Shown: positions 1 through 64,000 of the stretch, piece by piece
Layout: every line of letters begins with the position of its first letter
Position numbering within the stretch: position 1 is the first letter of the stretch
Assembly: GCA_002309695.1 (NCBI GenBank)
Contig: DBXV01000004.1
Span: 36,458-100,457, forward strand
From: Myxococcales bacterium UBA1203
Lineage (GTDB): Bacteria; Myxococcota; Myxococcia; Myxococcales; UBA5297
Reading direction: 5' to 3'
DNA length: 64,000 nucleotides
The notes under the pieces: generated by a model
Database searches by the model: none
Seen by the model: only the letters and a program-made list of their open reading frames with translations
What the model was told of the DNA's origin: nothing
Translations under genes and position numbers: made by a program

Positions 1-684
1 CGAAAAAGTCAGGCGGAAGGGGTGTCCCTCCTCTGTGTAGCGCCGAATCGCGGGGGCCACGCCCGCCGTGGAAATCGTGATGTTCCGCCCGGAAATCTGC
101 AGGCCGCCCGACTGCGTGAACAGCACCGCCGCCCGAATCACGTTGTCGTAGTTGAGGAAGGGCTCGCCCATGCCCATGAAAACCACGTGGCGCACCGGCA
201 GCTCGGCTTCGTCGCGAATGACGCGGACCTGCTCGACCATCTCCCAGGTTTCGAGATTGCGGGAAAACCCCAGGCGGCCGGTGGAGCAGAAGACGCAGCC
301 CAGAGCGCACCCCACCTGCGAGCTGATGCACACCACGTGCTTTCGTCCGAAGAGGGGAATGCGCACCGCCTCGAAGCAGCCGCCCAGCGGCGACTGAAAC
401 AGGTACTTCACGAACCCGTCCGCGGCCTGCCGCCTGTCCAGAACGCTGAGCTTCCCCCACGGCATGGCGCGAATGAGGTCCAGATGCCGGGGGCTCACCT
501 CGTCCACGCGCGCCGTTCCCTGACCGAGATCTGGTCTGCCCTTGCGATAGACGGCTGAAAACACCTTGCGCGCCTGCAGGCCGCTCAGGCCGATGTTTTC
601 CATCCGCGCCGTGAACTCCCCAAAGGACAAATCATTCAGGGGACGCTCCGTGCCGGCAGCACCTTCCGCGGCGGTGTCAGTCAT
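1..684 (-). CDS. rlmN: 23S rRNA (adenine2503-C2)-methyltransferase RlmN, radical SAM; 3' part runs off the window
   Basis: My translation of the minus strand from ATG 684..682 gives MTDTAAEG...GKLSVLDRRQAADGFVKYLFQ...VCISSQVGCALGCVFCSTGRLGF...VVFMGMGEPFLNYDNV. The CxxxCxxC cluster inside a GCxxxCxFC context and the MGMGEP motif are characteristic of RlmN/Cfr. Not in the ORF track because it is partial. Its ATG overlaps the stop of the upstream anti-sigma gene. Confidence 0.75.
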   Translation of the reverse strand, partial: MTDTAAEGAAGTERPLNDLSFGEFTARMENIGLSGLQARKVFSAVYRKGRPDLGQGTARVDEVSPRHLDLIRAMPWGKLSVLDRRQAADGFVKYLFQSPLGGCFEAVRIPLFGRKHVVCISSQVGCALGCVFCSTGRLGFSRNLETWEMVEQVRVIRDEAELPVRHVVFMGMGEPFLNYDNVIRAAVLFTQSGGLQISGRNITISTAGVAPAIRRYTEEGHPFRLTFS

Positions 685-1012
685 GCCCGTCTTCCGCGGC
701 GGCATCGGCAGCGCACGCGCCCTGAACATGCCCGCGAAGAAAGGCTTCCAGACGTTCGGCTGCCGCCTCGTCTAGGCCTCTGGGCGCCGAGGATTTCAGT
801 GCGGCCGCCACCAGTCCGGGCAGCGCCAGATACTGAGCCAGATATTCCCGGCACGGCGGGCACAGCTTGAAATGGCGGTCCAGCGCCCGGCGCCTGTCCT
901 CGTCCAGCGTCCCGTCGGAGTAGTCCAGCAGGCCAGCAATGACCTCGCGGCATGAAAGCCAGGGCGGAATCCCGGAGCCGCATCTCTTTTTGTCGCTCAC
1001 TTTGTCGCCCAC
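677..1012 (-). CDS. putative zinc-finger (zf-HC2) anti-sigma factor
   Basis: 111 aa; HFKLCPPCREY matches the HxxxCxxC anti-sigma zinc motif. Sits immediately downstream of the ECF sigma gene on the same strand. The track start is GTG, so the true start is uncertain. Confidence 0.55.
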   Translation of the reverse strand: MGDKVSDKKRCGSGIPPWLSCREVIAGLLDYSDGTLDEDRRRALDRHFKLCPPCREYLAQYLALPGLVAAALKSSAPRGLDEAAAERLEAFLRGHVQGACAADAAAEDGHD

Positions 1013-1113
1013 AGCGCATTCCCGAGCTGGCCACCCAGCGTGAAAATCTCAGCCGCGGTCACGTCCCGGGCACTCTGCTGCCGCACAACGAACCGCCCCC
1101 GCATGAACGTGCC

Positions 1114-1785
1114 TCAGATGCGTCCGCCCCCAAGTCGTTTCGGCTTTTTCCCGTAAAAATCGGCAATCGACTCGCGCAGCGCGAGGCGCGCCCGGTGCAG
1201 ACGGCTCTTCACCGCAGGAACAGTCATGCCCAGCGTCGAAGCTATGTCCTCGTAGGAGAACCCGTCATAGTCGCGGAGCAGAAAGACCACCCGGTAGTCG
1301 TCGGTCAGCTTCTCCGTCGCCTCTTCGATGGCCTGAGCCAGCTCCCGGTCCAGAACTTTTTCCTCTGTGCCGCGCGCCCATTCATAGGAGGGCACCGACA
1401 GGAGCGTCCCGTTGCCGTCAAAACGCGGCTCCGGCAGCACTGCGTCCTCCGTCAGCTCGGGCTCCAGCTTCTTCCGGCGCAGGCGCATCAGGGCAAAGTT
1501 GGCGCAAATCCGATGCAGCCAGGAACCGAACGAGGCGTCGCCGCGAAAACCGGGAAGATTCTGCCACGCGGAGAGGAATGTCTCCTGCGTCAGCTCCTCG
1601 GCGTCCCCCGGATTCCGAAGCATGCGCAGCGCGAGGGCATACACGGCCGACCTGTATCTGCGGACCAGCTCTTCAAAGGCCCGGTAGTCCCTCGCTCTGG
1701 CAAGCGCCACGAGGCGCGCCGCTTCCCGCGCCTCGTCCACGTCCTCACGCTGCCCTGCCGCTGCATCTGCCACGTCTGGCCTCAC
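1114..1785 (-). CDS. RNA polymerase ECF (sigma-24) sigma factor
   Basis: 223 aa; sigma-70 region 2 (LVALARARDYRAFEELVRRYRSAVYALALRMLRNPGDAEELTQETFLSAW) and a region 4 helix-turn-helix (YEDIASTLGMTVPAVKSRLHRAR). The track start is GTG with no upstream ATG, so the start is uncertain. Confidence 0.85.
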   Translation of the reverse strand: MRPDVADAAAGQREDVDEAREAARLVALARARDYRAFEELVRRYRSAVYALALRMLRNPGDAEELTQETFLSAWQNLPGFRGDASFGSWLHRICANFALMRLRRKKLEPELTEDAVLPEPRFDGNGTLLSVPSYEWARGTEEKVLDRELAQAIEEATEKLTDDYRVVFLLRDYDGFSYEDIASTLGMTVPAVKSRLHRARLALRESIADFYGKKPKRLGGGRI

Positions 1786-1827
1786 AACAATTGAAACATG
1801 CCGCTCCCAAAAGTCGGGAGGAGGCCG

Positions 1828-3564
1828 TCACCTCAGGGAACTTCGGACCATCTCCGCGTCAGGATGCTTCGGCCACTTGTTCAAAAACTCCCGGTAATAG
1901 TGGCTGGCCAACTCTGTATTTCCCTGAATGGCGTAGCAGGACCCCAGGAACATGACGGCCTGTCCGTAATTGGGATTTTCCCGGAGGAGCTGCCGCAGCA
2001 GCTTGATGGCGGGCTCGGGCGAATCGCACTCCGCGCCCAGATAGCCATCCAGCAGATTCATCTTGTCCGAGGGAATCTCCACGTAGGGATAGCTCTTCTT
2101 TGCCTTCTTCTTCGCCTTGCCGGCGGATGCCGCCGCTGCCCTGGCCGCGGCAGCTGCCCTGCTCTCCTGAACCTTCTCAATTTTCGCGGCCAGCGCTTTG
2201 GCCTGAGGTGCCAGCGCGCTCACCTCGGCGATGTCCGCCAGGCGCTTTTCCGCGTCCTCGAGATTGCCGGCCTCAAAAAATTCCGTCGCCGCCTCAAGGC
2301 TGTCTGCCGCCTCTGCTTCACTCGCCGCCTTTTCCTGAAGCTCTTCCGCGCCGGGCATCTTCAGCTCGACGGCCCGGGTGAGCTCCTGAACGGCTTCGGC
2401 AAATTTCCCCTCTTCGAGAAGGGCCTTCCCCTTCCGCATCGCCTCCAGCCCCTCTGCGTCGGACGCATTCCGGGCGGGCGCTCTGGGCGCCGGAGCCCGG
2501 GACGCGTCGGCCGCAGCGGACGAAGCGGAGGAAGCAGCAGGCACATCGGCAGAAGCTGCAGGTGCTGCAGATGACGCGGCCGCCGCGGGAGCAGGTCTTT
2601 CCGCCGAAGGTTCATCTGCGGCGGGAGGCTGCACCTCAGGCGCGGGAGAAGCCGGCGCGGCAGCAGGCGGCAGCGGCGGTGGAATGTAAACCACGGGCTC
2701 AGGGGGAGGTGCCTTCCGGCCGAACGCCAGAAAGACAATCACGCCGAGGAGAGCGGCAAATCCAACAGCGCCGCCGATGATGGCGCTCTTGGGAAGTCCG
2801 CGGCCCGCGGCAGCCCCCATGCCCGCACCCGGCATAAAGAAGCAGAGCTTCACCTTGCCGGCCATGATGGTGTCGCCCGACGCCAGCGAGGACACCTCAT
2901 AGCGCTCGCCATTGACCTCGATGCCGTTGGCAGAGCCCAGGTCGATAATTTTCCATTCGCCGTTGGGCAGGCGGACGAATTTGCAGTGCTTCCGCGAGAG
3001 GCTTCGGTGGTCGATGGAAATGTCGTTCTCGAAGTCGCGGCCTAGGGTCAGAACGGTGCGGATGAAGGCGAATTCCTTGCCCTTGCTGTCGCCCGACTGA
3101 ACGACGAGGCGCGGCGCGCTCTCAATGGGAAGGTCATAGGAGGGGATGGTGTCGTAGGCCGTCGGATCATCGAGGCTGATAATCGACGTGGACATCCTCT
3201 GAGAGGGAACGTTCCCGAGGGGCGTGGGCGGCGCTTCCAGGTCGTGGGCGGCGGCAGGGACGCTGTCATCCGCATCCTTTTCGAGGACCAGCTCGTAATC
3301 GCCGATGCCGATGATGTCCCCGGGAGCGACAGAGACCTGCCCCTGAATCTGCCTCCCGTTCAGTGTGACGCCGCCGTAGCTGTGCTGGTCCTCCAGAAGG
3401 AACTGGCCGCCGGTGCGCGTCAGCTTCGCATGAGTTCGGGAGACGTTTCGCTCGGTCAGGCGGATGGCGTTGTCTTCCTGACGCCCAATCGTGAAGACCT
3501 TGTCCGCTGTCCCCAAAGGAATGCTGGTCTTCCGGCCTTCGTCGTCCTCGATAATCAGCTTCAT
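1828..3564 (-). CDS. FHA-domain membrane protein: two FHA domains, one TM helix, Pro-rich linker, C-terminal TPR-like repeats
   Basis: Long ORF; I place the start at ATG 3564..3562 (MKLIIEDDEGRK), preceded by a GGAGGA RBS. Two forkhead-associated (FHA) cores (TIGRQEDNAIRL...VSRTHAKL and LTLGRDFENDISI...LSRKHCKF), a hydrophobic helix (AIIGGAVGFAALLGVIVFLAF), a PPLPP-rich stretch, then helical TPR-like repeats (GNTELASHYYREFLNKWPKHPDAE). Confidence 0.8.
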   Translation of the reverse strand: MKLIIEDDEGRKTSIPLGTADKVFTIGRQEDNAIRLTERNVSRTHAKLTRTGGQFLLEDQHSYGGVTLNGRQIQGQVSVAPGDIIGIGDYELVLEKDADDSVPAAAHDLEAPPTPLGNVPSQRMSTSIISLDDPTAYDTIPSYDLPIESAPRLVVQSGDSKGKEFAFIRTVLTLGRDFENDISIDHRSLSRKHCKFVRLPNGEWKIIDLGSANGIEVNGERYEVSSLASGDTIMAGKVKLCFFMPGAGMGAAAGRGLPKSAIIGGAVGFAALLGVIVFLAFGRKAPPPEPVVYIPPPLPPAAAPASPAPEVQPPAADEPSAERPAPAAAASSAAPAASADVPAASSASSAAADASRAPAPRAPARNASDAEGLEAMRKGKALLEEGKFAEAVQELTRAVELKMPGAEELQEKAASEAEAADSLEAATEFFEAGNLEDAEKRLADIAEVSALAPQAKALAAKIEKVQESRAAAAARAAAASAGKAKKKAKKSYPYVEIPSDKMNLLDGYLGAECDSPEPAIKLLRQLLRENPNYGQAVMFLGSCYAIQGNTELASHYYREFLNKWPKHPDAEMVRSSLR

Positions 3565-3909
3565 CCGTCCTCCGCTGCGGAGCTTTTCTGTCGGCGGCCC
3601 GCGCGTCCCGGCTGGCCCGGGACGAATGATCTCAGCGGTGCGGCGCCCGAAAAAAAGCGGCCTTTTGGCACGCAGCCGGATGGCTCTCAAGAAATCTCAG
3701 GGGGACACCCACACGGAAATTCCTGCCGGAAATTTCAGAGTGAAAAAGACGCACGCGGCGCCTTTCCGGCATCCTGTCATGTCCGTCCACCGCCATCGCT
3801 CCCCTCGGCGAAATTCCCCCAAAAAAATCTGAAATAATTTCTTGACTCTGCCTTGGAAAACGACTAAAAGGCCGCTCCGTTGTTGACGCGGCCTCCATCA
3901 AAGCCGTCA

Positions 3910-3985
3910 GGGCGGGTAGCTCAGTTGGTCAGAGCACTGGCCTTACAAGCCGGGGGTCACAGGTTCGAGACCTGTTCCGCCCACA
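3910..3985 (+). tRNA. tRNA-Val (anticodon TAC)
   Basis: GGGCGGGTAGCTCAGTTGGTCAGAGCACTGGCCTTACAAGCCGGGGGTCACAGGTTCGAGACCTGTTCCGCCCA. Cloverleaf folds by eye: 7-bp acceptor stem, D-arm GCTCAGTTGG, anticodon loop CTTACAA, T-loop GGTTCGAGACC. CCA is not encoded. Confidence 0.85.
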
Positions 3986-4007
3986 ACAAAGCAGCACCGC
4001 AGCATCT

Positions 4008-4084
4008 GGGACGGTAGTTAAGTTGGTTATAACGTCGGCCTGTCACGCCGAAGGGCGCGGGTTCGAGTCCCGTCCGTCCCGCTT
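4008..4084 (+). tRNA. tRNA-Asp (anticodon GTC)
   Basis: GGGACGGTAGTTAAGTTGGTTATAACGTCGGCCTGTCACGCCGAAGGGCGCGGGTTCGAGTCCCGTCCGTCCCG. Acceptor stem GGGACGG/CCGTCCC, anticodon loop CTGTCAC. Confidence 0.85.
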
Positions 4085-4086
4085 AA

Positions 4087-4120
4087 AAAGCCGGAAATCG
4101 AAAGGTTTCCGGCTTTTTTT
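4087..4120 (+). terminator. rho-independent terminator after the tRNA pair
   Basis: aagccggaaatcgaaaggtttccggcttttttt: perfect hairpin followed by a T-run. Confidence 0.7.
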
Positions 4121-4217
4121 GTGTCCGAAGCCCGCCGGAAGTCCGCGCCTCCAATCCGACAGGCACCTCCTCCCGCCTGACCGAACGGACCGAACGCCTA
4201 TAAATCCCATAAATAAA

Positions 4218-4262
4218 AAAGGCGGGCTTCCCCATTCTCGGAAGTCCGCCCTTCAAGCTCTT
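4218..4262 (-). terminator. rho-independent terminator for the lipoprotein gene below
   Basis: On the minus strand: gaagggcggacttccgagaatggggaagcccgccttttttatttatg. GC-rich hairpin plus U-run just past the stop at 4284. Confidence 0.6.
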
Positions 4263-4283
4263 CAGCTGCTGTGCTGGTGCGCC

Positions 4284-4922
4284 TTAGTTGGGGTTGGCCG
4301 CGGGTGCATCAGCTGTCGGTGTCGGGGCTGGTGCATCCTGAGATGCAGCGGGAGCCGCCGACTCAGGCTCGCGGATCTCCACCTCATACCATTTGGCGTC
4401 CTCGACCTGGCTCTTGCCGAAAGTGAAGGCGACGCTGGAGGCAAAGTCCGCCTCCCACTTCACCGACTTCTTGGCGCGCCCGATTTCCTCGTCTGCGGCG
4501 TTGAAGAGCTTGGCTGTGAACTCCACCTCGGCGGCGTCAAACTTCTCGGGCCCGACGATGTACACCGTCAGTTTTTCCATGACACTGTTGATGTCCGCAG
4601 TCGTCACCTTGAAGCCCTTCTCAGCCATGCGCTTGCCGAGGCGAATCTTCTGAAGAGCCGTCTTGTCGTCCCGGAAGTCCTCCGTGAGGCCGGTGGCCGT
4701 CCCCTTCACCGTGCCGCTCATGGCGCCGCCAATCGCCTCGCCGACGGTCTTGCCCACCTTGTGGCTGAGACTCTCGGTTTTGGCTGGCGCGCCGTCCTTC
4801 TGCTCCGCCTTTTTGGAGTCACCGCCCAAAAATCCGCAGGCGGGAAGCGCGGAGAGAGCGCTCAGGGCGAACGCGGTGACCAAACTTCTGAACAGACGAC
4901 GGGGTTCGGATGAATTTTTCAT
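4284..4922 (-). CDS. hypothetical lipoprotein
   Basis: I place the start at ATG 4922..4920 (MKNSSEPRRLFRSLVTAFALSALSALPACG...): positive n-region, hydrophobic core, lipobox LPAC. Ala/Pro-rich C-terminus. No recognisable family. Confidence 0.65.
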   Translation of the reverse strand: MKNSSEPRRLFRSLVTAFALSALSALPACGFLGGDSKKAEQKDGAPAKTESLSHKVGKTVGEAIGGAMSGTVKGTATGLTEDFRDDKTALQKIRLGKRMAEKGFKVTTADINSVMEKLTVYIVGPEKFDAAEVEFTAKLFNAADEEIGRAKKSVKWEADFASSVAFTFGKSQVEDAKWYEVEIREPESAAPAASQDAPAPTPTADAPAANPN

Positions 4923-5000
4923 TCGAGAAACCTCTCTCTCAGTGTGTGTGCATTGATTCGCCAGCGGAGCATGCCCCGCTGACGTCATCTGGCGGGTGCA

Positions 5001-6569
5001 TCAGGGCAGGCTGTCGATTTCCTCAAGGCTTCCCAGCCCCAGTTTGTCGGCCCGCAGCGCGGCGACGATGATTTCAATCTCGAAGTCCTGACGCCGGTCA
5101 TCCACCGTCATGGGAACAAGAGCGCGGACGGCGTCGTAAACGCGGCGGTTGCCCTCGGAGACGCCATTCAGTCCGTGCAGATCTAGGGCCTGGCAGGCGC
5201 CGAGCAGCGTGATGGCCAGCGTGCGCTCCGTGAGCTCGATGACGCGCAGTGCGTCGCGCGCGGCAATCGTCCCCATCGAGACCTTGTCCTGGTTGTGGCA
5301 CTCGGTGGAGCGGCTGAAAACGCTGGCAGGCATGGTCAGCTTCAGCGCCTCGGCGGTCAGGGCGCTCGCCGAAATCTGCATGGCCTTGAAGCCGTGGTGC
5401 GCATGCGCCTCGGGGCCGGTCTTGCCGAGCAGATTCGCGGGCAGGCCGTTGTTGAACGACTCGTTGCACATGAGCGCCAGCTGGCGGTCGGCGAGGTCGG
5501 ACAGATTCGCCACCGCGTTTTTGAGGCCGTCCATCGCGAAGCAGGCATGGCCGCCGTAGAAATTGCCGCTGTGCAGCACGTCGCCCGTCTCCGGGTCGAT
5601 GAGCGGGTTGTCGTTCACGCCGTTCAGCTCAACTTCGAGGAAGCGGCGAATCCAGGGCAGCGCGTCGAGGAGCACGCCGATCACGTGGGGCGCGCAGCGA
5701 ATCGAGTAGCGGTCCTGCACGCGCTTGGGATGCACGCATGTGTCCTTGTTGTAGGCGAGCTGCTCGGCAATCCATCGGGCCGCGAGGCGTTGTCCTGGAT
5801 GGGGCTTGAGGGCAAAAATGCGGTCGTCGAAGTGAGCCGCCTCGCCGCCCATGGCCGCACTGGCGAGCGCCGTAATCGCGCAGGCCATTTTTGCGAGACG
5901 ACGTGCGCGGTCAAAAGCAATGCAGCCCAGGGCCGTCATCACGCTCGTGCCGTTCATAATGGCGAGACCCTCTTTGGGCGCGAGGTGAATCGTCTCGATG
6001 CCGGCCTTCTTCATCGCCTCGGCAGAGGGCATCACCTTCCCGTCCAGCATGGCCTCGCGCTCGCCGATGAGCACAGCGGCTACATAGGAAAGAGGGGTCA
6101 GGTCGCCGCTCGCGCCCACCGAGCCCTCCTCGGGGATGCAGGGCAGGACGCGGGCGTTGAGGATGTCGCAGAGCTTTTCGAGCATCACGCGGCGCACGCC
6201 GGAATAGCCGCGTCCCAGCGCAGCCAGCCGCACGGCCAGCACCGCCGCCGCTTCGTACTCGCCCAGAATCCGCCCCGTGCCGCAGCCGTGGTAGCGCACG
6301 AGATTGTGCGGAAGTTCCTTCGCGAGCTCCGGCGAGAGCTTGTTCACGCAGCTGTCGCCCAGGCCGGTGCTGACGCCGTAAATCGTGAATCCGCCCGCCA
6401 GCTTCACGTTGAGCGCGTGGGAGCTCTTCTCAATCCGCCCGCTGAGCGCCGGGGAGGCGTCCAGCTCGATGCGGGTCTTGCCCCTGGCCAGGCCAAGGAT
6501 GTCCTCAATGGAGAGCGGCTTCTCGCCGACGCTGATGGTTTTGCGCTTGTCGTTCTTCAGATCGTTCAT
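5001..6569 (-). CDS. MIO-dependent aromatic amino acid ammonia-lyase family protein (histidine/phenylalanine/tyrosine ammonia-lyase fold)
   Basis: 522 aa; GSVGASGDLTPLSY contains the Ala-Ser-Gly triad that forms the MIO prosthetic group, and YGVSTGLG matches the HAL/PAL family N-domain. Substrate cannot be assigned by eye: the selectivity position reads YH, not the classic SH of HutH. Confidence 0.85.
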   Translation of the reverse strand: MNDLKNDKRKTISVGEKPLSIEDILGLARGKTRIELDASPALSGRIEKSSHALNVKLAGGFTIYGVSTGLGDSCVNKLSPELAKELPHNLVRYHGCGTGRILGEYEAAAVLAVRLAALGRGYSGVRRVMLEKLCDILNARVLPCIPEEGSVGASGDLTPLSYVAAVLIGEREAMLDGKVMPSAEAMKKAGIETIHLAPKEGLAIMNGTSVMTALGCIAFDRARRLAKMACAITALASAAMGGEAAHFDDRIFALKPHPGQRLAARWIAEQLAYNKDTCVHPKRVQDRYSIRCAPHVIGVLLDALPWIRRFLEVELNGVNDNPLIDPETGDVLHSGNFYGGHACFAMDGLKNAVANLSDLADRQLALMCNESFNNGLPANLLGKTGPEAHAHHGFKAMQISASALTAEALKLTMPASVFSRSTECHNQDKVSMGTIAARDALRVIELTERTLAITLLGACQALDLHGLNGVSEGNRRVYDAVRALVPMTVDDRRQDFEIEIIVAALRADKLGLGSLEEIDSLP

Positions 6570-6825
6570 GTCGAAATGTGCCCTGTTCGCAAAAGGAATC
6601 CCACGAGGGCGGGCCGGACGCTCCAGACAAAGCCGCGCCGGTCAGCCCGGACTGTTTTTCTCGTTTTCCCCGGATTTCCGCCTGCCTCTCCCGGGCGCGG
6701 ACAGAAACAGCCGCCGGAAAAACGGGGGGCCCTTTAGCCGCTGGGACGCGAATGGGAATCAGCGAAAAACAAAAGATTTCCCGCACGAACCTCACATGCC
6801 CCACCTGCCCCAGGGACACCGGCCG

Positions 6826-7215
6826 TCAGCCGAAAAGCCAGATCATCAAGAGGGTGGCGGCACAGATGACCACAGCCAGAACGACAAACTCGTTGCCCTC
6901 CAGCCACGGCTTGGGCGCGGCAGCCTTGAGCTCGGGCATCACTCCGGCCTTGCGCCAGATGTCAGTCCCGGCGCGCCTCACGTCGTCCTCCGGCTCCAGA
7001 AATCCCAGATGATAGAGCTTTTGCAGCTCGGCCATGTCCGCCACGCCCATCTCCCGGCCCGAGGACCGAATGTAAAAGCGAAAGGCGGGCGTCTGCGGGT
7101 TTTGGACTGAGCTGCTGCCGGAAGTGCCCTCCGCCGGCCCCGCTTCACTCACGCGCGGCACAGCCTCGCCATCCGGGCCGTTTCCGACGTTTTCAGTTCG
7201 TTCCGCTTCCTCCAT
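6826..7215 (-). CDS. DUF4339-like (GYF-like) domain protein with C-terminal TM anchor
   Basis: 129 aa; AAGGAG RBS 7 nt upstream of ATG 7215. FRFYIRSSGREMGVADMAELQKLYHLGFLEPEDDVRRAGTDIWRKAG resembles the DUF4339 consensus. C-terminal hydrophobic helix FVVLAVVICAATLLMIWLFG. Confidence 0.55.
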   Translation of the reverse strand: MEEAERTENVGNGPDGEAVPRVSEAGPAEGTSGSSSVQNPQTPAFRFYIRSSGREMGVADMAELQKLYHLGFLEPEDDVRRAGTDIWRKAGVMPELKAAAPKPWLEGNEFVVLAVVICAATLLMIWLFG

Positions 7216-7503
7216 GCCGCGCTCCTTCAGGGCCGGCGCCTTTTGCCCGACCGGAGCAGCGCTTATTCACAAACGTCGGCCCGATGAAAACGGCTTTTCC
7301 GGACCTGCTCTGACGCCGCTTTTCGCCGCGCATCCCGGCCCAAATTCGGGGGTCAATCCGCCCGGAAACGCATTGACTGACAGAGGCCTGGCGACTAAGG
7401 GGCGCCGCCTTTTTTGGGAGCGGCGCCATTCGGTGTCCGCTCCTTTTTTCGGAGCGCCCGAAAAACCGGGCCTCACCCCAAACCAGAAGCGAGGAAACAC
7501 CGC

Positions 7504-8583
7504 ATGGCTAAGTTTGCGATCAATGGTTTCGGCCGCATCGGCCGCAACATCGTCCGCGCCATCTATGAGCGCGGTCTTGAGAAGGAAATCGACATCGTTG
7601 CCATCAACGACCTGACGGACGCCAAGACGCTGGCCTACCTGCTCAAGCACGACAGCATCCATGGCACCTTCAAGGGCGACATCACCTATGAGAACGCCGA
7701 GAAGGACGCCGACGGCAAGATCGTCAAGAACGGCTCCATCACCATCAACGGCAAGAAGATTGTGATTCTGAGCCTCCGCGATCCCGTCTATCCCTGGAAG
7801 GAACTGGGCGTGGACATCGTCTTCGAGTGCACCGGCATCTTCTGCAAGAAGCCCGGCGCGGCCAACGTCCACCTCGATCGCGGCGCCAAGAAGGTCATCA
7901 TCAGCGCTCCTGCCAAGGGCCCGGACAAGACCATCGTCATGGGCGTCAATGACAAGGAGTACGACAAGGCCAAGCATCACGTCATCTCCAACGCCTCCTG
8001 CACGACCAACTGCCTGGCCCCCATGGCCAAGGTGCTGCTGAACAAATTCGGCATCGTGAAGGGCCTGATGACCACGATTCACTCCTACACGAACGACCAG
8101 CGCATCCTCGACCTGCCCCACAGCGACCTGCGCCGCGCCCGTGCGGCCGCTCTGTCGATGATTCCGACGACCACCGGCGCCGCCAAGGCTGTTGGTGAGG
8201 TTCTGCCGGTGCTCAAGGGCAAGCTGGACGGTCTCGCGATCCGCGTTCCGACCCCCAACGTCTCCGTCGTCGACCTGACCGTCGAGCTGGAGAAGGAAGT
8301 CTCCGTCAAGGAAGTCAACGCCGCCATGAAGGCCGCCGCTGAGGGCGAGCTCAAGGGCATCCTCAACTACTCGGAAGAGATGACCGTCTCCACCGACTAC
8401 AACGACTGCCCCGCCTCCAGCACCTTCGACGCCCTCGACACCTACGTCATCGCCGACCGCGTTGATGATAAGGGCGAGAAATACGGCAAGATGGTCAAGG
8501 TCATGTCCTGGTACGACAACGAGTACGGTTACTCCAATCGCATGATCGACCTGGGCAAGATGATCGCCGACAAGGGCTTCTGA
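7504..8583 (+). CDS. gap: glyceraldehyde-3-phosphate dehydrogenase, type I
   Basis: Start at ATG 7504 ([19 protein letters not shown]) with a GAGGAA RBS. NAD-binding GFGRIGR motif, catalytic [21 protein letters not shown] near the C-terminus. Confidence 0.95.
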
Positions 8584-8618
8584 GCTTCAAAGCGCCGTTG
8601 AAGGCGCTGACGCCTGCA

Positions 8619-8662
8619 AAGGCCCGCTCCTCTCGACAAAAGATGGGCGGGCCTTTTTTGCT
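8619..8662 (+). terminator. rho-independent terminator after gap
   Basis: ggcccgctcctctcgacaaaagatgggcgggccttttttg: 7-bp GC stem plus T-run, preceded by a smaller hairpin gcgccgttgaaggcgc. Confidence 0.65.
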
Positions 8663-8725
8663 TTTCAAAAGCCCCGGCCCCCGCGCCCCGCTTCTTCATC
8701 TTCCAGCCACTTCAGGACCAGTCCC

Positions 8726-9313
8726 GTGATTCGCTCAGTCAAAAATATCCCGCTTGCCGGACGGCGCGTGTTCATCCGCGCAGACTTCGACCTGCCTCTG
8801 GGCAAAAAAAGCGGCCTTCCCGAACGCAGAATCAACGAATCGCTGCCGACCATCCGCCTGGCGCTGGAACAGAAGGCCCGCGTCGTTGTCCTCACGCATC
8901 AGGGCAGCCTCAAAGCCAGCTGGAACCCGGCGCGGACCATTGAGCCCAGCGTTCAATACGTCGTCAGTCAGCTGGATACCGAGGCGCGCCTGGCGGACGA
9001 CTGCGCCGGAGATGCCGTGCGCAAGCTGCTGAGCGAGCTGGGTGAGGGGCAGCTGCTCTTTCTGGAAAATCTGGCCTGCCGTCCGGACGAGATTGAGGCC
9101 AGCCAGGATTACGCCGCGTTTCTGGCCAGATACTGCGACGTCTATGTGAACGAGGCCTTCGCTCAGGCCAACCGGCGGCTGACCTCGACCGTCCTTCTGC
9201 CCGCGCTGGTGAAGGACAGGTGCGCGGGCCTCCACTTCATGGAGGAGGCCGTTCGGCTGGACGCCGTGCGCTTCAAGCATCTGCCGGCGTGCGAGGCGCT
9301 GAACGAGAGCTGA
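8726..9313 (+). pseudogene. phosphoglycerate kinase N-terminal (substrate-binding) domain only: truncated or degenerate pgk-like ORF
   Basis: 195 aa, GTG start. RVFIRADFDLPLG, VVLTHQGSL and DVYVNEAFAQANRRLTS align by eye with PGK RVFVRVDFNVPL / SHLGRP / DVYVNDAFGTAHRAHAS. Conserved basic residues of the 3-PG site are substituted. The ORF stops after the N-domain and no ATP-binding C-domain follows. Sits in the classical gap-pgk position but downstream of a terminator. Confidence 0.5.
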
Positions 9314-9410
9314 AACGCCGCTTTGGACCTCGCGTTTCCCTCGCCGCCATCATCATCGCTCGCTGAGGCGAGCCATCCCGCTCGCAAAACCGAGCCAAAG
9401 GATTGCCGCG

Positions 9411-10385
9411 ATGCACGTCAGGAATTTCCTTTCCCGGGACAAAATTCATTTGCTGCTGGCCGCCGCCGCAGCCCTCCATCTCGCCGCCTGCACCTCGGAA
9501 CCTCCGCCGCCTCCCCCGCCTCCCCCGCCGCCTCCTGAGCAGGCCAAGCCGCCCGAGCCGCCGCCTCCCCCGCCCGTCACGCCGTCGCTGACCCCCGAAG
9601 ACGAAGCGCGCCTGCAGACGGTCAAAATTGAAATCCAGGGCTCGCTGGAGGGCTCGCTGCGCAAGGCGCTGGACCGGGAGGTGGCCATTCCTCTCTCGCA
9701 GGTGACGGCCCGCATGCTGGTCTGGTGGGTCAACGTGGCCCGCGACCTCCGCAAAGGCGATGTGCTGACCATCGCCTACGAGGTGCAGAAGGGAAAAGAG
9801 CCCCTCCTCCACGCCGTGCGCTTCAACTCGGAAAAGGCCGGCAAGACCTTCCGCGCCTATCGCTTCAAGCCCGCGGGCCAGCCCTTCGCGCACTACTACG
9901 ACGAGACGGGGACCGAGATTGAGCAGACGCTGGTGGACAGCCCCATCGACGACTACGACCAGATCACGAGCATTCTGAAGGACGGCCGCAATCACAAAGG
10001 CGTCGATTTCCGCGCTCCCTCGGGCACGCCGGTGAAGATGCCTTTCAACGGCACGCTGGTGCGCAAGAACTGGAAGTTCACCGGCAACGGCAACTGCCTC
10101 GAATTTAAGGACCCCAAGGGACGCCGCATCATCTTCCTGCACCTGGAGGAGCTGCCCGAGGACCTCAAGGTCGGGCGCCAGTTCAAGAAGAGCGACGTGG
10201 TGGCCAAATCGGGCAACAGCGGCCGCTCATTCGCGCCCCACCTTCACTACCAGCTGGAAGACGCCAAGGGCCGGGTGCTGGACCCGTTCGAGGTCCACGA
10301 GACCTACCGCAAGACGATTCCCGCGGCGTCCAAGGCCTCCTTTGAGCTCACGGTCCTTCGCTACAACGAGCTGATGGACAAGTGA
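9411..10385 (+). CDS. M23 family metallopeptidase lipoprotein with poly-Pro linker
   Basis: Lipobox LAAC after a hydrophobic leader; PPPPPPPPPPPP...PPEPPPPPP linker; M23 motifs HKGVDF (HxxxD) and SFAPHLHYQL (HxH). Confidence 0.85.
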   Translation: MHVRNFLSRDKIHLLLAAAAALHLAACTSEPPPPPPPPPPPPEQAKPPEPPPPPPVTPSLTPEDEARLQTVKIEIQGSLEGSLRKALDREVAIPLSQVTARMLVWWVNVARDLRKGDVLTIAYEVQKGKEPLLHAVRFNSEKAGKTFRAYRFKPAGQPFAHYYDETGTEIEQTLVDSPIDDYDQITSILKDGRNHKGVDFRAPSGTPVKMPFNGTLVRKNWKFTGNGNCLEFKDPKGRRIIFLHLEELPEDLKVGRQFKKSDVVAKSGNSGRSFAPHLHYQLEDAKGRVLDPFEVHETYRKTIPAASKASFELTVLRYNELMDK

Positions 10386-10454
10386 GTTTCCAGAGGCAGC
10401 CGGCCTTTCGCGAGGGCCATTCACGCGAACGCAGTGACTGAGGAGACAAACGCC

Positions 10455-11651
10455 ATGACCCGCTGCACGCAATTTGGCCGGGTTCGCTTCGGCATCGACG
10501 TCCTGAGGGCGGACAATTTCCGGGCGCTCAAAGGGCTGAAAGTGGGTGCCATCTGCAACATCACCAGCGTGGACGGCGCCTTTGACCACCTGGCCGACCT
10601 CCTGATGGAAGCCGACGGCGTGACGCTGGGCGCGCTCTTCGGGCCGGAACACGGCGTGCGCGGCGAGGCGCAGGACATGATCGGCGTCTCCCACGCGCCC
10701 GACCCGGTGACGAAAATCCCAACGCACTCGCTCTACGGCGCGACCTTCGACTCGCTCTCGCCGACGCCGGAATCGCTCGACGGCCTCGACGCGCTCGTCT
10801 TCGACATCCAGGATGTGGGGAGCCGCTACTACACCTACGTCTATACGATGGCGCTCGCGATGAAGGCCGCCGCCCAAAAAGGCCTCGCCTTCTTCGTCCT
10901 CGACCGGCCCAACCCCATCAACGGCGTCACGCTCGAAGGGAACATCGTCCATCCCGGCTTTGAGTCGTTCGTCGGTCTCTATCCCCTGCCCAACCGCCAC
11001 GGCATGACGGCGGGCGAGCTCGCGCGTTACTTCAACGAGGTTCACGGCATCGGCTGCGACCTCCGCGTCATCGGCTGCGAGGGCTGGAAGCGCACGATGT
11101 GGTGGGAGGACACGGGGCGCGCCTTCATTCCGCCTTCGCCCAACATGCCCACTGTGGACACCGCCGTGGTCTATCCGGGCCTCTGCTTCATCGAGGGAAC
11201 GAACATGTCCGAGGGGCGCGGCACGACGAAGCCCTTCGAGTGGATTGGCGCGCCTTTCCTCGATCCTGTGGCCTTCACACATGCGCTGGAGGCCGAAGAC
11301 CTGCCCGGCGTCGCCTTCCGCGCAACCTCCTTCCGACCCACCTTCCAGAAGCACGCGGGCAAGAGCTGCGGCGGCGCCATGATTCACGTCACCGACCGGA
11401 ATTCATTTCTGCCCGTGCGCACCGGCATCGCGATTTTGAGGGCCGCGCGGGCGGTCGGCGGCGAGGCGTTTCAGTGGCGCACCGAAAAATACGAATTCAT
11501 CGACGACAAGCCCGCCATCGACCTCCTCACCGGCACGGACACGGTCCGCAAAGCCATCGACGCGGGAAAGAGCCTCGATGCGTGCATGGCGGGGTTTGAT
11601 GATGAATTGAATACATTCAAAAAAGTCAGGGAAAGGTTTTTGGGGGATTAA
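10455..11651 (+). CDS. DUF1343 family protein (exo-beta-N-acetylmuramidase NamZ-like)
   Basis: The track ORF starts at GTG 10434. I prefer ATG 10455 (MTRCTQFG), which has a GAGGAG RBS. FGIDVLRADNFRALKGLKVGAICNITSVDG matches the DUF1343/NamZ N-terminus. Full length ~400 aa as in that family. Confidence 0.8.
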   Translation: MTRCTQFGRVRFGIDVLRADNFRALKGLKVGAICNITSVDGAFDHLADLLMEADGVTLGALFGPEHGVRGEAQDMIGVSHAPDPVTKIPTHSLYGATFDSLSPTPESLDGLDALVFDIQDVGSRYYTYVYTMALAMKAAAQKGLAFFVLDRPNPINGVTLEGNIVHPGFESFVGLYPLPNRHGMTAGELARYFNEVHGIGCDLRVIGCEGWKRTMWWEDTGRAFIPPSPNMPTVDTAVVYPGLCFIEGTNMSEGRGTTKPFEWIGAPFLDPVAFTHALEAEDLPGVAFRATSFRPTFQKHAGKSCGGAMIHVTDRNSFLPVRTGIAILRAARAVGGEAFQWRTEKYEFIDDKPAIDLLTGTDTVRKAIDAGKSLDACMAGFDDELNTFKKVRERFLGD

Positions 11652-11692
11652 TCAGCATGCATTCAAGCCAAACCTGACAGAATAGATCGAAT

Positions 11693-11732
11693 CCCAAATC
11701 CCCGCAGAGTCCCTTCTGCGGGGATTTTTTTA
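11693..11732 (+). terminator. rho-independent terminator for the DUF1343 gene
   Basis: atccccgcagagtcccttctgcggggattttttt. Confidence 0.7.
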
Positions 11733-11748
11733 TATTCGTCGGCAGTCT

Positions 11749-11796
11749 GAAAATAAAAAAGCGGGCCGATAATCTCGCATGAGACCACCGGCCCGC
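11749..11796 (-). terminator. rho-independent terminator for giant gene A
   Basis: Minus strand: cgggccggtggtctcatgcgagattatcggcccgc followed by ttttttatttt. Confidence 0.65.
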
Positions 11797-11833
11797 TGGG
11801 CATTTTGTTCTGTTATTTCAGCAAGTTAGAAAA

Positions 11834-14800
11834 TTACTGCTCGTAAATCTTCACCTCCACTGGTCCGGCGCCAGTTGTTCGTGTGCCATTGGTAGTGGCG
11901 ACAATGGTCAGAGTCTGACCTGGGCTCATTGTATAGCGAATACAGGAATGATGGCTGCCCTGATAACGCGAATAGCAGGTGGAGTCGCTGCCGTTGTCGT
12001 TGCTAGTATAAGTACTTAATCCACCATATCCTCTCGGCCGGAATGGCGCTGGAACCAAATATAAATAGCCATCAATACCGCTCTGGAACAAAGCCTCGAA
12101 TATCAGTCGCTTGGATGTATCCGAGTCATTGGTAATGGTATAGGCTTTATATGGATATGTATAATTATTGTTATAATATGGTGTGGTAGAAGATCCTCTG
12201 TTCATAAAATAAGGCGATCCGGAGGAGTTATAGGCACCTCCCACCGTATTATCATCGGAATAGTCAGATAATGCGACTGGATAATACGTATCGCTGTCCA
12301 GTCGAATGACCGTATCCGGACAGGTTTCCAGCGTATCACCTACGCCGTCACCGCACGGTGATTCTGCGCAAACAGAAGGCTGCACAATGGAGCAAACATA
12401 CCCGTCCTCCACCTGGCAGTTATCATTACAGCCGTCACCATTGTCCGTATTATAGTCATCACATTGTTCGCCACTAAACATCCTGCCATCACCACAGGGA
12501 TTGCACAGCGAATAATAAACATTTCCATAAGCCTGTCGTCCTAATGAATCTCTGGGTCCCCAGACTGTATTTCCATAGTAAGAATTTGCGCAGTGATACC
12601 CATATTCCACTGTGCAGGAAGAAGAGCAGCCATCATCATCGTAGGTATTGCCGTCATCGCATCCCTCGCCATTGGAATAAATTCTGTCACCGCAGGTGAT
12701 GGGATAACAAATACTTCCGTGCAAATAATGACGCTCGTAACTGATATTATAATACTGCGAAGAAACACACTGCCAGCCGCTCTCCACACCACACGTCGAG
12801 CTGCATCCATCTCCGTCATCTAAGTTTCCGTCGTCGCAGCTTTCATTGTTGCCGCCGGTATAGCCATTACCGCAGACATATTTCGCACATTGTTCCCTGC
12901 ATGTCCCATAAGAACAGGTATAAGTACAATACCCATTCTCCGGCTGGCAGGAGCTGCTGCATCCATCTCCGTCCTCTAAGTTGCCGTCATCACAAGATTC
13001 ATTGCCTGTACGCAATCCGTTTCCGCACCCGGACTTAAAGAGATGCAATGCGCTCTTTCCCGTTTGATTTGTATAATAAGATGTAACAACAATGTATGCT
13101 GTTTCTCCAACGCCAATAACTTTTTCTTTCAGGCTGTTATGATAACCATAATAATAATTAACAGATTGGCTGTTCGAACAGGATGACGAAGGGAACGATC
13201 CTCGATAATAATACATCGAGTAATAATTATAGTAATTGCTCGTAAGCAGCGCATCCAGCTTCTGCTCAGTGCCTGTTTCATTCACGATAGCATAAACATT
13301 ATAATAATAACTTCCTCCTGACAGAGTATTGGAGCAGGTGCGATCCCACCGCCGACTGTCTGTTGTCAGCCTGTCATAAACAATTAAATCCAGGCTGGAA
13401 CCGTCTTTCCACCGATAGGCACAGGAAGAGGTGCAGTTGGAGGACTCCGTTCCATTCAAAGCACCGTCGTCGCACGTCTCGCCGGGGTCCTGAATGCCGT
13501 CGCCGCAGGTGATTCGGCCATTGCGGGTGCAGCTGGAGGTGCAGAGGTCGCCGCCATTGTCTTCCCCCTCGTCGCATTCCTCTCTGGCGTCCCGGATTCC
13601 GTCGCCGCAAATCATGGATGTGCAGTCGAGGCGGCATGTGGCTTCGGGGCTAAATCCATTAGCTGTTCCCTGGTCACACTCCTCGCCGGACTCGCGGTAG
13701 TTGTTGCCGCAATACGCCTCCGTCTGCCCGTCGCAGGTCTTATTGCAGTAGCCGCGGATGCCATTGAAGATGCCGTCGTCGCAGATTTCTCCCTCGTCTT
13801 CGTCCACGCGTCCGTCGCCGCAGACAGGGCCAGTCCCCTTACAGCCGGGGAGGCAGTGGCCATAAGTGCCGTCGTTCACGCCATCGTCGCAGTATTCGCC
13901 GTAATTTCGATCCATGAGGCCATCGCCGCAGCTGGGCAGCTTGCAGTTGGGACGGCAGCGGTTGGGCAGCATCATGTTGTATTCAGTGCCCTCATCGCAT
14001 TCCTCGCCGTTCAGACGCGAAATCATGCCGTCGCCGCAGAAGGCGCCGTATTCGCGGCAGTGGTAGCACTTCTTCTCGCCCTCGCTCGCGGCATAGCGGC
14101 CCGTGTTGACGCCGTCGTCGCACACTTCGCCCTCATCCAGCTCGCCGTCGCCGCAGTAGCTGCCATAGCCCCGGCACTCCAGGCACTTGGGCTGACCGCC
14201 GAAGCCGACATAGGCGCCGGTATTGACGCCGTCGTCGCAGACCTCGTCCGCGTCTTTGATGGCGTCGCCGCAGCCGGAGAGGCGGCAGTTCGTCCGGCAG
14301 ACCTGTTCCGTAGCACCGGCAGCCAGAGGAGCATCCGTGTTGCGGGCGCCATCGTCGCACTCCTCGCCCTCGTCCAGGATGCCGTCGCCGCAGGACACCA
14401 GGTGGCATTCGCTCGCGCCGGTGGAAGCGTTCACCGTGCATTTCCAGCCGTCCATCTGATGGCAGCTTGTGTCACATCCTTGGGTTCCGTCCGGTGTGCC
14501 AAAGTTCTCGATACTGCCGAAGTCGCAGTCCTCACCGCTGTCCACCACGCCGTCGCCGCAGCGGGCAGGGGTGCAGTTGGTGCGGCAGGTCAGGCCAATC
14601 ACGCCGCCGAAATCGCTGTTGGACTGGCCGTTGTCGCAGCGCTCGCCGTCGGTCGTCGCGCCGTCGCCGCAGTAGGGGCCCCAGCCGGTGCAGGCCAGGC
14701 AGCGGACTTCACGCGCATTGGCCGCCCAGCGCCGCGAGTTGTCGCCGTCGTCACAGACTTCGCCGTCGTTGACCACGTTGTCGCCGCACCACGGCAGGCG

Positions 14801-17800
14801 GCAGTTGAGGCGGCACTTGTGCGCGGCGGTGGAGCCGTTGCCGGCCGAATAGAGATAGGGGTTGGTGATGAGGCCCGCGGTTCCAAGGTCGCATTCCTCG
14901 CCCTCGTCCAGATAGCCGTCGCCGCAGGTGATTTGCCGACAGGCAGAGACGCCGCCCATATCCCAGCGGCACATCCAGCCTTCGGCCACGGAGCAGTCGG
15001 CCATGCAGCCGTCCGAGCCGTCCAGCGGCAGCTCATTCTCCAGCGAGCCCGTGTCGCACAGTTCGCCGTCGTCCTTCACGCCGTCGCCGCAGCGGGTGTT
15101 CATGCAGTTGGCGCGGCACCTGGCGTTGGGCAGGTTGGAATTGCCCGAGACGTAGCGTCCCTGAGCGTCCAGAACTTCCGGCCCATCGTCGCAGGACTCA
15201 CCCTCATCGACGATGCCGTCGCCGCACGTGGCCAGAATGCAGGTGGTCCGGCACAGAGAGCCCTCCTGGCCCGGCTCGTCGCTGTTCTGCTCACCCAGAT
15301 CGCACTCTTCGCCGTTGTCCACGACGCCGTCGCCGCAGCGTCCCGGCGTGCAGTCCAGACGGCAGGTGGCATTCGGTTTTTCAGAGTTGCCCGAGACGTA
15401 ATTGCCTCTCGCATCGGTGATTTCCGGGCCGTCGTCGCACTCCTCGTTCTGGTCCCGCGTGCCGTCGCCGCACCGGCGGGCAGTGCAGTCCGTCCGGCAG
15501 GGCACATCGGGGCCATTGCCGTTGGCAGTGCCGTTGTCGCAGCTCTCATTCGGGTCCTGAATGCCGTCGCCGCAGCGGGCGGGCGTGCAGTCTTTGCGGC
15601 AGGACGCGCCCGATTCATTGCTGTTGGCGTCTCCCTCGTCGCAGGTCTCGCCGTCATCCACCACGCCGTCGCCGCAGCTCGCCAGACGGCAGGTTTCGGG
15701 ACGGCAGGTCTCGCCGTGAATGCCGGCCAGAGCGCTGTTGGCGTCGCCCAAATCGCACTCTTCGCCGCTGTCCTTCACGCCGTCGCCGCAGCGCCGCGCG
15801 CGGCAGTTGGTCCGGCAGGGCGCATCCGGCGCTTCGCTGTTGGCCTCGCCCTGATCACACTCCTCGTTCCCCGTGACTTTGCCGTCGCCGCACGAGAGGA
15901 ACTTGCAGGCTTCTCCGCATTCAGCGCCGTCAGTGCCGTTGAGCGCGCCCAGGTCGCACGCCTCGCTCGAATCCACCACGCCGTCGCCGCAGCTGGGCAG
16001 CGCGCAGTTCGTCCGGCAGGCATCCGCCGCCGTGTCGCTGTTGGCATCCCCGTTGTCGCAGGCCTCGCGCCGGTCCTTCACGCCGTCGCCGCACCGGGGC
16101 TTTTGACAGTCAGGACGGCAGGGCGCGTCGGGAAGCAGGCTGTTGCCTTCGGCCGCGTCGCAGGCCTCGCCCTCATCGACAAAACCATCGCCGCATCTGG
16201 GAGCCGTGCAGTCCACGTGGCAGGCGTTCGCGGTCTGGCTGTTGTTCTGGCCGTCGTCGCACTGCTCGCCCTCGTCCTTCACGCCGTCGCCGCACGTGGG
16301 CAGCGCACAGTTCGTGCGGCAGGCATCCGCCGTCGTGTCGCTGTTGTCTCCGCCCTCGTCGCACTGCTCGCCGTCATCTGTCACGCCGTCGCCGCAGCGC
16401 CTGAGCGAACAATCCAGCCGGCACTCCGCATTGGGCGCGTCGCTGTTGGCATCCCCCAGGTCACAGGACTCATCCGCGTCTTTCACGCCGTCGCCGCAGC
16501 GGCGGGGCGTGCAGTCCGTCCGGCACTCCGCGTTGGGCGCATCGCTGTTCTGCTCGCCAAGATCGCAGGATTCGCCGTCATCGACGATGCCGTCACCGCA
16601 CCGCTGGGCTGTGCAGTCCGTCCGGCAGAGGGCATCCGGCTCGTCGCTGTTCTGCAAGCCCAAGTCGCACGTCTCGCCCTCGTCCTTCACGCCGTCGCCG
16701 CACCGCTGAGCGGTGCAGTCCGACCGGCAGGGAACATCGGGCAGGTCAGCATTGCCGGAAACATACGCGCCCTCGTCATCGGCCACATACGCCCCCAGAT
16801 CGCAGGCCTCGCCCTCATCGGTCACGCCGTCGCCGCAATGGGCAGGCGTGCAGTCCGTCCGGCAGGCATTGGCCTCTGTGTCACTGTTCTGCTCGCCCAG
16901 GTCGCAGATCTCGCCGTCATCGACCACGCCGTCGCCGCACCGCTTCACCCGGCAGTCCGGGCGGCAGCGCGCGTCGGGCAGAAGGCTGTTGCCTGACACC
17001 AGCGCGCCGGTGGCCTCGTCAAAAACTTCGGGACCCTCGTCGCAGGCTTCCTCAAAGGCCGTCTCAAAGGCCTCGCCGTTGTCCACAACGCCGTCACCGC
17101 ATCTGGGCAGCGTGCAGTTCGTCCGGCAGGTCAGAGGATCTGTGTCGCTGTTGGCATTTCCCTCATCGCACTGCTCGATGGAGTTCTTCACGCCGTCGCC
17201 GCAGGCCGCGGGAACACAGTTGGGACGGCAGACGGCCTCATCCGCCGCACTGTTGCCCGAGACCCACTCGCCCGCGTCATTCAGAACCTCGGCGCCCTGG
17301 TCACAGCCCTCGTCCGCGTCCTTCACGCCGTCGCCGCACTTGGGCAGCGCGCAGTTCGTCCGGCAGGCGTCCGCCTCTGTGTCGCTGTTCGCCGCGCCGT
17401 TGTCGCAGGCCTCGCCCTCATCCACGACGCTGTCGCCGCACCGTTTCAGCGTGCAGTCTGTCCGGCATTCCGCGTTGGGTTCGTCCGAATTCGCCTCGCC
17501 CAGATCGCAGGCTTCTTCGGAATCGCGCACGCCGTCGCCGCACCGGGGCAGGCCGCAATTTGTCCGACATTTAGCACCCGCGGCATCCGAATTGGCGCCG
17601 CCGAGGTCACAAGCCTCACCTTCATCTACAACACCGTCACCACAGCGCCTGAGTGTGCAGTCCGTCCGGCATTCCGCATTGGGCTCATTGGAATTTTGTT
17701 CACCCAAATCGCACTGCTCGCCGTCGTCCAAGGTTCCGTTGCCGCAGAGAATGTTCACGGGGACAGAGGCGTCCTCTTCTTTCTCTTTGCTGCTTTCATT

Positions 17801-17947
17801 GCAGCCGGGCAGAGCGCAGGCAGCGGCCAGAGAAACAGCCATGACCAATGATGAAATTCTTCCTCGAAATACAAAACGTCCGACAGAGGAAAGAATACCG
17901 GCATTATTTATAGATTTCATTGTCGTCATATCCGTTCTCCTTTCCAT
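11834..17947 (-). CDS. giant (2037 aa) secreted lipoprotein: ~34 tandem Myxococcus-type cysteine-rich repeats (TIGR02232-like, CGDG..D.GE.CD.G) plus a ~530-aa Tyr/Asn/Ser-rich C-terminal beta region
   Basis: Single uninterrupted ORF. N-terminal signal/lipobox (MKSINNAGILSSVGRFVFRGRISSLVMAVSLAAACALPGC). aa ~60-1505 are repeats of the form C(G/R)DG(V/I)xDxGExCDxGxxNS...CRTxCxLP(R/K). The CAYRW transition at nt ~13425 leads into a beta-rich region with four CGNG..E.CDDGN..DGDGCS..C..E.G modules. ATG 17947..17945 overlaps the stop of gene B. Confidence 0.85.
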   Translation of the reverse strand: MERRTDMTTMKSINNAGILSSVGRFVFRGRISSLVMAVSLAAACALPGCNESSKEKEEDASVPVNILCGNGTLDDGEQCDLGEQNSNEPNAECRTDCTLRRCGDGVVDEGEACDLGGANSDAAGAKCRTNCGLPRCGDGVRDSEEACDLGEANSDEPNAECRTDCTLKRCGDSVVDEGEACDNGAANSDTEADACRTNCALPKCGDGVKDADEGCDQGAEVLNDAGEWVSGNSAADEAVCRPNCVPAACGDGVKNSIEQCDEGNANSDTDPLTCRTNCTLPRCGDGVVDNGEAFETAFEEACDEGPEVFDEATGALVSGNSLLPDARCRPDCRVKRCGDGVVDDGEICDLGEQNSDTEANACRTDCTPAHCGDGVTDEGEACDLGAYVADDEGAYVSGNADLPDVPCRSDCTAQRCGDGVKDEGETCDLGLQNSDEPDALCRTDCTAQRCGDGIVDDGESCDLGEQNSDAPNAECRTDCTPRRCGDGVKDADESCDLGDANSDAPNAECRLDCSLRRCGDGVTDDGEQCDEGGDNSDTTADACRTNCALPTCGDGVKDEGEQCDDGQNNSQTANACHVDCTAPRCGDGFVDEGEACDAAEGNSLLPDAPCRPDCQKPRCGDGVKDRREACDNGDANSDTAADACRTNCALPSCGDGVVDSSEACDLGALNGTDGAECGEACKFLSCGDGKVTGNEECDQGEANSEAPDAPCRTNCRARRCGDGVKDSGEECDLGDANSALAGIHGETCRPETCRLASCGDGVVDDGETCDEGDANSNESGASCRKDCTPARCGDGIQDPNESCDNGTANGNGPDVPCRTDCTARRCGDGTRDQNEECDDGPEITDARGNYVSGNSEKPNATCRLDCTPGRCGDGVVDNGEECDLGEQNSDEPGQEGSLCRTTCILATCGDGIVDEGESCDDGPEVLDAQGRYVSGNSNLPNARCRANCMNTRCGDGVKDDGELCDTGSLENELPLDGSDGCMADCSVAEGWMCRWDMGGVSACRQITCGDGYLDEGEECDLGTAGLITNPYLYSAGNGSTAAHKCRLNCRLPWCGDNVVNDGEVCDDGDNSRRWAANAREVRCLACTGWGPYCGDGATTDGERCDNGQSNSDFGGVIGLTCRTNCTPARCGDGVVDSGEDCDFGSIENFGTPDGTQGCDTSCHQMDGWKCTVNASTGASECHLVSCGDGILDEGEECDDGARNTDAPLAAGATEQVCRTNCRLSGCGDAIKDADEVCDDGVNTGAYVGFGGQPKCLECRGYGSYCGDGELDEGEVCDDGVNTGRYAASEGEKKCYHCREYGAFCGDGMISRLNGEECDEGTEYNMMLPNRCRPNCKLPSCGDGLMDRNYGEYCDDGVNDGTYGHCLPGCKGTGPVCGDGRVDEDEGEICDDGIFNGIRGYCNKTCDGQTEAYCGNNYRESGEECDQGTANGFSPEATCRLDCTSMICGDGIRDAREECDEGEDNGGDLCTSSCTRNGRITCGDGIQDPGETCDDGALNGTESSNCTSSCAYRWKDGSSLDLIVYDRLTTDSRRWDRTCSNTLSGGSYYYNVYAIVNETGTEQKLDALLTSNYYNYYSMYYYRGSFPSSSCSNSQSVNYYYGYHNSLKEKVIGVGETAYIVVTSYYTNQTGKSALHLFKSGCGNGLRTGNESCDDGNLEDGDGCSSSCQPENGYCTYTCSYGTCREQCAKYVCGNGYTGGNNESCDDGNLDDGDGCSSTCGVESGWQCVSSQYYNISYERHYLHGSICYPITCGDRIYSNGEGCDDGNTYDDDGCSSSCTVEYGYHCANSYYGNTVWGPRDSLGRQAYGNVYYSLCNPCGDGRMFSGEQCDDYNTDNGDGCNDNCQVEDGYVCSIVQPSVCAESPCGDGVGDTLETCPDTVIRLDSDTYYPVALSDYSDDNTVGGAYNSSGSPYFMNRGSSTTPYYNNNYTYPYKAYTITNDSDTSKRLIFEALFQSGIDGYLYLVPAPFRPRGYGGLSTYTSNDNGSDSTCYSRYQGSHHSCIRYTMSPGQTLTIVATTNGTRTTGAGPVEVKIYEQ
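13425..17770 (-). repeat. coding tandem repeat array (~34 copies x ~126 nt) inside giant gene A
   Basis: Periodic CGDG/CDDG-encoding units visible across the whole interval at both DNA and protein level. Boundaries estimated by residue counting. Confidence 0.7.
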
Positions 17948-20900
17948 TAGTCCTCAGTATAAACATTAACTCTGGCCAGACCGCCGCCTGTCAGGCGTGT
18001 ATCATTGGTTGTCACGACAACCGATACGGTCTCGCCCGGCGCCAATGTATAATGCAGACAGGAATGACCGGTTCCCTGATTGCCTGTGTACGGAGTCTTA
18101 CAAGATTCTTCTGAGCCGCCCCATGTGGATGTCAGCCAGCCTGACCTTGACGAAGGATTAAACGGCGGGGTGAATAATTCGATAACGCCATTTCTCTCGT
18201 ATTTTGCTTCAATAATCAGCGCCTTATATTCAGATGTCGCATTCGTTAATGTGTAAGCGCGGAAGGGCGAGAATCCGCAATTATCCTGATTTTGGCTCTG
18301 CTGACTCGGAGAGCATGAATACTTCGGATAAATATAAGGCGTATCAATGACGCTGTTTAATGTTCCGCCCAGAAGATCTCCTTCTTCCGCCGACAGAGCC
18401 AGAGGGAACTCGGTCGAATTAGTGATCTTTATTCCGCATTCAGCACCTTCCATGACGCCGTCGCCGCAGACATCGGGGCCGCACATGGAGGGCCATGAAG
18501 CTGAACAAATATATCCATCTTCTACTTGGCACGCAGAGCTGCATCCGTCGCTGCCAGCCAGATTCCCGTCATCGCAGCTCTCACCGCCCTTCACCCTGCC
18601 ATTACCGCAGAAATCGCAGGAAGACATGGCAGACCAGACGTGCATGGCCAGAGTGCTGCTGATAGTCTGAGTCAATGTCTGATCTTCAATTGTGCATGAA
18701 GCATTCGCCTCCACTGTACAATCGGCAGCGCAGCCATCTCCATCTGCATTGTTGCCGTCGTCACATTCCTCGTTGCTGTCTTGGAAGCCATCACCGCAAA
18801 TGTTGGCTTCACAATGATTACCCACGTAGAAGCGTGAAACATCATCCGTCATATAAGTATAAACGGCCTGAATACATGTGCGTCCATCCTCGATGGTGCA
18901 GTCGGCAGCACATCCGTCACCATCTTCCCGGTTTCCATCATCGCATTCCTCAAAACCGTCTCTCGAACCATTGCCGCACATGGGGCTTTCAGGCTCAATA
19001 AGCTGATTGGCAGACAGGCATTCCCCGTCGTAGCAGGGGCACATAAGTTTGGTAAAGCCCTCCCAGCACCAGGCCTCGCAGCGGCCATACTCCGACTTGC
19101 AGTCGCTGCTGCATCCATCGCCGTCGATGTTATTTCCATCATCGCATTCTTCACCGTGGTAACTATCCCCATACCAAATAGGATAGCCGTCGGCGCCGCG
19201 TTCCAGATCACGAATGCCATTGCCGCAGCCCGTTTTGGCAATGCGAATCAGACCATGACAATTCTGCATTTCCGAGTAGGAATAGTCATTATCATAGGTG
19301 GATATTATTATGTAAGCGGTTCGTCCCGCAGGAAGGGACATTTCCTGCAAAATACTCTGCCATGAATCCCCGCAGTCATCGTCGTCACCATCATCATTGT
19401 AATTACAGCCATTGTTTGGGAAATTATCCAAATAATAGAAAAGATAACCGTCACAGCTAAAGTTAGCTTTAATATCAATGATCAAATCTTCAGTTGTTTC
19501 ATTAGTCAGAGCATATTTCTGATAGCGATGGGTTCCTGGCATTAGAACATCAGTACACTGGCTGTTGTGCCCATCATACCAATAGGGGCGTTCCCACGTC
19601 GGACTCGATTCATCCAAGGCATGGAAAATCGTCCAACGGGCATTGGGATCAGTCCAGCGATATGCACATTCTGATGTGCAGTTAGAGCCTTCGGTTCCAT
19701 TCAGGTCGCCGTCGTCGCAGGCTTCACCCGGATCCTGAATACCGTCGCCGCAGGTCGCCTCTCCTGCGCGCTTGCAGTCTGTTGTGCAGAGTTCGCCGCC
19801 GTTGTCGCTGCCGAGGTCGCAGTCTTCCATGGCATCTCTGCGTCCATCACCGCACACAATGGAAGTGCAGTCGGAATGGCAGGTCGAAACGGGGAATTCG
19901 CCATTGTAGTATTCGTCATCACACTCTTCTCCCTCATCCACATTGCCGTCGCCGCAGAAAGCCGCCACAGCCAGGCCCGGATCGCTGGAAGAGGTCATGG
20001 CCGTGCAGCTGACATTGCACCTGCCGGGGAGGCCATTGAGGATGCCGTCGTCGCAGTTTTCGATGCCGTTCTGAATGCCGTCGCCGCAGCCAAAGGCCAG
20101 CGCGCTGCAGTTGGACATGCAGTGTCCGTAGGTGCCGTCGTTGATGCCGTCGTCGCACCACTCGCCCACGTCGAGAATGGCGTCGCCGCAGCCGGCAAAG
20201 ACACATGAAGTCCGGCAGGGGGGAACCATTTCAGAGCCGGTCATGGGCGCATCGGTGTTTCCCGCGCCGTCGTCACACTGCTCGCCATTGGAGGGCACGC
20301 CGTCGCCGCAGTAGCTGTTCCACGACTGGCACCTGCTGCAGGTGCGTCCGGCGGCCGTGGGGGAATAGCGGCCTGGCGTGTTCACGCCGTCGTCGCAGAC
20401 TTCGCCCTTATCCGCATCCACATGGCCGTCGCCGCAGTGGGCGTCGAAGGAAGCGCACCCGGGGGCACAGATGGGCGCCTGTCCCGCTGCCGCATAGCCG
20501 CCCGCGTTCACGCCGTCGTCGCAGGCTTCACCGCTGTCCACGATGCCGTCGCCGCATCCGGCAATTTTGCACGTCGTCCGGCAGACAGCGGTGGTCTCGT
20601 GTCCGGTCAGGGGCGCGTCGCTGTTGCCCGCCGAGGTGACGGCGGGATTCGTGACCATGCCCACGGTGCCGTTGTCGCATTCCTCGCCTTCATCCAGCCA
20701 GCCGTTGCCGCAGCCCACTGTCCGGCAGCTGGTGACGCCGCCCGTGACAGAGCACGTCCAGCCGCTCGCCACCTGGCAGGACGCGGTGCAGCCGTCGGTG
20801 CCGTCCAGAGGCTTCGTCCGATCGAGACTTCCAGTGTCGCAGGATTCGCCGGGGTCCAGAACGCCGTCGCCGCAGCGGGCGGCCATGCAGTTCATCCGGC

Positions 20901-23900
20901 AGAGCGCGCCGGGTGCGTTGCTGTTGTCAGATCCCGCGTCGCAGGTTTCTCGTGCATCCACGATGTTGTCGCCGCAGATGACCTTCGTGCAGTCTGCGCG
21001 GCAGGTGGGATTGGCGCCGGCGCCGTTCAGGCGGCCGTTGTCGCATTCTTCGCTGGTGTCCTTTACGCCGTCGCCGCAGGAGGGCAGCTTGCAGTTTTTG
21101 CGGCAGGCTGCGCCTTCCGTGTCTGCATTGCCGGGGGTGGTGACGCCGGGATTGGTAATCATTCCCGCCGTGCCGAGGTCGCATTCTTCGCTGGCATCCT
21201 GATAGCCGTCGCCGCAGATGATGGGACGGCAGGAAGTCGCGCCCGTGGCGCCGACGCTGTCGCAGATCCAGCCATTCCTGACCTGGCACGCGGCGGTGCA
21301 TCCATCCGCGCCGCTGAGCATGGACATGCTGTCGATGCTGCCCGTGTCGCAGACCTCGCCCGGATCCAAAATGCCGTCGCCGCAGCGGCCGGGCAGGCAA
21401 TTCTCGCGGCAGGCGGCACCGGCCGCGTTGGAGTTGGCGGCGGCCAGATCGCAGGCTTCACCGCTGTCCACCACGCCGTCGCCGCACTTGGGCAGCGTGC
21501 AGTCCGGGCGGCACGCTGCGTCGGCCAGATTGCTGTTCTGACGTCCGGCATCGCAGGCCTCGCCGCTGTCCACCACGCCGTCGCCGCATCTGGGCAGCGT
21601 GCAGTCCGTCCGGCACTCAGCATTGGGCGCGTTGCTGTTGGAGGAGCCCTTGTCGCATTCCTCGCCTTCATCCTTCACGCCGTCGCCGCAGCGGGGACGC
21701 GTGCAGTCCGTCCGGCACGCGGAATCCGCCGCGTCGCTGTTCTCTTCACCCAAGTCGCAGACCTCGCCCACGTCGATCACGCCGTCGCCGCAGCGTGCGT
21801 AGGTGCAGTCAGGACGGCAGGTGATGCCGTGGGTGCCGCCGACCGAGGCGCTGTTGGCCTTGCCCGCGTCGCACTCCTCGCCCTCGTCCTTCACGCCGTC
21901 GCCGCACTTGGGCAGCGTGCAGTCCGTCCGGCAGGCCGCGCCGGCCACATCGGCGTTGGCGCTTCCCAAATCGCATTCCTCGCCCGGGTCCTGGATGCCG
22001 TCGCCGCAGCCGCTCCTGAGGCAGCTGCTTCTGCAAATGGCACCGGCCGCGTCGCTGTTGCCGGAGACATAGGCGCCCGTTTCGTCCAGAACTTCCGGCC
22101 CCTCGTCGCAGGCCTCACTGTTCAGGCTGTCCACCACGCCGTCGCCGCAGCGCCGCGGCTGGCAGTCGGGACGGCACGCTGCATTGGCGCGCAGGCTGTT
22201 CATCCGCCCCTCGTCGCACACCTCTGCATGGACGGTTTCAAAGGCCTCGCCCACGTCGATCACGCCGTCGCCGCATCTGGGCAGCATGCAGTTCGTCCGA
22301 CAGGCCAGTGCCGCCGTGTCGCTGTTTTGTTCGCCCTCGTCGCAGTCCTCGGCCGCATCCTTCACGCCGTCGCCGCACTTGGGCAGCGTGCAGTCAGGAC
22401 GGCAGTCAGCGTCGGGCAGCCGGCTGTTGCCCAAAACGTAAGCGCCCGAATCGTCCAGAACCTCTTCGCCCTCGTCGCAGGCCTCATCCGCCGACTTCAC
22501 GCCGTCGCCGCAGCGGGCAGGCGTGCAGTCAGGACGGCAGGCAGCCATCGGAGACGCACTGTTGCCGGCAGTCCACGCGCCCGATTCATCCAGGACTTCC
22601 TCGCCGTCGTCGCAGGTCTCGCCGTCATCAATCACGCCGTCGCCGCAGTGCGCCGCCTGGCAGTCCGTCCGGCAGGCGCCGGAAACCACGTCACTGTTGC
22701 CCGAAACGTAGGCGCCCTCTTCGTCCGTCACGGTCTCGCCGTCGTCGCAGGTCTCGCCGTCATCAATCACGCCATCGCCGCAGTATGCGGCCTTGCAGTC
22801 CGTTCGGCAGGCACCGGCAATCACGTCGCTGTTGCCAGAAACGTAGGCTCCCTCTTCGTCCGTCACGGTCTCGCCGTCGTCGCATTCCTCATCGGCAGAC
22901 TGCACGCCGTCGCCGCAGCGGGCAGGCGTGCAGTCAGGACGGCAGGCAGCCATGGGAGAGAGGCTGTTGCCCGAGAAATAGACGCCGGTCTCGTCCATGT
23001 TCTCAGGCCCGTCATCACAGGTCTCGCCGTCATCAATCACGCCGTCGCCGCAGTGCGCCGCCATGCAGTTCGTCCGGCAGGCGCCGGGAACGGTGTCGCT
23101 GTTGCCCGAGACGTAAGTGTCCTCGTCATCCGTCACGGTCTTGCCGTCGTCGCAGGCCTCGCCCTCGTCCTTCACGCCGTCGCCGCACCTGGGCAGCGTG
23201 CAGTTCGTTCGGCAGGTGTCCGGGAGCGTGTCGCTGTTGCCCGAGACATGGGCGCCCTCGTCATCCAAAACTTCCGCGCCCTCGTCGCAGTCTTCGCCCG
23301 CGTTGGGAACGCCGTCGCCGCACGAGGCCAGACGGCACTCAGGCAGGCAGTTGGCGCCCGGCGCGCTGCTGTTGCCCGAAATCCACGCGCCCGATTCCTC
23401 GTCGAGAACTTCCGCGCCCTCATCGCAGCCCTCATCTGCCGATTTCACGCCATCGCCGCAGCGGGCGGGTGTGCAGTCAGGACGGCAGCTGGCCGCCGGA
23501 GAGAGGCTGTTGCCGGACGTCCATTCGCCCGACGTCTCATCGAGAACTTCCGCGCCGTCGTCACACGTCTCGCCCTCGTCCTTCACGCCGTCGCCGCAGT
23601 GCGCCACCATGCAGTTCGTCCGGCAGGCGCCGGGAATGGTGTCGCTGTTGCCCGAGACGTAAGCGCCCGATTCGTCGAGGACTTCCGCGCCGTCGTCGCA
23701 TTCTTCGCCCTCGTCCTTCATGCCGTCGCCGCACTGAGGAAGGGTGCAGTCCGCCCGGCAGGGAACGTCCTGAATGCCCGGGTCGCAGGCCTCGCCTTTG
23801 TCCAGAACGCCGTTGCCGCACAAAACGGTCGTGGGCGGATCAATCACCTGAATTTTGTCCTCGCCGCACCCGCCGCCGGTCGCCAGCGCCACAACAGCGA

Positions 23901-23976
23901 TGCAGGAACCCAAAAGCGTTTTGAACTTTTTGCAGGCAAACACAGCCTCAGCCTGAGCCCGGAATGCGACTTTCAT
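17947..23976 (-). CDS. giant (2009 aa) secreted lipoprotein, paralog of gene A: ~33 Myxococcus-type Cys-rich repeats plus a ~570-aa C-terminal beta region
   Basis: ATG 23976..23974. Signal sequence (MKVAFRAQAEAVFACKKFKTLLGSCIAVVALATGGGCGED). Same repeat and C-terminal architecture as gene A. The C-terminal last ~50 aa are conserved between the two (SHSC(I/L)(R/H)YT..PG(Q/E)T...V.TTN.TR.TG.G). Stop TAA 17949..17947 overlaps the gene A start (TAATG). Confidence 0.85.
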   Translation of the reverse strand: MKVAFRAQAEAVFACKKFKTLLGSCIAVVALATGGGCGEDKIQVIDPPTTVLCGNGVLDKGEACDPGIQDVPCRADCTLPQCGDGMKDEGEECDDGAEVLDESGAYVSGNSDTIPGACRTNCMVAHCGDGVKDEGETCDDGAEVLDETSGEWTSGNSLSPAASCRPDCTPARCGDGVKSADEGCDEGAEVLDEESGAWISGNSSAPGANCLPECRLASCGDGVPNAGEDCDEGAEVLDDEGAHVSGNSDTLPDTCRTNCTLPRCGDGVKDEGEACDDGKTVTDDEDTYVSGNSDTVPGACRTNCMAAHCGDGVIDDGETCDDGPENMDETGVYFSGNSLSPMAACRPDCTPARCGDGVQSADEECDDGETVTDEEGAYVSGNSDVIAGACRTDCKAAYCGDGVIDDGETCDDGETVTDEEGAYVSGNSDVVSGACRTDCQAAHCGDGVIDDGETCDDGEEVLDESGAWTAGNSASPMAACRPDCTPARCGDGVKSADEACDEGEEVLDDSGAYVLGNSRLPDADCRPDCTLPKCGDGVKDAAEDCDEGEQNSDTAALACRTNCMLPRCGDGVIDVGEAFETVHAEVCDEGRMNSLRANAACRPDCQPRRCGDGVVDSLNSEACDEGPEVLDETGAYVSGNSDAAGAICRSSCLRSGCGDGIQDPGEECDLGSANADVAGAACRTDCTLPKCGDGVKDEGEECDAGKANSASVGGTHGITCRPDCTYARCGDGVIDVGEVCDLGEENSDAADSACRTDCTRPRCGDGVKDEGEECDKGSSNSNAPNAECRTDCTLPRCGDGVVDSGEACDAGRQNSNLADAACRPDCTLPKCGDGVVDSGEACDLAAANSNAAGAACRENCLPGRCGDGILDPGEVCDTGSIDSMSMLSGADGCTAACQVRNGWICDSVGATGATSCRPIICGDGYQDASEECDLGTAGMITNPGVTTPGNADTEGAACRKNCKLPSCGDGVKDTSEECDNGRLNGAGANPTCRADCTKVICGDNIVDARETCDAGSDNSNAPGALCRMNCMAARCGDGVLDPGESCDTGSLDRTKPLDGTDGCTASCQVASGWTCSVTGGVTSCRTVGCGNGWLDEGEECDNGTVGMVTNPAVTSAGNSDAPLTGHETTAVCRTTCKIAGCGDGIVDSGEACDDGVNAGGYAAAGQAPICAPGCASFDAHCGDGHVDADKGEVCDDGVNTPGRYSPTAAGRTCSRCQSWNSYCGDGVPSNGEQCDDGAGNTDAPMTGSEMVPPCRTSCVFAGCGDAILDVGEWCDDGINDGTYGHCMSNCSALAFGCGDGIQNGIENCDDGILNGLPGRCNVSCTAMTSSSDPGLAVAAFCGDGNVDEGEECDDEYYNGEFPVSTCHSDCTSIVCGDGRRDAMEDCDLGSDNGGELCTTDCKRAGEATCGDGIQDPGEACDDGDLNGTEGSNCTSECAYRWTDPNARWTIFHALDESSPTWERPYWYDGHNSQCTDVLMPGTHRYQKYALTNETTEDLIIDIKANFSCDGYLFYYLDNFPNNGCNYNDDGDDDDCGDSWQSILQEMSLPAGRTAYIIISTYDNDYSYSEMQNCHGLIRIAKTGCGNGIRDLERGADGYPIWYGDSYHGEECDDGNNIDGDGCSSDCKSEYGRCEAWCWEGFTKLMCPCYDGECLSANQLIEPESPMCGNGSRDGFEECDDGNREDGDGCAADCTIEDGRTCIQAVYTYMTDDVSRFYVGNHCEANICGDGFQDSNEECDDGNNADGDGCAADCTVEANASCTIEDQTLTQTISSTLAMHVWSAMSSCDFCGNGRVKGGESCDDGNLAGSDGCSSACQVEDGYICSASWPSMCGPDVCGDGVMEGAECGIKITNSTEFPLALSAEEGDLLGGTLNSVIDTPYIYPKYSCSPSQQSQNQDNCGFSPFRAYTLTNATSEYKALIIEAKYERNGVIELFTPPFNPSSRSGWLTSTWGGSEESCKTPYTGNQGTGHSCLHYTLAPGETVSVVVTTNDTRLTGGGLARVNVYTED
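19670..23830 (-). repeat. coding tandem repeat array (~33 copies) inside giant gene B
   Basis: Same periodic CGDG/CDDG units as gene A. Boundaries from residue counting. Confidence 0.7.
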
Positions 23977-24357
23977 CTGCGTCCCCTCTCTCCCCTGAAA
24001 AAGATGCGTTCACTCAATGCAGCTTTTCAAAAGCAGCGGCCAATTCCCCACAAACAGGCGCATTCAATCAAACCGGACGAAAGCAGGGAAGAATTTCCTT
24101 CGTTGCCGAGTCAAAAAAACACGATGTACCGAATTAACGCGCCTGTATTTACAGACGGCACTTTTGAAGACAGGAGAAATAATAAAGAATGGACGCACCT
24201 TCACCTCCCGCCAGGCATCAATTTGTCCTGGAAATTCTCAAAAAATGCGTTGCGCGGTTTTGGTGAATCTGCTGAGTATTTTGTCCAGCAATTCAGCCCT
24301 TCAAAAAGAGAGTTATGTTCTCCTCATTTTTCTCTTCCTTCCCCTCGGAGGTTCCTC

Positions 24358-25242
24358 ATGCCAAGACTTGGACAAACAAATGACTGGGACAACGATAATT
24401 GGGACAGCGGCAATAACGACCAGAATTTGGGAGATAAACTTCAGCATTCGCAGGAAGCGGCCCGTCTGGCGGCGTTTGGCGGCATGGATCGTGTCCAGAG
24501 CGATGGAGAAGCAATAGAATTTCTTGATGATGATAATACAAGCAATACTACAAATAATGTAATTGATGACGAAGATGAAGTTTTTATGGAGAGCCGGCGC
24601 CAATTTATGGGCCGTGTTTACAACTGGATGTTTGGCGGCCTCGCGCTGACGGCAGCGGCGGCGTGGTTTGTTTCACATTCCCAGGAGGCCCTGCAGCTTC
24701 TGATGCCGATTATGGGACAATTGCTGTTCGTGCCATTGGTTCTGGTTATTGTTATGAATCTGTGCATGAACAAAATGTCCGCGGCCGTCATGAGATTTTG
24801 TTTTATTCTTTACGCCGCTGTGACGGGCATCACGTTCGCGCCCATCTGCCTCGCCTACAAAATTTCCTCTCTGGCATCGGCATTTGCCGTCACATCCGCA
24901 ATGTTCGCCGCGCTCAGCCTCTACGGCCACTTCACGCGGCGCAATCTGTCCGGTCTGGGCGCTTTCTGCCTCATGGGCCTCGTCGGCGTGCTTCTGGGCA
25001 GCATCATCAATTTGTTCCTGGGCAATCCCATGGTGGATTTCATCGTCACCTGCTCAGGAATTATCGTATTTGCGGGATTGACGGCCTACGACACCAAAAA
25101 GCTGAAAACTATTCATAAGAATCTTTACGCCCACGGGGGAAATGATGAAAAAACACAGAAAATGGCCATCCGCGGTGCGCTCATACTTTATCTGGATTTC
25201 ATCAATCTGTTCCTGAAACTTTTAAGCCGCCGCAGGCGATGA
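24358..25242 (+). CDS. Bax inhibitor-1/YccA family membrane protein with an unusual ~80-aa Asn/Asp-rich N-terminal extension
   Basis: ATG 24358 with GGAGG 6 nt upstream. C-terminal GALILYLDFINLFLKLL is the family signature motif. Seven hydrophobic helices from FGGLALTAAAAWFV onward. N-terminus MPRLGQTNDWDNDNWDSGNNDQ...DDDNTSNTTNNVIDDEDE is low-complexity and low-GC. Alternative in-frame starts exist (MDRVQSD, MESRRQF). In the ORF track this gene is fused to an antisense shadow ORF (20422..25242). Confidence 0.8.
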   Translation: MPRLGQTNDWDNDNWDSGNNDQNLGDKLQHSQEAARLAAFGGMDRVQSDGEAIEFLDDDNTSNTTNNVIDDEDEVFMESRRQFMGRVYNWMFGGLALTAAAAWFVSHSQEALQLLMPIMGQLLFVPLVLVIVMNLCMNKMSAAVMRFCFILYAAVTGITFAPICLAYKISSLASAFAVTSAMFAALSLYGHFTRRNLSGLGAFCLMGLVGVLLGSIINLFLGNPMVDFIVTCSGIIVFAGLTAYDTKKLKTIHKNLYAHGGNDEKTQKMAIRGALILYLDFINLFLKLLSRRRR

Positions 25243-25253
25243 CTGAGAGGGCA

Positions 25254-25298
25254 TAAAAAAATCCCCTCTCCATATTTGTTTGGAGAGGGGATTTTTTT
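25254..25298. terminator. bidirectional rho-independent terminator between the convergent BI-1 and FISUMP genes
   Basis: aaaaaaatcccctctccatatttgtttggagaggggattttttt: 10-bp stem with an A-run on one side and a T-run on the other. Confidence 0.75.
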
Positions 25299-25324
25299 GT
25301 CAGCATTTCTTTTTATCTGTGAGT

Positions 25325-28228
25325 TTACTTCTTAATACACCGCACCGAAAGCGCCGACGTTTTTGCGGAAACAAACATGTCCATCTTGACGCTGCTCACC
25401 GAGGTAGTCACAGGAATTCTGTTCAAATACATTCCCCAGCCTTCACTGTCGGTGGAGGCATCCGAGGTCCAGAAGGCGGCGACCTCACCAAAACCGAGGT
25501 AAGTCTCCCTGTAATAACCCGCGGGCACCGCTGCAAAACCATAAGTATCAATGCCATTATTGAACAAGCCGCTTTTCCAGCTTTTATCCATTAATTCGGT
25601 CGGGAAGCTGGCGGTATTCAGCAGCGCCTCATATTCGGCTTTTGTCGGCAGCCGCCATCCGGACGGGCAGAAATTTCCGCCGGAAGCTGTATCCCAGTCA
25701 TAGAGCAGCCCATAGGCGGTCATATTATTCTGGTTTCCATTGGGATAAGTATAATCCAAATAAGCCTGTGAATGAGGAACATGATCCACTGTTTTCCTCT
25801 TTCTCTTATAATTCTCGGCCATCCACTCCCGGCCATTGATAATCACGGTTTTATATACATTATTTTCAATATCCTTCACAGAACCGTAGGCCGTGCAGTT
25901 TTCGCCATAGCCGCTGCTGCATTCATCGCAGTCGCTGCCGGTCCACAGTCCCGTGCAGGTGCCGCTCACGCAGTGCCCCGTCTTTTGATCGAGCGTTCCG
26001 TGCGCGCATTTCACACGAATGTCGCAGTTCACGCCAAGCCAGCCCTCGTCGCACGTGTAATCCTTAATGCAGCGGACCGATTTCCCTCTGCTCCGCTTGT
26101 CGTCCATCATACCGGCGCGGGCAGTACCGTCGGTTCCCTTGCTAATCGCCAGTTCCCAGGCGGCATCAAACGCGGTTTCATCCGATTCCGTGGACGTCCA
26201 GAAGGAGGTGGTGCTTCCCAAACCATCGTATGTTCCGTCTTCCCAAAAACCCGCGGGAAGGGCGCCAAAATGATACGTATTCTGACCGCCCCAGCTTTCA
26301 GCCATTAAATTCTTCGCTCCGGCCGCAGTTGGCCCGCCGACATGCGCCAACAGATATTCAAATTCTTCTTTTGTCGGCAAATGCCAGCCGCTGGGGCAAA
26401 CTCTCTTGGCATCATTCCACACATAGAGACAGCCATAGTTTTTAACAAAATCAGGGACCGCCTCGATATTGGCATGGCAGGTAATTGTGCCCAAATCGAT
26501 TTTGTCTGGATTGCTCCCCATGGCCATATTTTCGGCCGTCCAGACGTGATTTCCAATACCGACGATATTGTATTTATTGCCCTCGCCGTCGGTGATGGAA
26601 TCAAACTCCGCGCAGTTGTCGCCATAGCCGCCGTTGCACACATTGCAGTTGGCGCCGGTCCATTTGCCCGAGCATTCATCGCAGTCCCGGCCGGCGAATC
26701 TTTCCTCGCAGCTGCCGCTGATGCAGTGACCTGTCTCGGGATTGAGTTCACCGTGAACGCTGCATTTCTTTTCAATATCGCAGTTTGCGCCCAGCCAGCC
26801 GGAAGCGCACTGGTCGCAGTTCGGACCGTCCCAGCCGGCATCACACGAGGAACATTGCCCGTCGCCGTCCCTGCCCTCTTTACAAATGCCATGCTTGCAG
26901 GTGCATTCACCGCAATTCTCGCCAAAGTGACCGGCCGAGCAGTCCTGATAAGCGCTCTCCATAATGCAGCGGACAGAGAGACCGACCTTGGGTCCATTCT
27001 GATCCAGCGAGGCGGTGTTATAACCGAGCAGCAGGGCGTAGTTGCCGTTGGCTGAGCTCTCCGGCTTCGTTGAGGAAGACCAGAGGAAAGTCACATTGCT
27101 GAAATCATTGATCTCACTTGACCACCACCCCGTGGGCATCGCGCCAAAGCCAAAATCATCCCCGCCCTGATTCTGATAACTTTTCCAGGCGTCCGTTTTG
27201 GCAATCAGCGATAAAAAGACATTGCTGCTCGTTTTATGTTCACCCGCATAAGCCAAAAGGTCGTCAAATTCTTCCTTTGTCGGCAGCCGCCAGCCGGCGG
27301 GACACGCTTTGACGGCATCATTCAAATTATAGAGGCAGCCATATTTTTTAATATAATCTGGATCTTTCGCCGTATCGAAATTGCAGGTCACTTCTTCTTC
27401 ATCCTGCAGGGCCATGCTCTCGGCCATCCACTTCCGGCAGTTAATGGCGGTCGTTTTATACGATTTATTGTCGCGCGTGTCGGTCAGTGACCCGATTGTT
27501 TTATCGGCTATTGTGCATTCATCGCAATTCGCCCCGGTCATCAATGTATTCGCGCACTTATTACAGTCAGGACCGGCAAAATTCGGCTCGCAGCTGTCAG
27601 CCGCGCAGTGACCCGTCTCGGGATCGAGCGTGCCATGGACGCATTTCTTCTCAAAATTGCAGTTTTCCCCGGTCCAGCCGGCGCCGCATTGATTACAATT
27701 ATCGCCCGTCCAGCCGGTATTTTCCTGACACGAAGTGCATTTGCCGGTGCCATTCAGGCCAAGACTCGGCGTGCCGTGCTCGCAGGTCGGCGCCTTGTCG
27801 CAGTTTGCGCCCCAATAATTGCCGGTGCATTCATCACAATTATCGCCAGACCAGCCCGTATTGGCCTCGCACGAAGCGCACTGACCATTTCCATGAACGC
27901 CGACGGCCGGCGTGCCGTGTTTGCAGGTAATTGTATCCTGATCGCAGTTCGGCCCCCAGTAATTGCCGGTGCATTCGCCGCAGTTCGGACCAAAATGCCC
28001 GGCCGCCTCGCATTCGTTAATAACGCCGCCGTCCCCGGAGACCACGCCAGAATCAGTATCCTCATCCGCCGGCTTGTCCCCGGAACCCCCGCAGGCCGCG
28101 GCCGAAATAGATAAGGCGAGTGCTGAAATTAAAATAAGAATTGGATTGAAGCATTTGTGTCCAATAGAGGCGCCATCTGTTCCTCCCCCGTCGTACCTAT
28201 TTACTGCGCTTTTATTATTACACTGCAT
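25325..28228 (-). CDS. large (967 aa) lipoprotein: EGF/laminin-EGF-like Cys-rich modules alternating with three Fibrobacter-succinogenes-major-paralogous (FISUMP, TIGR02145-like) domains
   Basis: I place the start at ATG 28228..28226 (MQCNNKSAV...NPILILISALALSISAAACGG, lipobox) with GGAGG upstream. Repeated GxNCxxCxxGWxGxNC modules. Three copies of ...Y(K/N)TVxI...WMAEN...YG(C/L)LY(N/D)W..A...CP.GW(R/H)LPTK.E(F/Y)..LL...SVRCI(K/M), which is the FISUMP signature. GC visibly lower than flanks. Confidence 0.85.
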   Translation of the reverse strand: MQCNNKSAVNRYDGGGTDGASIGHKCFNPILILISALALSISAAACGGSGDKPADEDTDSGVVSGDGGVINECEAAGHFGPNCGECTGNYWGPNCDQDTITCKHGTPAVGVHGNGQCASCEANTGWSGDNCDECTGNYWGANCDKAPTCEHGTPSLGLNGTGKCTSCQENTGWTGDNCNQCGAGWTGENCNFEKKCVHGTLDPETGHCAADSCEPNFAGPDCNKCANTLMTGANCDECTIADKTIGSLTDTRDNKSYKTTAINCRKWMAESMALQDEEEVTCNFDTAKDPDYIKKYGCLYNLNDAVKACPAGWRLPTKEEFDDLLAYAGEHKTSSNVFLSLIAKTDAWKSYQNQGGDDFGFGAMPTGWWSSEINDFSNVTFLWSSSTKPESSANGNYALLLGYNTASLDQNGPKVGLSVRCIMESAYQDCSAGHFGENCGECTCKHGICKEGRDGDGQCSSCDAGWDGPNCDQCASGWLGANCDIEKKCSVHGELNPETGHCISGSCEERFAGRDCDECSGKWTGANCNVCNGGYGDNCAEFDSITDGEGNKYNIVGIGNHVWTAENMAMGSNPDKIDLGTITCHANIEAVPDFVKNYGCLYVWNDAKRVCPSGWHLPTKEEFEYLLAHVGGPTAAGAKNLMAESWGGQNTYHFGALPAGFWEDGTYDGLGSTTSFWTSTESDETAFDAAWELAISKGTDGTARAGMMDDKRSRGKSVRCIKDYTCDEGWLGVNCDIRVKCAHGTLDQKTGHCVSGTCTGLWTGSDCDECSSGYGENCTAYGSVKDIENNVYKTVIINGREWMAENYKRKRKTVDHVPHSQAYLDYTYPNGNQNNMTAYGLLYDWDTASGGNFCPSGWRLPTKAEYEALLNTASFPTELMDKSWKSGLFNNGIDTYGFAAVPAGYYRETYLGFGEVAAFWTSDASTDSEGWGMYLNRIPVTTSVSSVKMDMFVSAKTSALSVRCIKK

Positions 28229-28436
28229 TATACTGCCTCCATGAAAAAAGCCGGAGAAACTCCGGCCGGGTAAAATCCCCCTGTTGATATTGTCAGGCAA
28301 AAAAAGCGGCGGCGTCTATGGAGGCGAAAAAGGCAAGTCAACCGGGAAACATGCCCCCTTGCCTCCCTGTGCCTGTCTGCGCCATAGCGCCCCGCTTTTC
28401 GTGCCTTTCATCATCACTTTGCCCCGCGAGGCCCCC

Positions 28437-29228
28437 ATGAGCGACCAGAAGAAGGACACGCATCCGGCCCAAGACGCCAAAAAAGACGGCGTTGTCATTC
28501 CGGCGCAGCATTCGGCGCTGATTCATTCGCTGCCCGAGGATATGATGGCGCATTTGCGGAATTGTCCGCGCGACAGGCCGGTCATTTTGCTGATGCGGCA
28601 TTCCATCCGCGGGCCTCTGCCCAAATCGGGCGGCGACGAAGTGCCTCTGACGGACGAGGGGCGAAATCTGGCGCGGCAGTTCGGCGGACAAATCGCCCGG
28701 GCCGAGCCTCCGTGCCTTCTGGCGAGCGTCCATTCCAGCCCTGTTCTCCGCTGCCGTCAGACGGCGCAGGAAATTATGAATGGCGCGGACCGCGTTTTTC
28801 CTCCGGACCCCATGCCCTGCCTGTCGCTGCCGGGGATTTTTCTGCTGGACAGCGGCGCGGCCGTGAATGCCTGGCGGGAGCTGGGCGGCGACGAGGTTCT
28901 GCGCCGCATGTCTCTGGAAGTGCCGCTGCCTCTGCCGGGAATGACGCCTGTCGAGAGCGCGGTGGCGGCCGTTTTGATTCAGATGTTCAGCAAAACAGAC
29001 AATTTACCTGGCCTGCATGTCTTTGTGACCCACGACGCCATCGTCCTGCCCGTGGCCGCGCGCCTTCTTGGACAAGAGCTGAGCATGAAGGACTGGCCCG
29101 CCTTTCTGGATGGTATTTTTATCTGGAATGATGATCAGGGAAACATCCGCTCTTTATATCAAAAAAATGCGGGCTGTCGGCCAGCGGACAGAATTCTTCA
29201 TCCCGCATCCCCCAAATTGCAGCCTTGA
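28437..29228 (+). CDS. histidine phosphatase superfamily (phosphoglycerate-mutase-like) protein
   Basis: Start at ATG 28437 (MSDQKKD). VILLMRHSIRGP (RH phospho-acceptor motif) and the second conserved His in HVFVTHDAIVLPV. Confidence 0.65.
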   Translation: MSDQKKDTHPAQDAKKDGVVIPAQHSALIHSLPEDMMAHLRNCPRDRPVILLMRHSIRGPLPKSGGDEVPLTDEGRNLARQFGGQIARAEPPCLLASVHSSPVLRCRQTAQEIMNGADRVFPPDPMPCLSLPGIFLLDSGAAVNAWRELGGDEVLRRMSLEVPLPLPGMTPVESAVAAVLIQMFSKTDNLPGLHVFVTHDAIVLPVAARLLGQELSMKDWPAFLDGIFIWNDDQGNIRSLYQKNAGCRPADRILHPASPKLQP

Positions 29229-29264
29229 CGCGGCAAAACCCCAAAGACTAAACGCCGCGCCGCC

Positions 29265-30020
29265 ATGCCAGAGACCACTGAACCGAACCGTTCACCGCGC
29301 TATCCGCGCATTCTTCTCAAACTTTCCGGCGAAGCACTGATGGGCGAGACGACTTCGGCCATCGACCGCGGCACCATCGACAGCATCGCCGCGCAAATCG
29401 CCGAAATTTCCCGGCTGGGCGTGCAGACGGGCATCGTCATCGGCGGCGGAAATATCTTCCGGGGGGTGTCCGGCGCATCTCAGGGCATTGACCGGGCGGG
29501 CGGTGACGCGATGGGCATGCTGGCCACGGTCATCAATTCTCTGGCGCTTCAGGATGCGCTGCGCCGTCAGGGTGCCGAGGCGCGGGTCATGACCTCCATC
29601 GCCATGCAGGACGTGGCCGAGCCATTCGACCGGCAGCGGGCAGTCCGCCATCTCGAAAAAGGCCGGATTGTTATTTTTGGCGGCGGCACCGGCAGCCCTT
29701 ACTTCACCACCGATACCGCGGCCTGCCTTCGTGCGCTGCAAATCAAGGCCGACGTGGTGATGAAGGCGACAAAGGTGGACGGTGTCTATACAGATGACCC
29801 GATGAAGGTTCCGACGGCACAGCGTTTTGCCGCCATTGATGTCAGCGAAGTGCTGACGCGCGGGCTCAAAGTCATGGACGCCGCCGCTTTTTCACTCTGC
29901 CGGGACAATGGTCTGAAAATACTGGTTTTCAGCATGAATACTCCGGGCAACATTCGGCGCGCCGTCATGGGGGAGGACATTGGGACGCTGGTCGGCGCCA
30001 CGGAGACGAAGCTCGCCTGA
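29265..30020 (+). CDS. pyrH: UMP kinase
   Basis: [13 protein letters not shown]...[12 protein letters not shown]...[16 protein letters not shown] (amino-acid kinase family, PyrH signatures). 251 aa. Confidence 0.93.
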
Positions 30021-30101
30021 CAGATTCCCGGCTTTCATCAGCCTTCAGCCGCAATCATCTTACCCAACACGAAACAGCTGCTTTTCAGCAGGAGACAAAT
30101 C

Positions 30102-30665
30102 ATGGCCATTGTTGACGATGTTTTGAACGACCTGAAATCCCGCATCGATTCCACCCTCGATGTTCTCCGCAAAGAATACACGCGCATTCGGACCGGCCGT
30201 GCCAGCCTGTCGCTCCTCGACGGCGTTCGCGTGGATTACTACGGCACGCCGACCCCTCTGAACGGCGTGGCGAATATGACCGTGGCCGACCCCCGCCTCA
30301 TTATTGTCCGCCCCTGGGAAAAGAAAATGGTTCAGGTGGTTGATCGGGCACTGCGGGAGGCCAATCTGGGCATCAATCCCGTGTGCGAAGGCGATGTTAT
30401 TCGCCTGCCCATTCCGCCGCTGACCGAGGAGCGCCGCAAGGAAATCGTCAAGCAGGTGAAATCCAAGGCCGAAGAGCGGAAGGTGGCCGTGCGGAATGAG
30501 CGGCGCGACGCCAATGAAATGCTCAAGACCTATCAGAAGGACGGCGAGATTACTGAGGACGACCTGAAAAAAGGTCTGGAGAAAATTCAGAAAGAAACCG
30601 ACGCGGGCATCGCCAAAATTGATGAAATCGCCGCGAAGAAAGAAAAAGAAATCGCCGAGGTGTGA
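30102..30665 (+). CDS. frr: ribosome recycling factor
   Basis: 187 aa; AGGAG RBS. LLDGVRVDYYGTPTPLNGVANMTVADPRLIIVRPWEK...NLGINP typical of RRF. Classical pyrH-frr order. Confidence 0.93.
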   Translation: MAIVDDVLNDLKSRIDSTLDVLRKEYTRIRTGRASLSLLDGVRVDYYGTPTPLNGVANMTVADPRLIIVRPWEKKMVQVVDRALREANLGINPVCEGDVIRLPIPPLTEERRKEIVKQVKSKAEERKVAVRNERRDANEMLKTYQKDGEITEDDLKKGLEKIQKETDAGIAKIDEIAAKKEKEIAEV

Positions 30666-30696
30666 TTTCTTAATTTCTTCAAAATAAAACAAATAC

Positions 30697-30732
30697 AAAG
30701 CCCGGGACATAATATTTGTCTCGGGCTTTTTT
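30697..30732 (+). terminator. rho-independent terminator after frr
   Basis: agcccgggacataatatttgtctcgggctttttt. Confidence 0.7.
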
Positions 30733-30735
30733 ATT

Positions 30736-31010
30736 GCCCTCTCCGTCATCGTCTTCGGCGCTGACAGCTCGCCCGCTAAGATTTTATTCGATATTGTTAT
30801 TAAAACAATTCACATCATCCCTGTATCGCCCGGGATTCCATCCCGGGATGTTATATTTCGCCCCTTTGGGATGGCCCTCTCAGTCATCGCCTTCGGCGCT
30901 GACAGCTCCCCCAAAGGGGGAGCCAAGAAATTAAATAAATTCAGTGAATAATAATCTTGCCTCCCCCTCTGGGGGAGGTGGCGCCGCCAACGGCGGCGAC
31001 GGAGAGGGTT
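30736..31010. repeat. cluster of short interspersed/inverted repeats and nested hairpins (REP/MITE-like) in the frr-flotillin intergenic region
   Basis: Copy 1 (30737-30781) ccctctccgtcatcgtcttcggcgctgacagctcgccc. Copy 2 (30873-30912) ccctctcagtcatcgccttcggcgctgacagctccccc, flanked by the inverted repeats cccctttggg / cccaaagggg. A degenerate inverted copy sits near 30978-31005 (gccaacggcggcgacggagaggg). Extra palindromes: cccgggattccatcccggg, cctccccctctgggggagg. Confidence 0.55.
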
Positions 31011-31053
31011 TGATTGGCCGGAGAGGGAATTTATTCCGGGCGGCCGCTATAAT

Positions 31054-31110
31054 AAAAAAAGCCCCTCCGGAATCCGCATCCGGAAGGGCTTTTATTTTTA
31101 TCTTTATGAA
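31054..31110. terminator. bidirectional terminator-like hairpin with A-run/T-run (serves the flotillin gene on the minus strand)
   Basis: ataataaaaaaagcccctccggaatccgcatccggaagggcttttatttttatc. Confidence 0.55.
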
Positions 31111-31166
31111 GCGGCGCATTTTGCAGGCGCCGCCTCAATGTCCGCCTTATCGGGTGTCTGTCCGAC

Positions 31167-32834
31167 TTACTGCTTCACCGGAGCTGCGGGCCTGACGGGA
31201 ACCGCGGCACGGGCCGGAGCAGCGGCGCCAGCCTGAGGCTTGGCTGCGGCCTGAGCCAGCTTGGCGGGCGCGGCGGCGGCCTGACTGAACATGCTGGGCG
31301 CCTGCACGCCGGTCATCTTGAACAGGTCGCTGATGGGCGGCACCGCCTTGGTGATGGAATTGAGGAAGTTGGCGGTGGTCGAAGCGCCGTCGGCGCCGTT
31401 CATCGAATCCCACACGGTGATCTTGTCGATGTTGATGCCCTTGATGGCCTCCACCTGGATCTTCACCAGCTCCTCGATCTTGTTGGCCATCATCAGCTGA
31501 ATGGCCGCGTCGGCATCGCCGCCCGCAGAGCGAATGATCTGGGCATAGCCTTCGGCCTGCTTGGAGAGGATTTCCTGAAGACCGCGGGCCTGAGCCTGCA
31601 TCTTGGCGAACATGGCGTCGGCTTCACCCTGGGCTGTCCGGCGCGCCTGCTCCGCGTCGGCCTCAGCTTCGAGCTCCATGCGGCGCTTCTCGATTTCGGC
31701 CTTGACCAGAACGTCGGCCTCCATCGTGGCCTTCTCCTTGGCGGCACGGGCCTTTTCAGCGGCTTCCTCAGCGGCAAACGCTTCCTGCAGAGCGCCGGCC
31801 GCCTGAACCTTTTCGGTCGCGAGGGCGCGCCGCTTGGCCTCGGCCTCGCGCTCGCGGCGGCTGGCCTCGGACTGCATGATGCGGATTTTCGCCTCGTTCT
31901 CGCCTTCGACGGCCTCGGCATCGAGGTTGGCCATGCGAATACGGTTCTTCGACTCGGCGGTCTTCTCACCTTCGAGGGCGCGGGCGTCGAGCTCGGCCAG
32001 CTTGATGCGGTTCTTCGCCTCGGCCTCTTTCTGGCCCGCGTCGGTGTCGGCCTGCGCCTGAGCCATGGCAATCTTCTGGTCTGCCTCAAAGCGGGCGACG
32101 CTCTTCACGGCCAGCGTGGTCTGCTCAGAGACGCCAATCTTCTCTTCGCTGTTGGCCTTCGCCTTACCCATGTTGCCGTCCCTGTTCTTCTCGGCGACGT
32201 TCACTTTGGCGTCGTTGATGGCCTTGGCGGCGGCTTCCTGGCCCAGGGCGTCGATGTAGCCGGACTCGTCGGTAATGTCGGTCACGTTCACGTTGATGAG
32301 GCGGATGCCGATTTTGCGCAGCTCGGATTCCACGTTCTCGGTGATCTTCGACTGGAAGCCGTCGCGGTCGGTGTTGATTTCCTCAATGTTCATCGAGGCA
32401 ATCACCAAGCGGAGCTGTCCGAAGATGATGTCGCCGGCCAGGTTCTGAACCTCTTCCAGTTTGAGCCCCAGAAGGCGCTCGGCGGCGTTCTGCATGACGC
32501 CCGGCTCAGTGGAGATGCCGACGGTGAATCGTGCGGGGACGTCGATGCGGATGTTCTGCTTGGAGAGGGCGTTGCGGAGGTCAATGTTGATGGAGAAGGG
32601 GGTCAGGTCGAGGTACTGATAATCCTGAAAAATGGGCCAGACGAAGGCGGCACCGCCGTGCAGGCACTTGGAGGAACGGGAGGAACCGTCGCGGCCGCTG
32701 CCCACCTTTCCGTAAATGACCATGACCTTGTCGGAAGGGCACTTCCGATAGCGGCCCAAAATGGCCAGCACCGCGCCGAAAAAGACCATCACGGCGACGG
32801 CGCCAAGCATCAGAACTGAACTCATATCTTCCAT
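31167..32834 (-). CDS. flotillin family protein (SPFH/band-7 domain, FloT/YuaG-like)
   Basis: 555 aa; N-terminal TM helix (VLMLGAVAVMVFFGAVLAIL), SPFH core, long Ala/Glu/Lys-rich coiled-coil (EAEAKNRIKLAELDARALEGE...), Ala/Pro-rich tail. GAGGAG RBS. Confidence 0.85.
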   Translation of the reverse strand: MEDMSSVLMLGAVAVMVFFGAVLAILGRYRKCPSDKVMVIYGKVGSGRDGSSRSSKCLHGGAAFVWPIFQDYQYLDLTPFSINIDLRNALSKQNIRIDVPARFTVGISTEPGVMQNAAERLLGLKLEEVQNLAGDIIFGQLRLVIASMNIEEINTDRDGFQSKITENVESELRKIGIRLINVNVTDITDESGYIDALGQEAAAKAINDAKVNVAEKNRDGNMGKAKANSEEKIGVSEQTTLAVKSVARFEADQKIAMAQAQADTDAGQKEAEAKNRIKLAELDARALEGEKTAESKNRIRMANLDAEAVEGENEAKIRIMQSEASRREREAEAKRRALATEKVQAAGALQEAFAAEEAAEKARAAKEKATMEADVLVKAEIEKRRMELEAEADAEQARRTAQGEADAMFAKMQAQARGLQEILSKQAEGYAQIIRSAGGDADAAIQLMMANKIEELVKIQVEAIKGINIDKITVWDSMNGADGASTTANFLNSITKAVPPISDLFKMTGVQAPSMFSQAAAAPAKLAQAAAKPQAGAAAPARAAVPVRPAAPVKQ

Positions 32835-32978
32835 GTTTGCTCCTCAGTGGTTGGTGTGTTTGTTCCTGCTGCTGCCTGCTTCGTGAATGCGGCGAGTCGA
32901 AATGAACCGCCAAAACAAAAGTTCTCCCCTGATTTCCCTCTGGCTGAACCGCTCTCCCCCGCTCTCCTTTGGATGGCC

Positions 32979-33653
32979 TCACTGAATCATCATCTTCGGG
33001 GCGGTCAGCTGCTTTTCGGGCTGTTCGGGGGCAACGGCCAGAACGCCGCCGCTCTCGATGCCAACCACGCGGACAGAGGCGCCGGTGGGGATTTCCTTGT
33101 CGATGGAGACGGCATCAAATTCCCGAAGCTGCTCCTGGACGACGACGCTGACTTTGCCCATGCCCTTCCCTGCCTCGGGAATGCGCAGATAGACGTTGCC
33201 CATTTTCCCGAGCGCATTCTTCTTGGAGACGTTGCCCGACTCCTGAAGGTGCATGAGGCTCTGAATCATCTTGGCCAGAGCCACCATCGTCGCCGCGCCT
33301 GCGAGAACGGCCACAAGCAGAGCAATCAGGGCGGGCACGCTGTTGCTGAGGCAGGCAAAACCGGCCCAGCCGCCAATCGCGAAGAAGCTGACGATGCCCC
33401 GGATTGAAAAGACGTGCAGGCCGTCATCGCCGTGTCCGTCGCCTCCGTCGCCATCGTGGCCGCCCTGAACATCGTGGACGTCAGCCGAATCCAGAGCTTC
33501 CGGGCTGCCTGCCGCATCAGCGGCCGAGGATTCATCCCCGCCCAGGCCAATGACCAGCATCACCGTCTGGATGAGCAGAATCAGCGACGCAGGAAAGGCC
33601 ATGATGAAAAAGATTCGCTGCATCAGCGAGAGGGCCGCCCACCATTCGTTCAT
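32979..33653 (-). CDS. NfeD-family membrane protein (flotillin-associated, YuaF-like)
   Basis: Start ATG 33653 (MNEWWAALSLMQRIFFIMAFPASLILLIQTVMLVIGL) with GGAGGAG upstream. Two or three TM helices, an acidic Gly/Asp/His-rich loop, a C-terminal beta-rich OB-like region. Located immediately upstream of the flotillin gene, the conserved NfeD-flotillin arrangement. Confidence 0.7.
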   Translation of the reverse strand: MNEWWAALSLMQRIFFIMAFPASLILLIQTVMLVIGLGGDESSAADAAGSPEALDSADVHDVQGGHDGDGGDGHGDDGLHVFSIRGIVSFFAIGGWAGFACLSNSVPALIALLVAVLAGAATMVALAKMIQSLMHLQESGNVSKKNALGKMGNVYLRIPEAGKGMGKVSVVVQEQLREFDAVSIDKEIPTGASVRVVGIESGGVLAVAPEQPEKQLTAPKMMIQ

Positions 33654-33760
33654 CCCGAAGTCTCCTCCTGACGTCTCTGCGACGCGAAAGCGGGCGGGCA
33701 CATCGCATTTTCAGAGGCAAACGGAAAGCGGCCAATCCGCACGGCAGGGCCGAAAAATCG

Positions 33761-35056
33761 TCAGAACCGATAGTTGCCGCCGAAGACAAAACCGACGTTG
33801 CGGCCGGAGGCGCTGTACGTCTCCTCGACGCCGTCGGAAGGCGACACAACCACGTTGCCGTCCAGCCACGAGACGCGGACGGCGAACGTGAAGTCGTAGT
33901 TGCCCCGCGTGAAGGTGGCGCCGGCCGTGCCGCCGTATTCGTCCCAGCAGTTCATCAGATTGTCCGCGTTGAGCCTGGCGCTGGAGCGGTTGGTGAAGGC
34001 GCCGACCCGCAGCGTGATGCCGTCGCCCAGATAGAACTCGCTGGCGAGCGAGGCGTTGAGCGTGGCCAGCTTGACGACTTCGGTCCCGAAACTCTCGTAG
34101 CGGACATAGCCGTGCAGCGTCAGGTCCGCGGCCAGAGTCCAGACGGGAAACACCTTCCAGGCGACACCGAGGCCAATCATCGGCGGCGTTCTGGAAGCGC
34201 CCTTGCTGTTCTCGTCATCCCCCGCCATCCGCACGAAGTACTGCTCGTCGTCGTTGGGCGCATCGAAGCCCACCCACAGCGTCCGCTTGGAGGAAGAGCT
34301 GCTGGAAACGTTGACGCCCGTGCGGATGGTCAAACCGATGCTCAGCGGCCCGTCGTCTCCCAGAGGCGACCACAGCAGCCCGGCCAGCAGCATGAGCCCG
34401 TGCTGGACCATGTGATCGCTCGTATCCAGCTCGATGGAGTTGGCGCCGCTCTCGGCCTCCGGGTTCTCGTAATTGAAGTAGATGGAGCTGTGAGAGCTCT
34501 GCACCTGGTAGAGGTAGCCCGCGCCGATGCCCAGAGAGAGTCCGCGGCCAACCTTCGCGCCGTAGGAGATGCCCACCAGATAGCTGGTGTTGGACTCCTC
34601 GCTGGTAATGCGACCGTCGAGCACGCCCTGACCTGAAAAGGTCTGATCCAGCTGGGAATTGTCCTGCATGGGCTGCAGCGCCATGAACGCGATGTTGCCG
34701 TTGCCCAGCGCCGTAGTGGTGATGCCCGCCGGCGAGAACGCCTCCATGGACTTGAACTGCAGGTCCCTGTCGTAGCCGGTATCGACGGTCATGCGCCTGG
34801 CCAGGAGCGCCGTCGTGCTGACCGTCACCGTCGTGCTGGATTTCCGGCCCAGACCGGCGGGGTTGTACCAGGCGGTCGAAGCATCATCCGCGAGGCCAAT
34901 CATCGTTCCCGCCAGACCCGCGGCTCTGGGGCCCATGAAGGTGTCGTTGTAGTGAAACTCATCGGCAGCGGCGCCGGACGGCATCAGGGCACAGGCGGCC
35001 AGAATCAGAGCGAGCGGGGCGAGCCGGCAGGCTTCATGTGAAGCGATTTCTGCCAT
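33761..35056 (-). CDS. outer-membrane beta-barrel protein (FadL/OmpP1-like?), ends in aromatic C-terminal residue
   Basis: The track start is GTG 35059. I prefer ATG 35056, which overlaps the upstream stop (TGATG). Alternating amphipathic beta-strands throughout; terminal GGNYRF (C-terminal Phe is the OMP signature). Hydrophobic leader. Family assignment is tentative. Confidence 0.65.
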   Translation of the reverse strand: MAEIASHEACRLAPLALILAACALMPSGAAADEFHYNDTFMGPRAAGLAGTMIGLADDASTAWYNPAGLGRKSSTTVTVSTTALLARRMTVDTGYDRDLQFKSMEAFSPAGITTTALGNGNIAFMALQPMQDNSQLDQTFSGQGVLDGRITSEESNTSYLVGISYGAKVGRGLSLGIGAGYLYQVQSSHSSIYFNYENPEAESGANSIELDTSDHMVQHGLMLLAGLLWSPLGDDGPLSIGLTIRTGVNVSSSSSSKRTLWVGFDAPNDDEQYFVRMAGDDENSKGASRTPPMIGLGVAWKVFPVWTLAADLTLHGYVRYESFGTEVVKLATLNASLASEFYLGDGITLRVGAFTNRSSARLNADNLMNCWDEYGGTAGATFTRGNYDFTFAVRVSWLDGNVVVSPSDGVEETYSASGRNVGFVFGGNYRF

Positions 35057-35682
35057 CACCGCGCTTCAAGCCTGTGGCTGACGAGCTCCACCAGCGCCTG
35101 CGGAATCAGCTGGCTGCCGTCCCTGAGCTTCGTCTCAATTTTCACGATGCCCACGCCCGGCGCGTAGGTCCACTCGTTCTCCAGCTGCTTCGTGCTGTCG
35201 ATGCGGTTGGAGGCATGGACCACCACGCAGTGCTCAAATTTGCCGGCAGGCGTCTCAACGGTGACGTCCGTCCCGGTGATTTCGTAGCGCTCCGTCGAAG
35301 AAGGACTCACCACCGCCATCCATTTGCTGCCGCGCGCAATCGGGTTTTTCAGCAGGTAGCGCTTGTCGTCGCGCAGCCCGTCCCGGTCGATTTTCATCCG
35401 GCCGCCCGCGTCATCGACGAAAAAACCCTGATCGATGCCCAGCGTGGTGATGCTCTTTTCCACCGTCTGGCCGCCCATCGTTCCCCGGTAAGTCCATCGG
35501 TTGCCGATGGCCAGAGGCTGGTAGTCCGACGCCTGCGCGGCTCCGGAGACCGGCACAGATGAATCGGAAGCAGCGGAACCGGCGGCGCTGCCATTGGCAG
35601 AAGCACCGTTTGTGGACGCGCAGGCGGCCGTCAGAAGAACGGCCGCAGCGGCAGGGAGCAGAAGTCTGTGAGGCATGCGCAT
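35056..35682 (-). CDS. hypothetical lipoprotein
   Basis: I prefer ATG 35682 (MRMPHRLLLPAAAAVLLTAACAS, lipobox LTAAC). Ser/Ala/Gly-rich linker then a beta-rich domain. The track ORF extends to GTG 35715. Confidence 0.6.
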   Translation of the reverse strand: MRMPHRLLLPAAAAVLLTAACASTNGASANGSAAGSAASDSSVPVSGAAQASDYQPLAIGNRWTYRGTMGGQTVEKSITTLGIDQGFFVDDAGGRMKIDRDGLRDDKRYLLKNPIARGSKWMAVVSPSSTERYEITGTDVTVETPAGKFEHCVVVHASNRIDSTKQLENEWTYAPGVGIVKIETKLRDGSQLIPQALVELVSHRLEAR

Positions 35683-35740
35683 GTGCAAAAGGTGTCCTTT
35701 CTGTTCCCCGCGCACCTGCCGGGAAACATTCAGTCATCAG

Positions 35741-36730
35741 TCAGTTCTTCTCGTTTTCAGCATCTGCGGGATGCGCGGCCTGCCCGTCCGCCGGCCTGCC
35801 GGCCATTTCAGCCAGCTGTGCCCGCGCCGCCGCACGGATGTCCTCGTCCGGATGCCCGCCGGCCAGGGTGAACAGATAGCCCTCGGCCATCTCGCCCCCC
35901 AGCTGCCCGACGGCGGCCATGAGCGTCACCTTCTCTTCGACCGACCCCACGTGCTCGGCGGCGTCAATCAGGGCGGGAACAGCTGACGGCGAACCGCTCT
36001 CCGCCAGAATCCCGGCCGCGTGAAGGACGAGCTCAGACTCCGTCCCCTCGCTCGAAACCAGCCGCATCAGGGGTTCCAGCGCATCGGTCGGGTCGCGTCC
36101 GTCCAGCGCACGCAGCGCCCGGGCGCGCCGCTCAAACGACGTCGAGGAAAGCGCCTCTCCCAGCTCCCGGGTCGTCAAATCCATGTCGGCCAGCTGCGGT
36201 CCCAGCTGCAGAAGCGCCGCTTCCAGAGCCCGCCCGAGAGCCGTGACAAAAACCTCTCTGCGCGCATCGTCGGACACACCGGCAGGAAGAGAAGCCCTGC
36301 CCATGCCATCCGCGGAAACGGCGATTTCTTCCGAACCCGCGGACTCCCCCGGGCGCAGCAGCCGGATTTCCAGCTCAATCGACGCGTCCTTCCCGCCGCT
36401 GACCACCTCGGAGGGCTCCGTCCGGGCCGAATAGATAATCAGCTGAAAGATGAAAGCTCTGGCCGGATTGCCGGGCTTCCTCCCGCGGGTGAGGACGGTC
36501 AGGTGCTTCATCGGCGCCATGGCGCGGCTCAGCTTTTTGCGCAGCGTCTTTTCGTCGAAGAACACCTCACTGCGGCCAGGCTCCACGTCATTCTGGGTCG
36601 CCCGGAACGAAATAATCTCCCAGACCTTCCCGTCGGCGCTGCCGCGGTGGCATCCCGAAGCCGCGGCCAGGACGGCAAAGAGGCAGAGGACGCCAAGTTT
36701 TCGGACAACCCGTAGTGCAGTCATCGGCAC
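35741..36730 (-). CDS. HEAT-repeat (PBS-lyase-like) lipoprotein
   Basis: Lipobox LAAASGC. C-terminal half has HEAT-like repeats (DGRDPTDALEPLMRLVSSEGTESELVLHAAGILAESGSPSAVPALIDAAEHVGSVEEKVTLMAAVGQLGG). Start is GTG 36730 or ATG 36724. Confidence 0.65.
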   Translation of the reverse strand: MPMTALRVVRKLGVLCLFAVLAAASGCHRGSADGKVWEIISFRATQNDVEPGRSEVFFDEKTLRKKLSRAMAPMKHLTVLTRGRKPGNPARAFIFQLIIYSARTEPSEVVSGGKDASIELEIRLLRPGESAGSEEIAVSADGMGRASLPAGVSDDARREVFVTALGRALEAALLQLGPQLADMDLTTRELGEALSSTSFERRARALRALDGRDPTDALEPLMRLVSSEGTESELVLHAAGILAESGSPSAVPALIDAAEHVGSVEEKVTLMAAVGQLGGEMAEGYLFTLAGGHPDEDIRAAARAQLAEMAGRPADGQAAHPADAENEKN

Positions 36731-36803
36731 GCATCCGGTCAGCGTTCAGGACGAAAGGGGCGGCGCTTTTAATCGGCACAGTCAGAGCGTCAATCGCCCC
36801 TCC

Positions 36804-37760
36804 TCAGGCCTCGCCCATGCCGCCGGAGGCGCCGTACCAGGCAGCGGGCAGTCCTGCTTCGTCCCTCACCCGCCCGGCAATGTCCCGCAGCGCCTCGTCG
36901 GGCAAAGGCTGGAAGGGACCGCCGCGGGACGAGCGCGCAGACGTGTAAACCTGAACGCCCCGAATCGCCGCGCCGCCCGCCTTCAAATCGCGCAGGCGGC
37001 CAATCCACGCGCCGATTTCCGCGGGCTGAGGCGGCTCACCTTCGAGAACGCCGAACATGCTCTGGATGAACAGCGGACGGCGGCGCCCCTCGGCCAGCAG
37101 ATTGTCCAAAACCAGCGAAAACGGCACGCGCGCGCGGTTCATGCTCAGGTAGTGCGCCTCTGTTCCCGCATCGAGTTTGGCCCAGATTTCCGCCATCTCA
37201 GGCCCAAGCGCTTCCAGCCCGCGCTGAACGCGGGGCAGGTGCAGCGCCGTGGCATTGGTGATGAGCACCGCTTTGGGAGCGGGCCATTCGCCGCTGCCGC
37301 GCGCCGCGTCTCCCAGACGGCGAATCAGCCGGCAGACCTCGGCAAAGGAGGGCGACAGCGTCGGCTCGCCGGAACCGCTGAGGGCGATGTCGTTCAGCCG
37401 CCGAAATGCGGGCGGCGTCTCACGGAACTGCGCCAGCTGAAACAGCTGCCCGGAGAGCGCCAGGCCGAGAGCACTTTTCAGCTCACTTTCGAGGACATCC
37501 ATCGCCGCGGGGCGGGCCAGCGCCTGAGGATGCGCGCCTTTGTCCGCGTCCGCGCTGGCGGACAGCTCTTCCTGCGTGACGGGGTCGCCCTCTCGCTTCG
37601 CCAGTTCGCTGCAATAGACGCAGCGGAACGTGCAGCGCTCATGCGTCAGGTCGATGCCGATAGAGGCGCCCCGGGAACGCCGGCTGATCACGGGATAGAC
37701 GTAGCGGTTGTTCTCAAAACTGCGGTCGTGGTGCTGGAAGACATTCATGTTCGTGCTCAC
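36804..37760 (-). CDS. radical SAM protein, uncharacterised family (COG0731/TYW1-like core; N-terminal YVYPVISRRSRGASIGIDL...CTFRCVYC)
   Basis: CxxxCxxC (CTFRCVYC) radical-SAM cluster motif and Gly-rich SAM motif GSGEPTL. The track start is GTG 37760, which overlaps the ampG stop; the first ATG is at 37748 (MNVFQHH). Confidence 0.75.
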   Translation of the reverse strand: MSTNMNVFQHHDRSFENNRYVYPVISRRSRGASIGIDLTHERCTFRCVYCSELAKREGDPVTQEELSASADADKGAHPQALARPAAMDVLESELKSALGLALSGQLFQLAQFRETPPAFRRLNDIALSGSGEPTLSPSFAEVCRLIRRLGDAARGSGEWPAPKAVLITNATALHLPRVQRGLEALGPEMAEIWAKLDAGTEAHYLSMNRARVPFSLVLDNLLAEGRRRPLFIQSMFGVLEGEPPQPAEIGAWIGRLRDLKAGGAAIRGVQVYTSARSSRGGPFQPLPDEALRDIAGRVRDEAGLPAAWYGASGGMGEA

Positions 37761-39376
37761 TCCTTCGTTTTTTCGGCAGCGCAGGCTTTGAGGTCCCTGA
37801 TTCGAGCGGCGGCCGCGGTCAGAGCCGCACCCAGTCCGGCGCAGAGGGCGCCCAGCAGCGGCAGACAGCCTCCCAGCGAGTCAGGGCAAAAGAACCCGCG
37901 CAGCCAGCCGCCCATCTGAAACGCGCCGCCTTCATTCCAGGCTTTCAGCGCGTCGAGGCCGGCCAGCACTGCCGAGGCAGCCGGGAAAACCAGCACAAAC
38001 CCGCACAGCGCCGGAAGTGCCAGCCGTGACCAGGGAAGATGCCGCCAGAAATCATCGTCCGCCTCAGCGGCGCAGGCATCCGCTTCATCGCTCCCCTCGA
38101 TGCCGGCAGGCAGGTCCTTCATCCGCCAGGGCACAAAGCGCTGGAGCAGCAGAAGTCCGGGAACGCTGAACAGGATGGAGAGGATGAAGAAGTTCCTCCA
38201 GCCGAAGGCGTCCGCGAGGCTGGCCGCCAGAGGTCCGCACAGCGTCCGGCCCAGAGCAAACATGCTGGAAAAGAGGGCGTACTGCGTGGCGCTGAACCGC
38301 CTGGAGGTCAGCCGCAGAAGAAGAACCATGAAGGCGCCGGTTCCGAGGCCAGAGGTGCCGGAATCGAGAATGGTGGCGGCGTAGAGCAGCGGCTGATTGG
38401 GCCCCGCAGCGGCGACGGCCGCATAGCCTGCATTGCCGAATGCCTGGAGAATCCCGAAGACCCACAGCGCGCGGCCGACGCCAATCTTCCCCGTGAGCAG
38501 GCCGCCCAGGAATGTCCCCGCCAGCGTCGCGGCGAGGCCCACCGTTCCGCTGGCTACGCCCACGACGAAGGTCGAGAAGCCGACCTCCACCAGAAAGGGC
38601 CTCACGAGGGACACCGCCAGATTGTCGGCCAGCTTGTAGAGCAGCAGGAAGGCGACGATTTCCAGTGCGCGGGGCTTGGACAGAAAGCCGACAAAGGGCG
38701 CCACGACCGATTCGGCAAAGGACTGAGGTCTGGGCGGCGGGTGCGCCGGAGCCGGAGCCAGAAACGCCGACGGCGTCATCAGCAGGAACACAACAGCCAG
38801 AGCGCCCATCGTCCATCCCCATCCCAGAGGGCTGTCCGGCGACATGATGCAGACGCCGCTGAGCGTGATGGCGAAGGAGCCGCCGAGCCACATGGCCGCC
38901 CGATACACGGCGGAGCGAAGTCCGACAGCCGCGCCCTGCTCGTCCTTTTCCAGCGTCTCCACGGCGTAGGCATCGACGGCGATGTCCTGAGTGGCCGAGG
39001 CAAATGCCAGGGCAAAGGACAGGACAATCACCGCGCCGGCGGACGGCATCCCCGCCTGGAGTGCCAGCAGTCCCGTGAGAAGGGCCAGCGCCAGCTGAGA
39101 CGCCAGCGTCCACCCGCGCTTCCCTCCCAGAAACGGCAGCGACAGCCTGTCCACCAGCGGCGACCAGAGAAACTTGAAGGCGTAGGGCGCCTGGGCCGCG
39201 GTCACGAGTCCCACAGTGCGAAGGTCTGCCCCTGCCATCGTCATCCACGCGGGGATGGAAATGGTGATGAGCCCCAGCGGCAGTCCCGAGGAAAACGACT
39301 GTACGGCGACGGCTGACAGGCGCGGGCTCGCCAGAACTGCCTTCAATTTGTGTGTGAGCGCTGTGAGCTTGGTCAT
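37757..39376 (-). CDS. ampG: AmpG-family MFS muropeptide permease
   Basis: 539 aa; AVQSFSSGLPLGLITISIPAWMTMAGADLRTVGLVTAAQAPYAFKFLWSPLVDR is the AmpG/PAT-family signature. 12-14 predicted TM helices plus a ~100-aa Cys-containing C-terminal extension. Confidence 0.8.
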   Translation of the reverse strand: MTKLTALTHKLKAVLASPRLSAVAVQSFSSGLPLGLITISIPAWMTMAGADLRTVGLVTAAQAPYAFKFLWSPLVDRLSLPFLGGKRGWTLASQLALALLTGLLALQAGMPSAGAVIVLSFALAFASATQDIAVDAYAVETLEKDEQGAAVGLRSAVYRAAMWLGGSFAITLSGVCIMSPDSPLGWGWTMGALAVVFLLMTPSAFLAPAPAHPPPRPQSFAESVVAPFVGFLSKPRALEIVAFLLLYKLADNLAVSLVRPFLVEVGFSTFVVGVASGTVGLAATLAGTFLGGLLTGKIGVGRALWVFGILQAFGNAGYAAVAAAGPNQPLLYAATILDSGTSGLGTGAFMVLLLRLTSRRFSATQYALFSSMFALGRTLCGPLAASLADAFGWRNFFILSILFSVPGLLLLQRFVPWRMKDLPAGIEGSDEADACAAEADDDFWRHLPWSRLALPALCGFVLVFPAASAVLAGLDALKAWNEGGAFQMGGWLRGFFCPDSLGGCLPLLGALCAGLGAALTAAAARIRDLKACAAEKTKE

Positions 39377-39576
39377 GCCCGTGAAAAATCGGCGGAGAAC
39401 GGGGCGGAAGGCGGCGTCTGAACCGCCGGCGCGCCGGATTCCTCAGAGGCGGCCAAAAACAAAACGGCCGCTTCCCCTGAGGAACGGGAAACGGCCGCTG
39501 CAAAACTGAGATTTATCTGACGTGCATGAACCGCTGATTCCGAAGCCCGGCACAAATCTGAGCGGAAGGAGTCACC

Positions 39577-40083
39577 TCACATGCCGCCGCGTTCCACGGT
39601 GACGCCGCCCTCGACGCTCGTGGCCGCGCCCGAGGAAGCTGCGCCATCGCCGCGCTCCACCACGACGCCGTTTTCCTTGCCGTCGGCGGAGCCGGAGGAC
39701 TTCTTGGCGGCCTCAGCCTTCTTCGCCTCTTCGGCCTTCTTCTGCTCATCGATGCGCTTGGCGTGCTGCTCGCGGGACTTGTCGATGGAGGAGCCCTTGG
39801 AGGCGTGCATCATTGTCGAGTTGTAGGACGCCCGGGACACGTTGTTGTCCTTCAGGACCTGCTTCTCGATCTCCATGCTCTTCTTTTCGTACTTCTGCCG
39901 CTCGTGAGCGTTGAGCTGCTCGGGGCTGCGGCCGTCAAATTCCTTCTTCAGGTATTCCTGCCTCTGCGAATCCATCTCAGCGGTCAGACGGCCGGCGTCA
40001 TCGTTGGACAGGCGCTGGGCCATGGCGGCGGACGACGAGAAAGCGAGAGCAAAGGCGCACACTGCGAGTGCAATTCGTTTCAT
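39577..40083 (-). CDS. secreted Lys/Glu-rich hypothetical protein
   Basis: Signal peptide MKRIALAVCAFALAFSSSAAMA; AGGAG RBS; charged helical body. Confidence 0.55.
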   Translation of the reverse strand: MKRIALAVCAFALAFSSSAAMAQRLSNDDAGRLTAEMDSQRQEYLKKEFDGRSPEQLNAHERQKYEKKSMEIEKQVLKDNNVSRASYNSTMMHASKGSSIDKSREQHAKRIDEQKKAEEAKKAEAAKKSSGSADGKENGVVVERGDGAASSGAATSVEGGVTVERGGM

Positions 40084-40167
40084 TGGGCATCTCCTGGGTC
40101 AGAAGGGTTGCTTCCAAAAAAGGCGCGGCGTCTTTGGGTCAACGCCATCAGGCCGTCAAGCGCCGCC

Positions 40168-40845
40168 TCAGCTGAGAAGGCTCCGGGCAATCCTCAGCGA
40201 TTCAGCGTCGGTCCTGCGGGACTCGGCGATTTTGCGGACGGCCATCCCGCGGGTCACTTCATCCGCCGCGCGAATGACAGGCACGGTGAGACCGCGAAAC
40301 CGGATGAAGCAGATGGACAGGCACCAGGCCACAGCCATCCGCGCGTAGTAGGCGGGACAATCCGCCCGGGGCAGGCGCTCCAGAACGCGCCCCACATGCG
40401 CTTCATCGACGAAGTGACAGAGCATCAGCACCACGGCGAAGCGGACAGGAAACTCGCCGCCCCTCTCCAGCTGGGAATCCACGAATCGAAACGACTCCTC
40501 GGGCCATTTGCGGACGCCTTTCAGCCCGGCGCACACGCTGTCGCAGACGGACCAGTTGTCGATTTTGGGGACGAAGGCTCCGACGAGGGGAAACAGCTCT
40601 TCGGCAGGCAGTTTCAGACAGCCCAGAACCATGCCCTGGAGCATGACTTCCTCGAACGAGGCGTCCGTCAGAATCCCGCTGAAGGAGAGGCCGTTCTCGC
40701 GGGCGATTCGCGCCGCCAGCCTGCGCAGCGTCGGCAGCCGCACGCCCATGAGCCCTGTGACGCCGGGCAGAAGTTTCCCCGAAAAATCCCGATAAGCGGG
40801 CTCGGCGCAGCGGTTCAGCTCGGCCAGAAGTTCGTCCCTGTTCAT
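40168..40845 (-). CDS. DNA alkylation repair protein (AlkD/AlkC-like HEAT-repeat glycosylase family)
   Basis: I prefer ATG 40845 (MNRDELLAEL) with a GGAAGGA RBS. NWSVCDSVC and the overall helical repeat pattern match the DNA_alkylation family. Confidence 0.7.
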   Translation of the reverse strand: MNRDELLAELNRCAEPAYRDFSGKLLPGVTGLMGVRLPTLRRLAARIARENGLSFSGILTDASFEEVMLQGMVLGCLKLPAEELFPLVGAFVPKIDNWSVCDSVCAGLKGVRKWPEESFRFVDSQLERGGEFPVRFAVVLMLCHFVDEAHVGRVLERLPRADCPAYYARMAVAWCLSICFIRFRGLTVPVIRAADEVTRGMAVRKIAESRRTDAESLRIARSLLS

Positions 40846-40888
40846 GTTCCCCGCGTCCTTCCCGCCGGACCGCACCTCGGCGCGCGCC

Positions 40889-42166
40889 TCAGTACATGCG
40901 AATGATTTCGGCCCCCCGGTAGTAGTGCTCCAGAATCTGCCGGTAGTTCTTGCCCTGCGCGGCCAGCCGGTTGGCGCCCCACTGGCACATGCCCGCGCCG
41001 TGGCCGAAGCCCTTGCCGGAAAAGGTGAAGCGGTCCCCCTTCCGCTCCTTTTCCACGGAAAACCACAGGCTCTTGAGCTCGCCGTAGCCCAGCCGGCGCC
41101 GCACCTCGACGCCCGTCATCTCCTTCGTGGCTTTGGCGCTCTTGAGCTCGACCTTTTCCACGCGGCCGGTGGCGCTTCTGGACGTCACGCGAATGCTGCG
41201 GAGGCCGGGAATCAGCTTCTCCATCTCCCTGCCCGTAAACGTGTGCTTCCAGGACGACTGCGGCACCTCTTTGCAGGGGCAGCTGACCGGCTTGAGGTAA
41301 TCGAGCGGCCGCCCCAGCGCCGCGCCGCCGTCCTCGGTCTTTCCGCCGCAGCTCGAATGGAAATAGGCCTCCACGAGGTCCATTTTGTAGATGAGGACCT
41401 CCCCCCGCGTGGCGTCCACAGCCACCCGCGTTCTGGGGTCTTCGGCCCGCGTCCCGCCGTAAACCTGATGCAGGACCGTGGAGCCCAGATGGTAGGGCTT
41501 GCCCCAGGCGGCGATTTTCTTCTGCAGCGCATAGGTGCGGGCGGCGACGGCCTGAGCCTTGAGCGCCTCGGGAGGAAAAGACGCGGGCATCTCTGAGCCC
41601 AGGACGGCGTGGAGATACGACTCAAGAGGCACCACGTTGATGGCTGTGAGGCCGCCTTTGCTCCCGGGCCGGACCTCGATTTGCCCCCTCACCGGCTTGT
41701 CCGCGGCGTGGACCACCTCTTCGGAGCGGTAGCGGACGCCGTCGGGCGACGTGACCTTCACGCCATCGAGGTACATCCCGTCTTTTTTCAGGGTGACAAC
41801 CGACTTGCCGTCCCTGGCTTTGACGTAGCGGCCGCCCTCGGTCAGCAGGCGCACCTCCAGTCCCTTGCCCGAGAGGCGCACCTCTTTGACCCCCTCGGCG
41901 ATGGCAATGCGCACCGTCTCCTCCGCCGACGCCGGCGCCGGCAGCAGAATGAGGAGCAGCATGACCAGAAGGAGGAAGGCGCGGCGCAATGCGAAAGGTC
42001 CGGAAAAATTGGGGGAGGCAGGGACGTTGTAAAACGGCGAAAAAAAGAACCGCCCCGAATGAAAGCCGGGACCTTTAGCGAAGGCGCTTTTGACGAAACA
42101 ACCGGGGAAATCCGGGGACACGAAGCGGCTGGCAGGTCTGAAAAGCGGCGAAATGCCGTCAAGCAT
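40889..42166 (-). CDS. SpoIID/LytB domain protein (peptidoglycan-associated)
   Basis: GKGFGHGAGMCQWGANRLAAQGKNYRQILEHYY is the SpoIID/LytB signature. A signal-like segment (RRAFLLLVMLLLILLPAPASA) lies ~55 aa inside the track ORF, so the true start is probably a non-ATG codon near 41990-42010. Confidence 0.7.
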   Translation of the reverse strand: MLDGISPLFRPASRFVSPDFPGCFVKSAFAKGPGFHSGRFFFSPFYNVPASPNFSGPFALRRAFLLLVMLLLILLPAPASAEETVRIAIAEGVKEVRLSGKGLEVRLLTEGGRYVKARDGKSVVTLKKDGMYLDGVKVTSPDGVRYRSEEVVHAADKPVRGQIEVRPGSKGGLTAINVVPLESYLHAVLGSEMPASFPPEALKAQAVAARTYALQKKIAAWGKPYHLGSTVLHQVYGGTRAEDPRTRVAVDATRGEVLIYKMDLVEAYFHSSCGGKTEDGGAALGRPLDYLKPVSCPCKEVPQSSWKHTFTGREMEKLIPGLRSIRVTSRSATGRVEKVELKSAKATKEMTGVEVRRRLGYGELKSLWFSVEKERKGDRFTFSGKGFGHGAGMCQWGANRLAAQGKNYRQILEHYYRGAEIIRMY

Positions 42167-42227
42167 TCATCTGGGGGAGCCCAATGAGGGGGACGCACCT
42201 CACGGCCGGACTTTTTGGGTGTCCCCG

Positions 42228-44321
42228 TCAGTCAGGCTTGACGACGGCAGCGCTGCTGAGAGGTCCGCCCGCGGTCCAGAAGGCTCTGACTTCCCCGATG
42301 TCTGAGCACCGCCTGGCCGGAGGCAGACTCTTCAAAAAAGCGCCGCCGTAGCGCTTGGTCGTCAGCCGCGGGTCGAGAATTGCCACGATGCCCCTGTCGG
42401 TGCGCGTGCGAATCAGCCGTCCGAAGCCCTGGCGCAGCGACAGCGCCGCCTGCGGCACCTGATAACAGATGAACGGCACGCGCCCCGCCGCCCTGAGCCA
42501 TTCGACCCTGGCCGCCACCACCGGGTCCGTGGGAGAGGCAAAGGGCAGCCTGTCGATGACCACGAGTGACAGCGCCTCGCCGGGAATGTCCACGCCCTCC
42601 CAGAAGCTGTGGGAAGCAAACAGCGCCGACGGCTCGTTCTTAAAGCGGGAAATGAGTGCGCTCCGAGGCGCCTCGCCCTGAATCATCACCGGACAGGGAA
42701 GCCGGCCGCGAAGCAGCGCGTGGGCGAGCGTCATGTTTTTCAGGCTGGTGAAGAGAAGCAGGGCCCGCCCGCCGGTAATCCCGCACAGCGCTTCAATCTC
42801 CTCTGCCGCGCGGCCGATGAACTCCGGCTCGTTGGGCTCAGGAAGATGGCGCGGCGTGTAGAGAGCGGCCTGCTGTCCGTAGTCAAAAGGCGAATCCAGA
42901 AGCAGCTCATCCACGGGCGTCACAAAACGCCGCATCGTCCCCGAATCGCCATGGAAGGCTGTCTCCGAAGCCTCGTTGCCGGCGGCAGCTTTTTCTTCTT
43001 CGGCATTTCCGCCGGCCTGCTCCCCGGACGAAGGAAGCCCCAGCCTTCGGCGGGTAAAATCCAGCCTGCCCTCCGCCGCCAGCGTGGCCGACGTGAAAAT
43101 GATGGTGTCCGCCGTCGTGTAGAGCCGCGACCTGAACTCACGGGCCACATCGATGGGCGCCGCCCGGAGAAACACCTGCGTCTTGCCGCGCCGCTCCTCC
43201 CAATAGACGAAGCCCGGGTCATCCATGGCGGCCATGAACTCCAGACCCGCGGTCAGATCGTTGATGCGGCGGAGGAACGTCTCCTTCTCCACGGATTCGA
43301 GCTGAGAAATGGCACCCGGAAGCGCCCGCAGCGCCTCTGTCAGCGGCTCGATCTGAACGGACAGCTCATCCGCATCGAGAGGCGCCGTCAGCCGCCGGAC
43401 CGGCTCTGTCTCGGGAATGCCCAGGCCGCGCTGATTGAAGAGCCGCGTCCCGAACTGCTCGATGCGCTCCAGAATCATCGGCGCCAGCGGACAGGCGTTC
43501 GGCTCCTGCGAAAGAGCGCGCTCCACGTCCTCCGTCAGCTCATGGATGCGGAAGGCGCACAGCGAGACGCCGAAAAAATCGGTGGCCACGTCCTCCACAG
43601 CGTGCGCCTCGTCGAACACCACCGCCTGATAGGGCGGAATCACCTGCGCCCCGCTCCCGGGAACATCAGTTTTCAGGGCCAGATCGGCGAAGAGCAGGTG
43701 GTGATTGACGATGATGAGGTCGCTGTCCGCCGCCTCGCGCCGCGCACGGGAGACGAAGCACACGCTGTTGTAGGGGCACTTGCGGCCCGGACAGCTTTCA
43801 GAGGCGCAGGACAGCTCTTTCCGGACCTGGCTTCCCTCGGGCAGGTTCAGCTCACTCCACTCGCCTGTCTCCGTCTGCCGGGACCAGCTGACCACCGCCT
43901 CGTATTCGCGCCGGGCACTGGCAAACAGGTGCGCCTGGCCCGCGGTCTCGGCCAGCTCCAGCCGATAGCGGCACAGGTAGTTCGACCTTCCCTTGAGAAC
44001 GGTGGCCTTGAACTCGATGCCCGCCGCCTTGCGGAGCAGGGGCAGGTCCTTGTCGAGAATCTGGTCCTGGAGCGTCTTGGTCGCCGTCGAGACCACCACG
44101 CGCCGCCCGGAGAGAAGCGCCGGAATCAGATACGCCAGCGTCTTGCCCGTGCCCGTTCCGGCCTCCACCAGACAGTAGCGCCGCTCATCCAGCGCCCGGC
44201 GCACCAGCCGCGCCATCTGCAGCTGCTGAGGCCGGTGCTCGTAGGCGGGAAACGCTCTGGCGAGGATGCCGTCAGGGCCGAGATATTTCTGAATCGGGTC
44301 GGAAAAAACGCTCATGGTCAT
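42228..44321 (-). CDS. dinG: ATP-dependent DNA helicase, DinG/Rad3 (XPD) family
   Basis: I prefer ATG 44321 (MTMSVFSDPIQ). Walker A AGTGTGKT, DEAH box FDEAH, Fe-S cluster cysteines (CASESCPGRKCPYNSVC). The first ~80 aa of the track ORF lack homology. Confidence 0.85.
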   Translation of the reverse strand: MTMSVFSDPIQKYLGPDGILARAFPAYEHRPQQLQMARLVRRALDERRYCLVEAGTGTGKTLAYLIPALLSGRRVVVSTATKTLQDQILDKDLPLLRKAAGIEFKATVLKGRSNYLCRYRLELAETAGQAHLFASARREYEAVVSWSRQTETGEWSELNLPEGSQVRKELSCASESCPGRKCPYNSVCFVSRARREAADSDLIIVNHHLLFADLALKTDVPGSGAQVIPPYQAVVFDEAHAVEDVATDFFGVSLCAFRIHELTEDVERALSQEPNACPLAPMILERIEQFGTRLFNQRGLGIPETEPVRRLTAPLDADELSVQIEPLTEALRALPGAISQLESVEKETFLRRINDLTAGLEFMAAMDDPGFVYWEERRGKTQVFLRAAPIDVAREFRSRLYTTADTIIFTSATLAAEGRLDFTRRRLGLPSSGEQAGGNAEEEKAAAGNEASETAFHGDSGTMRRFVTPVDELLLDSPFDYGQQAALYTPRHLPEPNEPEFIGRAAEEIEALCGITGGRALLLFTSLKNMTLAHALLRGRLPCPVMIQGEAPRSALISRFKNEPSALFASHSFWEGVDIPGEALSLVVIDRLPFASPTDPVVAARVEWLRAAGRVPFICYQVPQAALSLRQGFGRLIRTRTDRGIVAILDPRLTTKRYGGAFLKSLPPARRCSDIGEVRAFWTAGGPLSSAAVVKPD

Positions 44322-44561
44322 CGAAAGAAGGAACTGCCGGCAGGGCAAAAGGGCCGGCGCCGATACATGATTCCCGGCAAAAAAAATGCGGCCTGCCGCC
44401 GAAAAAGAGGCCTTAAGCTCCCCCTCTCCTTCACCGCCGGACAAAGCCTCTCTTTGAAGAGGCTCCTCACCTGCCCGCCGTCTGTCCGCGTCTCTGAAAC
44501 TGAAATTTTCGGACGAAGCGCGGCGGCACCCGCAGGAATCCCGGCTTTCCTGAGTCACGCC

Positions 44562-46262
44562 ATGTCCTCCAGAACTTCCGCATCGCTCCTCGCGCTCGGG
44601 CTCTGTGCCTTCCTCGCCGCCTGCTCATCGGAAAAAACAGAGGACGCCCCCGACGCGTCGCTGCCGCCACTGGTTCTCCCCGACGGCGGCTGTGTCCCGC
44701 GCGCGTTGTGTCCCGACGAATTTGAGTGCGGCGAAATGGACGACGGCTGCGGCGGAAAGCTCTCGTGCGGCACATGCGGCGGCATCCGCGAATGCAGCGA
44801 GCATGTCTGCTCCGAATGCGTCCCCGTGACGACCTGCGAGAGCGAGGGGCGGGTGTGCGGCAAACTGACCGACGAATGCGGCGACACTGTGGACTGCGGC
44901 GGCTGCGACACGGGCGAAAGATGCAGCGACAGCGGCGACGCGTGCGAGCCCTGCACTCCCCTCGAATGCGGAAGTCTCCCGGCTGAGGTCTGCGGCGAAA
45001 TGGATGACGGCTGCGGCGGGACGATCTCGTGCGGGTGCCAGGCGAATTACCGCTGCGAGGACAGCGCCTGCGAGCTCTGCCCCGACTACGGCTGCGCGGA
45101 CTTCGGCGCCGAGTGCGGAGCTGTCGATGAGGGCTGCAGCCGCGAACCGCTGTTCTGCGGGGAATGCACTGAGGACGGCCAAAGCTGCGTGAACAACAAG
45201 TGCGTCTTCTGCACCCCCGGAACGGCTCAGGAGCGCTGCGCTTTGGCTGGCGCCCAGTGCGGAACGGTGAGCGACGGCTGCGGCGGCACAGTGGACTGCG
45301 GACTCTGCGGCGCGCCTGATTCGTGCGTGAACGGCGCCTGCATCTGCGTGCCCGTCACCTGCGAGGAGCAGGGCGTGACCTGCGGCGAGGCCTACGACGG
45401 CTGCGGGCACTTCATTCAGTGCGGGCCCGCCTGCGCTGACGCTGAAAGCGCCGTGATCCGCCTGGTGACGGGCAACATCACAAGCGGGAATCACCAGTCG
45501 TACGACGAGGGACACGGCCTGCGCATTTTCCGCGGCCTGAAGCCTCAGATTGCCCTCGTTCAGGAGTTCAACTTCGGCAGCTGCAGTGCCCGCGACCTCC
45601 GGCAGATGGTGATTCAGGGCTTCGGCGAACGCTTTTTCCACGTCGTTCAGAGCCGGAGCGATGTCGTCACCATCCCCAACGGCATCGTCAGCTACTACCC
45701 CATCAAGTCCTGGGGGATTCTGAAGGACATCACTCTCGACGAGCGCGACCACGTCTGGGCCCGCATCGACATTCCCGGCAAAGCCGACCTCTGGGCCGTC
45801 AGCATCCACTTCTCGACCAAGAGCGAGAAGCGCCAGAAGAGCATCGCCGATCTCGTGGAGCGGCTGGACGAACTGGGCATTCCCAAGGGCGACTTCGTGG
45901 CCGTCGGCGGCGACTTCAACACGACGAGCCGCACCCAGGACAAGGGGCTCGCGTTCCTCGACAACACGGGGCTCATCGTCCTCGACACGGATGACGACTG
46001 TCCCATCGACCAGAGCGGCAACGACAACACCAACGGCTCGCGGCAGAAGGACTACGACGCGATTTACACGAGTCAGAACCTCAAGGATTTGCAGACGCCG
46101 GTGGTCATCAGCGGCGCCCAGAATCTGACGGAGCGGGGGCTCGTCTTTGACAGCCGCGTCTTCACGCCGCTCTCGGCCGTTTCGCCCGTGAAGAAGAATG
46201 ACAGCGGCGCCAGCAACGTGCAGCACATGGCCGTGGTGAAGGACTACGCCATTCCCAGATAG
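44562..46262 (+). CDS. lipoprotein with ~7 Cys-rich repeats fused to an endonuclease/exonuclease/phosphatase (EEP) domain
   Basis: ATG 44562 (MSSRTSASLLALGLCAFLAAC, lipobox). Repeats of E/DCGxxDDGCGGTxxCGxC. C-terminal half has EEP motifs (VTGNITSGN..., AVSIHFSTKSE, AVGGDFNT). In the track this gene is fused to a long antisense shadow ORF (42609..46262). Confidence 0.8.
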   Translation: MSSRTSASLLALGLCAFLAACSSEKTEDAPDASLPPLVLPDGGCVPRALCPDEFECGEMDDGCGGKLSCGTCGGIRECSEHVCSECVPVTTCESEGRVCGKLTDECGDTVDCGGCDTGERCSDSGDACEPCTPLECGSLPAEVCGEMDDGCGGTISCGCQANYRCEDSACELCPDYGCADFGAECGAVDEGCSREPLFCGECTEDGQSCVNNKCVFCTPGTAQERCALAGAQCGTVSDGCGGTVDCGLCGAPDSCVNGACICVPVTCEEQGVTCGEAYDGCGHFIQCGPACADAESAVIRLVTGNITSGNHQSYDEGHGLRIFRGLKPQIALVQEFNFGSCSARDLRQMVIQGFGERFFHVVQSRSDVVTIPNGIVSYYPIKSWGILKDITLDERDHVWARIDIPGKADLWAVSIHFSTKSEKRQKSIADLVERLDELGIPKGDFVAVGGDFNTTSRTQDKGLAFLDNTGLIVLDTDDDCPIDQSGNDNTNGSRQKDYDAIYTSQNLKDLQTPVVISGAQNLTERGLVFDSRVFTPLSAVSPVKKNDSGASNVQHMAVVKDYAIPR

Positions 46263-46299
46263 CCCGGCCCGCAGCAGACAAACCGTTCCCTTCCCAAAG

Positions 46300-46332
46300 C
46301 TCTCCCCTCCTCGCGCAGGGGAGGGCTTTTTC
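46300..46332 (+). terminator. rho-independent terminator after the EEP gene
   Basis: ctcccctcctcgcgcaggggagggcttttt. Confidence 0.6.
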
Positions 46333-46514
46333 ATTTTCTTTTTGCGCCGTGCGCTCCGCTGTCGAAGGTCCCCCCATTTGAGGTGTGGAAAACAAAAAGC
46401 GCTGTGCTAGAGAGCGCGCCCCGTTCGCCGGGGGACGAATAAATTCTCTGTAATTTCAATAAGTTAGACCATCTCAGGCGCATGTTTGGCGCCTTCTGTG
46501 GCGAGGCGGCGCAC

Positions 46515-46952
46515 ATGGCACTTTCAGGCAAGGACCGAAGATTTCTGCGGGCACTGGGTCATCACCTCAAACCAGTGGTGCAGGTGGGCAAGGACGGCGT
46601 CAGCGACGCTGCCGCCAAGGCCGCGGATCAGGCCCTTCGGGACCACGAGCTCATCAAGGTCAAAGTCGGCGAAAGCTGCCCGCTGGAGAGGCAGGAGGCC
46701 GCTGAGGCGCTGGCCCAGGCTACGGGTGCCGAGATTGCCCAGCTTCTGGGCCGCACGATTCTTCTCTATCGGCCTGACCCGGAAGAGCCCGGCATCCGGC
46801 TGCCCAAAGCGCCGTCCGGCGAGGCGGGGAACGAGATGAATCAGGCTGAAAAAAAAGCCGCGCCCGCTGCCGAGAAGCATTCGCCCGCGCCCGTCCGTCA
46901 GCCCCGGCGCGGACGCCTGCCGCACCGCTCGTCCAAAAACGCTCTTCGCTGA
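46515..46952 (+). CDS. yhbY: YhbY/CRS1 (CRM-domain) RNA-binding protein with a ~50-aa basic C-terminal extension
   Basis: MALSGKDRRFLRALGHHLKPVVQVGKDGVSDAAAKAADQALRDHELIKVKV...LLGRTILLYRP parallels E. coli YhbY almost position by position. Confidence 0.8.
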   Translation: MALSGKDRRFLRALGHHLKPVVQVGKDGVSDAAAKAADQALRDHELIKVKVGESCPLERQEAAEALAQATGAEIAQLLGRTILLYRPDPEEPGIRLPKAPSGEAGNEMNQAEKKAAPAAEKHSPAPVRQPRRGRLPHRSSKNALR

Positions 46953-47025
46953 ACTGCCTCATCGGCCCGCTGTGCGGCTTCCTCCCGTTTTCAGCCGGAG
47001 CGGGCCGCCGCGAGGTTCCCACGCC

Positions 47026-47937
47026 ATGACAGACACCAAGGACCCATTGGCTCAGTCCGACCTGCACAACGCCAGGGGCATCGAGCTGGCCGACCGGGGA
47101 TGGCTCGACGAGGCGGCCAATGAATTTCGCAAGGCCATCGAGCTGGACCCGAAAAGCGCCCACGCCCACGACAATCTGGCCACCGTTCATGCGGAGAAGG
47201 GGCGCTACCGCGAGGCGCTGACCGAGTACCTGACCGCTCTGGAACTGGAGCCGGACAGCCCCACTGCCCACTACAACCTGGCCTGCTTTCTCTCGTCCCA
47301 CTCGCTGGACATGGCCGTCAGCGAATATCAGCGGGCGATTGAGGAAGAGCCCGGCTACCGGGACGCTCACGTCAATCTGGGAATCACCTACGCCGACATG
47401 GGCAAATACGACGAGGCGAAGGAATCGCTGAAAACCGCCATCAGTCTGGAGCCGGACGACACTTTTGCCCGTCTGGAACTGGCCGACCTCTACATGGACG
47501 ACGACGAGCTCCGCGACGCCATCGCGCAGCTCAAGGATGTCACCCGCATCGACCCCAACGAATACGAGGGCTTCCTCAATCTGGGCATCTGCTACGCCCA
47601 GAAGGGTTTCTACGCCGAGGCCGAGCGCTGCTACCTGCGGGCCCTCGAACTGAACGCGCAGGAAGCGCTGATTCCCTACAATCTGTCGGCGCTCTACGCG
47701 CTCTGGGGACGCCCGGACGACTGCATCCGCTTCATGCGTCAGGCCGTGGTTCTCTCGCGGGATGAGGTCCTCGCCTGGCTGGCCGAGGACAACATGTTCG
47801 ACGCTGTCCGGGAGCTTCCCGAATTTCAGGCGAGCCTGACCGCCGTGCCCGAAGGCGCCGGCGCGGCAGACGGAAGCTCCGACGAAGATGATGACGCCGC
47901 CGGGGACGCTGATTCGCCGGAACCGCTGACCAAATGA
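47026..47937 (+). CDS. TPR-repeat protein
   Basis: 6-7 consecutive 34-aa TPR units (AHAHDNLATVHAEKGRYREALTEYLTALELEPD...). The track start is GTG 46972; the first ATG is 47026 (MTDTKDP). Confidence 0.7.
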   Translation: MTDTKDPLAQSDLHNARGIELADRGWLDEAANEFRKAIELDPKSAHAHDNLATVHAEKGRYREALTEYLTALELEPDSPTAHYNLACFLSSHSLDMAVSEYQRAIEEEPGYRDAHVNLGITYADMGKYDEAKESLKTAISLEPDDTFARLELADLYMDDDELRDAIAQLKDVTRIDPNEYEGFLNLGICYAQKGFYAEAERCYLRALELNAQEALIPYNLSALYALWGRPDDCIRFMRQAVVLSRDEVLAWLAEDNMFDAVRELPEFQASLTAVPEGAGAADGSSDEDDDAAGDADSPEPLTK

Positions 47938-48833
47938 GGGCTGACGACGTGTCTGGCATTCGGCGAGTGGGCTTTGTGGTGAACGTGCAGAAGGGCAGGT
48001 CCGCCGAACTGACGGCCAGCCTGACGGCCATCCTCCGCAAGCGGGGCATCGAATTTTTCTGCGAGGCGGAAAACGCCGAGATGCTGGGAATGCCGGGCGC
48101 GGGCGCGGACAGCTTTCAGTCGGCCGATCTGTGCGTGGTCCTGGGCGGCGACGGGACGATGCTCCGCGCCTCGCGGATTCTGGGGAACAGCGAGGTGCCG
48201 CTCCTGGGCATCCATCTGGGGTCACTGGGCTTCCTGATGGAGAACATGGCGGACGAGGCCAAAGCGGCTCTGGACAGCGCGCTGACCGGCGACATCGAGG
48301 TCACGCCCCGCCTCCGCCTGCGCGTCCGCGTGTTTTCCGGATTCGAAGACGAGCGCGTCTCTCCCGAGCCCCGCTACGACGTGCTGGCGCTGAATGAGGC
48401 CACCGTCAGCCGCGGTCTTCTCTCGCGCATCATCGAGCTGAAAACCTGCATCGATGGCTTTCCCGTCACCTGCTACCGCGCCGACGGCGTCATCATTTCT
48501 TCGCCCACGGGCTCCACGGGCTATTCGCTGTCCGCCGGAGGTCCCATTCTGGCGCCCTCGCTGGATGCCATCGCCGTCACGCCCATCTGCCCGCACACCC
48601 TGGCCCAGCGCCCGCTCGTCATTCCCGGCGGAAGCCACATTGAGCTGACGCTCCTGCCCGGGTCCTCGGAAGTCATCCTCTCGATTGACGGCCAGCAGAG
48701 CTGCCCGCTGGAGGCCTTCGACCGCATCCGCATCGAGGCCGCTGCCACCCGGACGCTCATCGTCCGCAACCGCAACGTGGACTTCTTCTCCATTCTCCGC
48801 TCCCGCCTGGGCTGGGGCGGCGGCAGGCGCTGA
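47934..48833 (+). CDS. nadK: NAD(+) kinase
   Basis: GGDGTML motif, NEATVSRG, DGVIISSPTGSTGYSLSAGGPIL. ATGA overlap with the TPR gene stop. Confidence 0.88.
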   Translation: MRADDVSGIRRVGFVVNVQKGRSAELTASLTAILRKRGIEFFCEAENAEMLGMPGAGADSFQSADLCVVLGGDGTMLRASRILGNSEVPLLGIHLGSLGFLMENMADEAKAALDSALTGDIEVTPRLRLRVRVFSGFEDERVSPEPRYDVLALNEATVSRGLLSRIIELKTCIDGFPVTCYRADGVIISSPTGSTGYSLSAGGPILAPSLDAIAVTPICPHTLAQRPLVIPGGSHIELTLLPGSSEVILSIDGQQSCPLEAFDRIRIEAAATRTLIVRNRNVDFFSILRSRLGWGGGRR

Positions 48834-48884
48834 TTCGTCACGGGCATTCCCCGGCGCTCAGCGCCCTGTCCGAAAGTCCATCGC

Positions 48885-50600
48885 ATGATTACTGAACTCA
48901 GGATTCGGAACCTCGCCATTGTCGAGTCCGCGGACATCCGCTTCGACGGCGGCTTCAACGTCATCACCGGCGAGACCGGCGCAGGCAAATCGCTTCTGGT
49001 GGATGCCCTGCACCTGATTCTCGGCGGACGCGCCAGCACCGACCTGATTCGCACCGGCGAGCGCGAGGCCTCGGTGGAGGCTTTTTTTGAGGGGCTGGAC
49101 GGCAGCGGCATCCGCGGCCTGCTCGACGAGATGGGGCTCCCGGACGAGGAGAACGGCGAGCTGCTGGTCCGGCGGACGGTGAACGCTCAGGGCAAGAGCC
49201 GCGTCTGGCTGAACGGCGCTCTGGCCACTGTCGGGCAGCTGGAAAAGCTCTCGCGGTTCCTCGTGGACATCAGCGGTCAGCACGAACACGTCAGCCTGCT
49301 GAGGCCGGAGCTGCACCTCGGACTCCTCGACGCTTTCGCGGGCACCGGCGAACAGCTGAATCACTTTCGCGAGGCGTTCGATGCGCTTCTGGCCCGGAAA
49401 AAAGAGCGCGATGTCCTGGCCAGTGACGACGCGGCCCGTGCCGACAGATGCGGCTGGCTGAAATTCCAGCTGGAAGAGCTGGATGCCGTGGACCCCAAAC
49501 CGGGCGAGCTGGAAGAGCTGGAACAGCAGCGGCGCTCTCTCGAATCGGTGGAAAAGCAGCGGCGGATGCTGAGTGAGGCAGACGCCCTGATTTATTCGGG
49601 TGACGGGTGTGCCCTGGGGCAGGTCACCGCCGCCTGCGCGGCCCTGAAAGCTATCGCCGACGTGTCGCCCGAAGCGGCCGCCTGGGAAAAATCGCTCGAT
49701 GAGATTCGCCTGGAGCTGAGCGAGCTGGCGCGGGACGTGGCCCGGCACAGCGGGGGACTCAATGAGGACCCGGAGGCGCTGGAACACGTCATTGAGCGCG
49801 AGGAGGACATCCGGCGGCTGACGCGCAAGCACGGCGGCACAGTGGAGGAGGTTCTGGCCCGGCGCGGGCGCATGCGGGAGGAGCTGGACAGCCTCGAACG
49901 CCGGGATGAGCGGCTGGAGGAACTGGACGCGGACATCCGGAAGCTGACAGCGGAAGCGCTGACGCGGGCCCGTGCGCTGTCCGAGGCGCGGCGCGCGGCG
50001 GCGAAGACCTTTGCCGAAGCCGTTGAGAACGAGCTGAAAAAGCTGGCCATGGAGCGGACGGTTTTTGAAGCAGCGCTCACGCCCTGTCAGGCCGGGACCG
50101 GTGCCATGCCGCTGGAAGGCGGCGGCTTTCTGACCCGCGCCGGACTGGAAAACGGTGAATTTCTCATCGCGCCCAATGCCGGCGAAACGATTCGGCCGCT
50201 CGCCCGCATTGCCTCCGGCGGCGAGCTGTCCCGCGTCATGCTGGCCATCAAGCGCGTCCTGGCCCGGGCTGATCCCGTCTTCACCTATGTCTTTGACGAA
50301 GTGGATACCGGCATGAGCGGCGCGGCTGCGGACGCTGTGGGCCGTCTGCTTCAGGAGGTCTCGCTGGGGCGGCAAATCATCGTCATCACGCACCTGCCCC
50401 AGATTGCCGCCTTCGGGACGCGCCACTTCACCGTCAGCAAGGAGTCCTCGGACGACGGCCGCGTGCGCACCAGAATCGAACCTCTGGACGAGGGCGGCCG
50501 CGAGCGCGAGCTGGCGCGGATGCTGGCGGGAAGCCACGTCACCGAAGCCGCTCTGGTCAACGCCCGGGCCATGCTCAGGGCGTGCGCCGCCGGCGTCTGA
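48885..50600 (+). CDS. recN: DNA repair protein RecN
   Basis: MITELRIRNLAIVESADIRFDGGFNVITGETGAGKSLLVDAL (SMC-like Walker A), long coiled-coil, C-terminal Walker B region. Conserved nadK-recN order. Confidence 0.9.
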   Translation: MITELRIRNLAIVESADIRFDGGFNVITGETGAGKSLLVDALHLILGGRASTDLIRTGEREASVEAFFEGLDGSGIRGLLDEMGLPDEENGELLVRRTVNAQGKSRVWLNGALATVGQLEKLSRFLVDISGQHEHVSLLRPELHLGLLDAFAGTGEQLNHFREAFDALLARKKERDVLASDDAARADRCGWLKFQLEELDAVDPKPGELEELEQQRRSLESVEKQRRMLSEADALIYSGDGCALGQVTAACAALKAIADVSPEAAAWEKSLDEIRLELSELARDVARHSGGLNEDPEALEHVIEREEDIRRLTRKHGGTVEEVLARRGRMREELDSLERRDERLEELDADIRKLTAEALTRARALSEARRAAAKTFAEAVENELKKLAMERTVFEAALTPCQAGTGAMPLEGGGFLTRAGLENGEFLIAPNAGETIRPLARIASGGELSRVMLAIKRVLARADPVFTYVFDEVDTGMSGAAADAVGRLLQEVSLGRQIIVITHLPQIAAFGTRHFTVSKESSDDGRVRTRIEPLDEGGRERELARMLAGSHVTEAALVNARAMLRACAAGV

Positions 50601-50759
50601 ACCCGCAAACGAAGCGGGCCTTTTCCCCCTCCGGAGCCCGGGTTGACGCTGTGGGGGCCGTGAAGTAACCCGCCGCGCCTTTTTCGGACCCGCCCTGTTC
50701 CAGTGGGCCGTCCGATGCCGGAACCCACCCGGTTCCACATTCCAGAATCGAGGAGCCAA

Positions 50760-50963
50760 ATGAGCAAAGCCACCGATGCCGATGTTTTCGACAAGCGCGT
50801 CGTCAATCGCCTCATCCAGAACGGAACCATCACTGAGGCCGACTACAAAAAGCACCTGAAAGGCCTGCCCGACCGGGCCAAGGATGCCCTCCCCCTCGAA
50901 GCCCGGCTGGAAGAGACCGACCTCTCCACCTATCTGACCGGCAAGGACAAAGAGAAAGACTGA
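50760..50963 (+). CDS. small hypothetical protein (67 aa)
   Basis: ATG 50760 with a GAGGAG RBS. Charged and helical. No family recognised. Confidence 0.4.
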   Translation: MSKATDADVFDKRVVNRLIQNGTITEADYKKHLKGLPDRAKDALPLEARLEETDLSTYLTGKDKEKD

Positions 50964-51169
50964 GGTCAAAGGCTTTGAGGCCGACGGACGTGCGCCGCCT
51001 CTTCGGGGCGCAGCCGAAAAGCCGAGGCCATTGGCAGCAAATCAGGGCCGTTCCGGAACGCCGTCCGCGGCGATGCCAGGACGGCCCGTGTTGTATGGAC
51101 CGGGCGCTTTTTCAGGCGGCTTTCGTTCCCTCCCTCACATCGCGCCCGCGCATCCATGCGGAGTGACCC

Positions 51170-51634
51170 ATGAGTGACGACACCGAAGGCAAGGGATTTC
51201 AGGTCAACGACCGGCGCATCAAATTCGATGAGAACGAGGCCGGTGCGGCCGCTTCCGATACGGCGAATGGCGGCGCGGCCACATCATCGGCTGCATCGGG
51301 GAACACCTCTTCCGGCGGCAGCAGAACGGTCGAGGGACCGGGCTGGAAGATGGAGCACCAGGACGAAAAAAAGCCCTCTGACCAGCTGCCGCCCATGGAT
51401 TTCACCCACTTCTGCCTGTCCCTGGCCGGGTCAGCGCTCATCAATCTGGGCGACGCCGCCAGTCCCGAGTCGGGCAAGACCGAGTCTGACCTGAACATGG
51501 CCCGGCAGACCATCGACATTCTGGCGATGCTGGAAGCGAAGACGCAGGGCAACCTCACGGAAGACGAGTCCAAGCTCCTGTCCACTGTCCTCTACGACCT
51601 GAGGATGCGCTTCCTCAGCAAGTCCAGGCCTTAA
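51170..51634 (+). CDS. DUF1844 domain protein
   Basis: C-terminal DFTHFCLSLAGSALINLG...NLTEDESKLLSTVLYDLRMRFL resembles DUF1844. Gly/Ser/Ala-rich N-terminal half. Confidence 0.55.
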   Translation: MSDDTEGKGFQVNDRRIKFDENEAGAAASDTANGGAATSSAASGNTSSGGSRTVEGPGWKMEHQDEKKPSDQLPPMDFTHFCLSLAGSALINLGDAASPESGKTESDLNMARQTIDILAMLEAKTQGNLTEDESKLLSTVLYDLRMRFLSKSRP

Positions 51635-51721
51635 CCCGCCGACAGCTTCGTCCACGCAATGACGCTTTGGCCCAAGCCACAGACCGCCCTCCACACCTGA
51701 AAGCCTCCCGACGGCCATCCC

Positions 51722-52801
51722 ATGTCACTTCCGCTCCTCATGCTTTCGGCCGCACTGGCCGCCGCGCCCTCGGGAAGCAGGGCTCCCGCGTCCATCGACA
51801 TCGCCTGGGTGCAGCGCCGCTCGCAGCGATCGGCGGCCCTCATTCTGCGCGAGGCGGACAGCCGTCTGATGGCCCGCTGCTTCGACCCCGAAGGCCTGGA
51901 CCCGGATGAGGTGGAGCGGACTTCCGAAGCGATGACCGGCACAGAGGTTTCCCTGTTTCTGGGGCCGCGCCGCATCGCGCGGGGAGAAATCACCGGCGTG
52001 GAGACGGCCGCGGACCCGCTTCTGCCCTGCGCCGTCACTGTTCTGGCCGACTTCGACAGGCCGCTTCCCATTCTGGCGAGAGGCGACGTTCTCTGGGCCA
52101 CCAACCGGGCTCTGGGTTCCACGCCGCGCGAACCCGTTCGTCCCGAAGTCGTGGAGCGCGCCCGCGCGGCTCTTCCTGAAAAACTGAATCAGGCGTGCCT
52201 GTCGCAGAAGAGCGTTGCCCGCCGGGGGACCAAGCGCGGCACCTATGTCGGCTTCACCTGCCCCATGGACAGCGCCGTCAGTTCCGCCGTGGTCTTCGTT
52301 CCCAAATCCGGCCAGCCGGACGCGGCGCCGCGGCTGGTCCTCACGGAAGCCGGCGATTACGGGACGCTCAGTCTGGTGGAAGTGCTCGACCCGCGTTCCG
52401 AGAAGGGCCACCGGCTCGTGATGCTTCGGGAATGGGACGAGATTGAGCTCAGGCGCCTAGAAATCTGGGACGACGACGGAACTTCTGCGCGGACGGCTGC
52501 CTCCGAAGCGCTGGCCGAAGACATGATGTTTCTCGCGGGTGAAGACGCGCGCCGGCGCCGTGCCGCTCCTTTTGGAGACGCTTTTGACACCGATGGCGGG
52601 GGCGACGACGCGGCTGCTTCAGTTTCTTCCGAGGAAGAGCTGCCGCCCGGAACCATCGAAGGACTGCCCATCCGCCTGATGCCGAATGACGGAAGCGGTA
52701 CGGGGACGCCTTCGGAGCGGACCAATGCCGCCGGGGATGGAGACGCTTCCACGAACTGGCAGTCGGAGCCGCCGATGTCCGTTCCGACACAGCAGAATTG
52801 A
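51722..52801 (+). CDS. hypothetical secreted protein with acidic C-terminal tail
   Basis: Signal-like N-terminus MSLPLLMLSAALAAAPSG. Long ORF in a compact region. No family recognised. Confidence 0.45.
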   Translation: MSLPLLMLSAALAAAPSGSRAPASIDIAWVQRRSQRSAALILREADSRLMARCFDPEGLDPDEVERTSEAMTGTEVSLFLGPRRIARGEITGVETAADPLLPCAVTVLADFDRPLPILARGDVLWATNRALGSTPREPVRPEVVERARAALPEKLNQACLSQKSVARRGTKRGTYVGFTCPMDSAVSSAVVFVPKSGQPDAAPRLVLTEAGDYGTLSLVEVLDPRSEKGHRLVMLREWDEIELRRLEIWDDDGTSARTAASEALAEDMMFLAGEDARRRRAAPFGDAFDTDGGGDDAAASVSSEEELPPGTIEGLPIRLMPNDGSGTGTPSERTNAAGDGDASTNWQSEPPMSVPTQQN

Positions 52802-52805
52802 CGGG

Positions 52806-53252
52806 TCAGTCGCCGCTCTGAGTGGCGATGGCCAGATTCGTCAGTCCCCTGGCGCGGGCGGACTCCATGACCTCCACTACCCGCCCGTGCGGCACATTTT
52901 TGTCCGCCTGGAGAATCACCGTGGTCTGACTGGAGACGCGAAACGCGGATTCAAACAGCTCCGACAGTCCGCTCTCGTCGAGATCGCGCCCGCCGCTGAC
53001 CACGCGGCCATCTTCGAGAATGGCGACAATCAGGTCGTTCTCGCTCCCCACATCGTCCGCGGCGGTCCCCTTGCCCGGCAGATTCACGTTGACGCCCGTC
53101 TGGCCGCCGGCCTCCACGATGGCCGAGCTGGTGACCATGAAAATAATCAGCAGCACCAGAAAGATGTCGGTGAGCGGCGTGATGTTGATTTCGGCCACCA
53201 CGCCGTCGTCGATGAAATCATCGCCGCTGTCCTGACGATTGCCCGCTGCCAT
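52806..53252 (-). CDS. exbD: ExbD/TolR biopolymer transport protein
   Basis: ATG 53252 (MAAGNRQDSGDDFIDDGVVAEINITPLTDIFLVLLIIFMVTS...): the ExbD N-terminal TM pattern plus periplasmic domain. Immediately follows the exbB stop. Confidence 0.8.
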   Translation of the reverse strand: MAAGNRQDSGDDFIDDGVVAEINITPLTDIFLVLLIIFMVTSSAIVEAGGQTGVNVNLPGKGTAADDVGSENDLIVAILEDGRVVSGGRDLDESGLSELFESAFRVSSQTTVILQADKNVPHGRVVEVMESARARGLTNLAIATQSGD

Positions 53253-53253
53253 T

Positions 53254-54009
53254 TCAGCCCGCCTCCGGCGCTGATGCCGAAGCAGAAGCCGGCGCCGGGG
53301 CAGCTGATGAGGGCTCCGACGCACCGGAGGAAGGCGAAGGAGCAGCCGACGCTCCCGGCGTGCCGCCGCTTCGCTCAGGCGCGGGCAAATCGGCCAGAAG
53401 CTCGCAGAACTCCTCGGAGAGAAGTTTCAGCTCCGCCGAGATGTTCCCCAGACGCGCCTGAAAAAAATTGAAGAAGACCACCGCCTCGATGGCCACGGCG
53501 ATGCCGCTGGCTGTGGCGATGAGTGCCTGGGAAATGCCGGCCGCCACCACCGCGAAGCCGCCCGTCCCCGACTCAGCCATGGAGGAAAAGGCGCTCATAA
53601 TGCCGACGACGGTGCCGAAGAGGCCGATGAAGGGGGCGATGGTGCCGATGGTGCCGATGGCCCACAGACGGCGCTTGAGCGTCAGAACGCGGGACAGCCG
53701 CTCCCGGTCCACAACCGACTCAAAGCCGCGCCCGCCCTTCTGACGCCAGCGGGCAAAGCCGGCCAGATAGATGTCGGCCGCGAAGGCCTTGCTGCGGGCC
53801 GCCAGCTGCTCCGCGCTCACCGCATCCCCGCGCAAAAGTTCTCTGCTCACCGCGTCATGCAGCGCTTTGGCATCCGCGACGACGCGCCGCATGGCCAGCA
53901 GCCGCTCAATCGCCAGCGTCAGGGCAATGACCGAGGCGAGTGCGATGAAAACCAGCGTGCCGCCGCCGTGGGTCACCAGACCGATGAGCTCTTCCCGGGT
54001 CATGTTCAT
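53254..54009 (-). CDS. exbB: MotA/TolQ/ExbB proton-channel protein
   Basis: Three TM helices; IGTIAPFIGLFGTVVGIMSAF and GGFAVVAAGISQALIATASGIAVAI are TolQ/ExbB signatures. Ser/Ala/Pro-rich C-terminal tail. Confidence 0.8.
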   Translation of the reverse strand: MNMTREELIGLVTHGGGTLVFIALASVIALTLAIERLLAMRRVVADAKALHDAVSRELLRGDAVSAEQLAARSKAFAADIYLAGFARWRQKGGRGFESVVDRERLSRVLTLKRRLWAIGTIGTIAPFIGLFGTVVGIMSAFSSMAESGTGGFAVVAAGISQALIATASGIAVAIEAVVFFNFFQARLGNISAELKLLSEEFCELLADLPAPERSGGTPGASAAPSPSSGASEPSSAAPAPASASASAPEAG

Positions 54010-54095
54010 GGTGTGCCGAGGAAACTGAAAAGCGGCCCTCCCAAATTCAGGGAAGGCCGCTTCAAACTGCCAAAACGCACAAAGGCCCTGGAAAA

Positions 54096-55049
54096 TCAGA
54101 GGAAGGACAGAACCAGGTAGGCGCCGATGGTTCCGCGCATGTCCCCGTTGTAGACGCCACCCTGGGCCCGAAGCTGAAGCCCCATGCGAAGAACATCCAC
54201 CACCGGGAATTCCATGCCGAGCCCGACCTGTCCGTTGACTCCGACCTGCGTGCAGTCGCTCTCCGTCTTGTAATCGAGGGTCATGCCGCCCACGCCGATG
54301 CCCAGCTGAAAGTAGAGATTGTGCATCGCGTAGATGTCCATGATCACGCTGCCCGCAAACTCAGACACGCCGTCCACCGTGTAGCGGCTGCTCCGGCCGC
54401 TGAGCCAGGGGTGATAGTTGGCGGCGATGTCCACGCCCATCATCAGAGGGACGCGGGGATTGGGCCTGAATTTGAAGTCGAGGAAGCCGCCGAACCCGTG
54501 CGTTCCCGGCGATTCCCAGCGGTCGTCCCTGTCACCGTCGTCCGAGCTGCCGCTGTATTCGACCGCTCCAACACCCCAGCCCAGGCCCAGCTCCAGACGA
54601 ACTTGGCCGCCGTAGGTCCGGGAGTGCCTGCTGCGCTCTTCATGAATCCGAAGACGTTCCTCTTCGCGAATCCGACGGCGGTCTTCCCTCTCCTGGAAGC
54701 GCTCCTCGCGCACCTTTCGCCGCTCAGCCCTGACCATCGCCCGACGCTCCGCAGCCATCGCCCGACGCTCTGCCCGGCGGTCCGAAGCTGACGCAGCGGC
54801 AGGCTCCGCAGCAGCGTCATCACCAGTGTCTGCGTCAGCCGCAGAAGCTGTCTTTGATCGGTCCACATCATCTGATGAGAGCAGCGGGGCATTTTCGGCA
54901 TCATCCACTGCGGTCAGCGATGCCTCGGCATGGCCCGAAACCTGATCAGCGGCTCCGTCCGGCAGCGTCTCTGTGGCCCAGCCTGCTGTCGGCAGAAACA
55001 AAGCTGCGGCGAGGCAGCATCCAGTCAAAGGATTCATCCAGTTGTTCAT
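54096..55049 (-). CDS. secreted protein with charged Arg/Glu repeat linker and C-terminal 8-strand-like beta-barrel (OMP-like) domain; paralog of the next gene
   Basis: ATG 55049 (MNNWMNPLTGCCLAAALFLPTAGWA signal). ETLPDGAADQVSG, then an acidic region, then ERRAMVRAERRKVREERFQEREDRRRIREEERLRIHEER. The Gly-rich amphipathic beta-strand domain ends GAYLVLSFL. Confidence 0.65.
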   Translation of the reverse strand: MNNWMNPLTGCCLAAALFLPTAGWATETLPDGAADQVSGHAEASLTAVDDAENAPLLSSDDVDRSKTASAADADTGDDAAAEPAAASASDRRAERRAMAAERRAMVRAERRKVREERFQEREDRRRIREEERLRIHEERSRHSRTYGGQVRLELGLGWGVGAVEYSGSSDDGDRDDRWESPGTHGFGGFLDFKFRPNPRVPLMMGVDIAANYHPWLSGRSSRYTVDGVSEFAGSVIMDIYAMHNLYFQLGIGVGGMTLDYKTESDCTQVGVNGQVGLGMEFPVVDVLRMGLQLRAQGGVYNGDMRGTIGAYLVLSFL

Positions 55050-55175
55050 GTCACTTAAACCTCTTTCCGGCCCTTTGAATTCCCCCATGGCCCACTGCCA
55101 TGGAGGTGCTGCTCATGCGGCGGCATCCTCCTTCTGAAAGGATGGAGTCCGCCAGACGCATCCGACTCAGAAGAA

Positions 55176-56174
55176 TCAGAAGAAGGAGAGAACCAGATAG
55201 CCGCTGACGCCGCCGAAAAGGAGGTCCTTATTGAAGATGCCTCCCAGGAGCCGCAGCTGACCGCCCATACGGAAGCCCTTGGACAGCTCGAACTCCGCGC
55301 CAATCGCCGCCAGTCCGCTGATGCCGATGTCGATGTCGTTGCGGCTCCACGAGCGGTCCAGACCGCAGGCGCCGATGCCCAGCGTGATGTAGAGCTCCTT
55401 CATCGGATAGATGTCGAAGGCGACGTTCCCCGAAAACGCCGTCAGCCGGGCATTGGGGAAGTGGTCGTAGCGGTCCTGAACCCACGGCTGATGCGTGGCT
55501 GAAAGGTCGAGGCCGATGTGCAGCGGCACCTGCGCGCTGGGCCTGAATTTCAGAGCCAGAAATCCCGCGGGCCCGGAGCTGTTCAGCGTCTCCTCCGAAT
55601 AGACATCGTATGCCTGAGACTTCGTGGTGGACCCTGAACTCCAGCCGATGCCCAGTTCCAGCCTGAAAGGACCGCCGAACGTCTTGGCTTCCGCGGGCTG
55701 AGAACTCTGCGAGATGCGGCGCTCATCAATCTGCGGGGGCGGCGCCTGGCGGTAATGGTCCTGGCTCTGCGCCTCCATATTCGGCGGCGGCGCGAGATAG
55801 CGGGAGTTGTCTTCCTCTGCCTGGCCCTGCGCCGCGTCCCCGCCCTCGGCAGAAGCGGCCTCATTCGACTCGCCCTCGCCCGCCTGCGCCGACTGCTCCT
55901 GCGTCTGCGCACCCGCGGCTTCCGCAGCCTTCTTGGCGGCGGCCTCTTCTTCGAGCGCCTTGATTTCGTCCGCCTGCTTTTTGGCCGCCTCGTAGTCATC
56001 CGAGGTGGGCAGCGAATCGTCTCCGGAATCCAGAGCGTCGAATGAATCCTGGGCGTTGCCGCTCACCACGCCGCCTACGCCTTCGGGAAGAGTCTCGGCT
56101 GCCAACACATCTGCGGAGACGAAAAGAGCCGCGGCCAGGAAGCAGGAAAACGAGGTCATTGTCAGGCGTTTCAT
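55176..56174 (-). CDS. secreted protein, paralog of 54096..55049, with acidic/Ala-Glu-Lys linker and C-terminal OMP-like beta-barrel domain
   Basis: Signal MKRLTMTSFSCFLAAALFVSADVLA, AETLPEGVGGVVSG, acidic/AEK-rich region. C-terminal domain ends GVSGYLVLSFF, the same terminus as its paralog. Confidence 0.65.
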   Translation of the reverse strand: MKRLTMTSFSCFLAAALFVSADVLAAETLPEGVGGVVSGNAQDSFDALDSGDDSLPTSDDYEAAKKQADEIKALEEEAAAKKAAEAAGAQTQEQSAQAGEGESNEAASAEGGDAAQGQAEEDNSRYLAPPPNMEAQSQDHYRQAPPPQIDERRISQSSQPAEAKTFGGPFRLELGIGWSSGSTTKSQAYDVYSEETLNSSGPAGFLALKFRPSAQVPLHIGLDLSATHQPWVQDRYDHFPNARLTAFSGNVAFDIYPMKELYITLGIGACGLDRSWSRNDIDIGISGLAAIGAEFELSKGFRMGGQLRLLGGIFNKDLLFGGVSGYLVLSFF

Positions 56175-56476
56175 GTCTTTGGACTCCCATCGGGTGGAAA
56201 GGAAACACAGTGGGCCAGTTCAGCGGGCCACCTCAGCAAAGCGGCGCGCCTGTAAACGTCACAGTTCCGGCAATCAATGATTCATCTGGTTGTCTGTTCG
56301 TCTCACCGTCAGTCCGGCCGTGCCCGCCGGTATCAGGCGTTTCTTTTTGCGGAACGGAGGCCTATGCGCCGCGCTCCAAAATCGCCGGCCGCCGGAGGCC
56401 TTTCCTCTGTCTCCCCTGCCCGGCGGCACTTCTCCCTTCCGGCTCCTTTCCGGAGGGCATCGCTTCGGAGGCCCGA

Positions 56477-57895
56477 ATGCGCCGTCCATCGATTTCCTCA
56501 AGGCCCTCACCATTCTCGGCCATCCTGCTCTCTGCTGCGGTCTGCGCCCTCTCTGCCTGCGGCGGTGATGAAGCTGAAAGCGGCATCGAAGAGACCGATG
56601 CCTCCGCTGACGCCTCTTCTTCCGTGACCATCATCACCGATTCGGACGCGGGCCAGAGCGGCGGGAACGGCGATGGAGGGACCGACGTCTCGGATTCAGG
56701 TCCGGAGGCGCCGGACAGCTCGGCCGGCGGCGATGAAGAAGATGACGCCGGCAGCGGCGACGCCGACGCGAATGGGAATGCGTCCGACGGCGGCTCAGAC
56801 ATTGAGAGCGATGCCGGTGAAGACGCGGGAACAGAAGAGGAGTGCACGCCGCTCCCGTTGGGTTCCCAGCCGCCGCACCCCAATCTGACCGGCGAGTATT
56901 CCACCGTCTATCCGGACGGCTGTCCCATGACGGTCACGGCCTGGCGCGTGGCCCAGAAAAAGGGCGCCGGCGATTATGCCGTCCTCACCCGCTTCAAGGC
57001 TTTCGAGGTGGATGGCTTCGACGCCAGCGTCCTCTACGACACGCGCATCGTGGAAATCAGCGCGCCGGAGACTCACAAAAACGTGGTGCTCCTCGCCGCC
57101 GGCCAGAAGGGTCCCAGCGGCAGCGGGCACTCCAACGGCCTCACCGGGCAGGGGCTCGACTGGTTCGACGCCTGCGGCCGGGCCCGCTGCGAGGGCATCA
57201 AGCTCGACGGCAGGGCGATGGGGCTCAAGCTCAAGGCTCTCGGGTGGCTGCCTGAGGATGAGACCTACATGGCCTTCTCGCTCGACAACAACTTTGACTA
57301 CACGATGTCCGAGACCAAGCGGGACGCGGTGCTGCGCGGCTTCGTGGCCTGGCTGAAAACGAAAATCACGGCCGACACGGAGCGGGTGATTCTGGGCGGA
57401 AGTTCCCGGGGCGGGTGCCTCTCGATGCTCATCGCTCAGGCGCTTCGGGCGGACAGCGCCTACGACGGCGTCCGCATCTACGTCTCGTCCTTCGACGGCG
57501 TGTGCAAAAAGGAGAGCGAGCTGGGCGTCACCACCACCCGCATCGACAACCCGCTCAAGTCCTCTTACGGCGGCTGGGCCACAGATCTGAAAAGCCAGTT
57601 CCCCAGGCGCGACAGGCTGCGCATCTACCACCTGGCCGGCGGCGAAGAGGTGGTGACGATTTCCGGCGTTCGGGCCTTCTCCGCTTACGAGGGCACCACC
57701 CCGCCCGACACTGGGACGAACATCGACTGGGGCTGGTTCAAGCAGACGTGGGTGCCCTGGGCGCACAAGGAAGTTGGCTCCGCTTTCATTGTGCCCGATG
57801 TGGGCGACCGTCCTCAGGCCGTGGCGGACACCATCGACGCGCAGCTCAGCTGGCTCAAGGCGGGTCTGGACAGCGAGCACGCCGGCGAAAACTGA
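56477..57895 (+). CDS. lipoprotein, putative alpha/beta-hydrolase (serine esterase) with acidic Gly/Asp/Ser-rich N-terminal linker
   Basis: ATG 56477 with GGAGG upstream. LSACGG lipobox. GGSSRGGCLS fits the GxSxG nucleophile-elbow motif. In the track it is embedded in a longer ORF that starts at 56042. Confidence 0.65.
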   Translation: MRRPSISSRPSPFSAILLSAAVCALSACGGDEAESGIEETDASADASSSVTIITDSDAGQSGGNGDGGTDVSDSGPEAPDSSAGGDEEDDAGSGDADANGNASDGGSDIESDAGEDAGTEEECTPLPLGSQPPHPNLTGEYSTVYPDGCPMTVTAWRVAQKKGAGDYAVLTRFKAFEVDGFDASVLYDTRIVEISAPETHKNVVLLAAGQKGPSGSGHSNGLTGQGLDWFDACGRARCEGIKLDGRAMGLKLKALGWLPEDETYMAFSLDNNFDYTMSETKRDAVLRGFVAWLKTKITADTERVILGGSSRGGCLSMLIAQALRADSAYDGVRIYVSSFDGVCKKESELGVTTTRIDNPLKSSYGGWATDLKSQFPRRDRLRIYHLAGGEEVVTISGVRAFSAYEGTTPPDTGTNIDWGWFKQTWVPWAHKEVGSAFIVPDVGDRPQAVADTIDAQLSWLKAGLDSEHAGEN

Positions 57896-57917
57896 AAGAG
57901 CCGTCCCGATGACTGTC

Positions 57918-58625
57918 TCAGCCGCCCGTCTCCAGGTCTGAGCCGTCACCATCGGCAGCTTCGACCTCTTCCAGCGCTTCAGCCCTCTGCAGTTCCTGAG
58001 AGAACAGCAGCTCCAGACTTATCGATGACTGGAGCCCGACCACCATGCGCCCATTGATGTAGAGCGTCGGCGTGGCGTGGATGCCCAGGTCAATGCCCAT
58101 CTGCCAGTCTGCGTTGATGCGGTTCTTGGCGTCGCCGGACGAAAGGCACGCCTCAAAAGCGTCCGTGTCCATCCCCAGCTCGCGGGCATGCGCGGCGATG
58201 GTGTCGTCATCGAGGCTGGCATTTTTGGCCACCAGCCGGTCGAGCATCTCCCAGAAGAGCCCCTGGTCCTCAGCACACTCGACCGCCATCGCGGCCGGAA
58301 TCGCCCGGGGGTGGAGTCCGGGGATGGGGTAGTGCCGAAAGGCGACGCGCAGATCATTGGGATGCGCCGCGAAGAGATCCTTCACGTGGCGGACGGACAC
58401 GGAGCAGTAAGGACATTGAATGTCCACGAACTCCACAATGGTGACGCGGGCGTCTTCAGGCCCCAGAACGGGCGCGCCCTCCGCGCTGACCGGATAGCGG
58501 GTGTCATCCAATGTTGATGATGAGGACTGCTCCGTCCCGCAGGCGGCGCCTCCAAGCGCCATCGCCGCGAGAAAGGCGGGACCCAAAGCGGCAAAAACCG
58601 CGGATGTCTTCGGCAGCAGCGTCAT
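57918..58625 (-). CDS. DsbA-family thiol:disulfide oxidoreductase lipoprotein
   Basis: ATG 58625 (MTLLPKTSAVFAALGPAFLAAMALGGAACG) with GGAGG upstream. CPYC active site in a thioredoxin-fold context (VTIVEFVDIQCPYCS). Confidence 0.75.
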   Translation of the reverse strand: MTLLPKTSAVFAALGPAFLAAMALGGAACGTEQSSSSTLDDTRYPVSAEGAPVLGPEDARVTIVEFVDIQCPYCSVSVRHVKDLFAAHPNDLRVAFRHYPIPGLHPRAIPAAMAVECAEDQGLFWEMLDRLVAKNASLDDDTIAAHARELGMDTDAFEACLSSGDAKNRINADWQMGIDLGIHATPTLYINGRMVVGLQSSISLELLFSQELQRAEALEEVEAADGDGSDLETGG

Positions 58626-58699
58626 GGACACCTCCAAGACGAGGGGGGCGAGGGGCGGTCATTCACTTGCGGAGGCGAAGCAATGCCGCGGGGAAGTCC

Positions 58700-58745
58700 G
58701 CACAAAAAAGCCCCTTTTCCCGAAGCAGGAAAAAGGGGCCTTCAC
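58700..58745. terminator. bidirectional hairpin terminator between the carboxyltransferase and DsbA genes
   Basis: aaaaaagccccttttcccgaagcaggaaaaaggggcctt. Confidence 0.55.
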
Positions 58746-58779
58746 CGGCTCTGCTCCGCATGGAGTTACAGAGCAGAGT

Positions 58780-60276
58780 TCACAGCGTCTCAACCTTCAC
58801 CACGTGGCGCTGGCCGTTCACCGTCATCACAAAGTCGGTGATTTTGCCGCCCGCAGAGACCTGAGCATTCGCGGCAGCGGGCGCGGGAGCGGCGGCACCC
58901 GGCTTCTTGGGTGCCGTGGGGAACTTGGGGCCCTCGGGACGCGTCTGGAAGAATCCCGGCGCCACCTTGGGGAAGCAGGCGTAGGTCAGGACGTCCTCAT
59001 CGGTGCCGTTGAAGCCCGGGAGCTTGGCCGCCTCGGCCTTCATCTCTGCGAAGGTCTCGGTGATTTTGTCGGCGGGGCGGCAGGTGATGGGCGCCTTGCC
59101 CGACTTCTGCTGCGCCAGAGCCACCACCTCGGGATTCGGCTCCGCGATGTTCTTGCCATAGTAGCCGAGCATCAGATCCTGGAACTCGCCCGTCATCATC
59201 TTGTAGCGGCCGCCCATGAGGACGTTCATCACGGCCTGGGTGCCGACAATCTGGCTGGAGGGCGTGACGAGCGGCGGATAGCCCGCGTCCTTGCGGACGT
59301 TCGGCACCTCGGCGAGCACCTCGGCGAGGCGCTTCTCGGCCTTCTGCTGCTTCAGCTGGCTTTCGAGGTTCGAGAGCATGCCGCCGGGAATCTGGCTGAT
59401 GAACAGGTCGGTGTTCGCGCCGACCGTCTTCGTGAGGAAGTCGCTGTACTTGGGCAGCACTTTCTTGAAGTGATCGCGGGCGCGGAGAATCGGCTTGATG
59501 TCGAGGCCCGTCTCATAGCCCGTGCCTTCGAGCATCTCGTGGAAGCTCTCGGTGGGGTTGTGGCCCGTGCCCAGAGCGAGCGCGCTGACCGAGGTGTCCA
59601 CGCCGTCCACGCCCGCCTCCACGGCCTTCATCAGCGAGACCATGGTGACGCCGGTGGTCGAGTGGGTGTGCAGCCAGACGGGAATCTTCACGCGGGCCTT
59701 GATGGCCTTGACGAGGTCGTAGGCCACTTGGGGCTTAATGAGCGCGGCCATGTCCTTGATGCAGATGGAGTCGCAGCCCAGTGCCTCGTAATCGGAGGCC
59801 AGTTTGGCGAACGCCTCAACCGTGTGAACGGGGCTCACCGTGTAGCTGATGGTTCCCTGGGCGTGCTTCCCGGCCTTCTTCACGGCGTCGATGGCGCGCT
59901 TCACGTTGCGGGGGTCGTTGAGGGCGTCGAAGACGCGGAACACGTCGATGCCGTTCTCAGCGGCCTTCTCCACAAACCTGTCCACAATCTCGTCGCCGTA
60001 GTGGCGGTAGCCGAGCAGGTTCTGGCCGCGCAGCAGCATCTGGAGGCGCGTGTTGGGCAGGAGCTTCTTGAACTTGCGCAGGCGCTCCCAGGGGTCCTCA
60101 TTGAGGAAGCGGATGCAGGAGTCGAAGGTGGCGCCGCCCCAGCACTCCAGAGACCAGTAACCGGCGGCGTCCAGATCGGCACAGGCGGGAGCCATGTCGT
60201 CGAAGGTCATGCGGGTGGCCATCAGGCTCTGGTGGGCATCGCGGAGGATGACGTCGGTGACGTTGATTTTTTTCAT
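58780..60276 (-). CDS. pyruvate/oxaloacetate carboxyltransferase subunit (OadA/PycB 5S-type), without a biotinyl domain
   Basis: ATG 60276 (MKKINVTDVILRDAHQSL...) with an AAAGGA RBS. TIM-barrel carboxyltransferase motifs (DVFRVFDALND, WLHTHSTTGV). Ends VTVNGQRHVVKVETL with no AMKM biotin-attachment domain, like the transcarboxylase 5S subunit. Confidence 0.8.
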   Translation of the reverse strand: MKKINVTDVILRDAHQSLMATRMTFDDMAPACADLDAAGYWSLECWGGATFDSCIRFLNEDPWERLRKFKKLLPNTRLQMLLRGQNLLGYRHYGDEIVDRFVEKAAENGIDVFRVFDALNDPRNVKRAIDAVKKAGKHAQGTISYTVSPVHTVEAFAKLASDYEALGCDSICIKDMAALIKPQVAYDLVKAIKARVKIPVWLHTHSTTGVTMVSLMKAVEAGVDGVDTSVSALALGTGHNPTESFHEMLEGTGYETGLDIKPILRARDHFKKVLPKYSDFLTKTVGANTDLFISQIPGGMLSNLESQLKQQKAEKRLAEVLAEVPNVRKDAGYPPLVTPSSQIVGTQAVMNVLMGGRYKMMTGEFQDLMLGYYGKNIAEPNPEVVALAQQKSGKAPITCRPADKITETFAEMKAEAAKLPGFNGTDEDVLTYACFPKVAPGFFQTRPEGPKFPTAPKKPGAAAPAPAAANAQVSAGGKITDFVMTVNGQRHVVKVETL

Positions 60277-60528
60277 ACGCACAAATCCTTTCAGTCAGTG
60301 GGGGAAGGCGCGGCCAGGCAGGCGCCCCCCGGCCAAAAAAGCGGCGGGCCTCTAGTCGCGCGACCCTCAAAATTCAAGGCAGCGGGGGTGAGGGATACAA
60401 ACTGAAGGGAGGCTGAAAACCGGCTTCTTCGCGGCTGTAATTCCCCTCTTGAAATGTGCCCGCCGGACCGGAAACCGGCCCGCCCGTTTGTCCGTTCCGA
60501 ACCGTCTTCCCTGAGGAGGCGCACAGCC

Positions 60529-61623
60529 ATGACCGCCCAAGTCTATTTCGTCCCCATCACCGCGGATGAATCCGCTGCATCCGTGGACGCCAAAGCCGTC
60601 CGCCTTTTTGACGCCGCTGGCTTCGCTTCTCTCGCCGAACCCGATGACCTGGTGGGGCTCAAGGTCCACTTCGGCGAGGAGGGGAACACCAACTTCATTC
60701 CCTCGGCCTGGCTGAAATCGATTGTGGACAGGTTCAAATCCCAGGGTGCCAAGCCCTTCTGGACCGAGACCAGCACCCTCTACGCGGGGCAGCGGGCCAA
60801 CGCCGTCGATCACGCTCTCCTGGCGCACAGGCACGGCTACGGCATCGAGGACACGGGAATTCCTGTGGTGTTCAGCGACGGTCTGATTGGGCGCGGCGAA
60901 GTCGAGGTGGCGCTGCCCAAAGCGGGCGGCAAGGTGGTTCGCGTGGCGGAGGACGTGGCCAACATGAACGCGCTCCTTGTTCTGAGCCATGCCACGGGCC
61001 ACGTGGCGGCGGGCTACGGCGGCGCCTTCAAAAATCTGGGGATGGGGCTCTCCAGCCGCAAGGGCAAGCTCTGGCAGCACGCCGTGGTTCAGCCGTTCAT
61101 CGACGCCGAAAAATGCCGCGGGTGCGGGCTCTGCGCCCGGCACTGTCCTCAGGATGCCATCACCATGACGCCCCGAAGCGGCGGCGGCCCCAGACTGCTA
61201 GCGGCCATCAGTAAAAAGGCGTGCATCGGCTGCGGCGAATGTCTGGCCACCTGCCGCACCGACGCCGTGACCTTCGACTGGAACAGCGAGTCCGTGAAGC
61301 TCCAGGAGCGGCTTCTGGAACAGGCCGCCGGCGTCATCGAGCTGCTCCGGGGACGCATGGGCTTTATGAACTTCATCCACAGGGTCGGCAGCCTGTGCGA
61401 CTGCGCGCCGTCGTCGCCGAAGGACACTCTCATCGACGCGCTGGGCATTCTGGCCTCCAGTGACCCGCTGGCCATCGAGCAGGCGACGATCGACCTGATG
61501 AACCGGCGGCTTGGATGCGATTTCCACAGGCACTCCCACGGTGTGGATTTCGAGGTTCAGTTCAGGAGCGCGGAAAAGCTGGGGCTGGGCAGCCGCGACT
61601 ATGTGCTGATTGAGCTGGACTGA
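60529..61623 (+). CDS. DUF362 domain protein with 2x[4Fe-4S] ferredoxin motifs
   Basis: ATG 60529 with GAGGAGG upstream. CRGCGLCARHCP and CIGCGECLATC (CxxCxxCxxxCP ferredoxin motifs) embedded in a DUF362-like fold. Confidence 0.7.
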   Translation: MTAQVYFVPITADESAASVDAKAVRLFDAAGFASLAEPDDLVGLKVHFGEEGNTNFIPSAWLKSIVDRFKSQGAKPFWTETSTLYAGQRANAVDHALLAHRHGYGIEDTGIPVVFSDGLIGRGEVEVALPKAGGKVVRVAEDVANMNALLVLSHATGHVAAGYGGAFKNLGMGLSSRKGKLWQHAVVQPFIDAEKCRGCGLCARHCPQDAITMTPRSGGGPRLLAAISKKACIGCGECLATCRTDAVTFDWNSESVKLQERLLEQAAGVIELLRGRMGFMNFIHRVGSLCDCAPSSPKDTLIDALGILASSDPLAIEQATIDLMNRRLGCDFHRHSHGVDFEVQFRSAEKLGLGSRDYVLIELD

Positions 61624-61712
61624 CGGCTGGACACGCTGAACAGGCAGCTTTTCCGGACCTCGCATCCGCTCTCGACAAGCGTCCGAAAATGGCTAGAAGG
61701 CGCCGGCTTTCA

Positions 61713-61748
61713 GAGGGTGCGGCTGCTTCCCCACACCCTCTTTTTTCA
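61713..61748 (+). terminator. rho-independent terminator after the DUF362 gene
   Basis: gagggtgcggctgcttccccacaccctctttttt. Confidence 0.65.
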
Positions 61749-61869
61749 TGCCTTTTTCTTCTGAAAGCGCCGCCGGCCGGCGCCCAGGAAATGCGCCTTC
61801 GGCACGAGGGAGCCGCAGAGACAGCGCTAAGAGGCCAACACAGAAGAGGAAGAGCTGAAAGATTTGGAA

Positions 61870-63104
61870 TGGATATGACGCAGAGACGACGTGTCGCCAT
61901 TACGGGCATCGGCATGACAACTCCCATCGGCAACAGCCTCGACGAGGTTTCCGCTGCGTTGCGTGCCGGACGAAGCGGCATTCAGCGAATGAATGAGTGG
62001 GACAGCATCGATGGCCTGGCGACGCGGCTGGCCGCGCCCTGCGATGTGGACCTCTCCTGCCTGCCCCGGAAAAAGACCCGCACCATGGGTCGTGTGGCGC
62101 TGCTGTCCGCCTGGGCTACTCAGCAGGCCATCAATCAAGCCGGGCTCTCTTCCGAGGAGCTTTCCGACGGCCGGACGGGGCTGGCCTACGGTTCAACATC
62201 CGGGTCCACGCCGGCGTTTCAGCATTTCGTGGGCAAGCTCCTGTTTGAGAACACCACGAGCGGCATCCAGAGCAGCGTCTATCTCCAGCTGATGAGCCAC
62301 ACGACGACAGCGAACCTGGCCTCGTATTTCGGCATCCGCGGCCGCGTGTACACGACGTGCGCCGCCTGCGTTTCCGCCTCTCTGGCCATCGGCTACGGCT
62401 ATGAGGCGATTCGTTACGGGATGCAGGACCGCATGATTGTGGGCGGCGCGGAGGAGTGCCACGTCGCCAATGCCGTGGTCTTCGACATCATGTTTGCCAC
62501 CTCGCGCCGCTACAACGACGCCCCGGAGAGATCGCCGCGCCCCTTCGACAAAGACAGGGACGGGCTGGTTACCGGCGAGGGCGCATGCACCTTCGTTCTC
62601 GAAGAATACGAGAGCGCAAAGGCGCGCGGGGCGCAGATTCTCGCGGAAATCATCGGCTACGGGACCAACTGCGACGGCGGCCATCTGACGGCGCCCTCAC
62701 CGGAAGGCACGCAGGAGGTCATTCGGCTCTCTCTGGCAGACGCCGGGCTCAGGCCTCAGGACATCGACTATGTGAATGCCCACGCCACCTCCACAGACCT
62801 GGGGGACATCGTGGAGAGCCAGGCCATCGAGGCCGTTCTGGGCCGCAAAGTTCCAGTCAGCTCGACCAAGGGCTTCACCGGTCACACGCTGGGAGCCTGC
62901 GGCGCCATCGAGTCCGCATTCTGCATCGCCATGATGCGCGACGGATTTCTGGCCCCGAACCGCAATCTGGAAAACGTCGATCCCAGATGCGCCGCCCTCG
63001 ACTACGTGATGGGTGAGCCCCGCCAGGCCTCGCCCTCCATCGTTATGAACAACAACTTCGCCTTCGCTGGTCTGAATACGTCGCTCATTCTGAAAAAGGC
63101 CTAG
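61870..63104 (+). CDS. beta-ketoacyl-ACP synthase (KAS I/II, FabF/FabB-like)
   Basis: ATG 61870 (MDMTQRRRVAITGIGMTTPIGN...). Thiolase-fold KAS with active-site Cys (TTCAACVSASLAIG) and His/His (NAHATSTDLGD, GHTLGACGAIE). Confidence 0.85.
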
Positions 63105-63232
63105 GCGCTCCGGCGGCAGAAGCCCGCATCGAAGGCTGATCCGCCTCAACCGCCTTTGCCCGGTCCCGGCCACGGCCCCCAACTCCGGCATCCTGCGCTC
63201 CTCGGCGGCAGCAGGTGCCATCGGTCCCCACC

Positions 63233-64000
63233 ATGGCAACGACTCCTCCCTCTCCCCCAGAGCAATTTCCGCAGCCGTTCGGGAAGTACACGCTCCTCCG
63301 CAAGCTGGCGCGCGGCGGCATGGCGGAGCTGTTTCTGGCGCGGACTGCGGATTCTCCCCGGGTCTATGTGGTCAAGCGAATCCTGCCGGCCATGGCCAAG
63401 GACAAATCATTCCTGTCCATGTTCCTGACTGAGGCGCGGGTCGCGGCCCAGCTGGACCACCCCAACATCATCCGCATCGATGACCTGGGACGGGAGGGTC
63501 CCCACATCTATCAGGCGATGGAATACATCGACGGCATCGACCTGGAGCGCCTGCTTCGGGTGTGCGGCGGCCGGATTCCGCCCGATGTCATGGTGCAAAT
63601 CGCCATCTGCCTCTGCGACGCTCTCTACTACGCCTACAAGGCCATCGATCTCTCCACCGGCCGTCCGCTCAAGGTGGTGCACCGCGATGTGACTCCCGGG
63701 AACGTGATGATTACCCGCCAGGGCGTCGTGAAGCTGGTGGACTTCGGCGTGGCCAAGGCCACCGCGCAGCTGGAGCAGACCAAGGCCGGCGTGGTCAAAG
63801 GCAAGTTCCGCTACATGTCCCCCGAGCAGCTCCAGCTGAAAGAGCTGGACGGCCGGAGCGACCTGTTTTCCGTGGGCGTGCTCCTCTACGAAACCACCAC
63901 GGGCACGAAGCCCTTCGACCGGCCGCAAATCATGGACATCGTGCGGGCGCTGACCACCTGGGAACCGCCGCCGCCGGTCAAGGCCTTCGCCGGCTATCCG
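63233..64000 (+). CDS. Hanks-type Ser/Thr protein kinase, N-terminal part (continues beyond the window)
   Basis: ATG 63233. Gly-rich loop LARGGMAELF, VVKRIL Lys, HRDVTPGNVM catalytic loop, DFGVAK, SPEQ. Open through the window end, so not in the track. Confidence 0.8.
   Translation, partial: MATTPPSPPEQFPQPFGKYTLLRKLARGGMAELFLARTADSPRVYVVKRILPAMAKDKSFLSMFLTEARVAAQLDHPNIIRIDDLGREGPHIYQAMEYIDGIDLERLLRVCGGRIPPDVMVQIAICLCDALYYAYKAIDLSTGRPLKVVHRDVTPGNVMITRQGVVKLVDFGVAKATAQLEQTKAGVVKGKFRYMSPEQLQLKELDGRSDLFSVGVLLYETTTGTKPFDRPQIMDIVRALTTWEPPPPVKAFAGYP

Follow-up and report, generated by a model that had tools for sequence, protein, structure and literature searches.

The ORF directly downstream of gap encodes a phosphoglycerate kinase (PGK) derivative of 195 aa, here called mini-PGK, which has no ATP-binding lobe; its gene is genuine and maintained by purifying selection. 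The best reading, with a probability of roughly 60%, is that mini-PGK is a conserved, selected PGK derivative without catalytic activity that works by binding a ligand or a protein partner. All positions refer to the window, i.e., the whole 64-kb stretch of DNA that was analysed. PGK is a nearly universal, two-lobe, hinge-bending textbook enzyme. Exactly one of its lobes is kept in mini-PGK, together with a C-terminal segment that is structurally its own, in what appears to be the old pgk slot. It would be a clean example of a pseudoenzyme made by domain excision, a natural model of PGK domain autonomy and, possibly, a new element that regulates or senses lower glycolysis in rumen and gut bacteria not yet cultured.

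Gene and genomic setting

The mini-PGK coding sequence (8726–9313, + strand) starts with GTG, as the initial annotation had described, and stops with TGA, and a Shine-Dalgarno-like AGGA (8714–8717, + strand) lies 8 nt 5′ of the start. The GC content at codon positions 1, 2 and 3 was 0.69, 0.42 and 0.80, matching the neighbouring genes. An antisense ORF of 181 aa (8735–9280, − strand) was rejected, being without homology, with the PGK match and the constraint both sitting in the + frame. Pfam PF00162 matched residues 5–179 to profile positions 1–174 of 379 (E = 3.1e-36; 125.6 bits, with a cut-off of 27 bits), so that the likeness to the PGK N-domain proposed at the outset is significant and covers the N-lobe only. 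With the NCBIfam PGK/TIM model the score was 120 bits, far short of the 883 bits required, showing that mini-PGK is not a full PGK. The closest solved structure by sequence was the PGK of T. maritima (1vpe), which was matched over residues 4–168 (E = 1.3e-25).

The C-domain had also been said to be absent, and this was borne out by tblastn. E. coli PGK, its sequence taken from an annotated record, matched the six frames of the 64-kb window only through its N-lobe, at 8744–9229, with no significant match to the query beyond residue 164. Neither a canonical pgk nor a C-lobe remnant was detected in the window or in related loci with E. coli PGK, P0015 and P0021 as queries, and no C-lobe coding sequence was found within 10 kb of mini-PGK in 14 related loci. 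The stop codon is separated by 97 nt from the start of the next gene, which encodes an M23 peptidase as previously stated, and there is therefore no space for a C-lobe. A sequencing error or frameshift hiding an intact gene was looked for, and C-lobe similarity appeared in no frame; a full-length pgk cannot be restored here by any frameshift.

Upstream, gap (7504–8583, + strand) encodes a type I glyceraldehyde-3-phosphate dehydrogenase (GAPDH) of 359 aa with PF00044 and PF02800 domains, for which TIGR01534 scored 438.8 bits against a cut-off of 367 and the catalytic motif was visible in the translation. It lay directly 5′ of mini-PGK in eight of nine lineages, the exception being JAISIF01 (L001/L012). 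The rho-independent terminator previously reported between the two genes was located at 8621–8659 (+ strand) by RNA folding of the intergenic region, with a GC-rich stem GGCCCGCTCC...GGGCGGGCC followed by TTTTTT; its loop of more than 8 nt escapes a simple scanner. A hairpin GGCCCGCTC...GAGCGGGCC with 6–7 T followed gap in L004, L005, L007, L008, L010, L011 and L031, and the terminator was kept nearly base for base in all eight lineages with gap upstream, whose GAPDH proteins were ∼76–98% identical. A promoter scan found no sigma-70-like promoter in 7200–10600. Given the terminator and the lack of a detected promoter, expression of mini-PGK may depend on read-through or on an unrecognised promoter.

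The M23 peptidase gene (9411–10385, + strand; PF01551, E = 4.5e-18) is a neighbour outside the mini-PGK unit, and a NamZ-type exo-muramidase is also encoded downstream in the window. The gene 3′ of mini-PGK encoded an M23 peptidase in L004 as well, a CarD/CdnL-like protein in L005, L006 and L008–L011, a BOF protein in L001 and a MotA/ExbB protein in L007. A canonical PGK relative of the Myxococcota type (P0213) sits in a gap-pgk-tpiA operon (L095), which places mini-PGK in the ancestral pgk slot, with tpiA gone, in keeping with the canonical gap-pgk position assigned to it earlier.

Upstream of gap, the window encodes an aromatic/histidine ammonia-lyase (5001–6569, − strand), a GYF_2 protein (6826–7215, − strand) and an FHA/TPR protein (1828–3690, − strand). 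The lyase and the FHA protein recurred near mini-PGK in L001 and L004, and the GYF_2 protein in L010. Further downstream, two giant proteins (2037 and 2009 aa) with cysteine-rich CRTDC...RCGDGV.D.GE.CD repeats are encoded side by side (11834–17947 and 17947–23976, both − strand); Pfam detected DUF4215 in fragments of each, and a 2032-aa counterpart occurred at the same place in L004. They are followed by a 991-aa protein (25325–28300, − strand) with EGF-like repeats and three domains of Fib_succ_major, a family associated with Fibrobacter. A 314-aa protein (28284–29228, + strand), encoded 19 kb from mini-PGK, weakly matched branch 1 of the histidine-phosphatase superfamily (E = 3e-7), which includes phosphoglycerate mutases. 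The window also encodes a carboxyltransferase subunit of the oxaloacetate-decarboxylase/pyruvate-carboxylase type (58780–60282, − strand) and a DUF362 protein with a 4Fe-4S dicluster (60454–61623, + strand). These last two genes hint at an anaerobic metabolism, and the gene content of the window would fit an anaerobic, gut-associated organism.

Domain architecture, substrate site and conservation

Three parts can be distinguished in mini-PGK. Residues 1–168 (8726–9229, + strand) correspond to the N-lobe core of PGK, with a Rossmann-like fold and a remodelled 3-phosphoglycerate pocket; residues 169–182 (9230–9271, + strand) are the counterpart of interdomain helix 7, based on the profile alignment and the helices of the structural model; and residues 183–195 (9272–9310, + strand), with the sequence FKHLPACEALNES, share homology with the very C-terminal end of the full-length enzyme (GKxLPGVEAL). 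When 77 full-length PGKs were made into a profile for hmmsearch, family residues 2–181 aligned with positions 5–185, i.e., the N-lobe and helix 7. The family consensus of the last 13 residues, K-x-LPACEAL, resembles the G-K/R-x-LPG-V/I-EAL of PGK. When the tail of each of the 10 sequences was slid along the 399-column PGK profile, the highest-scoring of 387 positions was always the C-terminus, in register, and in a shuffled control for the window protein 4 of 500 tails scored as well as the real one. Both mafft --add and a MAFFT alignment built de novo from 116 sequences placed the tail at the PGK C-terminus, and P187, the proline of its LP motif, was invariant in 116 of 116 sequences. Between helix 7 and the tail, the mini-PGK family has an alignment gap over canonical columns ∼186–384, the whole nucleotide-binding lobe of ∼200 residues. 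The homology of the tail to the PGK C-terminus shows that the C-lobe was lost through an in-frame internal deletion and not through a premature stop. The architecture is thus an internal deletion instead of a truncation, and of the term ‘truncated’ used in the initial annotation the missing C-lobe stands, whereas the last ∼13 residues match those with which a full-length PGK ends.

The last helix of PGK packs on the N-lobe, and the C-terminal segment is structurally part of that lobe. Helices 7 and 14 link the two lobes, and a short link (residues 404–408) leads to the last helix, 15 (PMC7729029). AlphaFold2 models made with the 10 family sequences alone had a pLDDT of 72, with ∼40 in the tail; with the 116-sequence alignment including canonical PGKs, the pLDDT was 92.3 and the pTM 0.91, the tail reached 80–89, and helices were predicted at residues 169–177 and 180–184.

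In PGK, R38 acts at the substrate carboxylate. In the pig and human enzymes, the 3-phosphate is held by R65, R122 and R170, H62 contacts the bridging oxygen of the phosphate, and the substrate's 2-oxygen is contacted by D23 and N25; R65 and R170 are also salt-bridged to D218, which stabilises the closed, active state (PMC7729029). The substrate site was compared, in human PGK numbering, between 70 canonical Myxococcota-type PGKs and 10 mini-PGK sequences. Five residues found in all 70 canonical proteins were replaced in the family: N25 by D, L63 by Q, R122 by A and H169 by N (10/10 each), and R65 by N, S or T (S in the window protein). H172, present in 69 of the 70, was replaced by L or F. The D in place of N25 also occurs in some divergent full-length PGKs. 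In the window protein's own numbering, the substitutions are D22, Q59, S61, A117, Q147, N149 and L152. Two of the three arginines of the phosphate clamp (R65 and R122) are therefore replaced in all members, while D23, R38, H62 and R170 are invariantly kept throughout the family; H62 and R170 were likewise invariant in the 70 canonical proteins. The claim that key basic and His residues had been replaced accordingly holds for R65 (S), R122 (A) and H169 (N), but not for H62, R38 and R170. Among N-lobe columns conserved at ≥90% in canonical PGKs, 36 of 72 were changed in the family. The substitutions are uniform across the family and not scattered, and therefore argue for a remodelled pocket under selection as opposed to decay.

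A search of 5.8 billion proteins recovered orthologues in nine 90%-identity clusters, 58–99% identical to the window protein and originating from independent rumen and gut metagenomes. The shared start gives 195 codons in every cluster, and the end is identical too. Two members, P0002 (L004 10001–10636) and P0006 (L011 3823–4518), were called with upstream extensions, as proteins of 211 and 231 aa; the alignment together with the conserved ribosome-binding site and GTG indicates a true start that gives 195 aa. In the eight loci read as DNA, the position of the start codon was always the same (GTG, except TTG in L008), CAGGA or GGGAG lay 8–10 nt 5′ of it in all eight, and the stop was aligned. 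No internal stop or frameshift was present in any copy. Pairwise dN/dS between orthologues, which the initial annotation had proposed as a check, was 0.10–0.38 (Nei–Gojobori), with dS from 0.5 to >2 and thus near saturation. The corresponding values for the neighbouring gap were 0.05–0.31, its dN being ∼3 times lower than that of mini-PGK.

The family is sharply delimited. A family profile searched against the 5.8 billion proteins gave 333–377 bits for members and at most 202 bits for the next best, which were ordinary full-length Myxococcota PGKs of 37–45% identity, and in a library of 1.84 billion cluster representatives mini-PGK formed a single 50%-identity cluster. In a neighbour-joining tree, the mini-PGK clade was monophyletic (bootstrap 100) on a long stem; its position among Myxococcota-type PGKs had a bootstrap of only 4–23, and its grouping with other divergent PGKs is probably due to long-branch attraction. 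Of 185,579 species genomes, only two were carriers, namely ‘Myxococcales bacterium Hm464_bin50’ (JAISIF01) and ‘Myxococcaceae bacterium RGIG5499, Sheep_Colon’ (JAFVYB01). The exact window protein was also encoded by a 184,874-bp contig at NCBI and recurred in runs SRR094926 and SRR094437, which we take to be cow-rumen metagenome, and one member of a mini-PGK cluster was present on 58 contigs.

Proposed function and alternative readings

Mini-PGK is best explained as the product of a functional gene and as a self-contained N-lobe, in which the core of the substrate lobe is joined by interdomain helix 7 and a short C-terminal segment. It arose when the ∼200-residue nucleotide-binding lobe was excised in frame from within a pgk of the Myxococcota type, apparently that of the ancestral gap-pgk(-tpiA) slot, and would then have been fixed in a narrow rumen and gut clade that is labelled Myxococcales or Myxococcaceae by NCBI. 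With the low bootstrap of the clade placement, it is genomic position that points to an origin from the operonic pgk. Phosphate transfer by mini-PGK is predicted from its sequence to be impossible, which would make it a pseudoenzyme: the fold is retained, the catalytic lobe and key residues are lost, and the gene is under purifying selection, the loss of activity being the predicted element.

Mini-PGK most likely acts by binding. A candidate ligand would be an acidic small metabolite akin to glycerate or 3-phosphoglycerate, bound in the remodelled pocket, where D23, R38, H62 and R170 would still be available. Alternatively, a protein partner may bind to the surface bared by the loss of the C-lobe, and GAPDH is the first candidate because the adjacency to gap is conserved; a specific role with GAPDH or with a given ligand is, for either version, only a guess. 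Mini-PGK would be made at a lower level than gap, through read-through of the terminator or from its own promoter. PGK activity presumably comes from a gene at another place in the genome, a canonical PGK being likely because GAPDH is intact and highly constrained. None of ten candidate Myxococcota PGKs fell in the NCBI accession ranges of MDR0965124 and MBR2978620. Counting against the reading of mini-PGK as a selected binding protein are its dN, ∼3 times that of gap, and the terminator between the two genes with no promoter-like site found. The adjacency to gap, which is lost in JAISIF01, could also be inherited synteny and not a functional link.

Among the alternatives, a non-catalytic carrier or buffer of the GAPDH product, which still binds 3-phosphoglycerate or 1,3-bisphosphoglycerate, is a minor possibility. 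Isolated PGK N-domains can bind 3-phosphoglycerate, and such a function would agree with the conserved adjacency to gap and with the half of the substrate site that is retained. However, small or neutral residues have taken the place of two of the three phosphate-clamp arginines and of H169 in every member, which argues against the canonical binding mode. It is unlikely that the clade has no full-length PGK at all and that a substrate lobe beside gap handles or senses the GAPDH product in a new way, either as a GAPDH-bound regulator or carrier or as half of a two-component kinase whose partner has gone unrecognised; if true, mini-PGK would be the first single-lobe PGK in nature to have a physiological role.

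A split PGK, in which the N-lobe protein and a separately encoded C-lobe protein rebuild an active kinase, is quite improbable. Engineered fragments of yeast PGK have been reported to complement each other, and the module is complete in structure, including helix 7 and the C-terminal segment, and retains the four residues D23, R38, H62 and R170. Such a kinase would nevertheless have to work without R65 and R122, which are gone in all members, R65 being one of the two arginines that bridge D218 (PMC7729029), and neither the 64-kb window nor the stretch within 10 kb of mini-PGK in the 14 related loci contained a gene for a C-lobe.

That the ORF is a decaying pseudogene, i.e., a recent pgk remnant heading for loss, was one of two readings offered by the initial annotation and is rejected here as highly improbable. 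The missing C-lobe, the changes in half of the conserved N-lobe columns and the elevated dN count in its favour. Yet at least nine lineages share the same start and end, and length and ribosome-binding site have also stayed the same despite near-saturated synonymous sites; dN/dS was 0.10–0.38, with dS reaching 1 or more, without a stop or frameshift in any copy, the GC pattern is of the coding type, and the active-site replacements are uniform across members and not random. The other reading, a neofunctionalised single-domain PGK-like protein, is favoured as far as sequence goes, the substitutions in the substrate site being the same in every member. An assembly or sequencing artefact, with a frameshift or mis-join hiding a full-length pgk, has a practically negligible probability, given the exact protein in separate sequencing runs and on the long NCBI contig, orthologues from many independent assemblies, and the 97 nt to the next gene with C-lobe similarity in no frame.

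Automatic annotation (NCBI, IMG) names the mini-PGK proteins ‘phosphoglycerate kinase’. They should not be annotated as such because they have no C-lobe and neither R65 nor R122, and pathway reconstructions based on the current annotation may credit a PGK that is possibly absent at this locus.

Comparison with known PGK-related proteins

The literature searched, the coverage of which was incomplete, yielded no account of a conserved N-lobe-only PGK in bacteria. The closest known system is the canonical Myxococcota-type PGK (EC 2.7.2.3, PF00162; P0213), a full-length PGK being about 390–420 aa long. Its N-lobe is homologous to mini-PGK, with 37–45% identity and the same fold; both proteins are encoded downstream of gap, and mini-PGK retains helix 7, the C-terminal LPxxEAL segment, D23, R38, H62 and R170. 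In contrast to the canonical enzyme, mini-PGK is devoid of the ∼200-residue nucleotide-binding lobe with its GGAKVSDK, WNGPMG, GGGDS and STGGGA motifs, R65, R122, N25, H169 and H172 are replaced, and no tpiA follows. A second point of reference is given by the isolated N-domains of yeast and Geobacillus PGK, which were engineered for folding studies and showed that the N-lobe folds alone. These keep the wild-type substrate site, whereas in the natural mini-PGK the pocket is remodelled and the C-terminal segment retained.

One further short protein, P0014 (L092; 199 aa), has like mini-PGK an N-lobe, a helix and a tail (LAGLPAVEALL). It was 67% identical to the divergent full-length P0021 and only ∼45% to the mini-PGK family, indicating a separate event, and it keeps R65, H169 and R170, with R38 and R122 lost. 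It was rejected as a second conserved short family, being a singleton on a 717-bp contig whose nearest short matches were partial genes at contig ends, and it may represent an independent excision or an assembly artefact. P0021 itself and L065 6001–8235 are full-length PGK paralogues of Myxococcota genomes with degenerate C-lobe motifs (ACGAGT for GGGDS, SSGGDA for STGGGA) and, judged by these motifs, are candidate full-length pseudo-PGKs. Like mini-PGK, they are derived from PGK and have lost canonical residues; unlike it, they have kept a degenerate C-lobe. P0010–P0013 were rejected as relatives of the family, since they are tandem PGK–PGK fusions whose high score is the sum of two N-lobe scores. 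P0010 and P0012 are ∼795 aa long with both PGK copies canonical-looking, and P0013 is 1918 aa long with five PGK stretches.

Shortened PGK derivatives are also known from kinetoplastids and diplonemids, in which truncated or ‘dead’ PGK-like proteins include 26–28 kDa products and a truncated PGK of T. grayi, some of which were considered probable genomic junk in a review (PMC7729029). They resemble mini-PGK in being PGK-derived, shortened and without catalytic or nucleotide-binding residues. The kinetoplastid and diplonemid proteins are, however, eukaryotic and of independent origin, whereas mini-PGK is a precise N-lobe module under purifying selection.

What the first reader, a model, noticed from the sequence alone, without database searches (positions are those of the whole stretch)
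11834..23976. Two tandem, translationally overlapping ~2000-aa paralogous lipoproteins built from ~33-34 Myxococcus-type Cys-rich repeats
Two adjacent minus-strand genes of 6.1 and 6.0 kb take up ~19% of the window. Both have the same architecture: lipoprotein signal, roughly 1400 aa of ~40-aa CGDGxxDxGExCDxG...CRTxC repeats (the family annotated as 'Myxococcus cysteine-rich repeat'), then a 530-570 aa Tyr/Asn/Ser-rich beta region with a conserved terminal ~50 aa. They are paralogs rather than identical copies. The upstream gene's stop overlaps the downstream start (TAATG at 17945-17949), implying co-expression. No enzymatic domain is visible, so function is open: surface adhesin, S-layer-like scaffold, predation or contact-related are all possible. 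Proteins of this size with this repeat type are very poorly characterised.
Basis: partly seen in the sequence, partly recalled or inferred. Interest (0 to 1): 0.75.

Follow-up and report, generated by a model that had tools for sequence, protein, structure and literature searches.

The report
Two giant stalk-and-head surface lipoproteins
Two neighbouring genes of an uncultured myxobacterium each encode a ~2000-residue probable lipoprotein: a long rod of small disulfide-knotted repeats carrying a two-domain "head" that looks built for binding, and the head has a foreign-looking codon signature and varies between relatives.

Summary
ORFs 17947-23976 (B, 2009 aa) and 11834-17947 (A, 2037 aa) are intact minus-strand paralogs, 51% identical as protein and at most 74% as DNA, so they are not an assembly duplicate. 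Both pass the curated cut-offs of PF13948 and TIGR02232.

- The N-terminal arrays hold 38 (A) and 34 (B) CGDG units, mostly with 4 Cys and 34 or 45 aa long.
- The "Tyr/Asn/Ser-rich beta region" is a composite head: domain X1, four 6-Cys repeats plus a partial fifth unit, then domain X2.
- The TAATG overlap exists, but an AAGGAG Shine-Dalgarno site favours Met7 as A's start.

Unexpectedly, GC3 falls from 0.82 in the stalk to about 0.45-0.52 in the head of both genes. In the one related contig, X1 is 47% identical while X2 is 97% identical.

Best reading: two co-transcribed, lipid-anchored, adhesin-like fibrils with an exchangeable binding head. The ligand is unknown. This is a new variant of a known but uncharacterised kind.

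The parts
17947..23976 (-). Gene B, 2009 aa (stop codon TAA at 17947-17949)
   Evidence: ORF list; translation; PF13948 and TIGR02232 hits
23866..23976 (-). B signal peptide with lipobox AVVALATGGGC (Cys37)
   Evidence: PS51257-like pattern match; it is the only hydrophobic segment in the protein; SignalP/LipoP were not run
19666..23820 (-). B stalk, aa 53-1437: 34 CGDG units (32 with 4 Cys, 2 with 6 Cys); units 2-11 are the 45-46-aa variant
   Evidence: TRF periods of 102, 135 and 405 bp at 65-76% matches; GC3 0.79-0.83
19228..19665 (-). B head domain X1 (aa 1438-1583), PPC-like beta-sandwich family X
   Evidence: local family HMM i-E 2.6e-31 (this sequence is in the HMM's training alignment); 26% identical to A X1; GC3 0.44
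18436..19227 (-). B head: four canonical 6-Cys DUF4215 repeats plus a partial fifth CGDG unit (aa 1584-1847)
   Evidence: (best-scoring HMM stretches lie here); GC3 0.56
17950..18435 (-). B head domain X2 (aa 1848-2009), C-terminal
   Evidence: 36% identical to A X2; local family HMM i-E 7.3e-23 (training member); GC3 0.49
11834..17947 (-). Gene A, longest ORF 2037 aa; probable start at Met7 (ATG 17927-17929), preceded by SD AAGGAG at 17937-17942
17816..17929 (-). A signal peptide with lipobox LVMAVSLAAAC (Cys44 of the ORF)
13421..17746 (-). A stalk, aa 68-1509: 38 CGDG units (36 with 4 Cys, 2 with 6 Cys), 17 of them exactly 34 aa
   Evidence: AF2 model of aa 416-551 (window 16295-16702) has pLDDT 94.5; GC3 0.81-0.82
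13028..13420 (-). A head domain X1 (aa 1510-1640); hypervariable against the one related contig
   Evidence: 47% aa / 56% nt identity to the L081 ortholog; the GC3 change point falls at codon 1507
12323..13027 (-). A head: four canonical 6-Cys DUF4215 repeats plus a partial fifth CGDG unit (aa 1641-1875)
   Evidence: GC3 0.47
11837..12322 (-). A head domain X2 (aa 1876-2037), C-terminal; 97% identical to the ortholog
11760..11797 (-). Strong intrinsic-terminator-like hairpin (17 bp stem, T-run) 37 nt after A's stop
23977..24357 (-). 381-bp region upstream of B, diverging from a + strand Bax1-I gene; presumed promoter region of the B-A operon (no promoter identified)

Best explanation
B and A are a two-gene operon encoding paralogous giant lipoproteins of about 207 and 215 kDa, built like fibrillar adhesins. 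An N-terminal lipid anchor (Cys37 / Cys44) is followed by about 1400 aa of tandem small acidic disulfide-knotted DUF4215/TIGR02232 modules, 34 or 38 units with 4 Cys each. These form a long, largely non-helical, non-sheet stalk. The stalk carries a distal head made of two PPC/collagen-binding-domain-like beta-sandwich domains (X1 and X2) separated by four 6-Cys DUF4215 modules plus a partial fifth unit. The head is the probable ligand-binding part. It has non-native codon usage and, in the one comparison available, a hypervariable X1 next to a conserved X2. This suggests that heads are exchanged or diversified on a conserved stalk to change binding specificity. Shown here: gene structure, repeat family membership, the existence of the X family and its fold class, the compositional break, and the mosaic divergence. 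Inferred: lipidation, surface exposure, rigidity of the stalk, binding function and co-expression. The ligand (prey, host or particle polymer) is unknown.
Against: There is no experimental evidence on localisation or binding for any DUF4215 protein; the literature calls the function unknown. B's lipobox is non-canonical at positions -3 and -2, and no signal-peptide predictor was run. The X2 model is only moderately confident (pLDDT 66.8, with 40 residues below 50), and a jelly-roll sandwich is a common fold with many non-binding roles. PF04151 itself does not hit X, even at E<=10. The polymorphism claim rests on one partial ortholog (64 aligned X1 residues). B has no close ortholog among 5.8 billion proteins. 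I could not read model coordinates, so stalk length, rigidity and disulfide pairing were not measured.
Confidence: 0.55

Rival explanations
1. Kin or cell-cell recognition receptors that work like TraA. A polymorphic head (X1) on a cysteine-rich stalk would mediate homotypic or heterotypic recognition between myxobacterial cells, and the two paralogs would give two specificities or a heteromeric pair.
For: X1 is far more divergent than the genomic baseline while X2 and NamZ are conserved. The layout is stalk plus distal domain. The organism is a Myxococcales relative. TraA shows that a polymorphic domain on a Cys-rich stalk can set recognition specificity (PMC3325183; abstracts).
Against: None of TraA's defining parts is present. 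There is no PA14-like domain, and TIGR04201 does not hit even at E<=1. There is no MYXO-CTERM tail and no adjacent OmpA-type TraB; the neighbours are NamZ and a Bax1-I protein. The topology is inverted: the anchor is N-terminal and the head C-terminal. Only one allele pair was compared.
Confidence: 0.15
2. Released extracellular-matrix or biofilm scaffold proteins. The lipoprotein signal serves only for export, and the C-terminal PPC-like X2 acts as a secretion or maturation domain that is cleaved off, as PPC domains are in secreted peptidases. The acidic Cys-rich rods would then cross-link matrix, possibly through Ca2+.
For: In 85 of 146 X-family proteins an X domain ends within 5 aa of the C-terminus. 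X2 is much more conserved than X1, as expected for a handling module. By my own knowledge of the Pfam PF04151 description, PPC domains sit at the C-termini of secreted peptidases and are removed. A DUF4215 protein occurs in diatom adhesive trails. The stalk is strongly acidic.
Against: X domains also occur in 6-8 internal tandem copies, which does not fit a pure sorting tag. X1 is internal. No peptidase or other cargo domain is present. No cleavage site is evident.
Confidence: 0.2
3. Polymorphic-toxin-like delivery proteins. The compositionally foreign C-terminal module would be an exchangeable effector tip, as in Rhs or CdiA proteins.
For: There is a sharp GC3 break exactly at the stalk/head boundary, and mosaic divergence of the head. 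By my own knowledge, this is also seen at Rhs and CdiA C-terminal tips.
Against: The head contains only binding-type modules (DUF4215 repeats and PPC-like sandwiches). No toxin, nuclease, peptidase or other enzymatic family hits it. No small immunity-type ORF follows either gene: B is followed directly by A, and A by a terminator and a convergent NamZ gene. No orphan tips or repeated cassettes are nearby. X2, the extreme tip, is the conserved part, the opposite of toxin tips.
Confidence: 0.03
4. Artefact or decaying genes: one gene duplicated by mis-assembly of a repeat array, or non-functional remnants.
For: Long tandem-repeat genes are prone to assembly errors. A truncated pgk nearby shows that the region is not pristine.
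Against: Both ORFs are uninterrupted for more than 2000 codons, and the stalk keeps the genome's GC3. The copies differ by about 49% in protein and by at least 26% in DNA, with no exact match longer than 35 nt between them. The heads share only 26-38% aa identity, region by region. An independent ENA contig carries an A ortholog next to NamZ.
Confidence: 0.02

Closest known systems
DUF4215 (PF13948) / TIGR02232 'cysteine-rich acidic repeat' proteins of Myxococcota
   Same: Both proteins, and their stalks tested alone, pass the curated cut-offs. Other giant lipoproteins combine the same repeats with the same X domain: P0121 3398 aa, P0122 2358 aa, P0127 2807 aa, P0129 2935 aa, P0152 2617 aa.
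   Different: Most stalk units are a short 4-Cys form (CGDGxxDxGExCDxGxxNSDxxxxxCRTDCxxxx) that matches only the first part of the models. B carries a run of ten 45-46-aa units with an 11-aa insert. The genes form a tandem co-transcribed pair, whereas P0122 and P0152 are singletons. The head has non-native codon usage. The family has no assigned function and no solved structure.
Bacterial pre-peptidase C-terminal (PPC, PF04151) domain and clostridial collagenase collagen-binding domains (ColG s3a/s3b, ColH s3)
   Different: PF04151 gives no hit to X, even at E<=10. Sequence identity to the structural matches is 5-16%. X is longer (about 135 aa against 70 in the Pfam model) and has its own conserved motifs (DPTWxRP, GDGYLH, PFDP, C..GNDD), which A's and B's X2 have partly lost. 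No peptidase is attached. Collagen or Ca2+ binding was not tested.
TraA outer-membrane-exchange receptor of Myxococcus xanthus
   Same: A myxobacterial surface protein in which cysteine-rich tandem repeats are proposed to act as a rigid stalk presenting a polymorphic recognition domain (PMC3325183).
   Different: The repeat family is different (TIGR04201, no hit here). The distal domain is PA14-like, not PPC-like. The anchor is a C-terminal MYXO-CTERM, not an N-terminal lipid. TraA needs TraB. It has about 9 repeats, against 34-38 here.
Fibrillar adhesins as defined by Monzon and Bateman (PMC8286594, PMC9210967)
   Same: An anchor, then a long stalk of tandem small domains, then putative binding domains at the far end.
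   Different: DUF4215, PPC and Myxococcota are not mentioned in the main text of those surveys. The anchor here is a lipobox rather than a sortase, T1SS or autotransporter signal. Adhesive activity has not been shown.

Membership tests
DUF4215 (PF13948) / TIGR02232 cysteine-rich acidic repeat | Whole-protein HMM score above the curated cut-off | tested here: met
   PF13948: 192 and 167 bits against a cut-off of 27. TIGR02232: 264 and 276 bits against 20.8.
DUF4215 (PF13948) / TIGR02232 cysteine-rich acidic repeat | The N-terminal stalk units themselves, not only the canonical head repeats, belong to the family | tested here: met
   A aa 416-652 and B aa 82-308 tested alone: PF13948 43.2 and 40.6 bits; TIGR02232 30.2 and 40.4 bits. 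Only the first part of each profile is matched.
Bacterial lipoprotein (Lgt/LspA substrate) | N-terminal signal peptide ending in a lipobox Cys | tested here: inconclusive
   A PS51257-like regular expression matches A (Cys44) and B (Cys37), and each protein has a single N-terminal hydrophobic segment. B is non-canonical at positions -3 and -2. No dedicated predictor was available.
Bacterial lipoprotein (Lgt/LspA substrate) | Acylated N-terminal Cys and membrane association | not testable with these tools
   Needs mass spectrometry, globomycin treatment or fractionation.
PPC (PF04151) / collagenase collagen-binding domain superfamily | Sequence match to the Pfam model | tested here: not met
   X1 and X2 of A and B give no Pfam or NCBIfam family at E<=10. 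Proteins made only of X domains give no PPC hit either.
PPC (PF04151) / collagenase collagen-binding domain superfamily | Beta-sandwich fold superposable on solved PPC and CBD structures, plus profile-profile similarity | tested here: met
PPC (PF04151) / collagenase collagen-binding domain superfamily | Ca2+-dependent collagen or substrate binding | not testable with these tools
   Needs binding assays.
TraA-type kin-recognition receptor | PA14-like variable domain | tested here: not met
   No PA14 family among the Pfam hits.
TraA-type kin-recognition receptor | TIGR04201 Cys-rich repeats | tested here: not met
   NCBIfam lists only TIGR02232, both for the whole proteins and for stalk segments at E<=1.
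TraA-type kin-recognition receptor | MYXO-CTERM sorting tag and an adjacent TraB (OmpA domain) gene | tested here: not met
   Both C-termini end in the X2 beta-strands, with no hydrophobic and basic tail. The neighbours are NamZ, a Bax1-I protein and a FISUMP lipoprotein.
Fibrillar adhesin (operational definition) | Long stalk of tandem repeat domains plus a cell anchor | tested here: met
   38 and 34 tandem units spanning 1442 and 1385 aa. The anchor is inferred from the lipobox.
Fibrillar adhesin (operational definition) | A domain with demonstrated adhesive activity | not testable with these tools
   X has a binding-type fold only. No family member has been characterised.
Polymorphic toxin (Rhs / CdiA-like) | C-terminal toxin domain followed by an immunity gene | tested here: not met
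   No toxin or enzyme family in the heads. No downstream small ORF: B is followed by A, and A by a terminator and a convergent NamZ gene.

The most novel reading that the evidence does not exclude
The heads (X1 - 6-Cys repeats - X2) are horizontally exchanged specificity cassettes grafted onto a vertically inherited stalk. That would make a modular, polymorphic recognition system in a probably gut-associated myxobacterial lineage. Functionally it would parallel TraA variable domains or tail-fibre tip swapping, but it would be built from an uncharacterised PPC-like domain family and a repeat module with no solved structural relative.
Probability: 0.2. Interest if true: 0.75.

Novelty: new variant of a known kind. 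Interest (0 to 1): 0.5.

Why it matters
DUF4215/TIGR02232 repeat proteins are very common in Myxococcota, occur in Peregrinibacteria, and have been transferred into eukaryotes. Yet they have no assigned function and no solved structure. This locus offers three concrete handles.

1. The 34-aa, 4-Cys stalk module is predicted at very high confidence and has no detectable PDB analogue. It is a good target for structure determination.

2. The head domain belongs to a family of about 135 aa that Pfam and NCBIfam do not annotate. The family has at least 871 cluster representatives and is distantly related to PPC and collagen-binding domains. This gives a testable binding hypothesis for a whole class of giant myxobacterial lipoproteins.

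3. The head shows a clean codon-usage break from the stalk and mosaic divergence between relatives. This suggests that heads are swapped or diversified, so these proteins could be specificity determinants for prey, host or kin in a little-known, probably animal-gut-associated myxobacterial lineage.

Tried and rejected
- Pfam and NCBIfam on the isolated X1 and X2 domains at E<=10: nothing apart from one chance-level hit.
- PDB sequence search with stalk repeats and with head repeats: no match at E<=1.
- The afdb50 fold library was unavailable.
- Synteny: the genome scan with the neighbouring NamZ returned 80 Myxococcales loci. The best are 74-78% identical (L001-L003) and have no 2000-aa ORF beside NamZ. 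No locus among L001-L012 shares any other window gene.
- JGI metagenome scan with A X2: no relative found.
- Exact look-up of B in the assembly index: not on record.
- Search for a B ortholog among 5.8 billion proteins: none; the best full-coverage hit is the A ortholog at 38%.
- Diversity-generating retroelement as the cause of X1 variability: no template-like repeat of the head anywhere in the window.
- Sigma-54 promoter upstream of B: no site, and matches window-wide are below chance. Sigma-70-like sites: none in the B upstream region.
- S-layer idea: no supporting feature found.
- Low GC of the head as an amino-acid-composition effect: rejected, because GC3 and synonymous codon choice for Gly, Asp, Cys, Asn and Tyr all shift.
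- Low GC3 as an intrinsic property of X domains: rejected, because four other X-domain genes show no break.


Full report
**Observation.** Together they cover 19% of the window. Each protein is about 9% cysteine, with 190 and 181 Cys, and has a pI near 4. Pfam PF13948 (DUF4215) scores E 1.5e-57 and 8.5e-50, and NCBIfam TIGR02232 scores E 3e-80 and 6e-84. No other family passes, so there is no recognisable enzymatic domain.

The long + strand ORFs that overlap them (13856..16996 and 20422..25242) are shadow ORFs of GC-rich repeat DNA.

**Paralogs, not an artefact.** The global protein alignment gives 51% identity. By region, X1 is 26% identical, X2 36% and the head repeats 38%. At the DNA level the best HSPs are 62-74% identical. 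The longest exact match is 35 nt between the genes and 31 and 51 nt within them. Tandem Repeats Finder reports periods of 102, 135 and 405 bp with only 65-76% matches. These are old, diverged repeats, so a collapsed array or an assembly-made duplication is unlikely. An independent ENA contig (L081) carries an A ortholog next to NamZ.

**Anatomy.** Splitting each protein at the CG[DN]G motif gives an N-terminal array of 38 units in A (aa 68-1509) and 34 units in B (aa 53-1437). Of these 72 units, 68 have four Cys and four have six. The modal unit is 34 aa: CGDGxxDxGExCDxGxxNSDxxxxxCRTDCxxxx. A 45-46-aa variant carries an insert of the form VLDExGAYVSGNS. It makes up B units 2-11 and is scattered through A.

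The distal third of the two stalks is collinear (reciprocal best matches A25-B25, A26-B22, A30-B29, A34-B30, A37-B33, A38-B34). The proximal two-thirds has expanded independently in each gene. Stalk segments tested alone still pass both curated cut-offs, so they are divergent but genuine family members. TraA's repeat model TIGR04201 does not hit.

The C-terminal 528 aa (A) and 572 aa (B) are not one beta region. They are a composite head: a domain of about 130-145 aa (X1), four canonical 6-Cys DUF4215 repeats plus a partial fifth CGDG unit, and a C-terminal domain of about 160 aa (X2).

**Gene boundaries.** B's TAA stop (17947-17949) overlaps the first ATG of A's ORF. However, a perfect AAGGAG (17937-17942) lies 7 nt upstream of the second ATG (17927-17929). 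Met7 is therefore the likelier start, which leaves a 17-nt spacer.

A strong terminator-like hairpin follows A at 11760-11797. Upstream of B there are 381 bp and then a divergent + strand Bax1-I family gene at about 24358-25242 (PF01027, E 6.6e-54). The operon is therefore B-A only. The upstream FISUMP lipoprotein gene is a separate unit. I found no convincing sigma-70 or sigma-54 site upstream of B.

**Signals.** Each protein has a single hydrophobic segment, at the N-terminus, and a PS51257-like lipobox: A LVMAVSLAAAC (Cys44) and B AVVALATGGGC (Cys37). Neither has a MYXO-CTERM-type tail. Lipidation and outer-membrane or surface location are inferred, not shown.

**The head domain is an unannotated family.** X1 and X2 get no Pfam or NCBIfam assignment even at E<=10. 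They are weakly similar to each other (blastp 1.6e-7 with composition statistics switched off). They align with domains in Vulgatibacter and metagenomic proteins.

A profile search of 1.84 billion cluster representatives found 871 proteins at E<=1e-3 and 259 at E<=1e-10. Some carry up to 8-9 copies. Many combine X with CGDG repeats, and some consist of X domains alone. Proteins made only of X domains have no Pfam hit on those regions, and the source names are uninformative. Of the Met-starting representatives, 74 of 131 have a lipobox, and in 85 of 146 an X domain ends at the extreme C-terminus.

The family consensus includes the motifs DPTWxRP, GDGYLH, PFDP and C..GNDD. The X2 domains of A and B are divergent members that have lost some of these.

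A local hhalign of the X alignment against a profile of PPC-like domains, taken from co-occurring proteins, gave 95.3% probability and E 2e-8 over 84 columns. The seed of that profile matches PF04151 at E 2e-4, over the full model length but below the gathering score. X is therefore best described as a distant PPC/collagen-binding-domain-like jelly roll. It is not a member of PF04151 as that model is defined.

**An unexpected compositional break.** GC3 is 0.79-0.83 across both stalks, equal to the window baseline of 0.82 +/- 0.04 from 16 genes. In X1, the head repeats and X2 of both genes it is 0.41-0.56. The maximum-likelihood change point falls at A codon 1507, which is the stalk/X1 junction, and at about codon 1345-1410 in B.

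Synonymous choice for the same amino acids shifts too. Gly GGC is 81-85% in the stalk against 35-46% in the head repeats, and Asp GAC is 76-79% against 39-48%. Amino-acid composition therefore does not explain the break.

Four other X-domain genes (P0039, P0046, P0122, P0152) show no difference between X domains and the rest of the gene. The A ortholog on L081 has the same low-GC3 head (0.44) next to a normal NamZ (0.79). The neighbouring FISUMP gene (0.61) and Bax1-I gene (0.59) are also below baseline.

**Mosaic divergence.** The table compares A with the L081 ortholog.

| Region | aa identity | nt identity |
|---|---|---|
| Visible part of X1 (64 aligned residues) | 47% | 56% |
| Head repeats 1-3 | 73-77% | 66-72% |
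| Head repeats 4-5 | 98% | 87% |
| X2 | 97% | 91% |
| NamZ (baseline) | not computed | 88.7% |

Synonymous differences are also more frequent in X1: 0.60 of identical-residue codons carry one, against 0.24 in X2. This points to an old divergent allele brought in by recombination rather than to recent point-wise selection. It rests on one comparison only. B has no close ortholog among 5.8 billion proteins. I found no DGR-type template repeat.

**Organism and context.** NamZ's best genome matches, at 74-78% identity, are uncultured Myxococcales MAGs, one of them from sheep colon. Cultured Myxococcaceae are 60-65% identical. The three best-matching loci (L001-L003) have no 2000-aa ORF beside NamZ, and L001-L012 share no other window gene.

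The flanking genes are housekeeping: gap, a truncated pgk, an M23 peptidase, NamZ, pyrH, frr, recN, a helicase and SpoIID. Other giant X/DUF4215 lipoproteins (P0122, P0152) are singletons among housekeeping genes with no conserved partner.

**Interpretation.** The best-supported model is a two-gene operon for lipid-anchored, fibrillar-adhesin-like proteins. Each has an acidic, disulfide-knotted DUF4215 stalk of about 1400 aa that carries a distal head. The head holds two PPC/CBD-like sandwiches and is the probable ligand-binding and specificity-bearing part. Its foreign codon signature and mosaic divergence suggest cassette exchange.

The closest functional analogy is TraA, for which a Cys-rich 'rigid stalk' presenting a polymorphic domain was proposed (PMC3325183). 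Every defining TraA feature tested here is absent, however. Rivals are a shed matrix scaffold with X2 acting as a secretion or maturation domain, a kin-recognition receptor, and (unlikely) a toxin-tip system or an artefact.

The literature gives no function for DUF4215. The fibrillar-adhesin surveys do not mention DUF4215, PPC or Myxococcota in their main text.

**Verdict.** This is a new variant of a known but uncharacterised kind. Interest is moderate (0.5). It is raised by the unannotated head-domain family, the confidently modelled stalk module that has no solved analogue, and the head-specific compositional and allelic mosaicism.

Noticed in passing
window 8726-9313 (+): The phosphoglycerate kinase ORF is only 195 aa and matches PGK profile positions 1-174 of 379. 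The next gene (M23 peptidase, 9411-10385) leaves no room for the missing C-terminal half. This is a truncated or pseudogenised pgk, or a local rearrangement or assembly join.
   Followed up: no
window 25325-28300 (-): A separate large probable lipoprotein (signal ...LSISAAAC) with three FISUMP / Fib_succ_major domains (TIGR02145, E 2.8e-92) interleaved with EGF/laminin-EGF-like Cys-rich modules. Its GC3 is 0.61, below the genome baseline. I know this domain mainly from Fibrobacter. Together with a closest NamZ match in a sheep-colon MAG, it hints at an animal-gut habitat.
   Followed up: partly
window ~24358-25242 (+): A Bax1-I / YccA-family membrane protein (PF01027, E 6.6e-54) with an unusually long, acidic, Asn/Asp-rich N-terminal extension of about 80 aa and a low GC3 of 0.59. 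It is convergent with the FISUMP gene and shares a bidirectional terminator-like hairpin at about 25260-25295.
   Followed up: partly
L081 1721-3328 (ENA ERZ27317991 k141_136857): In the related strain, an extra 535-aa lipoprotein gene sits between the A ortholog and NamZ. It has no Pfam hit on record, internal repeats of about 120 aa each with a GGGG motif, and GC3 0.53. It has no counterpart in the window, so this junction is a variable spot.
   Followed up: no
window 30102-30665 (+): The ribosome-recycling-factor protein is identical to one on a 1.7-kb contig of NCBI assembly GCA_016648615.1, whose file is too large to load. The source organism or a near-identical strain may therefore be present in a large host-genome or metagenome assembly.
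   Followed up: no
window 13856-16996 (+) and 20422-25242 (+): Very long antisense ORFs (1046 and 1606 aa) lie opposite the stalk-coding DNA. Their GC3 (0.62-0.65) is lower than their GC1 (0.74-0.84), as expected for shadow ORFs of GC-rich repeats. They should not be annotated as genes.
   Followed up: partly
window 22331-23292 (-), B units about 5-11: A higher-order 405-bp period (three 45-aa units) with 76% matches shows that the 45-aa array of B grew by duplication of a three-unit block.
   Followed up: no
model md4604b25f42a (A aa 416-551): The only structural echoes of the stalk module, all non-significant, are ADAM and snake-venom disintegrin regions and PAPP-A stretches (39-40 aligned columns, 35-36% identity, rmsd 1.8-2.8). 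From memory these PAPP-A stretches may be Ca2+-binding Lin12-Notch repeats; I did not check. With the invariant E10 and D13 of the repeat, this raises the untested idea that the stalk binds Ca2+.
   Followed up: no

Follow-up and report, generated by a model that had tools for sequence, protein, structure and literature searches.

A lineage-variable cluster of giant cysteine-rich lipoproteins with low-GC, putatively recombining tips in an uncultured Myxococcales bacterium

The window analyzed here is the whole stretch of 64,000 nt from Myxococcales bacterium UBA1203 (contig DBXV01000004.1, 36,458–100,457 of the forward strand), and all coordinates count from its start. The host is an uncultured Myxococcales bacterium of the rumen or gut with ~65% GC; the organism is present in bovine rumen data. 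An initial annotation reported three very large Cys-rich lipoproteins at this locus, and all three were confirmed on the minus strand: giant A (11834–17947; 2037 aa, 9.3% Cys), giant B (17947–23976; 2009 aa, 9.0% Cys) and a FISUMP lipoprotein (ORF 25325–28300; gene 25325–28228, with its ATG at 28228 and 967 aa; 6.5% Cys). A classical lipobox pattern was found in three of three, and the assignments to DUF4215/TIGR02232 (giants) and FISUMP/EGF score far above the curated cut-offs. A BI-1/YccA-family membrane protein of 294 aa (24358–25242; Pfam Bax1-I, 5.7e-54) is encoded on the plus strand, and is thus divergent from giant B, as had been stated; putative promoters of this pair lie in the intergenic region 23977–24357 (46% GC). 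The BI-1 gene and bidirectional terminators were said to separate the large genes. A perfect bidirectional intrinsic terminator, read from the sequence as an A-run, a 13-bp stem and a T-run (25254–25298), does lie where the BI-1 and FISUMP genes converge, but giants A and B are unseparated: the stop codon of B and the start codon of A share 1 nt (TAATG), and the two genes appear to share a transcript and to be coupled in translation.

Core genes flank the locus, as the initial annotation held. On the left lies the gene for NamZ, an exo-beta-N-acetylmuramidase (10434–11651, plus strand; Pfam NamZ_N 3e-79, NamZ_C 1e-51; GC3 0.84), which offers a GC-normal anchor for synteny comparisons. It is followed by a 182-bp spacer of 46% GC with convergent intrinsic terminators (11696–11727, plus; 11760–11797, minus). 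On the right, a histidine-phosphatase-family gene, pyrH and frr occupy 28437–30665 on the plus strand (GC3 0.68–0.73). The sole tRNA genes are distant (3910–4082), and the genes scanned between 1.1 and 36.7 kb included neither an integrase nor a transposase, both in line with the earlier description.

Giant A starts with a signal peptide and lipobox (LVMAVSLAAAC; 17801–17947, minus strand, as are all parts of the giants), and its first 45 codons have a GC3 of 0.30, a low value that runs on from the low-GC tip of giant B. The stalk (13430–17752; GC3 ~0.8–0.9) is built of 38 Cys-rich acidic repeats of the TIGR02232/DUF4215 type in units of 34 or 45 aa; since these are just 62–72% identical to each other at the nucleotide level, they have not been homogenized recently. 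The tip (codons 1507–2037; 11834–13429; 46% GC, GC3 0.45) is enriched in Tyr, Ser, Asn and Thr and consists of an X domain (13037–13420), four DUF4215 repeats (12320–13036) and another X domain (11837–12319). Giant B is collinear with giant A end to end at 43.6% aa identity. Its signal peptide, lipobox (AVVALATGGGC) and stalk of 34 repeats (19945–23976; GC3 ~0.8) are followed by a transition zone comprising the last stalk repeats (codons 1345–1434; 19675–19944; GC3 ~0.63) and by a tip of X domain, DUF4215 repeats and X domain (codons 1435–2009; 17947–19674; GC3 ~0.5). The two tips are alike in architecture and 37% identical in amino acids. The giants are most probably ancient tandem paralogs.

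The X domain (130–165 aa) has no Pfam entry and was found in 549 cluster representatives; of the sampled clusters just two carried an organism or product label, namely Myxococcales and “cysteine-rich repeat protein.” In homologs, the equivalent positions are filled by PPC (PF04151), P-domain or PA14. A low-confidence structure model (pLDDT 54) had its best match in the PPC/collagen-binding domain of clostridial and Bacillus collagenases (5sv5, 1nqd), with a TM of 0.54–0.64 on the target and an rmsd of 2.6–4.0 Å over ~102 columns, so that the predicted fold weakly resembles this domain. However, the X domain is longer than PPC (~100 aa), and no match was obtained by HMM comparison with PPC or by searching its sequence against the PDB.

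The initial annotation noted a GC drop in the C-terminal regions of the giants, near 24 kb and in the FISUMP gene; the drop proved large (46–53% GC) and stronger than claimed. The windowed GC and codon-usage analysis that it proposed revealed abrupt intragenic GC3 switches, together with a GC-poor BI-1 gene, FISUMP gene and local intergenic DNA. In 1-kb windows, GC was 46–50% at 11.5–13.5, 17.5–19.5 and 24–26 kb, versus 64–69% elsewhere. Against a background of 39 genes with a GC3 of 0.80 ± 0.046, GC3 falls from 0.80 to 0.45 at codon 1506 of giant A and from 0.82 to 0.52 at codon 1344 of giant B, with change-point LLRs of 107 and 96, respectively, whereas 1000 codon shuffles never gave more than 11. 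The giants differ at 55–63% of amino acids, yet the sharp step is present in each; of the four stalk edges, three show a GC3 gradient of 90–300 nt. When amino acids were matched, the G/C-ending fraction of the stalks equaled that of core genes and that of the tips collapsed (Tyr 0.12–0.29 versus 0.73; Thr 0.38–0.45 versus 0.90). The GC drop in the tips is a synonymous-codon effect. Intergenic GC within the locus is 38–46%, versus about 53–74% for nearly all other spacers, with the exception of two beside frr (49–50%). A Vulgatibacter homolog of the tip module has a uniform GC3 of 0.92–0.98, and low GC is therefore not intrinsic to these domains.

The BI-1 gene (50% GC, GC3 0.59) encodes an Asp/Asn-rich N-terminal extension of ~65 aa. 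Its orthologs at 65% identity all have a GC3 of 0.59–0.63; the L083 ortholog has 0.89. The FISUMP lipoprotein (53% GC, GC3 0.61) is made of three modules, each combining EGF-like Cys-rich spacers with a Fib_succ_major (FISUMP) domain that additionally matches the Pfam Lcl_C model. A paralog elsewhere in the same sample, 34% identical, has a GC3 of 0.61 among genes at 0.82–0.87. The best non-self matches of the FISUMP protein are 33–36% identical, and the named ones, from Fibromonadaceae and Fibrobacter, 26–30%; a distant Fibrobacterota origin of the family is conceivable. In the taxonomic survey recommended earlier, the closest homologs of the tips were myxobacterial.

The locus is lineage-variable but not a classical mobile island. 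NamZ is 94.5% identical in amino acids to that of L082, the closer of two relatives compared, and 86–87.5% to that of the other, L083. L082 has a giant A ortholog plus an extra 535-aa gene in place of the terminator spacer at the NamZ junction. In L083 the order is M23–NamZ–388 bp–BI-1, all GC-rich, with no giants between NamZ and BI-1; therefore, the giants represent an indel, with BI-1 as a positional ortholog. The giant pair would have been inserted between NamZ and BI-1 or lost elsewhere (e.g., in L083), and BI-1, a conserved NamZ neighbor, cannot be described as interrupting an island, as had been proposed. The suggested check of NamZ-to-pyrH contiguity was run but proved uninformative as a test, because among the best 80 of 530 matching Myxococcota NamZ loci none carried other window genes within 10 kb. 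The nearest outside relative, P0339, is GC-rich and has the same type of repeat-to-X junction (C-x3-C-x-[YI]-[RK]-W-x-D) at a GC3 of 0.67–0.87. Most DUF4215-type database relatives are 600–950 aa long.

Between giant A and its L082 ortholog, the tip, a functional segment under purifying selection, has a dN/dS of 0.106, a dS of 1.13 and a GC3 of 0.45 in both. Its dS is ~2.2 times that of NamZ, and the tip evolves at 2–3 times the rate of the neighboring core gene. Third-base differences at identical-amino-acid codons, measured for this one ortholog pair and one tip (434–465 codons), amounted to 54% in tip columns 1–150, 37% in 151–300, 12% in 301–425 and 58% from 426 to the end, versus a NamZ baseline of 25%. 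Against this baseline, the Fisher p lay between 1e-6 and 0.004 in the outer and X2 zones and was 0.03 in columns 151–300. A saturated tract is thus followed by one below NamZ and by a saturated tract again. This mosaic indicates recombination between old alleles, so that the tip is likely to have been reshuffled by homologous recombination among diverged alleles of related lineages. Divergence was compared for tip A only, and the contrast between stalk and tip is one of composition. The low-GC state itself is old and maintained and does not reflect recently imported DNA on its way to host composition, because it is kept in orthologs with largely saturated synonymous sites (overall dS ~1.1) and is common to paralogs of 34–37% identity, including the second FISUMP locus.

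We consider it somewhat probable that the locus is a lineage-variable surface-protein cluster in which stalk-and-tip receptors or adhesins with lipid anchors are encoded next to a lectin-like FISUMP lipoprotein, and in which the tips recombine and have long been kept at low GC. The functions of the giants and the FISUMP lipoprotein are entirely inferred. Each giant would consist of a lipid anchor, a ~1400-aa stalk of 34–38 disulfide-rich acidic repeats and a distal tip of ~550 aa with at least four DUF4215 repeats between two X domains; the stalk would keep the tip at a distance from the cell, and the tip would be the specificity module for binding a ligand or partner, while the neighboring FISUMP/EGF lipoprotein may act as a lectin-like binder. 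The indel filled by the giant pair lies between NamZ and BI-1; codon usage is native in the stalks, and GC is kept much lower in the tips, in the BI-1 and FISUMP genes and in the spacers. These low-GC segments might belong to a pool of AT-rich alleles in circulation, or might be exempt from whatever keeps the rest of the genome GC-rich, be it selection or GC-biased gene conversion.

The original view of a horizontally influenced surface-protein island stands as regards the atypical composition, the surface-type proteins, the variation among relatives and the recombination mosaic, but not as regards recent import. Recent gain from a low-GC rumen donor, e.g., Fibrobacterota or Bacteroidota, either as a 16-kb block or for the low-GC parts, appears improbable to us. 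Low GC in both coding and non-coding DNA, sharp composition boundaries, presence/absence among relatives, a FISUMP domain typical of Fibrobacter with distant named matches in that group and Fibromonadaceae, and the occurrence of the host in bovine rumen data all favor such a gain. However, a single foreign block would enclose two 4-kb stalks with fully native codon usage, BI-1 is a positional ortholog, and no integrase, transposase, flanking repeats, neighboring tRNA, plasmid matches or phage matches were found for the locus. Moreover, the tip homologs are myxobacterial with a domain junction identical in type, the low GC3 persists across largely saturated orthologs and diverged paralogs at two loci, and the best non-self FISUMP matches reach just 33–36% identity. 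In-situ AT drift alone, in which AT-biased mutation would bring fast-evolving lineage-specific segments, untouched by the GC-maintaining force (GC-biased gene conversion or codon selection), near mutational equilibrium without exchange, is unlikely but deserves more weight. It accords with low GC3 values that stay stable across orthologs and paralogs despite their divergence, the elevated tip dS, the intermediate GC3 of the X domains in P0339 and the gradients at the stalk edges; recombination is also reportedly linked to GC3 in bacteria. Drift leaves unexplained, however, the 0.35 GC3 step within one transcription and translation unit and the GC-rich stalks, whose repeats are too diverged for frequent conversion, and the tip has clearly recombined, as saturated tracts there enclose 125 codons that have diverged less than NamZ.

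Rhs proteins are classically marked by a GC-rich core and an AT-rich C-terminal extension within a single ORF (PMC7259588), and the tip here varies and recombines; nevertheless, a polymorphic toxin of the Rhs/CdiA type, in which a conserved core would deliver a C-terminal toxin open to exchange and immunity genes would lie downstream, is largely refuted and very improbable. Domain searches revealed no RHS/YD, toxin or immunity families; the tip consists of 530–575 aa of DUF4215 repeats and beta-sandwich domains in an architecture that recurs across many non-toxin-like myxobacterial proteins; and giant B is followed by the overlapping start of A, giant A by a terminator and then NamZ. Hardly credible at all is an assembly artefact, in which the GC steps would be joins of contigs from different organisms in the metagenome-assembled genome. 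The giants do break other assemblies (L001 and L082 stop within them), and L101, another assembly, has a demonstrably chimeric contig of the locus. Nevertheless, the reading frames, of 2037 and 2009 codons, cross the steps unbroken, AT-rich DNA being otherwise stop-rich; A and B step at homologous positions; P0339 has an equivalent junction; and independent assemblies span B 5′/BI-1/FISUMP/pyrH (L001, 100% identical) and the A tip/NamZ (L082).

Among known systems, TraA of Myxococcus xanthus, which mediates kin recognition for outer-membrane exchange, combines Cys-rich repeats with a polymorphic recognition domain whose phylogeny points to alleles that were shuffled and passed on horizontally (PMC6372800). 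The giants share with it the repeat type, the surface location and a predicted beta-sandwich domain, and the tip of giant A is likewise faster-evolving and recombination-mosaic. TraA is small, however, with an N-terminal PA14-like variable domain, a C-terminal MYXO-CTERM anchor and an adjacent partner, TraB, whereas the giants have an N-terminal lipobox anchor, a C-terminal variable module and a stalk of 34–38 repeats; PA14, MYXO-CTERM and TraB were not found in the giants or the scanned neighboring genes. The giants would be analogous to TraA, not members of its family, and to our knowledge a compositional step has not been reported for traA. The Rhs/YD-repeat toxins of E. coli have a conserved GC-rich core that gives way abruptly to a variable, AT-rich C-terminal extension, and recombination swaps their tips (PMC7259588). 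The giants too are single long ORFs with an abrupt switch to an AT-rich recombining tip, but without YD/RHS repeats, a toxin domain, or immunity or orphan cassettes, and the compositional outlier is the core in Rhs and the tip in the giants. DUF4215 is a domain of unknown function (10.1101/2023.03.06.531300). Proteins with DUF4215/TIGR02232 (“Myxococcus cysteine-rich repeat”), including the diatom adhesive-trail protein Ca5255, are extracellular and of adhesive type; the giants qualify by domain score and differ from most of these relatives in having ~40 repeats each and the X–DUF4215–X tip. Finally, the FISUMP (TIGR02145/PF09603) lipoproteins of Fibrobacter succinogenes share with the window protein three FISUMP domains over the cut-off, a lipoprotein signal and multiple genomic paralogs, whereas the latter comes from a myxobacterium, carries EGF/laminin-type Cys-rich spacers as fusion partners and is only distantly similar to its named Fibrobacterota matches.

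According to our ORF and domain profile searches, the gene map of the initial annotation is correct. NamZ (10434-11651, + strand) is followed by two tandem genes for Cys-rich lipoproteins on the - strand, giant A (11834-17947, 2037 aa) and giant B (17947-23976, 2009 aa), the TAA stop codon of B having one base in common with the ATG of A. Beyond them lie a 381-bp divergent spacer, a BI-1/YccA-family gene (24358-25242, + strand, 294 aa), a perfect bidirectional terminator (25254-25298) and a gene for an EGF/FISUMP protein (25325-28228, - strand, 967 aa); a histidine-phosphatase-family gene, pyrH and frr form the right flank. Cys accounts for 9.3% of giant A, 9.0% of giant B and 6.5% of the FISUMP protein. 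All three proteins match the lipobox pattern [LIVMFWSTAG]2-[LIVMFYSTAGCQ]-[AGS]-C, and the predicted lipobox Cys is Cys44 in A (or Cys35 from Met10), Cys37 in B and Cys46 from Met25 in the FISUMP protein.

The giants are collinear paralogs end to end (43.6% identity) and share a four-part build of signal peptide, lipobox, repeats and a C-terminal module. The repeat array, or stalk, consists of Cys-rich acidic units of 34 or 45 residues (TIGR02232/DUF4215), 38 of them in A and 34 in B, and 43 and 40 CG[DN]x repeat starts were counted in the two proteins. The C-terminal module, or tip (531 residues in A, 575 in B), contains four or five DUF4215 repeats between two copies of a beta-rich domain, here called the X domain; the proteins terminate in ...VEVKIYEQ and ...RVNVYTED. 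With 192 and 167 bits for DUF4215 (PF13948; cut-off 27) and 264 and 276 bits for TIGR02232 (cut-off 20.8), the giants belong to the DUF4215/TIGR02232 Cys-rich acidic repeat proteins.

The FISUMP protein comprises three EGF-plus-FISUMP modules. Its FISUMP domain (TIGR02145/PF09603; 225 bits vs 33.9 and 308 bits vs 41.65, three copies) also matches the Pfam Lcl_C model, and the protein is plausibly a glycan binder. The BI-1 protein matches the Bax1-I HMM (PF01027) with 183.5 bits (cut-off 34.1); against the YccA equivalog model of the FtsH modulator (NF007765) it reaches 22 bits vs 353. It carries an Asp/Asn/Glu-rich N-terminal extension of 40-65 aa (window 24358-24560), shared with the homologs on contigs L083, L084, L087, L091 and L092, which bears a conserved QRSQEAARLAAFG-like motif and is lacking in typical 235-aa BI-1/YccA proteins. 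A second, distant BI-1-like gene is located downstream in L083.

The fall in GC content reported in the initial annotation was confirmed by 1-kb GC windows and GC3 change-points, and it is sharper than described. In 1-kb windows, GC content drops from 64-69% to 46-50% at 11.5-13.5, 17.5-19.5 and 24-26 kb. GC3 of giant A changes from 0.80 to 0.45 at codon 1506, which is the exact junction of the last repeat and the X domain, and that of giant B falls from 0.82 to about 0.50-0.52, with a 90-codon zone of 0.63 in between. The log-likelihood ratios of the change-points are 107 (A) and 96 (B), the maximum in 1000 codon shuffles being 11; GC3 of 39 background genes is 0.80 +/- 0.046. Other low-GC parts are the first 45 codons of A (GC3 0.30), the BI-1 (0.59) and FISUMP (0.61) genes, and the local spacers (38-46% GC vs about 53-74% for nearly all other spacers). 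The locus therefore looks like a low-GC background with two native-composition stalk arrays of ~4 kb each. Its right edge is gradual, since GC3 of the histidine-phosphatase-family gene, pyrH and frr is only 0.68-0.73 and the spacers around frr (30021-30101 and 30666-31166) have 49-50% GC, below nearly all others.

Several explanations of the steps were considered. Amino-acid composition is ruled out by a same-amino-acid codon test, in which stalks and core genes agree in the fraction of G/C-ending codons for Tyr, Asn, Asp, Gly, Ser and Thr and the tips have a far lower one, and by a Vulgatibacter homolog that shares the X-DUF4215x4-X module but has a GC3 of 0.92-0.98 along its whole length. 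The converse possibility, that recent repeat homogenisation or gene conversion made the stalks GC-rich, is excluded as well, because the stalk repeats are 62-72% identical to each other at the nucleotide level. That assembly joined pieces of different composition is very unlikely: the ORFs run without interruption, the steps are homologous in the two paralogs, and the outer joins are spanned by independent assemblies.

The initial annotation regarded the locus as a horizontally influenced surface-protein island interrupted by the BI-1 gene. When contiguity of the region from NamZ to pyrH was checked elsewhere, M23, GAPDH, the giants, BI-1 and pyrH were absent within 10 kb of NamZ in the best 80 of 530 Myxococcota loci, and the synteny test is therefore uninformative at that distance. 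Two informative relatives, L082 and L083, were found through exact-protein look-ups. In L083 (NamZ 86-87.5% identical to that of the window at the amino acid level), the order is M23-NamZ-388 bp-BI-1, all GC-rich, with a GC3 of 0.89 for BI-1. Since NamZ and BI-1 adjoin in this contig, the 12.7 kb with both giants represents an indel between otherwise neighbouring genes; BI-1, of which the L083 gene is the positional ortholog (55% amino acid identity), is not an interruption of an island. In the closer L082 (NamZ 94.5%), the A ortholog is as low as in the window (47% GC). Where the window has just 182 bp, this contig contains a further gene of low GC (48%), which separates NamZ from the 3' end of the A ortholog (L082 1721-3328); its product of 535 aa looks secreted and has no Pfam match on record.

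Among the boundary features of a classical island, an integrase, a transposase and an adjacent tRNA were sought at the locus by gene scan and Rfam and none was found, as the initial annotation had noted for the first two. Rfam returned two tRNAs and nothing else over the whole window, and neither the tip against plasmids nor FISUMP against phages gave a relevant match. The classical-island feature that is present is atypical composition with variable presence among relatives. On the left side, a 195-aa ORF (8726-9313, + strand) directly follows GAPDH (7414-8583) and precedes M23 (9411). It corresponds to the N-terminal half of phosphoglycerate kinase (Pfam PGK 1-174 of 379, 3e-36), and the C-terminal half is missing from all frames as far as 9.8 kb. 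A truncated pgk is the probable explanation, and it would mark a rearrangement breakpoint near 9.3 kb.

Several results argue against the view that the low-GC state was imported recently and has yet to converge fully on host composition. Between the window and L082, dS of the tips is 1.13 (0.50 for NamZ), with GC3 at 0.45 in both; dN/dS of the tip is 0.106, which indicates that it is functional. The tips of A and B are only 37% identical, and GC3 is low in both. The BI-1 orthologs of L091 and L092/93 are 65% identical to that of the window, and GC3 of all of them is 0.59-0.63. Among FISUMP homologs, the closest is a paralog of 34% identity found in the same sample, with a GC3 of 0.61 as in the window. 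This second EGF+FISUMP gene, of 54% GC, belongs to another locus (L100 2766-5225; Logan SRR5324813, the sample of L001, an assembly 100% identical to part of the window), and the genes around it have a GC3 of 0.82-0.87.

The relatives of the tip point to myxobacterial descent. At E <= 1e-3, the X domain was detected in 549 cluster representatives, with as many as 8 copies per protein and proteins of up to 3398 aa; only two of the sampled clusters carry an organism or product label, namely Myxococcales and "cysteine-rich repeat protein." P0339, the nearest outside relative and the product of a GC-rich gene, has the same repeat-to-X junction motif as the giants (C-x3-C-x-[YI]-[RK]-W-x-D), and its X domains are mildly GC-poorer (GC3 0.67-0.72). 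Judged from these sequences, the tip is myxobacterial by descent. A metagenome scan with the A tip returned distant DUF4215 proteins only, and none of the clusters of the closest FISUMP homologs bear names.

The A tip is itself a mosaic. Third-base differences between the window and L082, counted at codons with the same amino acid, amount to 54% in columns 1-150 (the end of the first X domain and the first DUF4215 repeats), 37% in columns 151-300, 12% in columns 301-425 (the core of the second X domain) and 58% in the last 40 codons, against a NamZ baseline of 25% (Fisher p 1e-6 to 0.004 for the outer and second X-domain zones, 0.03 for columns 151-300). A tract younger than the species split lies between far older tracts, and homologous recombination between old alleles leaves just such a signature; no silent tip cassettes were found elsewhere in the window. 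What stands of the island claim is that these surface-protein genes are variable, recombining and compositionally atypical; a single foreign block, a recent import and an interruption by BI-1 are not supported. If the finding holds, it calls for care in naming islands from composition, as the low GC would belong to surface-protein segments that are old, maintained and recombining, and to BI-1 as a positional ortholog, rather than to a mobile insertion of recent date.

The X domains (130-165 aa) are encoded at 11837-12319, 13037-13420, 17950-18440 (approx.) and 19250-19670 (approx.). Searched in isolation against Pfam at E <= 10, they gave no true match, PPC (PF04151) included; the profile search of PDB sequences likewise gave no true match, the WDR5 matches being without a significant stretch. 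In a weak structural model (pLDDT 54), the best matches are PPC/collagen-binding domains (Foldseek best match 5sv5, E 8e-4), and homologs have PPC, P-domain or PA14 at equivalent places. The giants likely follow an arrangement in which an N-terminal lipid anchor would carry a long, disulfide-knotted acidic stalk and, at its end, a distal binding tip.

The nearest characterised protein with these Cys-rich repeats is TraA, whose recognition specificity is determined by a polymorphic beta-sandwich domain with signs of allele exchange (PMC6372800). However, the PA14-like variable domain of TraA is N-terminal and has no PF07691 match in A or B, whose variable module is C-terminal, so that the topology is reversed; no NCBIfam match to its C-terminal MYXO-CTERM tag was found in the giants; and TraA has the adjacent traB (beta-barrel, TSP3 repeats, OmpA), whereas the giants neighbour NamZ, BI-1 and FISUMP. 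With none of the tested membership features of TraA in the giants, the analogy is functional only. Rhs proteins combine a GC-rich core with an AT-rich exchangeable tip (PMC7259588). The giants show such a compositional step (GC3 0.80 to 0.45 and 0.82 to 0.52), but the resemblance ends there, since they have DUF4215 only instead of a YD/RHS repeat core, and neither a toxin family nor a downstream ORF slot for an immunity gene was found after either giant.

Within one functional gene, GC3 keeps a step of about 0.35, and it does so in two paralogs of ancient divergence as well as in their orthologs. Candidate causes of the maintained AT-richness are an AT-rich allele pool and escape from a GC-maintaining force; for the latter, one published study that reportedly links recombination to GC3 in bacteria offers a comparison. 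If the finding holds, the step would be a clean natural system for asking whether selection, GC-biased gene conversion or allele-pool structure maintains high GC in bacteria. The finding would also define an unannotated beta-sandwich domain in at least 549 protein clusters and give a large myxobacterial Cys-rich repeat family of unknown function an architecture and a testable role, in which a disulfide-rich stalk carries a specificity module at its far end. A broader reading by analogy, which we consider improbable, is that giant polymorphic receptors of a stalk-and-tip build, lipid-anchored at the N-terminus, make up a class in rumen/gut Myxococcales that has not been described before. The distal X-DUF4215-X tips of these receptors would then constitute an allele pool of ancient origin, would set partner, prey or host specificity like the TraA variable domain, and would be kept at a separate AT-rich equilibrium inside a GC-rich gene. 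If this were true, nature would offer a case in which the force that maintains bacterial GC content visibly ceases to act where one domain meets the next.

The organism of the window, an uncultured Myxococcales bacterium, appears, from matching sequences, to live in the bovine rumen or gut. Contig L101 of a bovine gut/rumen metagenome (ENA ERZ909612, bovine gut metagenome SRR094424, 1-1865) contains pieces that match the window at 99.7-100% identity, and for NamZ the best-matching sequences come from gut MAGs, among them one of sheep colon, at 78%. L101 seemed to offer a junction of the B tip and BI-1, which was rejected: the contig is a chimeric assembly artefact of five window pieces (16545-16595, 18987-19495, 21853-22225, 24834-25251 and 27719-28238).

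Compositional patches were also observed elsewhere. In the control test, the ORF at 56042-57895 (+ strand) gave a GC3 change-point log-likelihood ratio of 25.7, and the other control ORFs tested gave <=9.6; a mis-called frame or another, smaller mosaic may be the cause. L087/L088 (ENA/JGI contigs, BI-1 41% identical) contain patches of 43-55% GC within a 64-70% background at about 13-19 kb, some of them with ddrB-ParB and AllG-family genes, and at the end of L085 lies a transposase-type HTH gene of low GC. Heterogeneity in GC may thus be a general property of this group.
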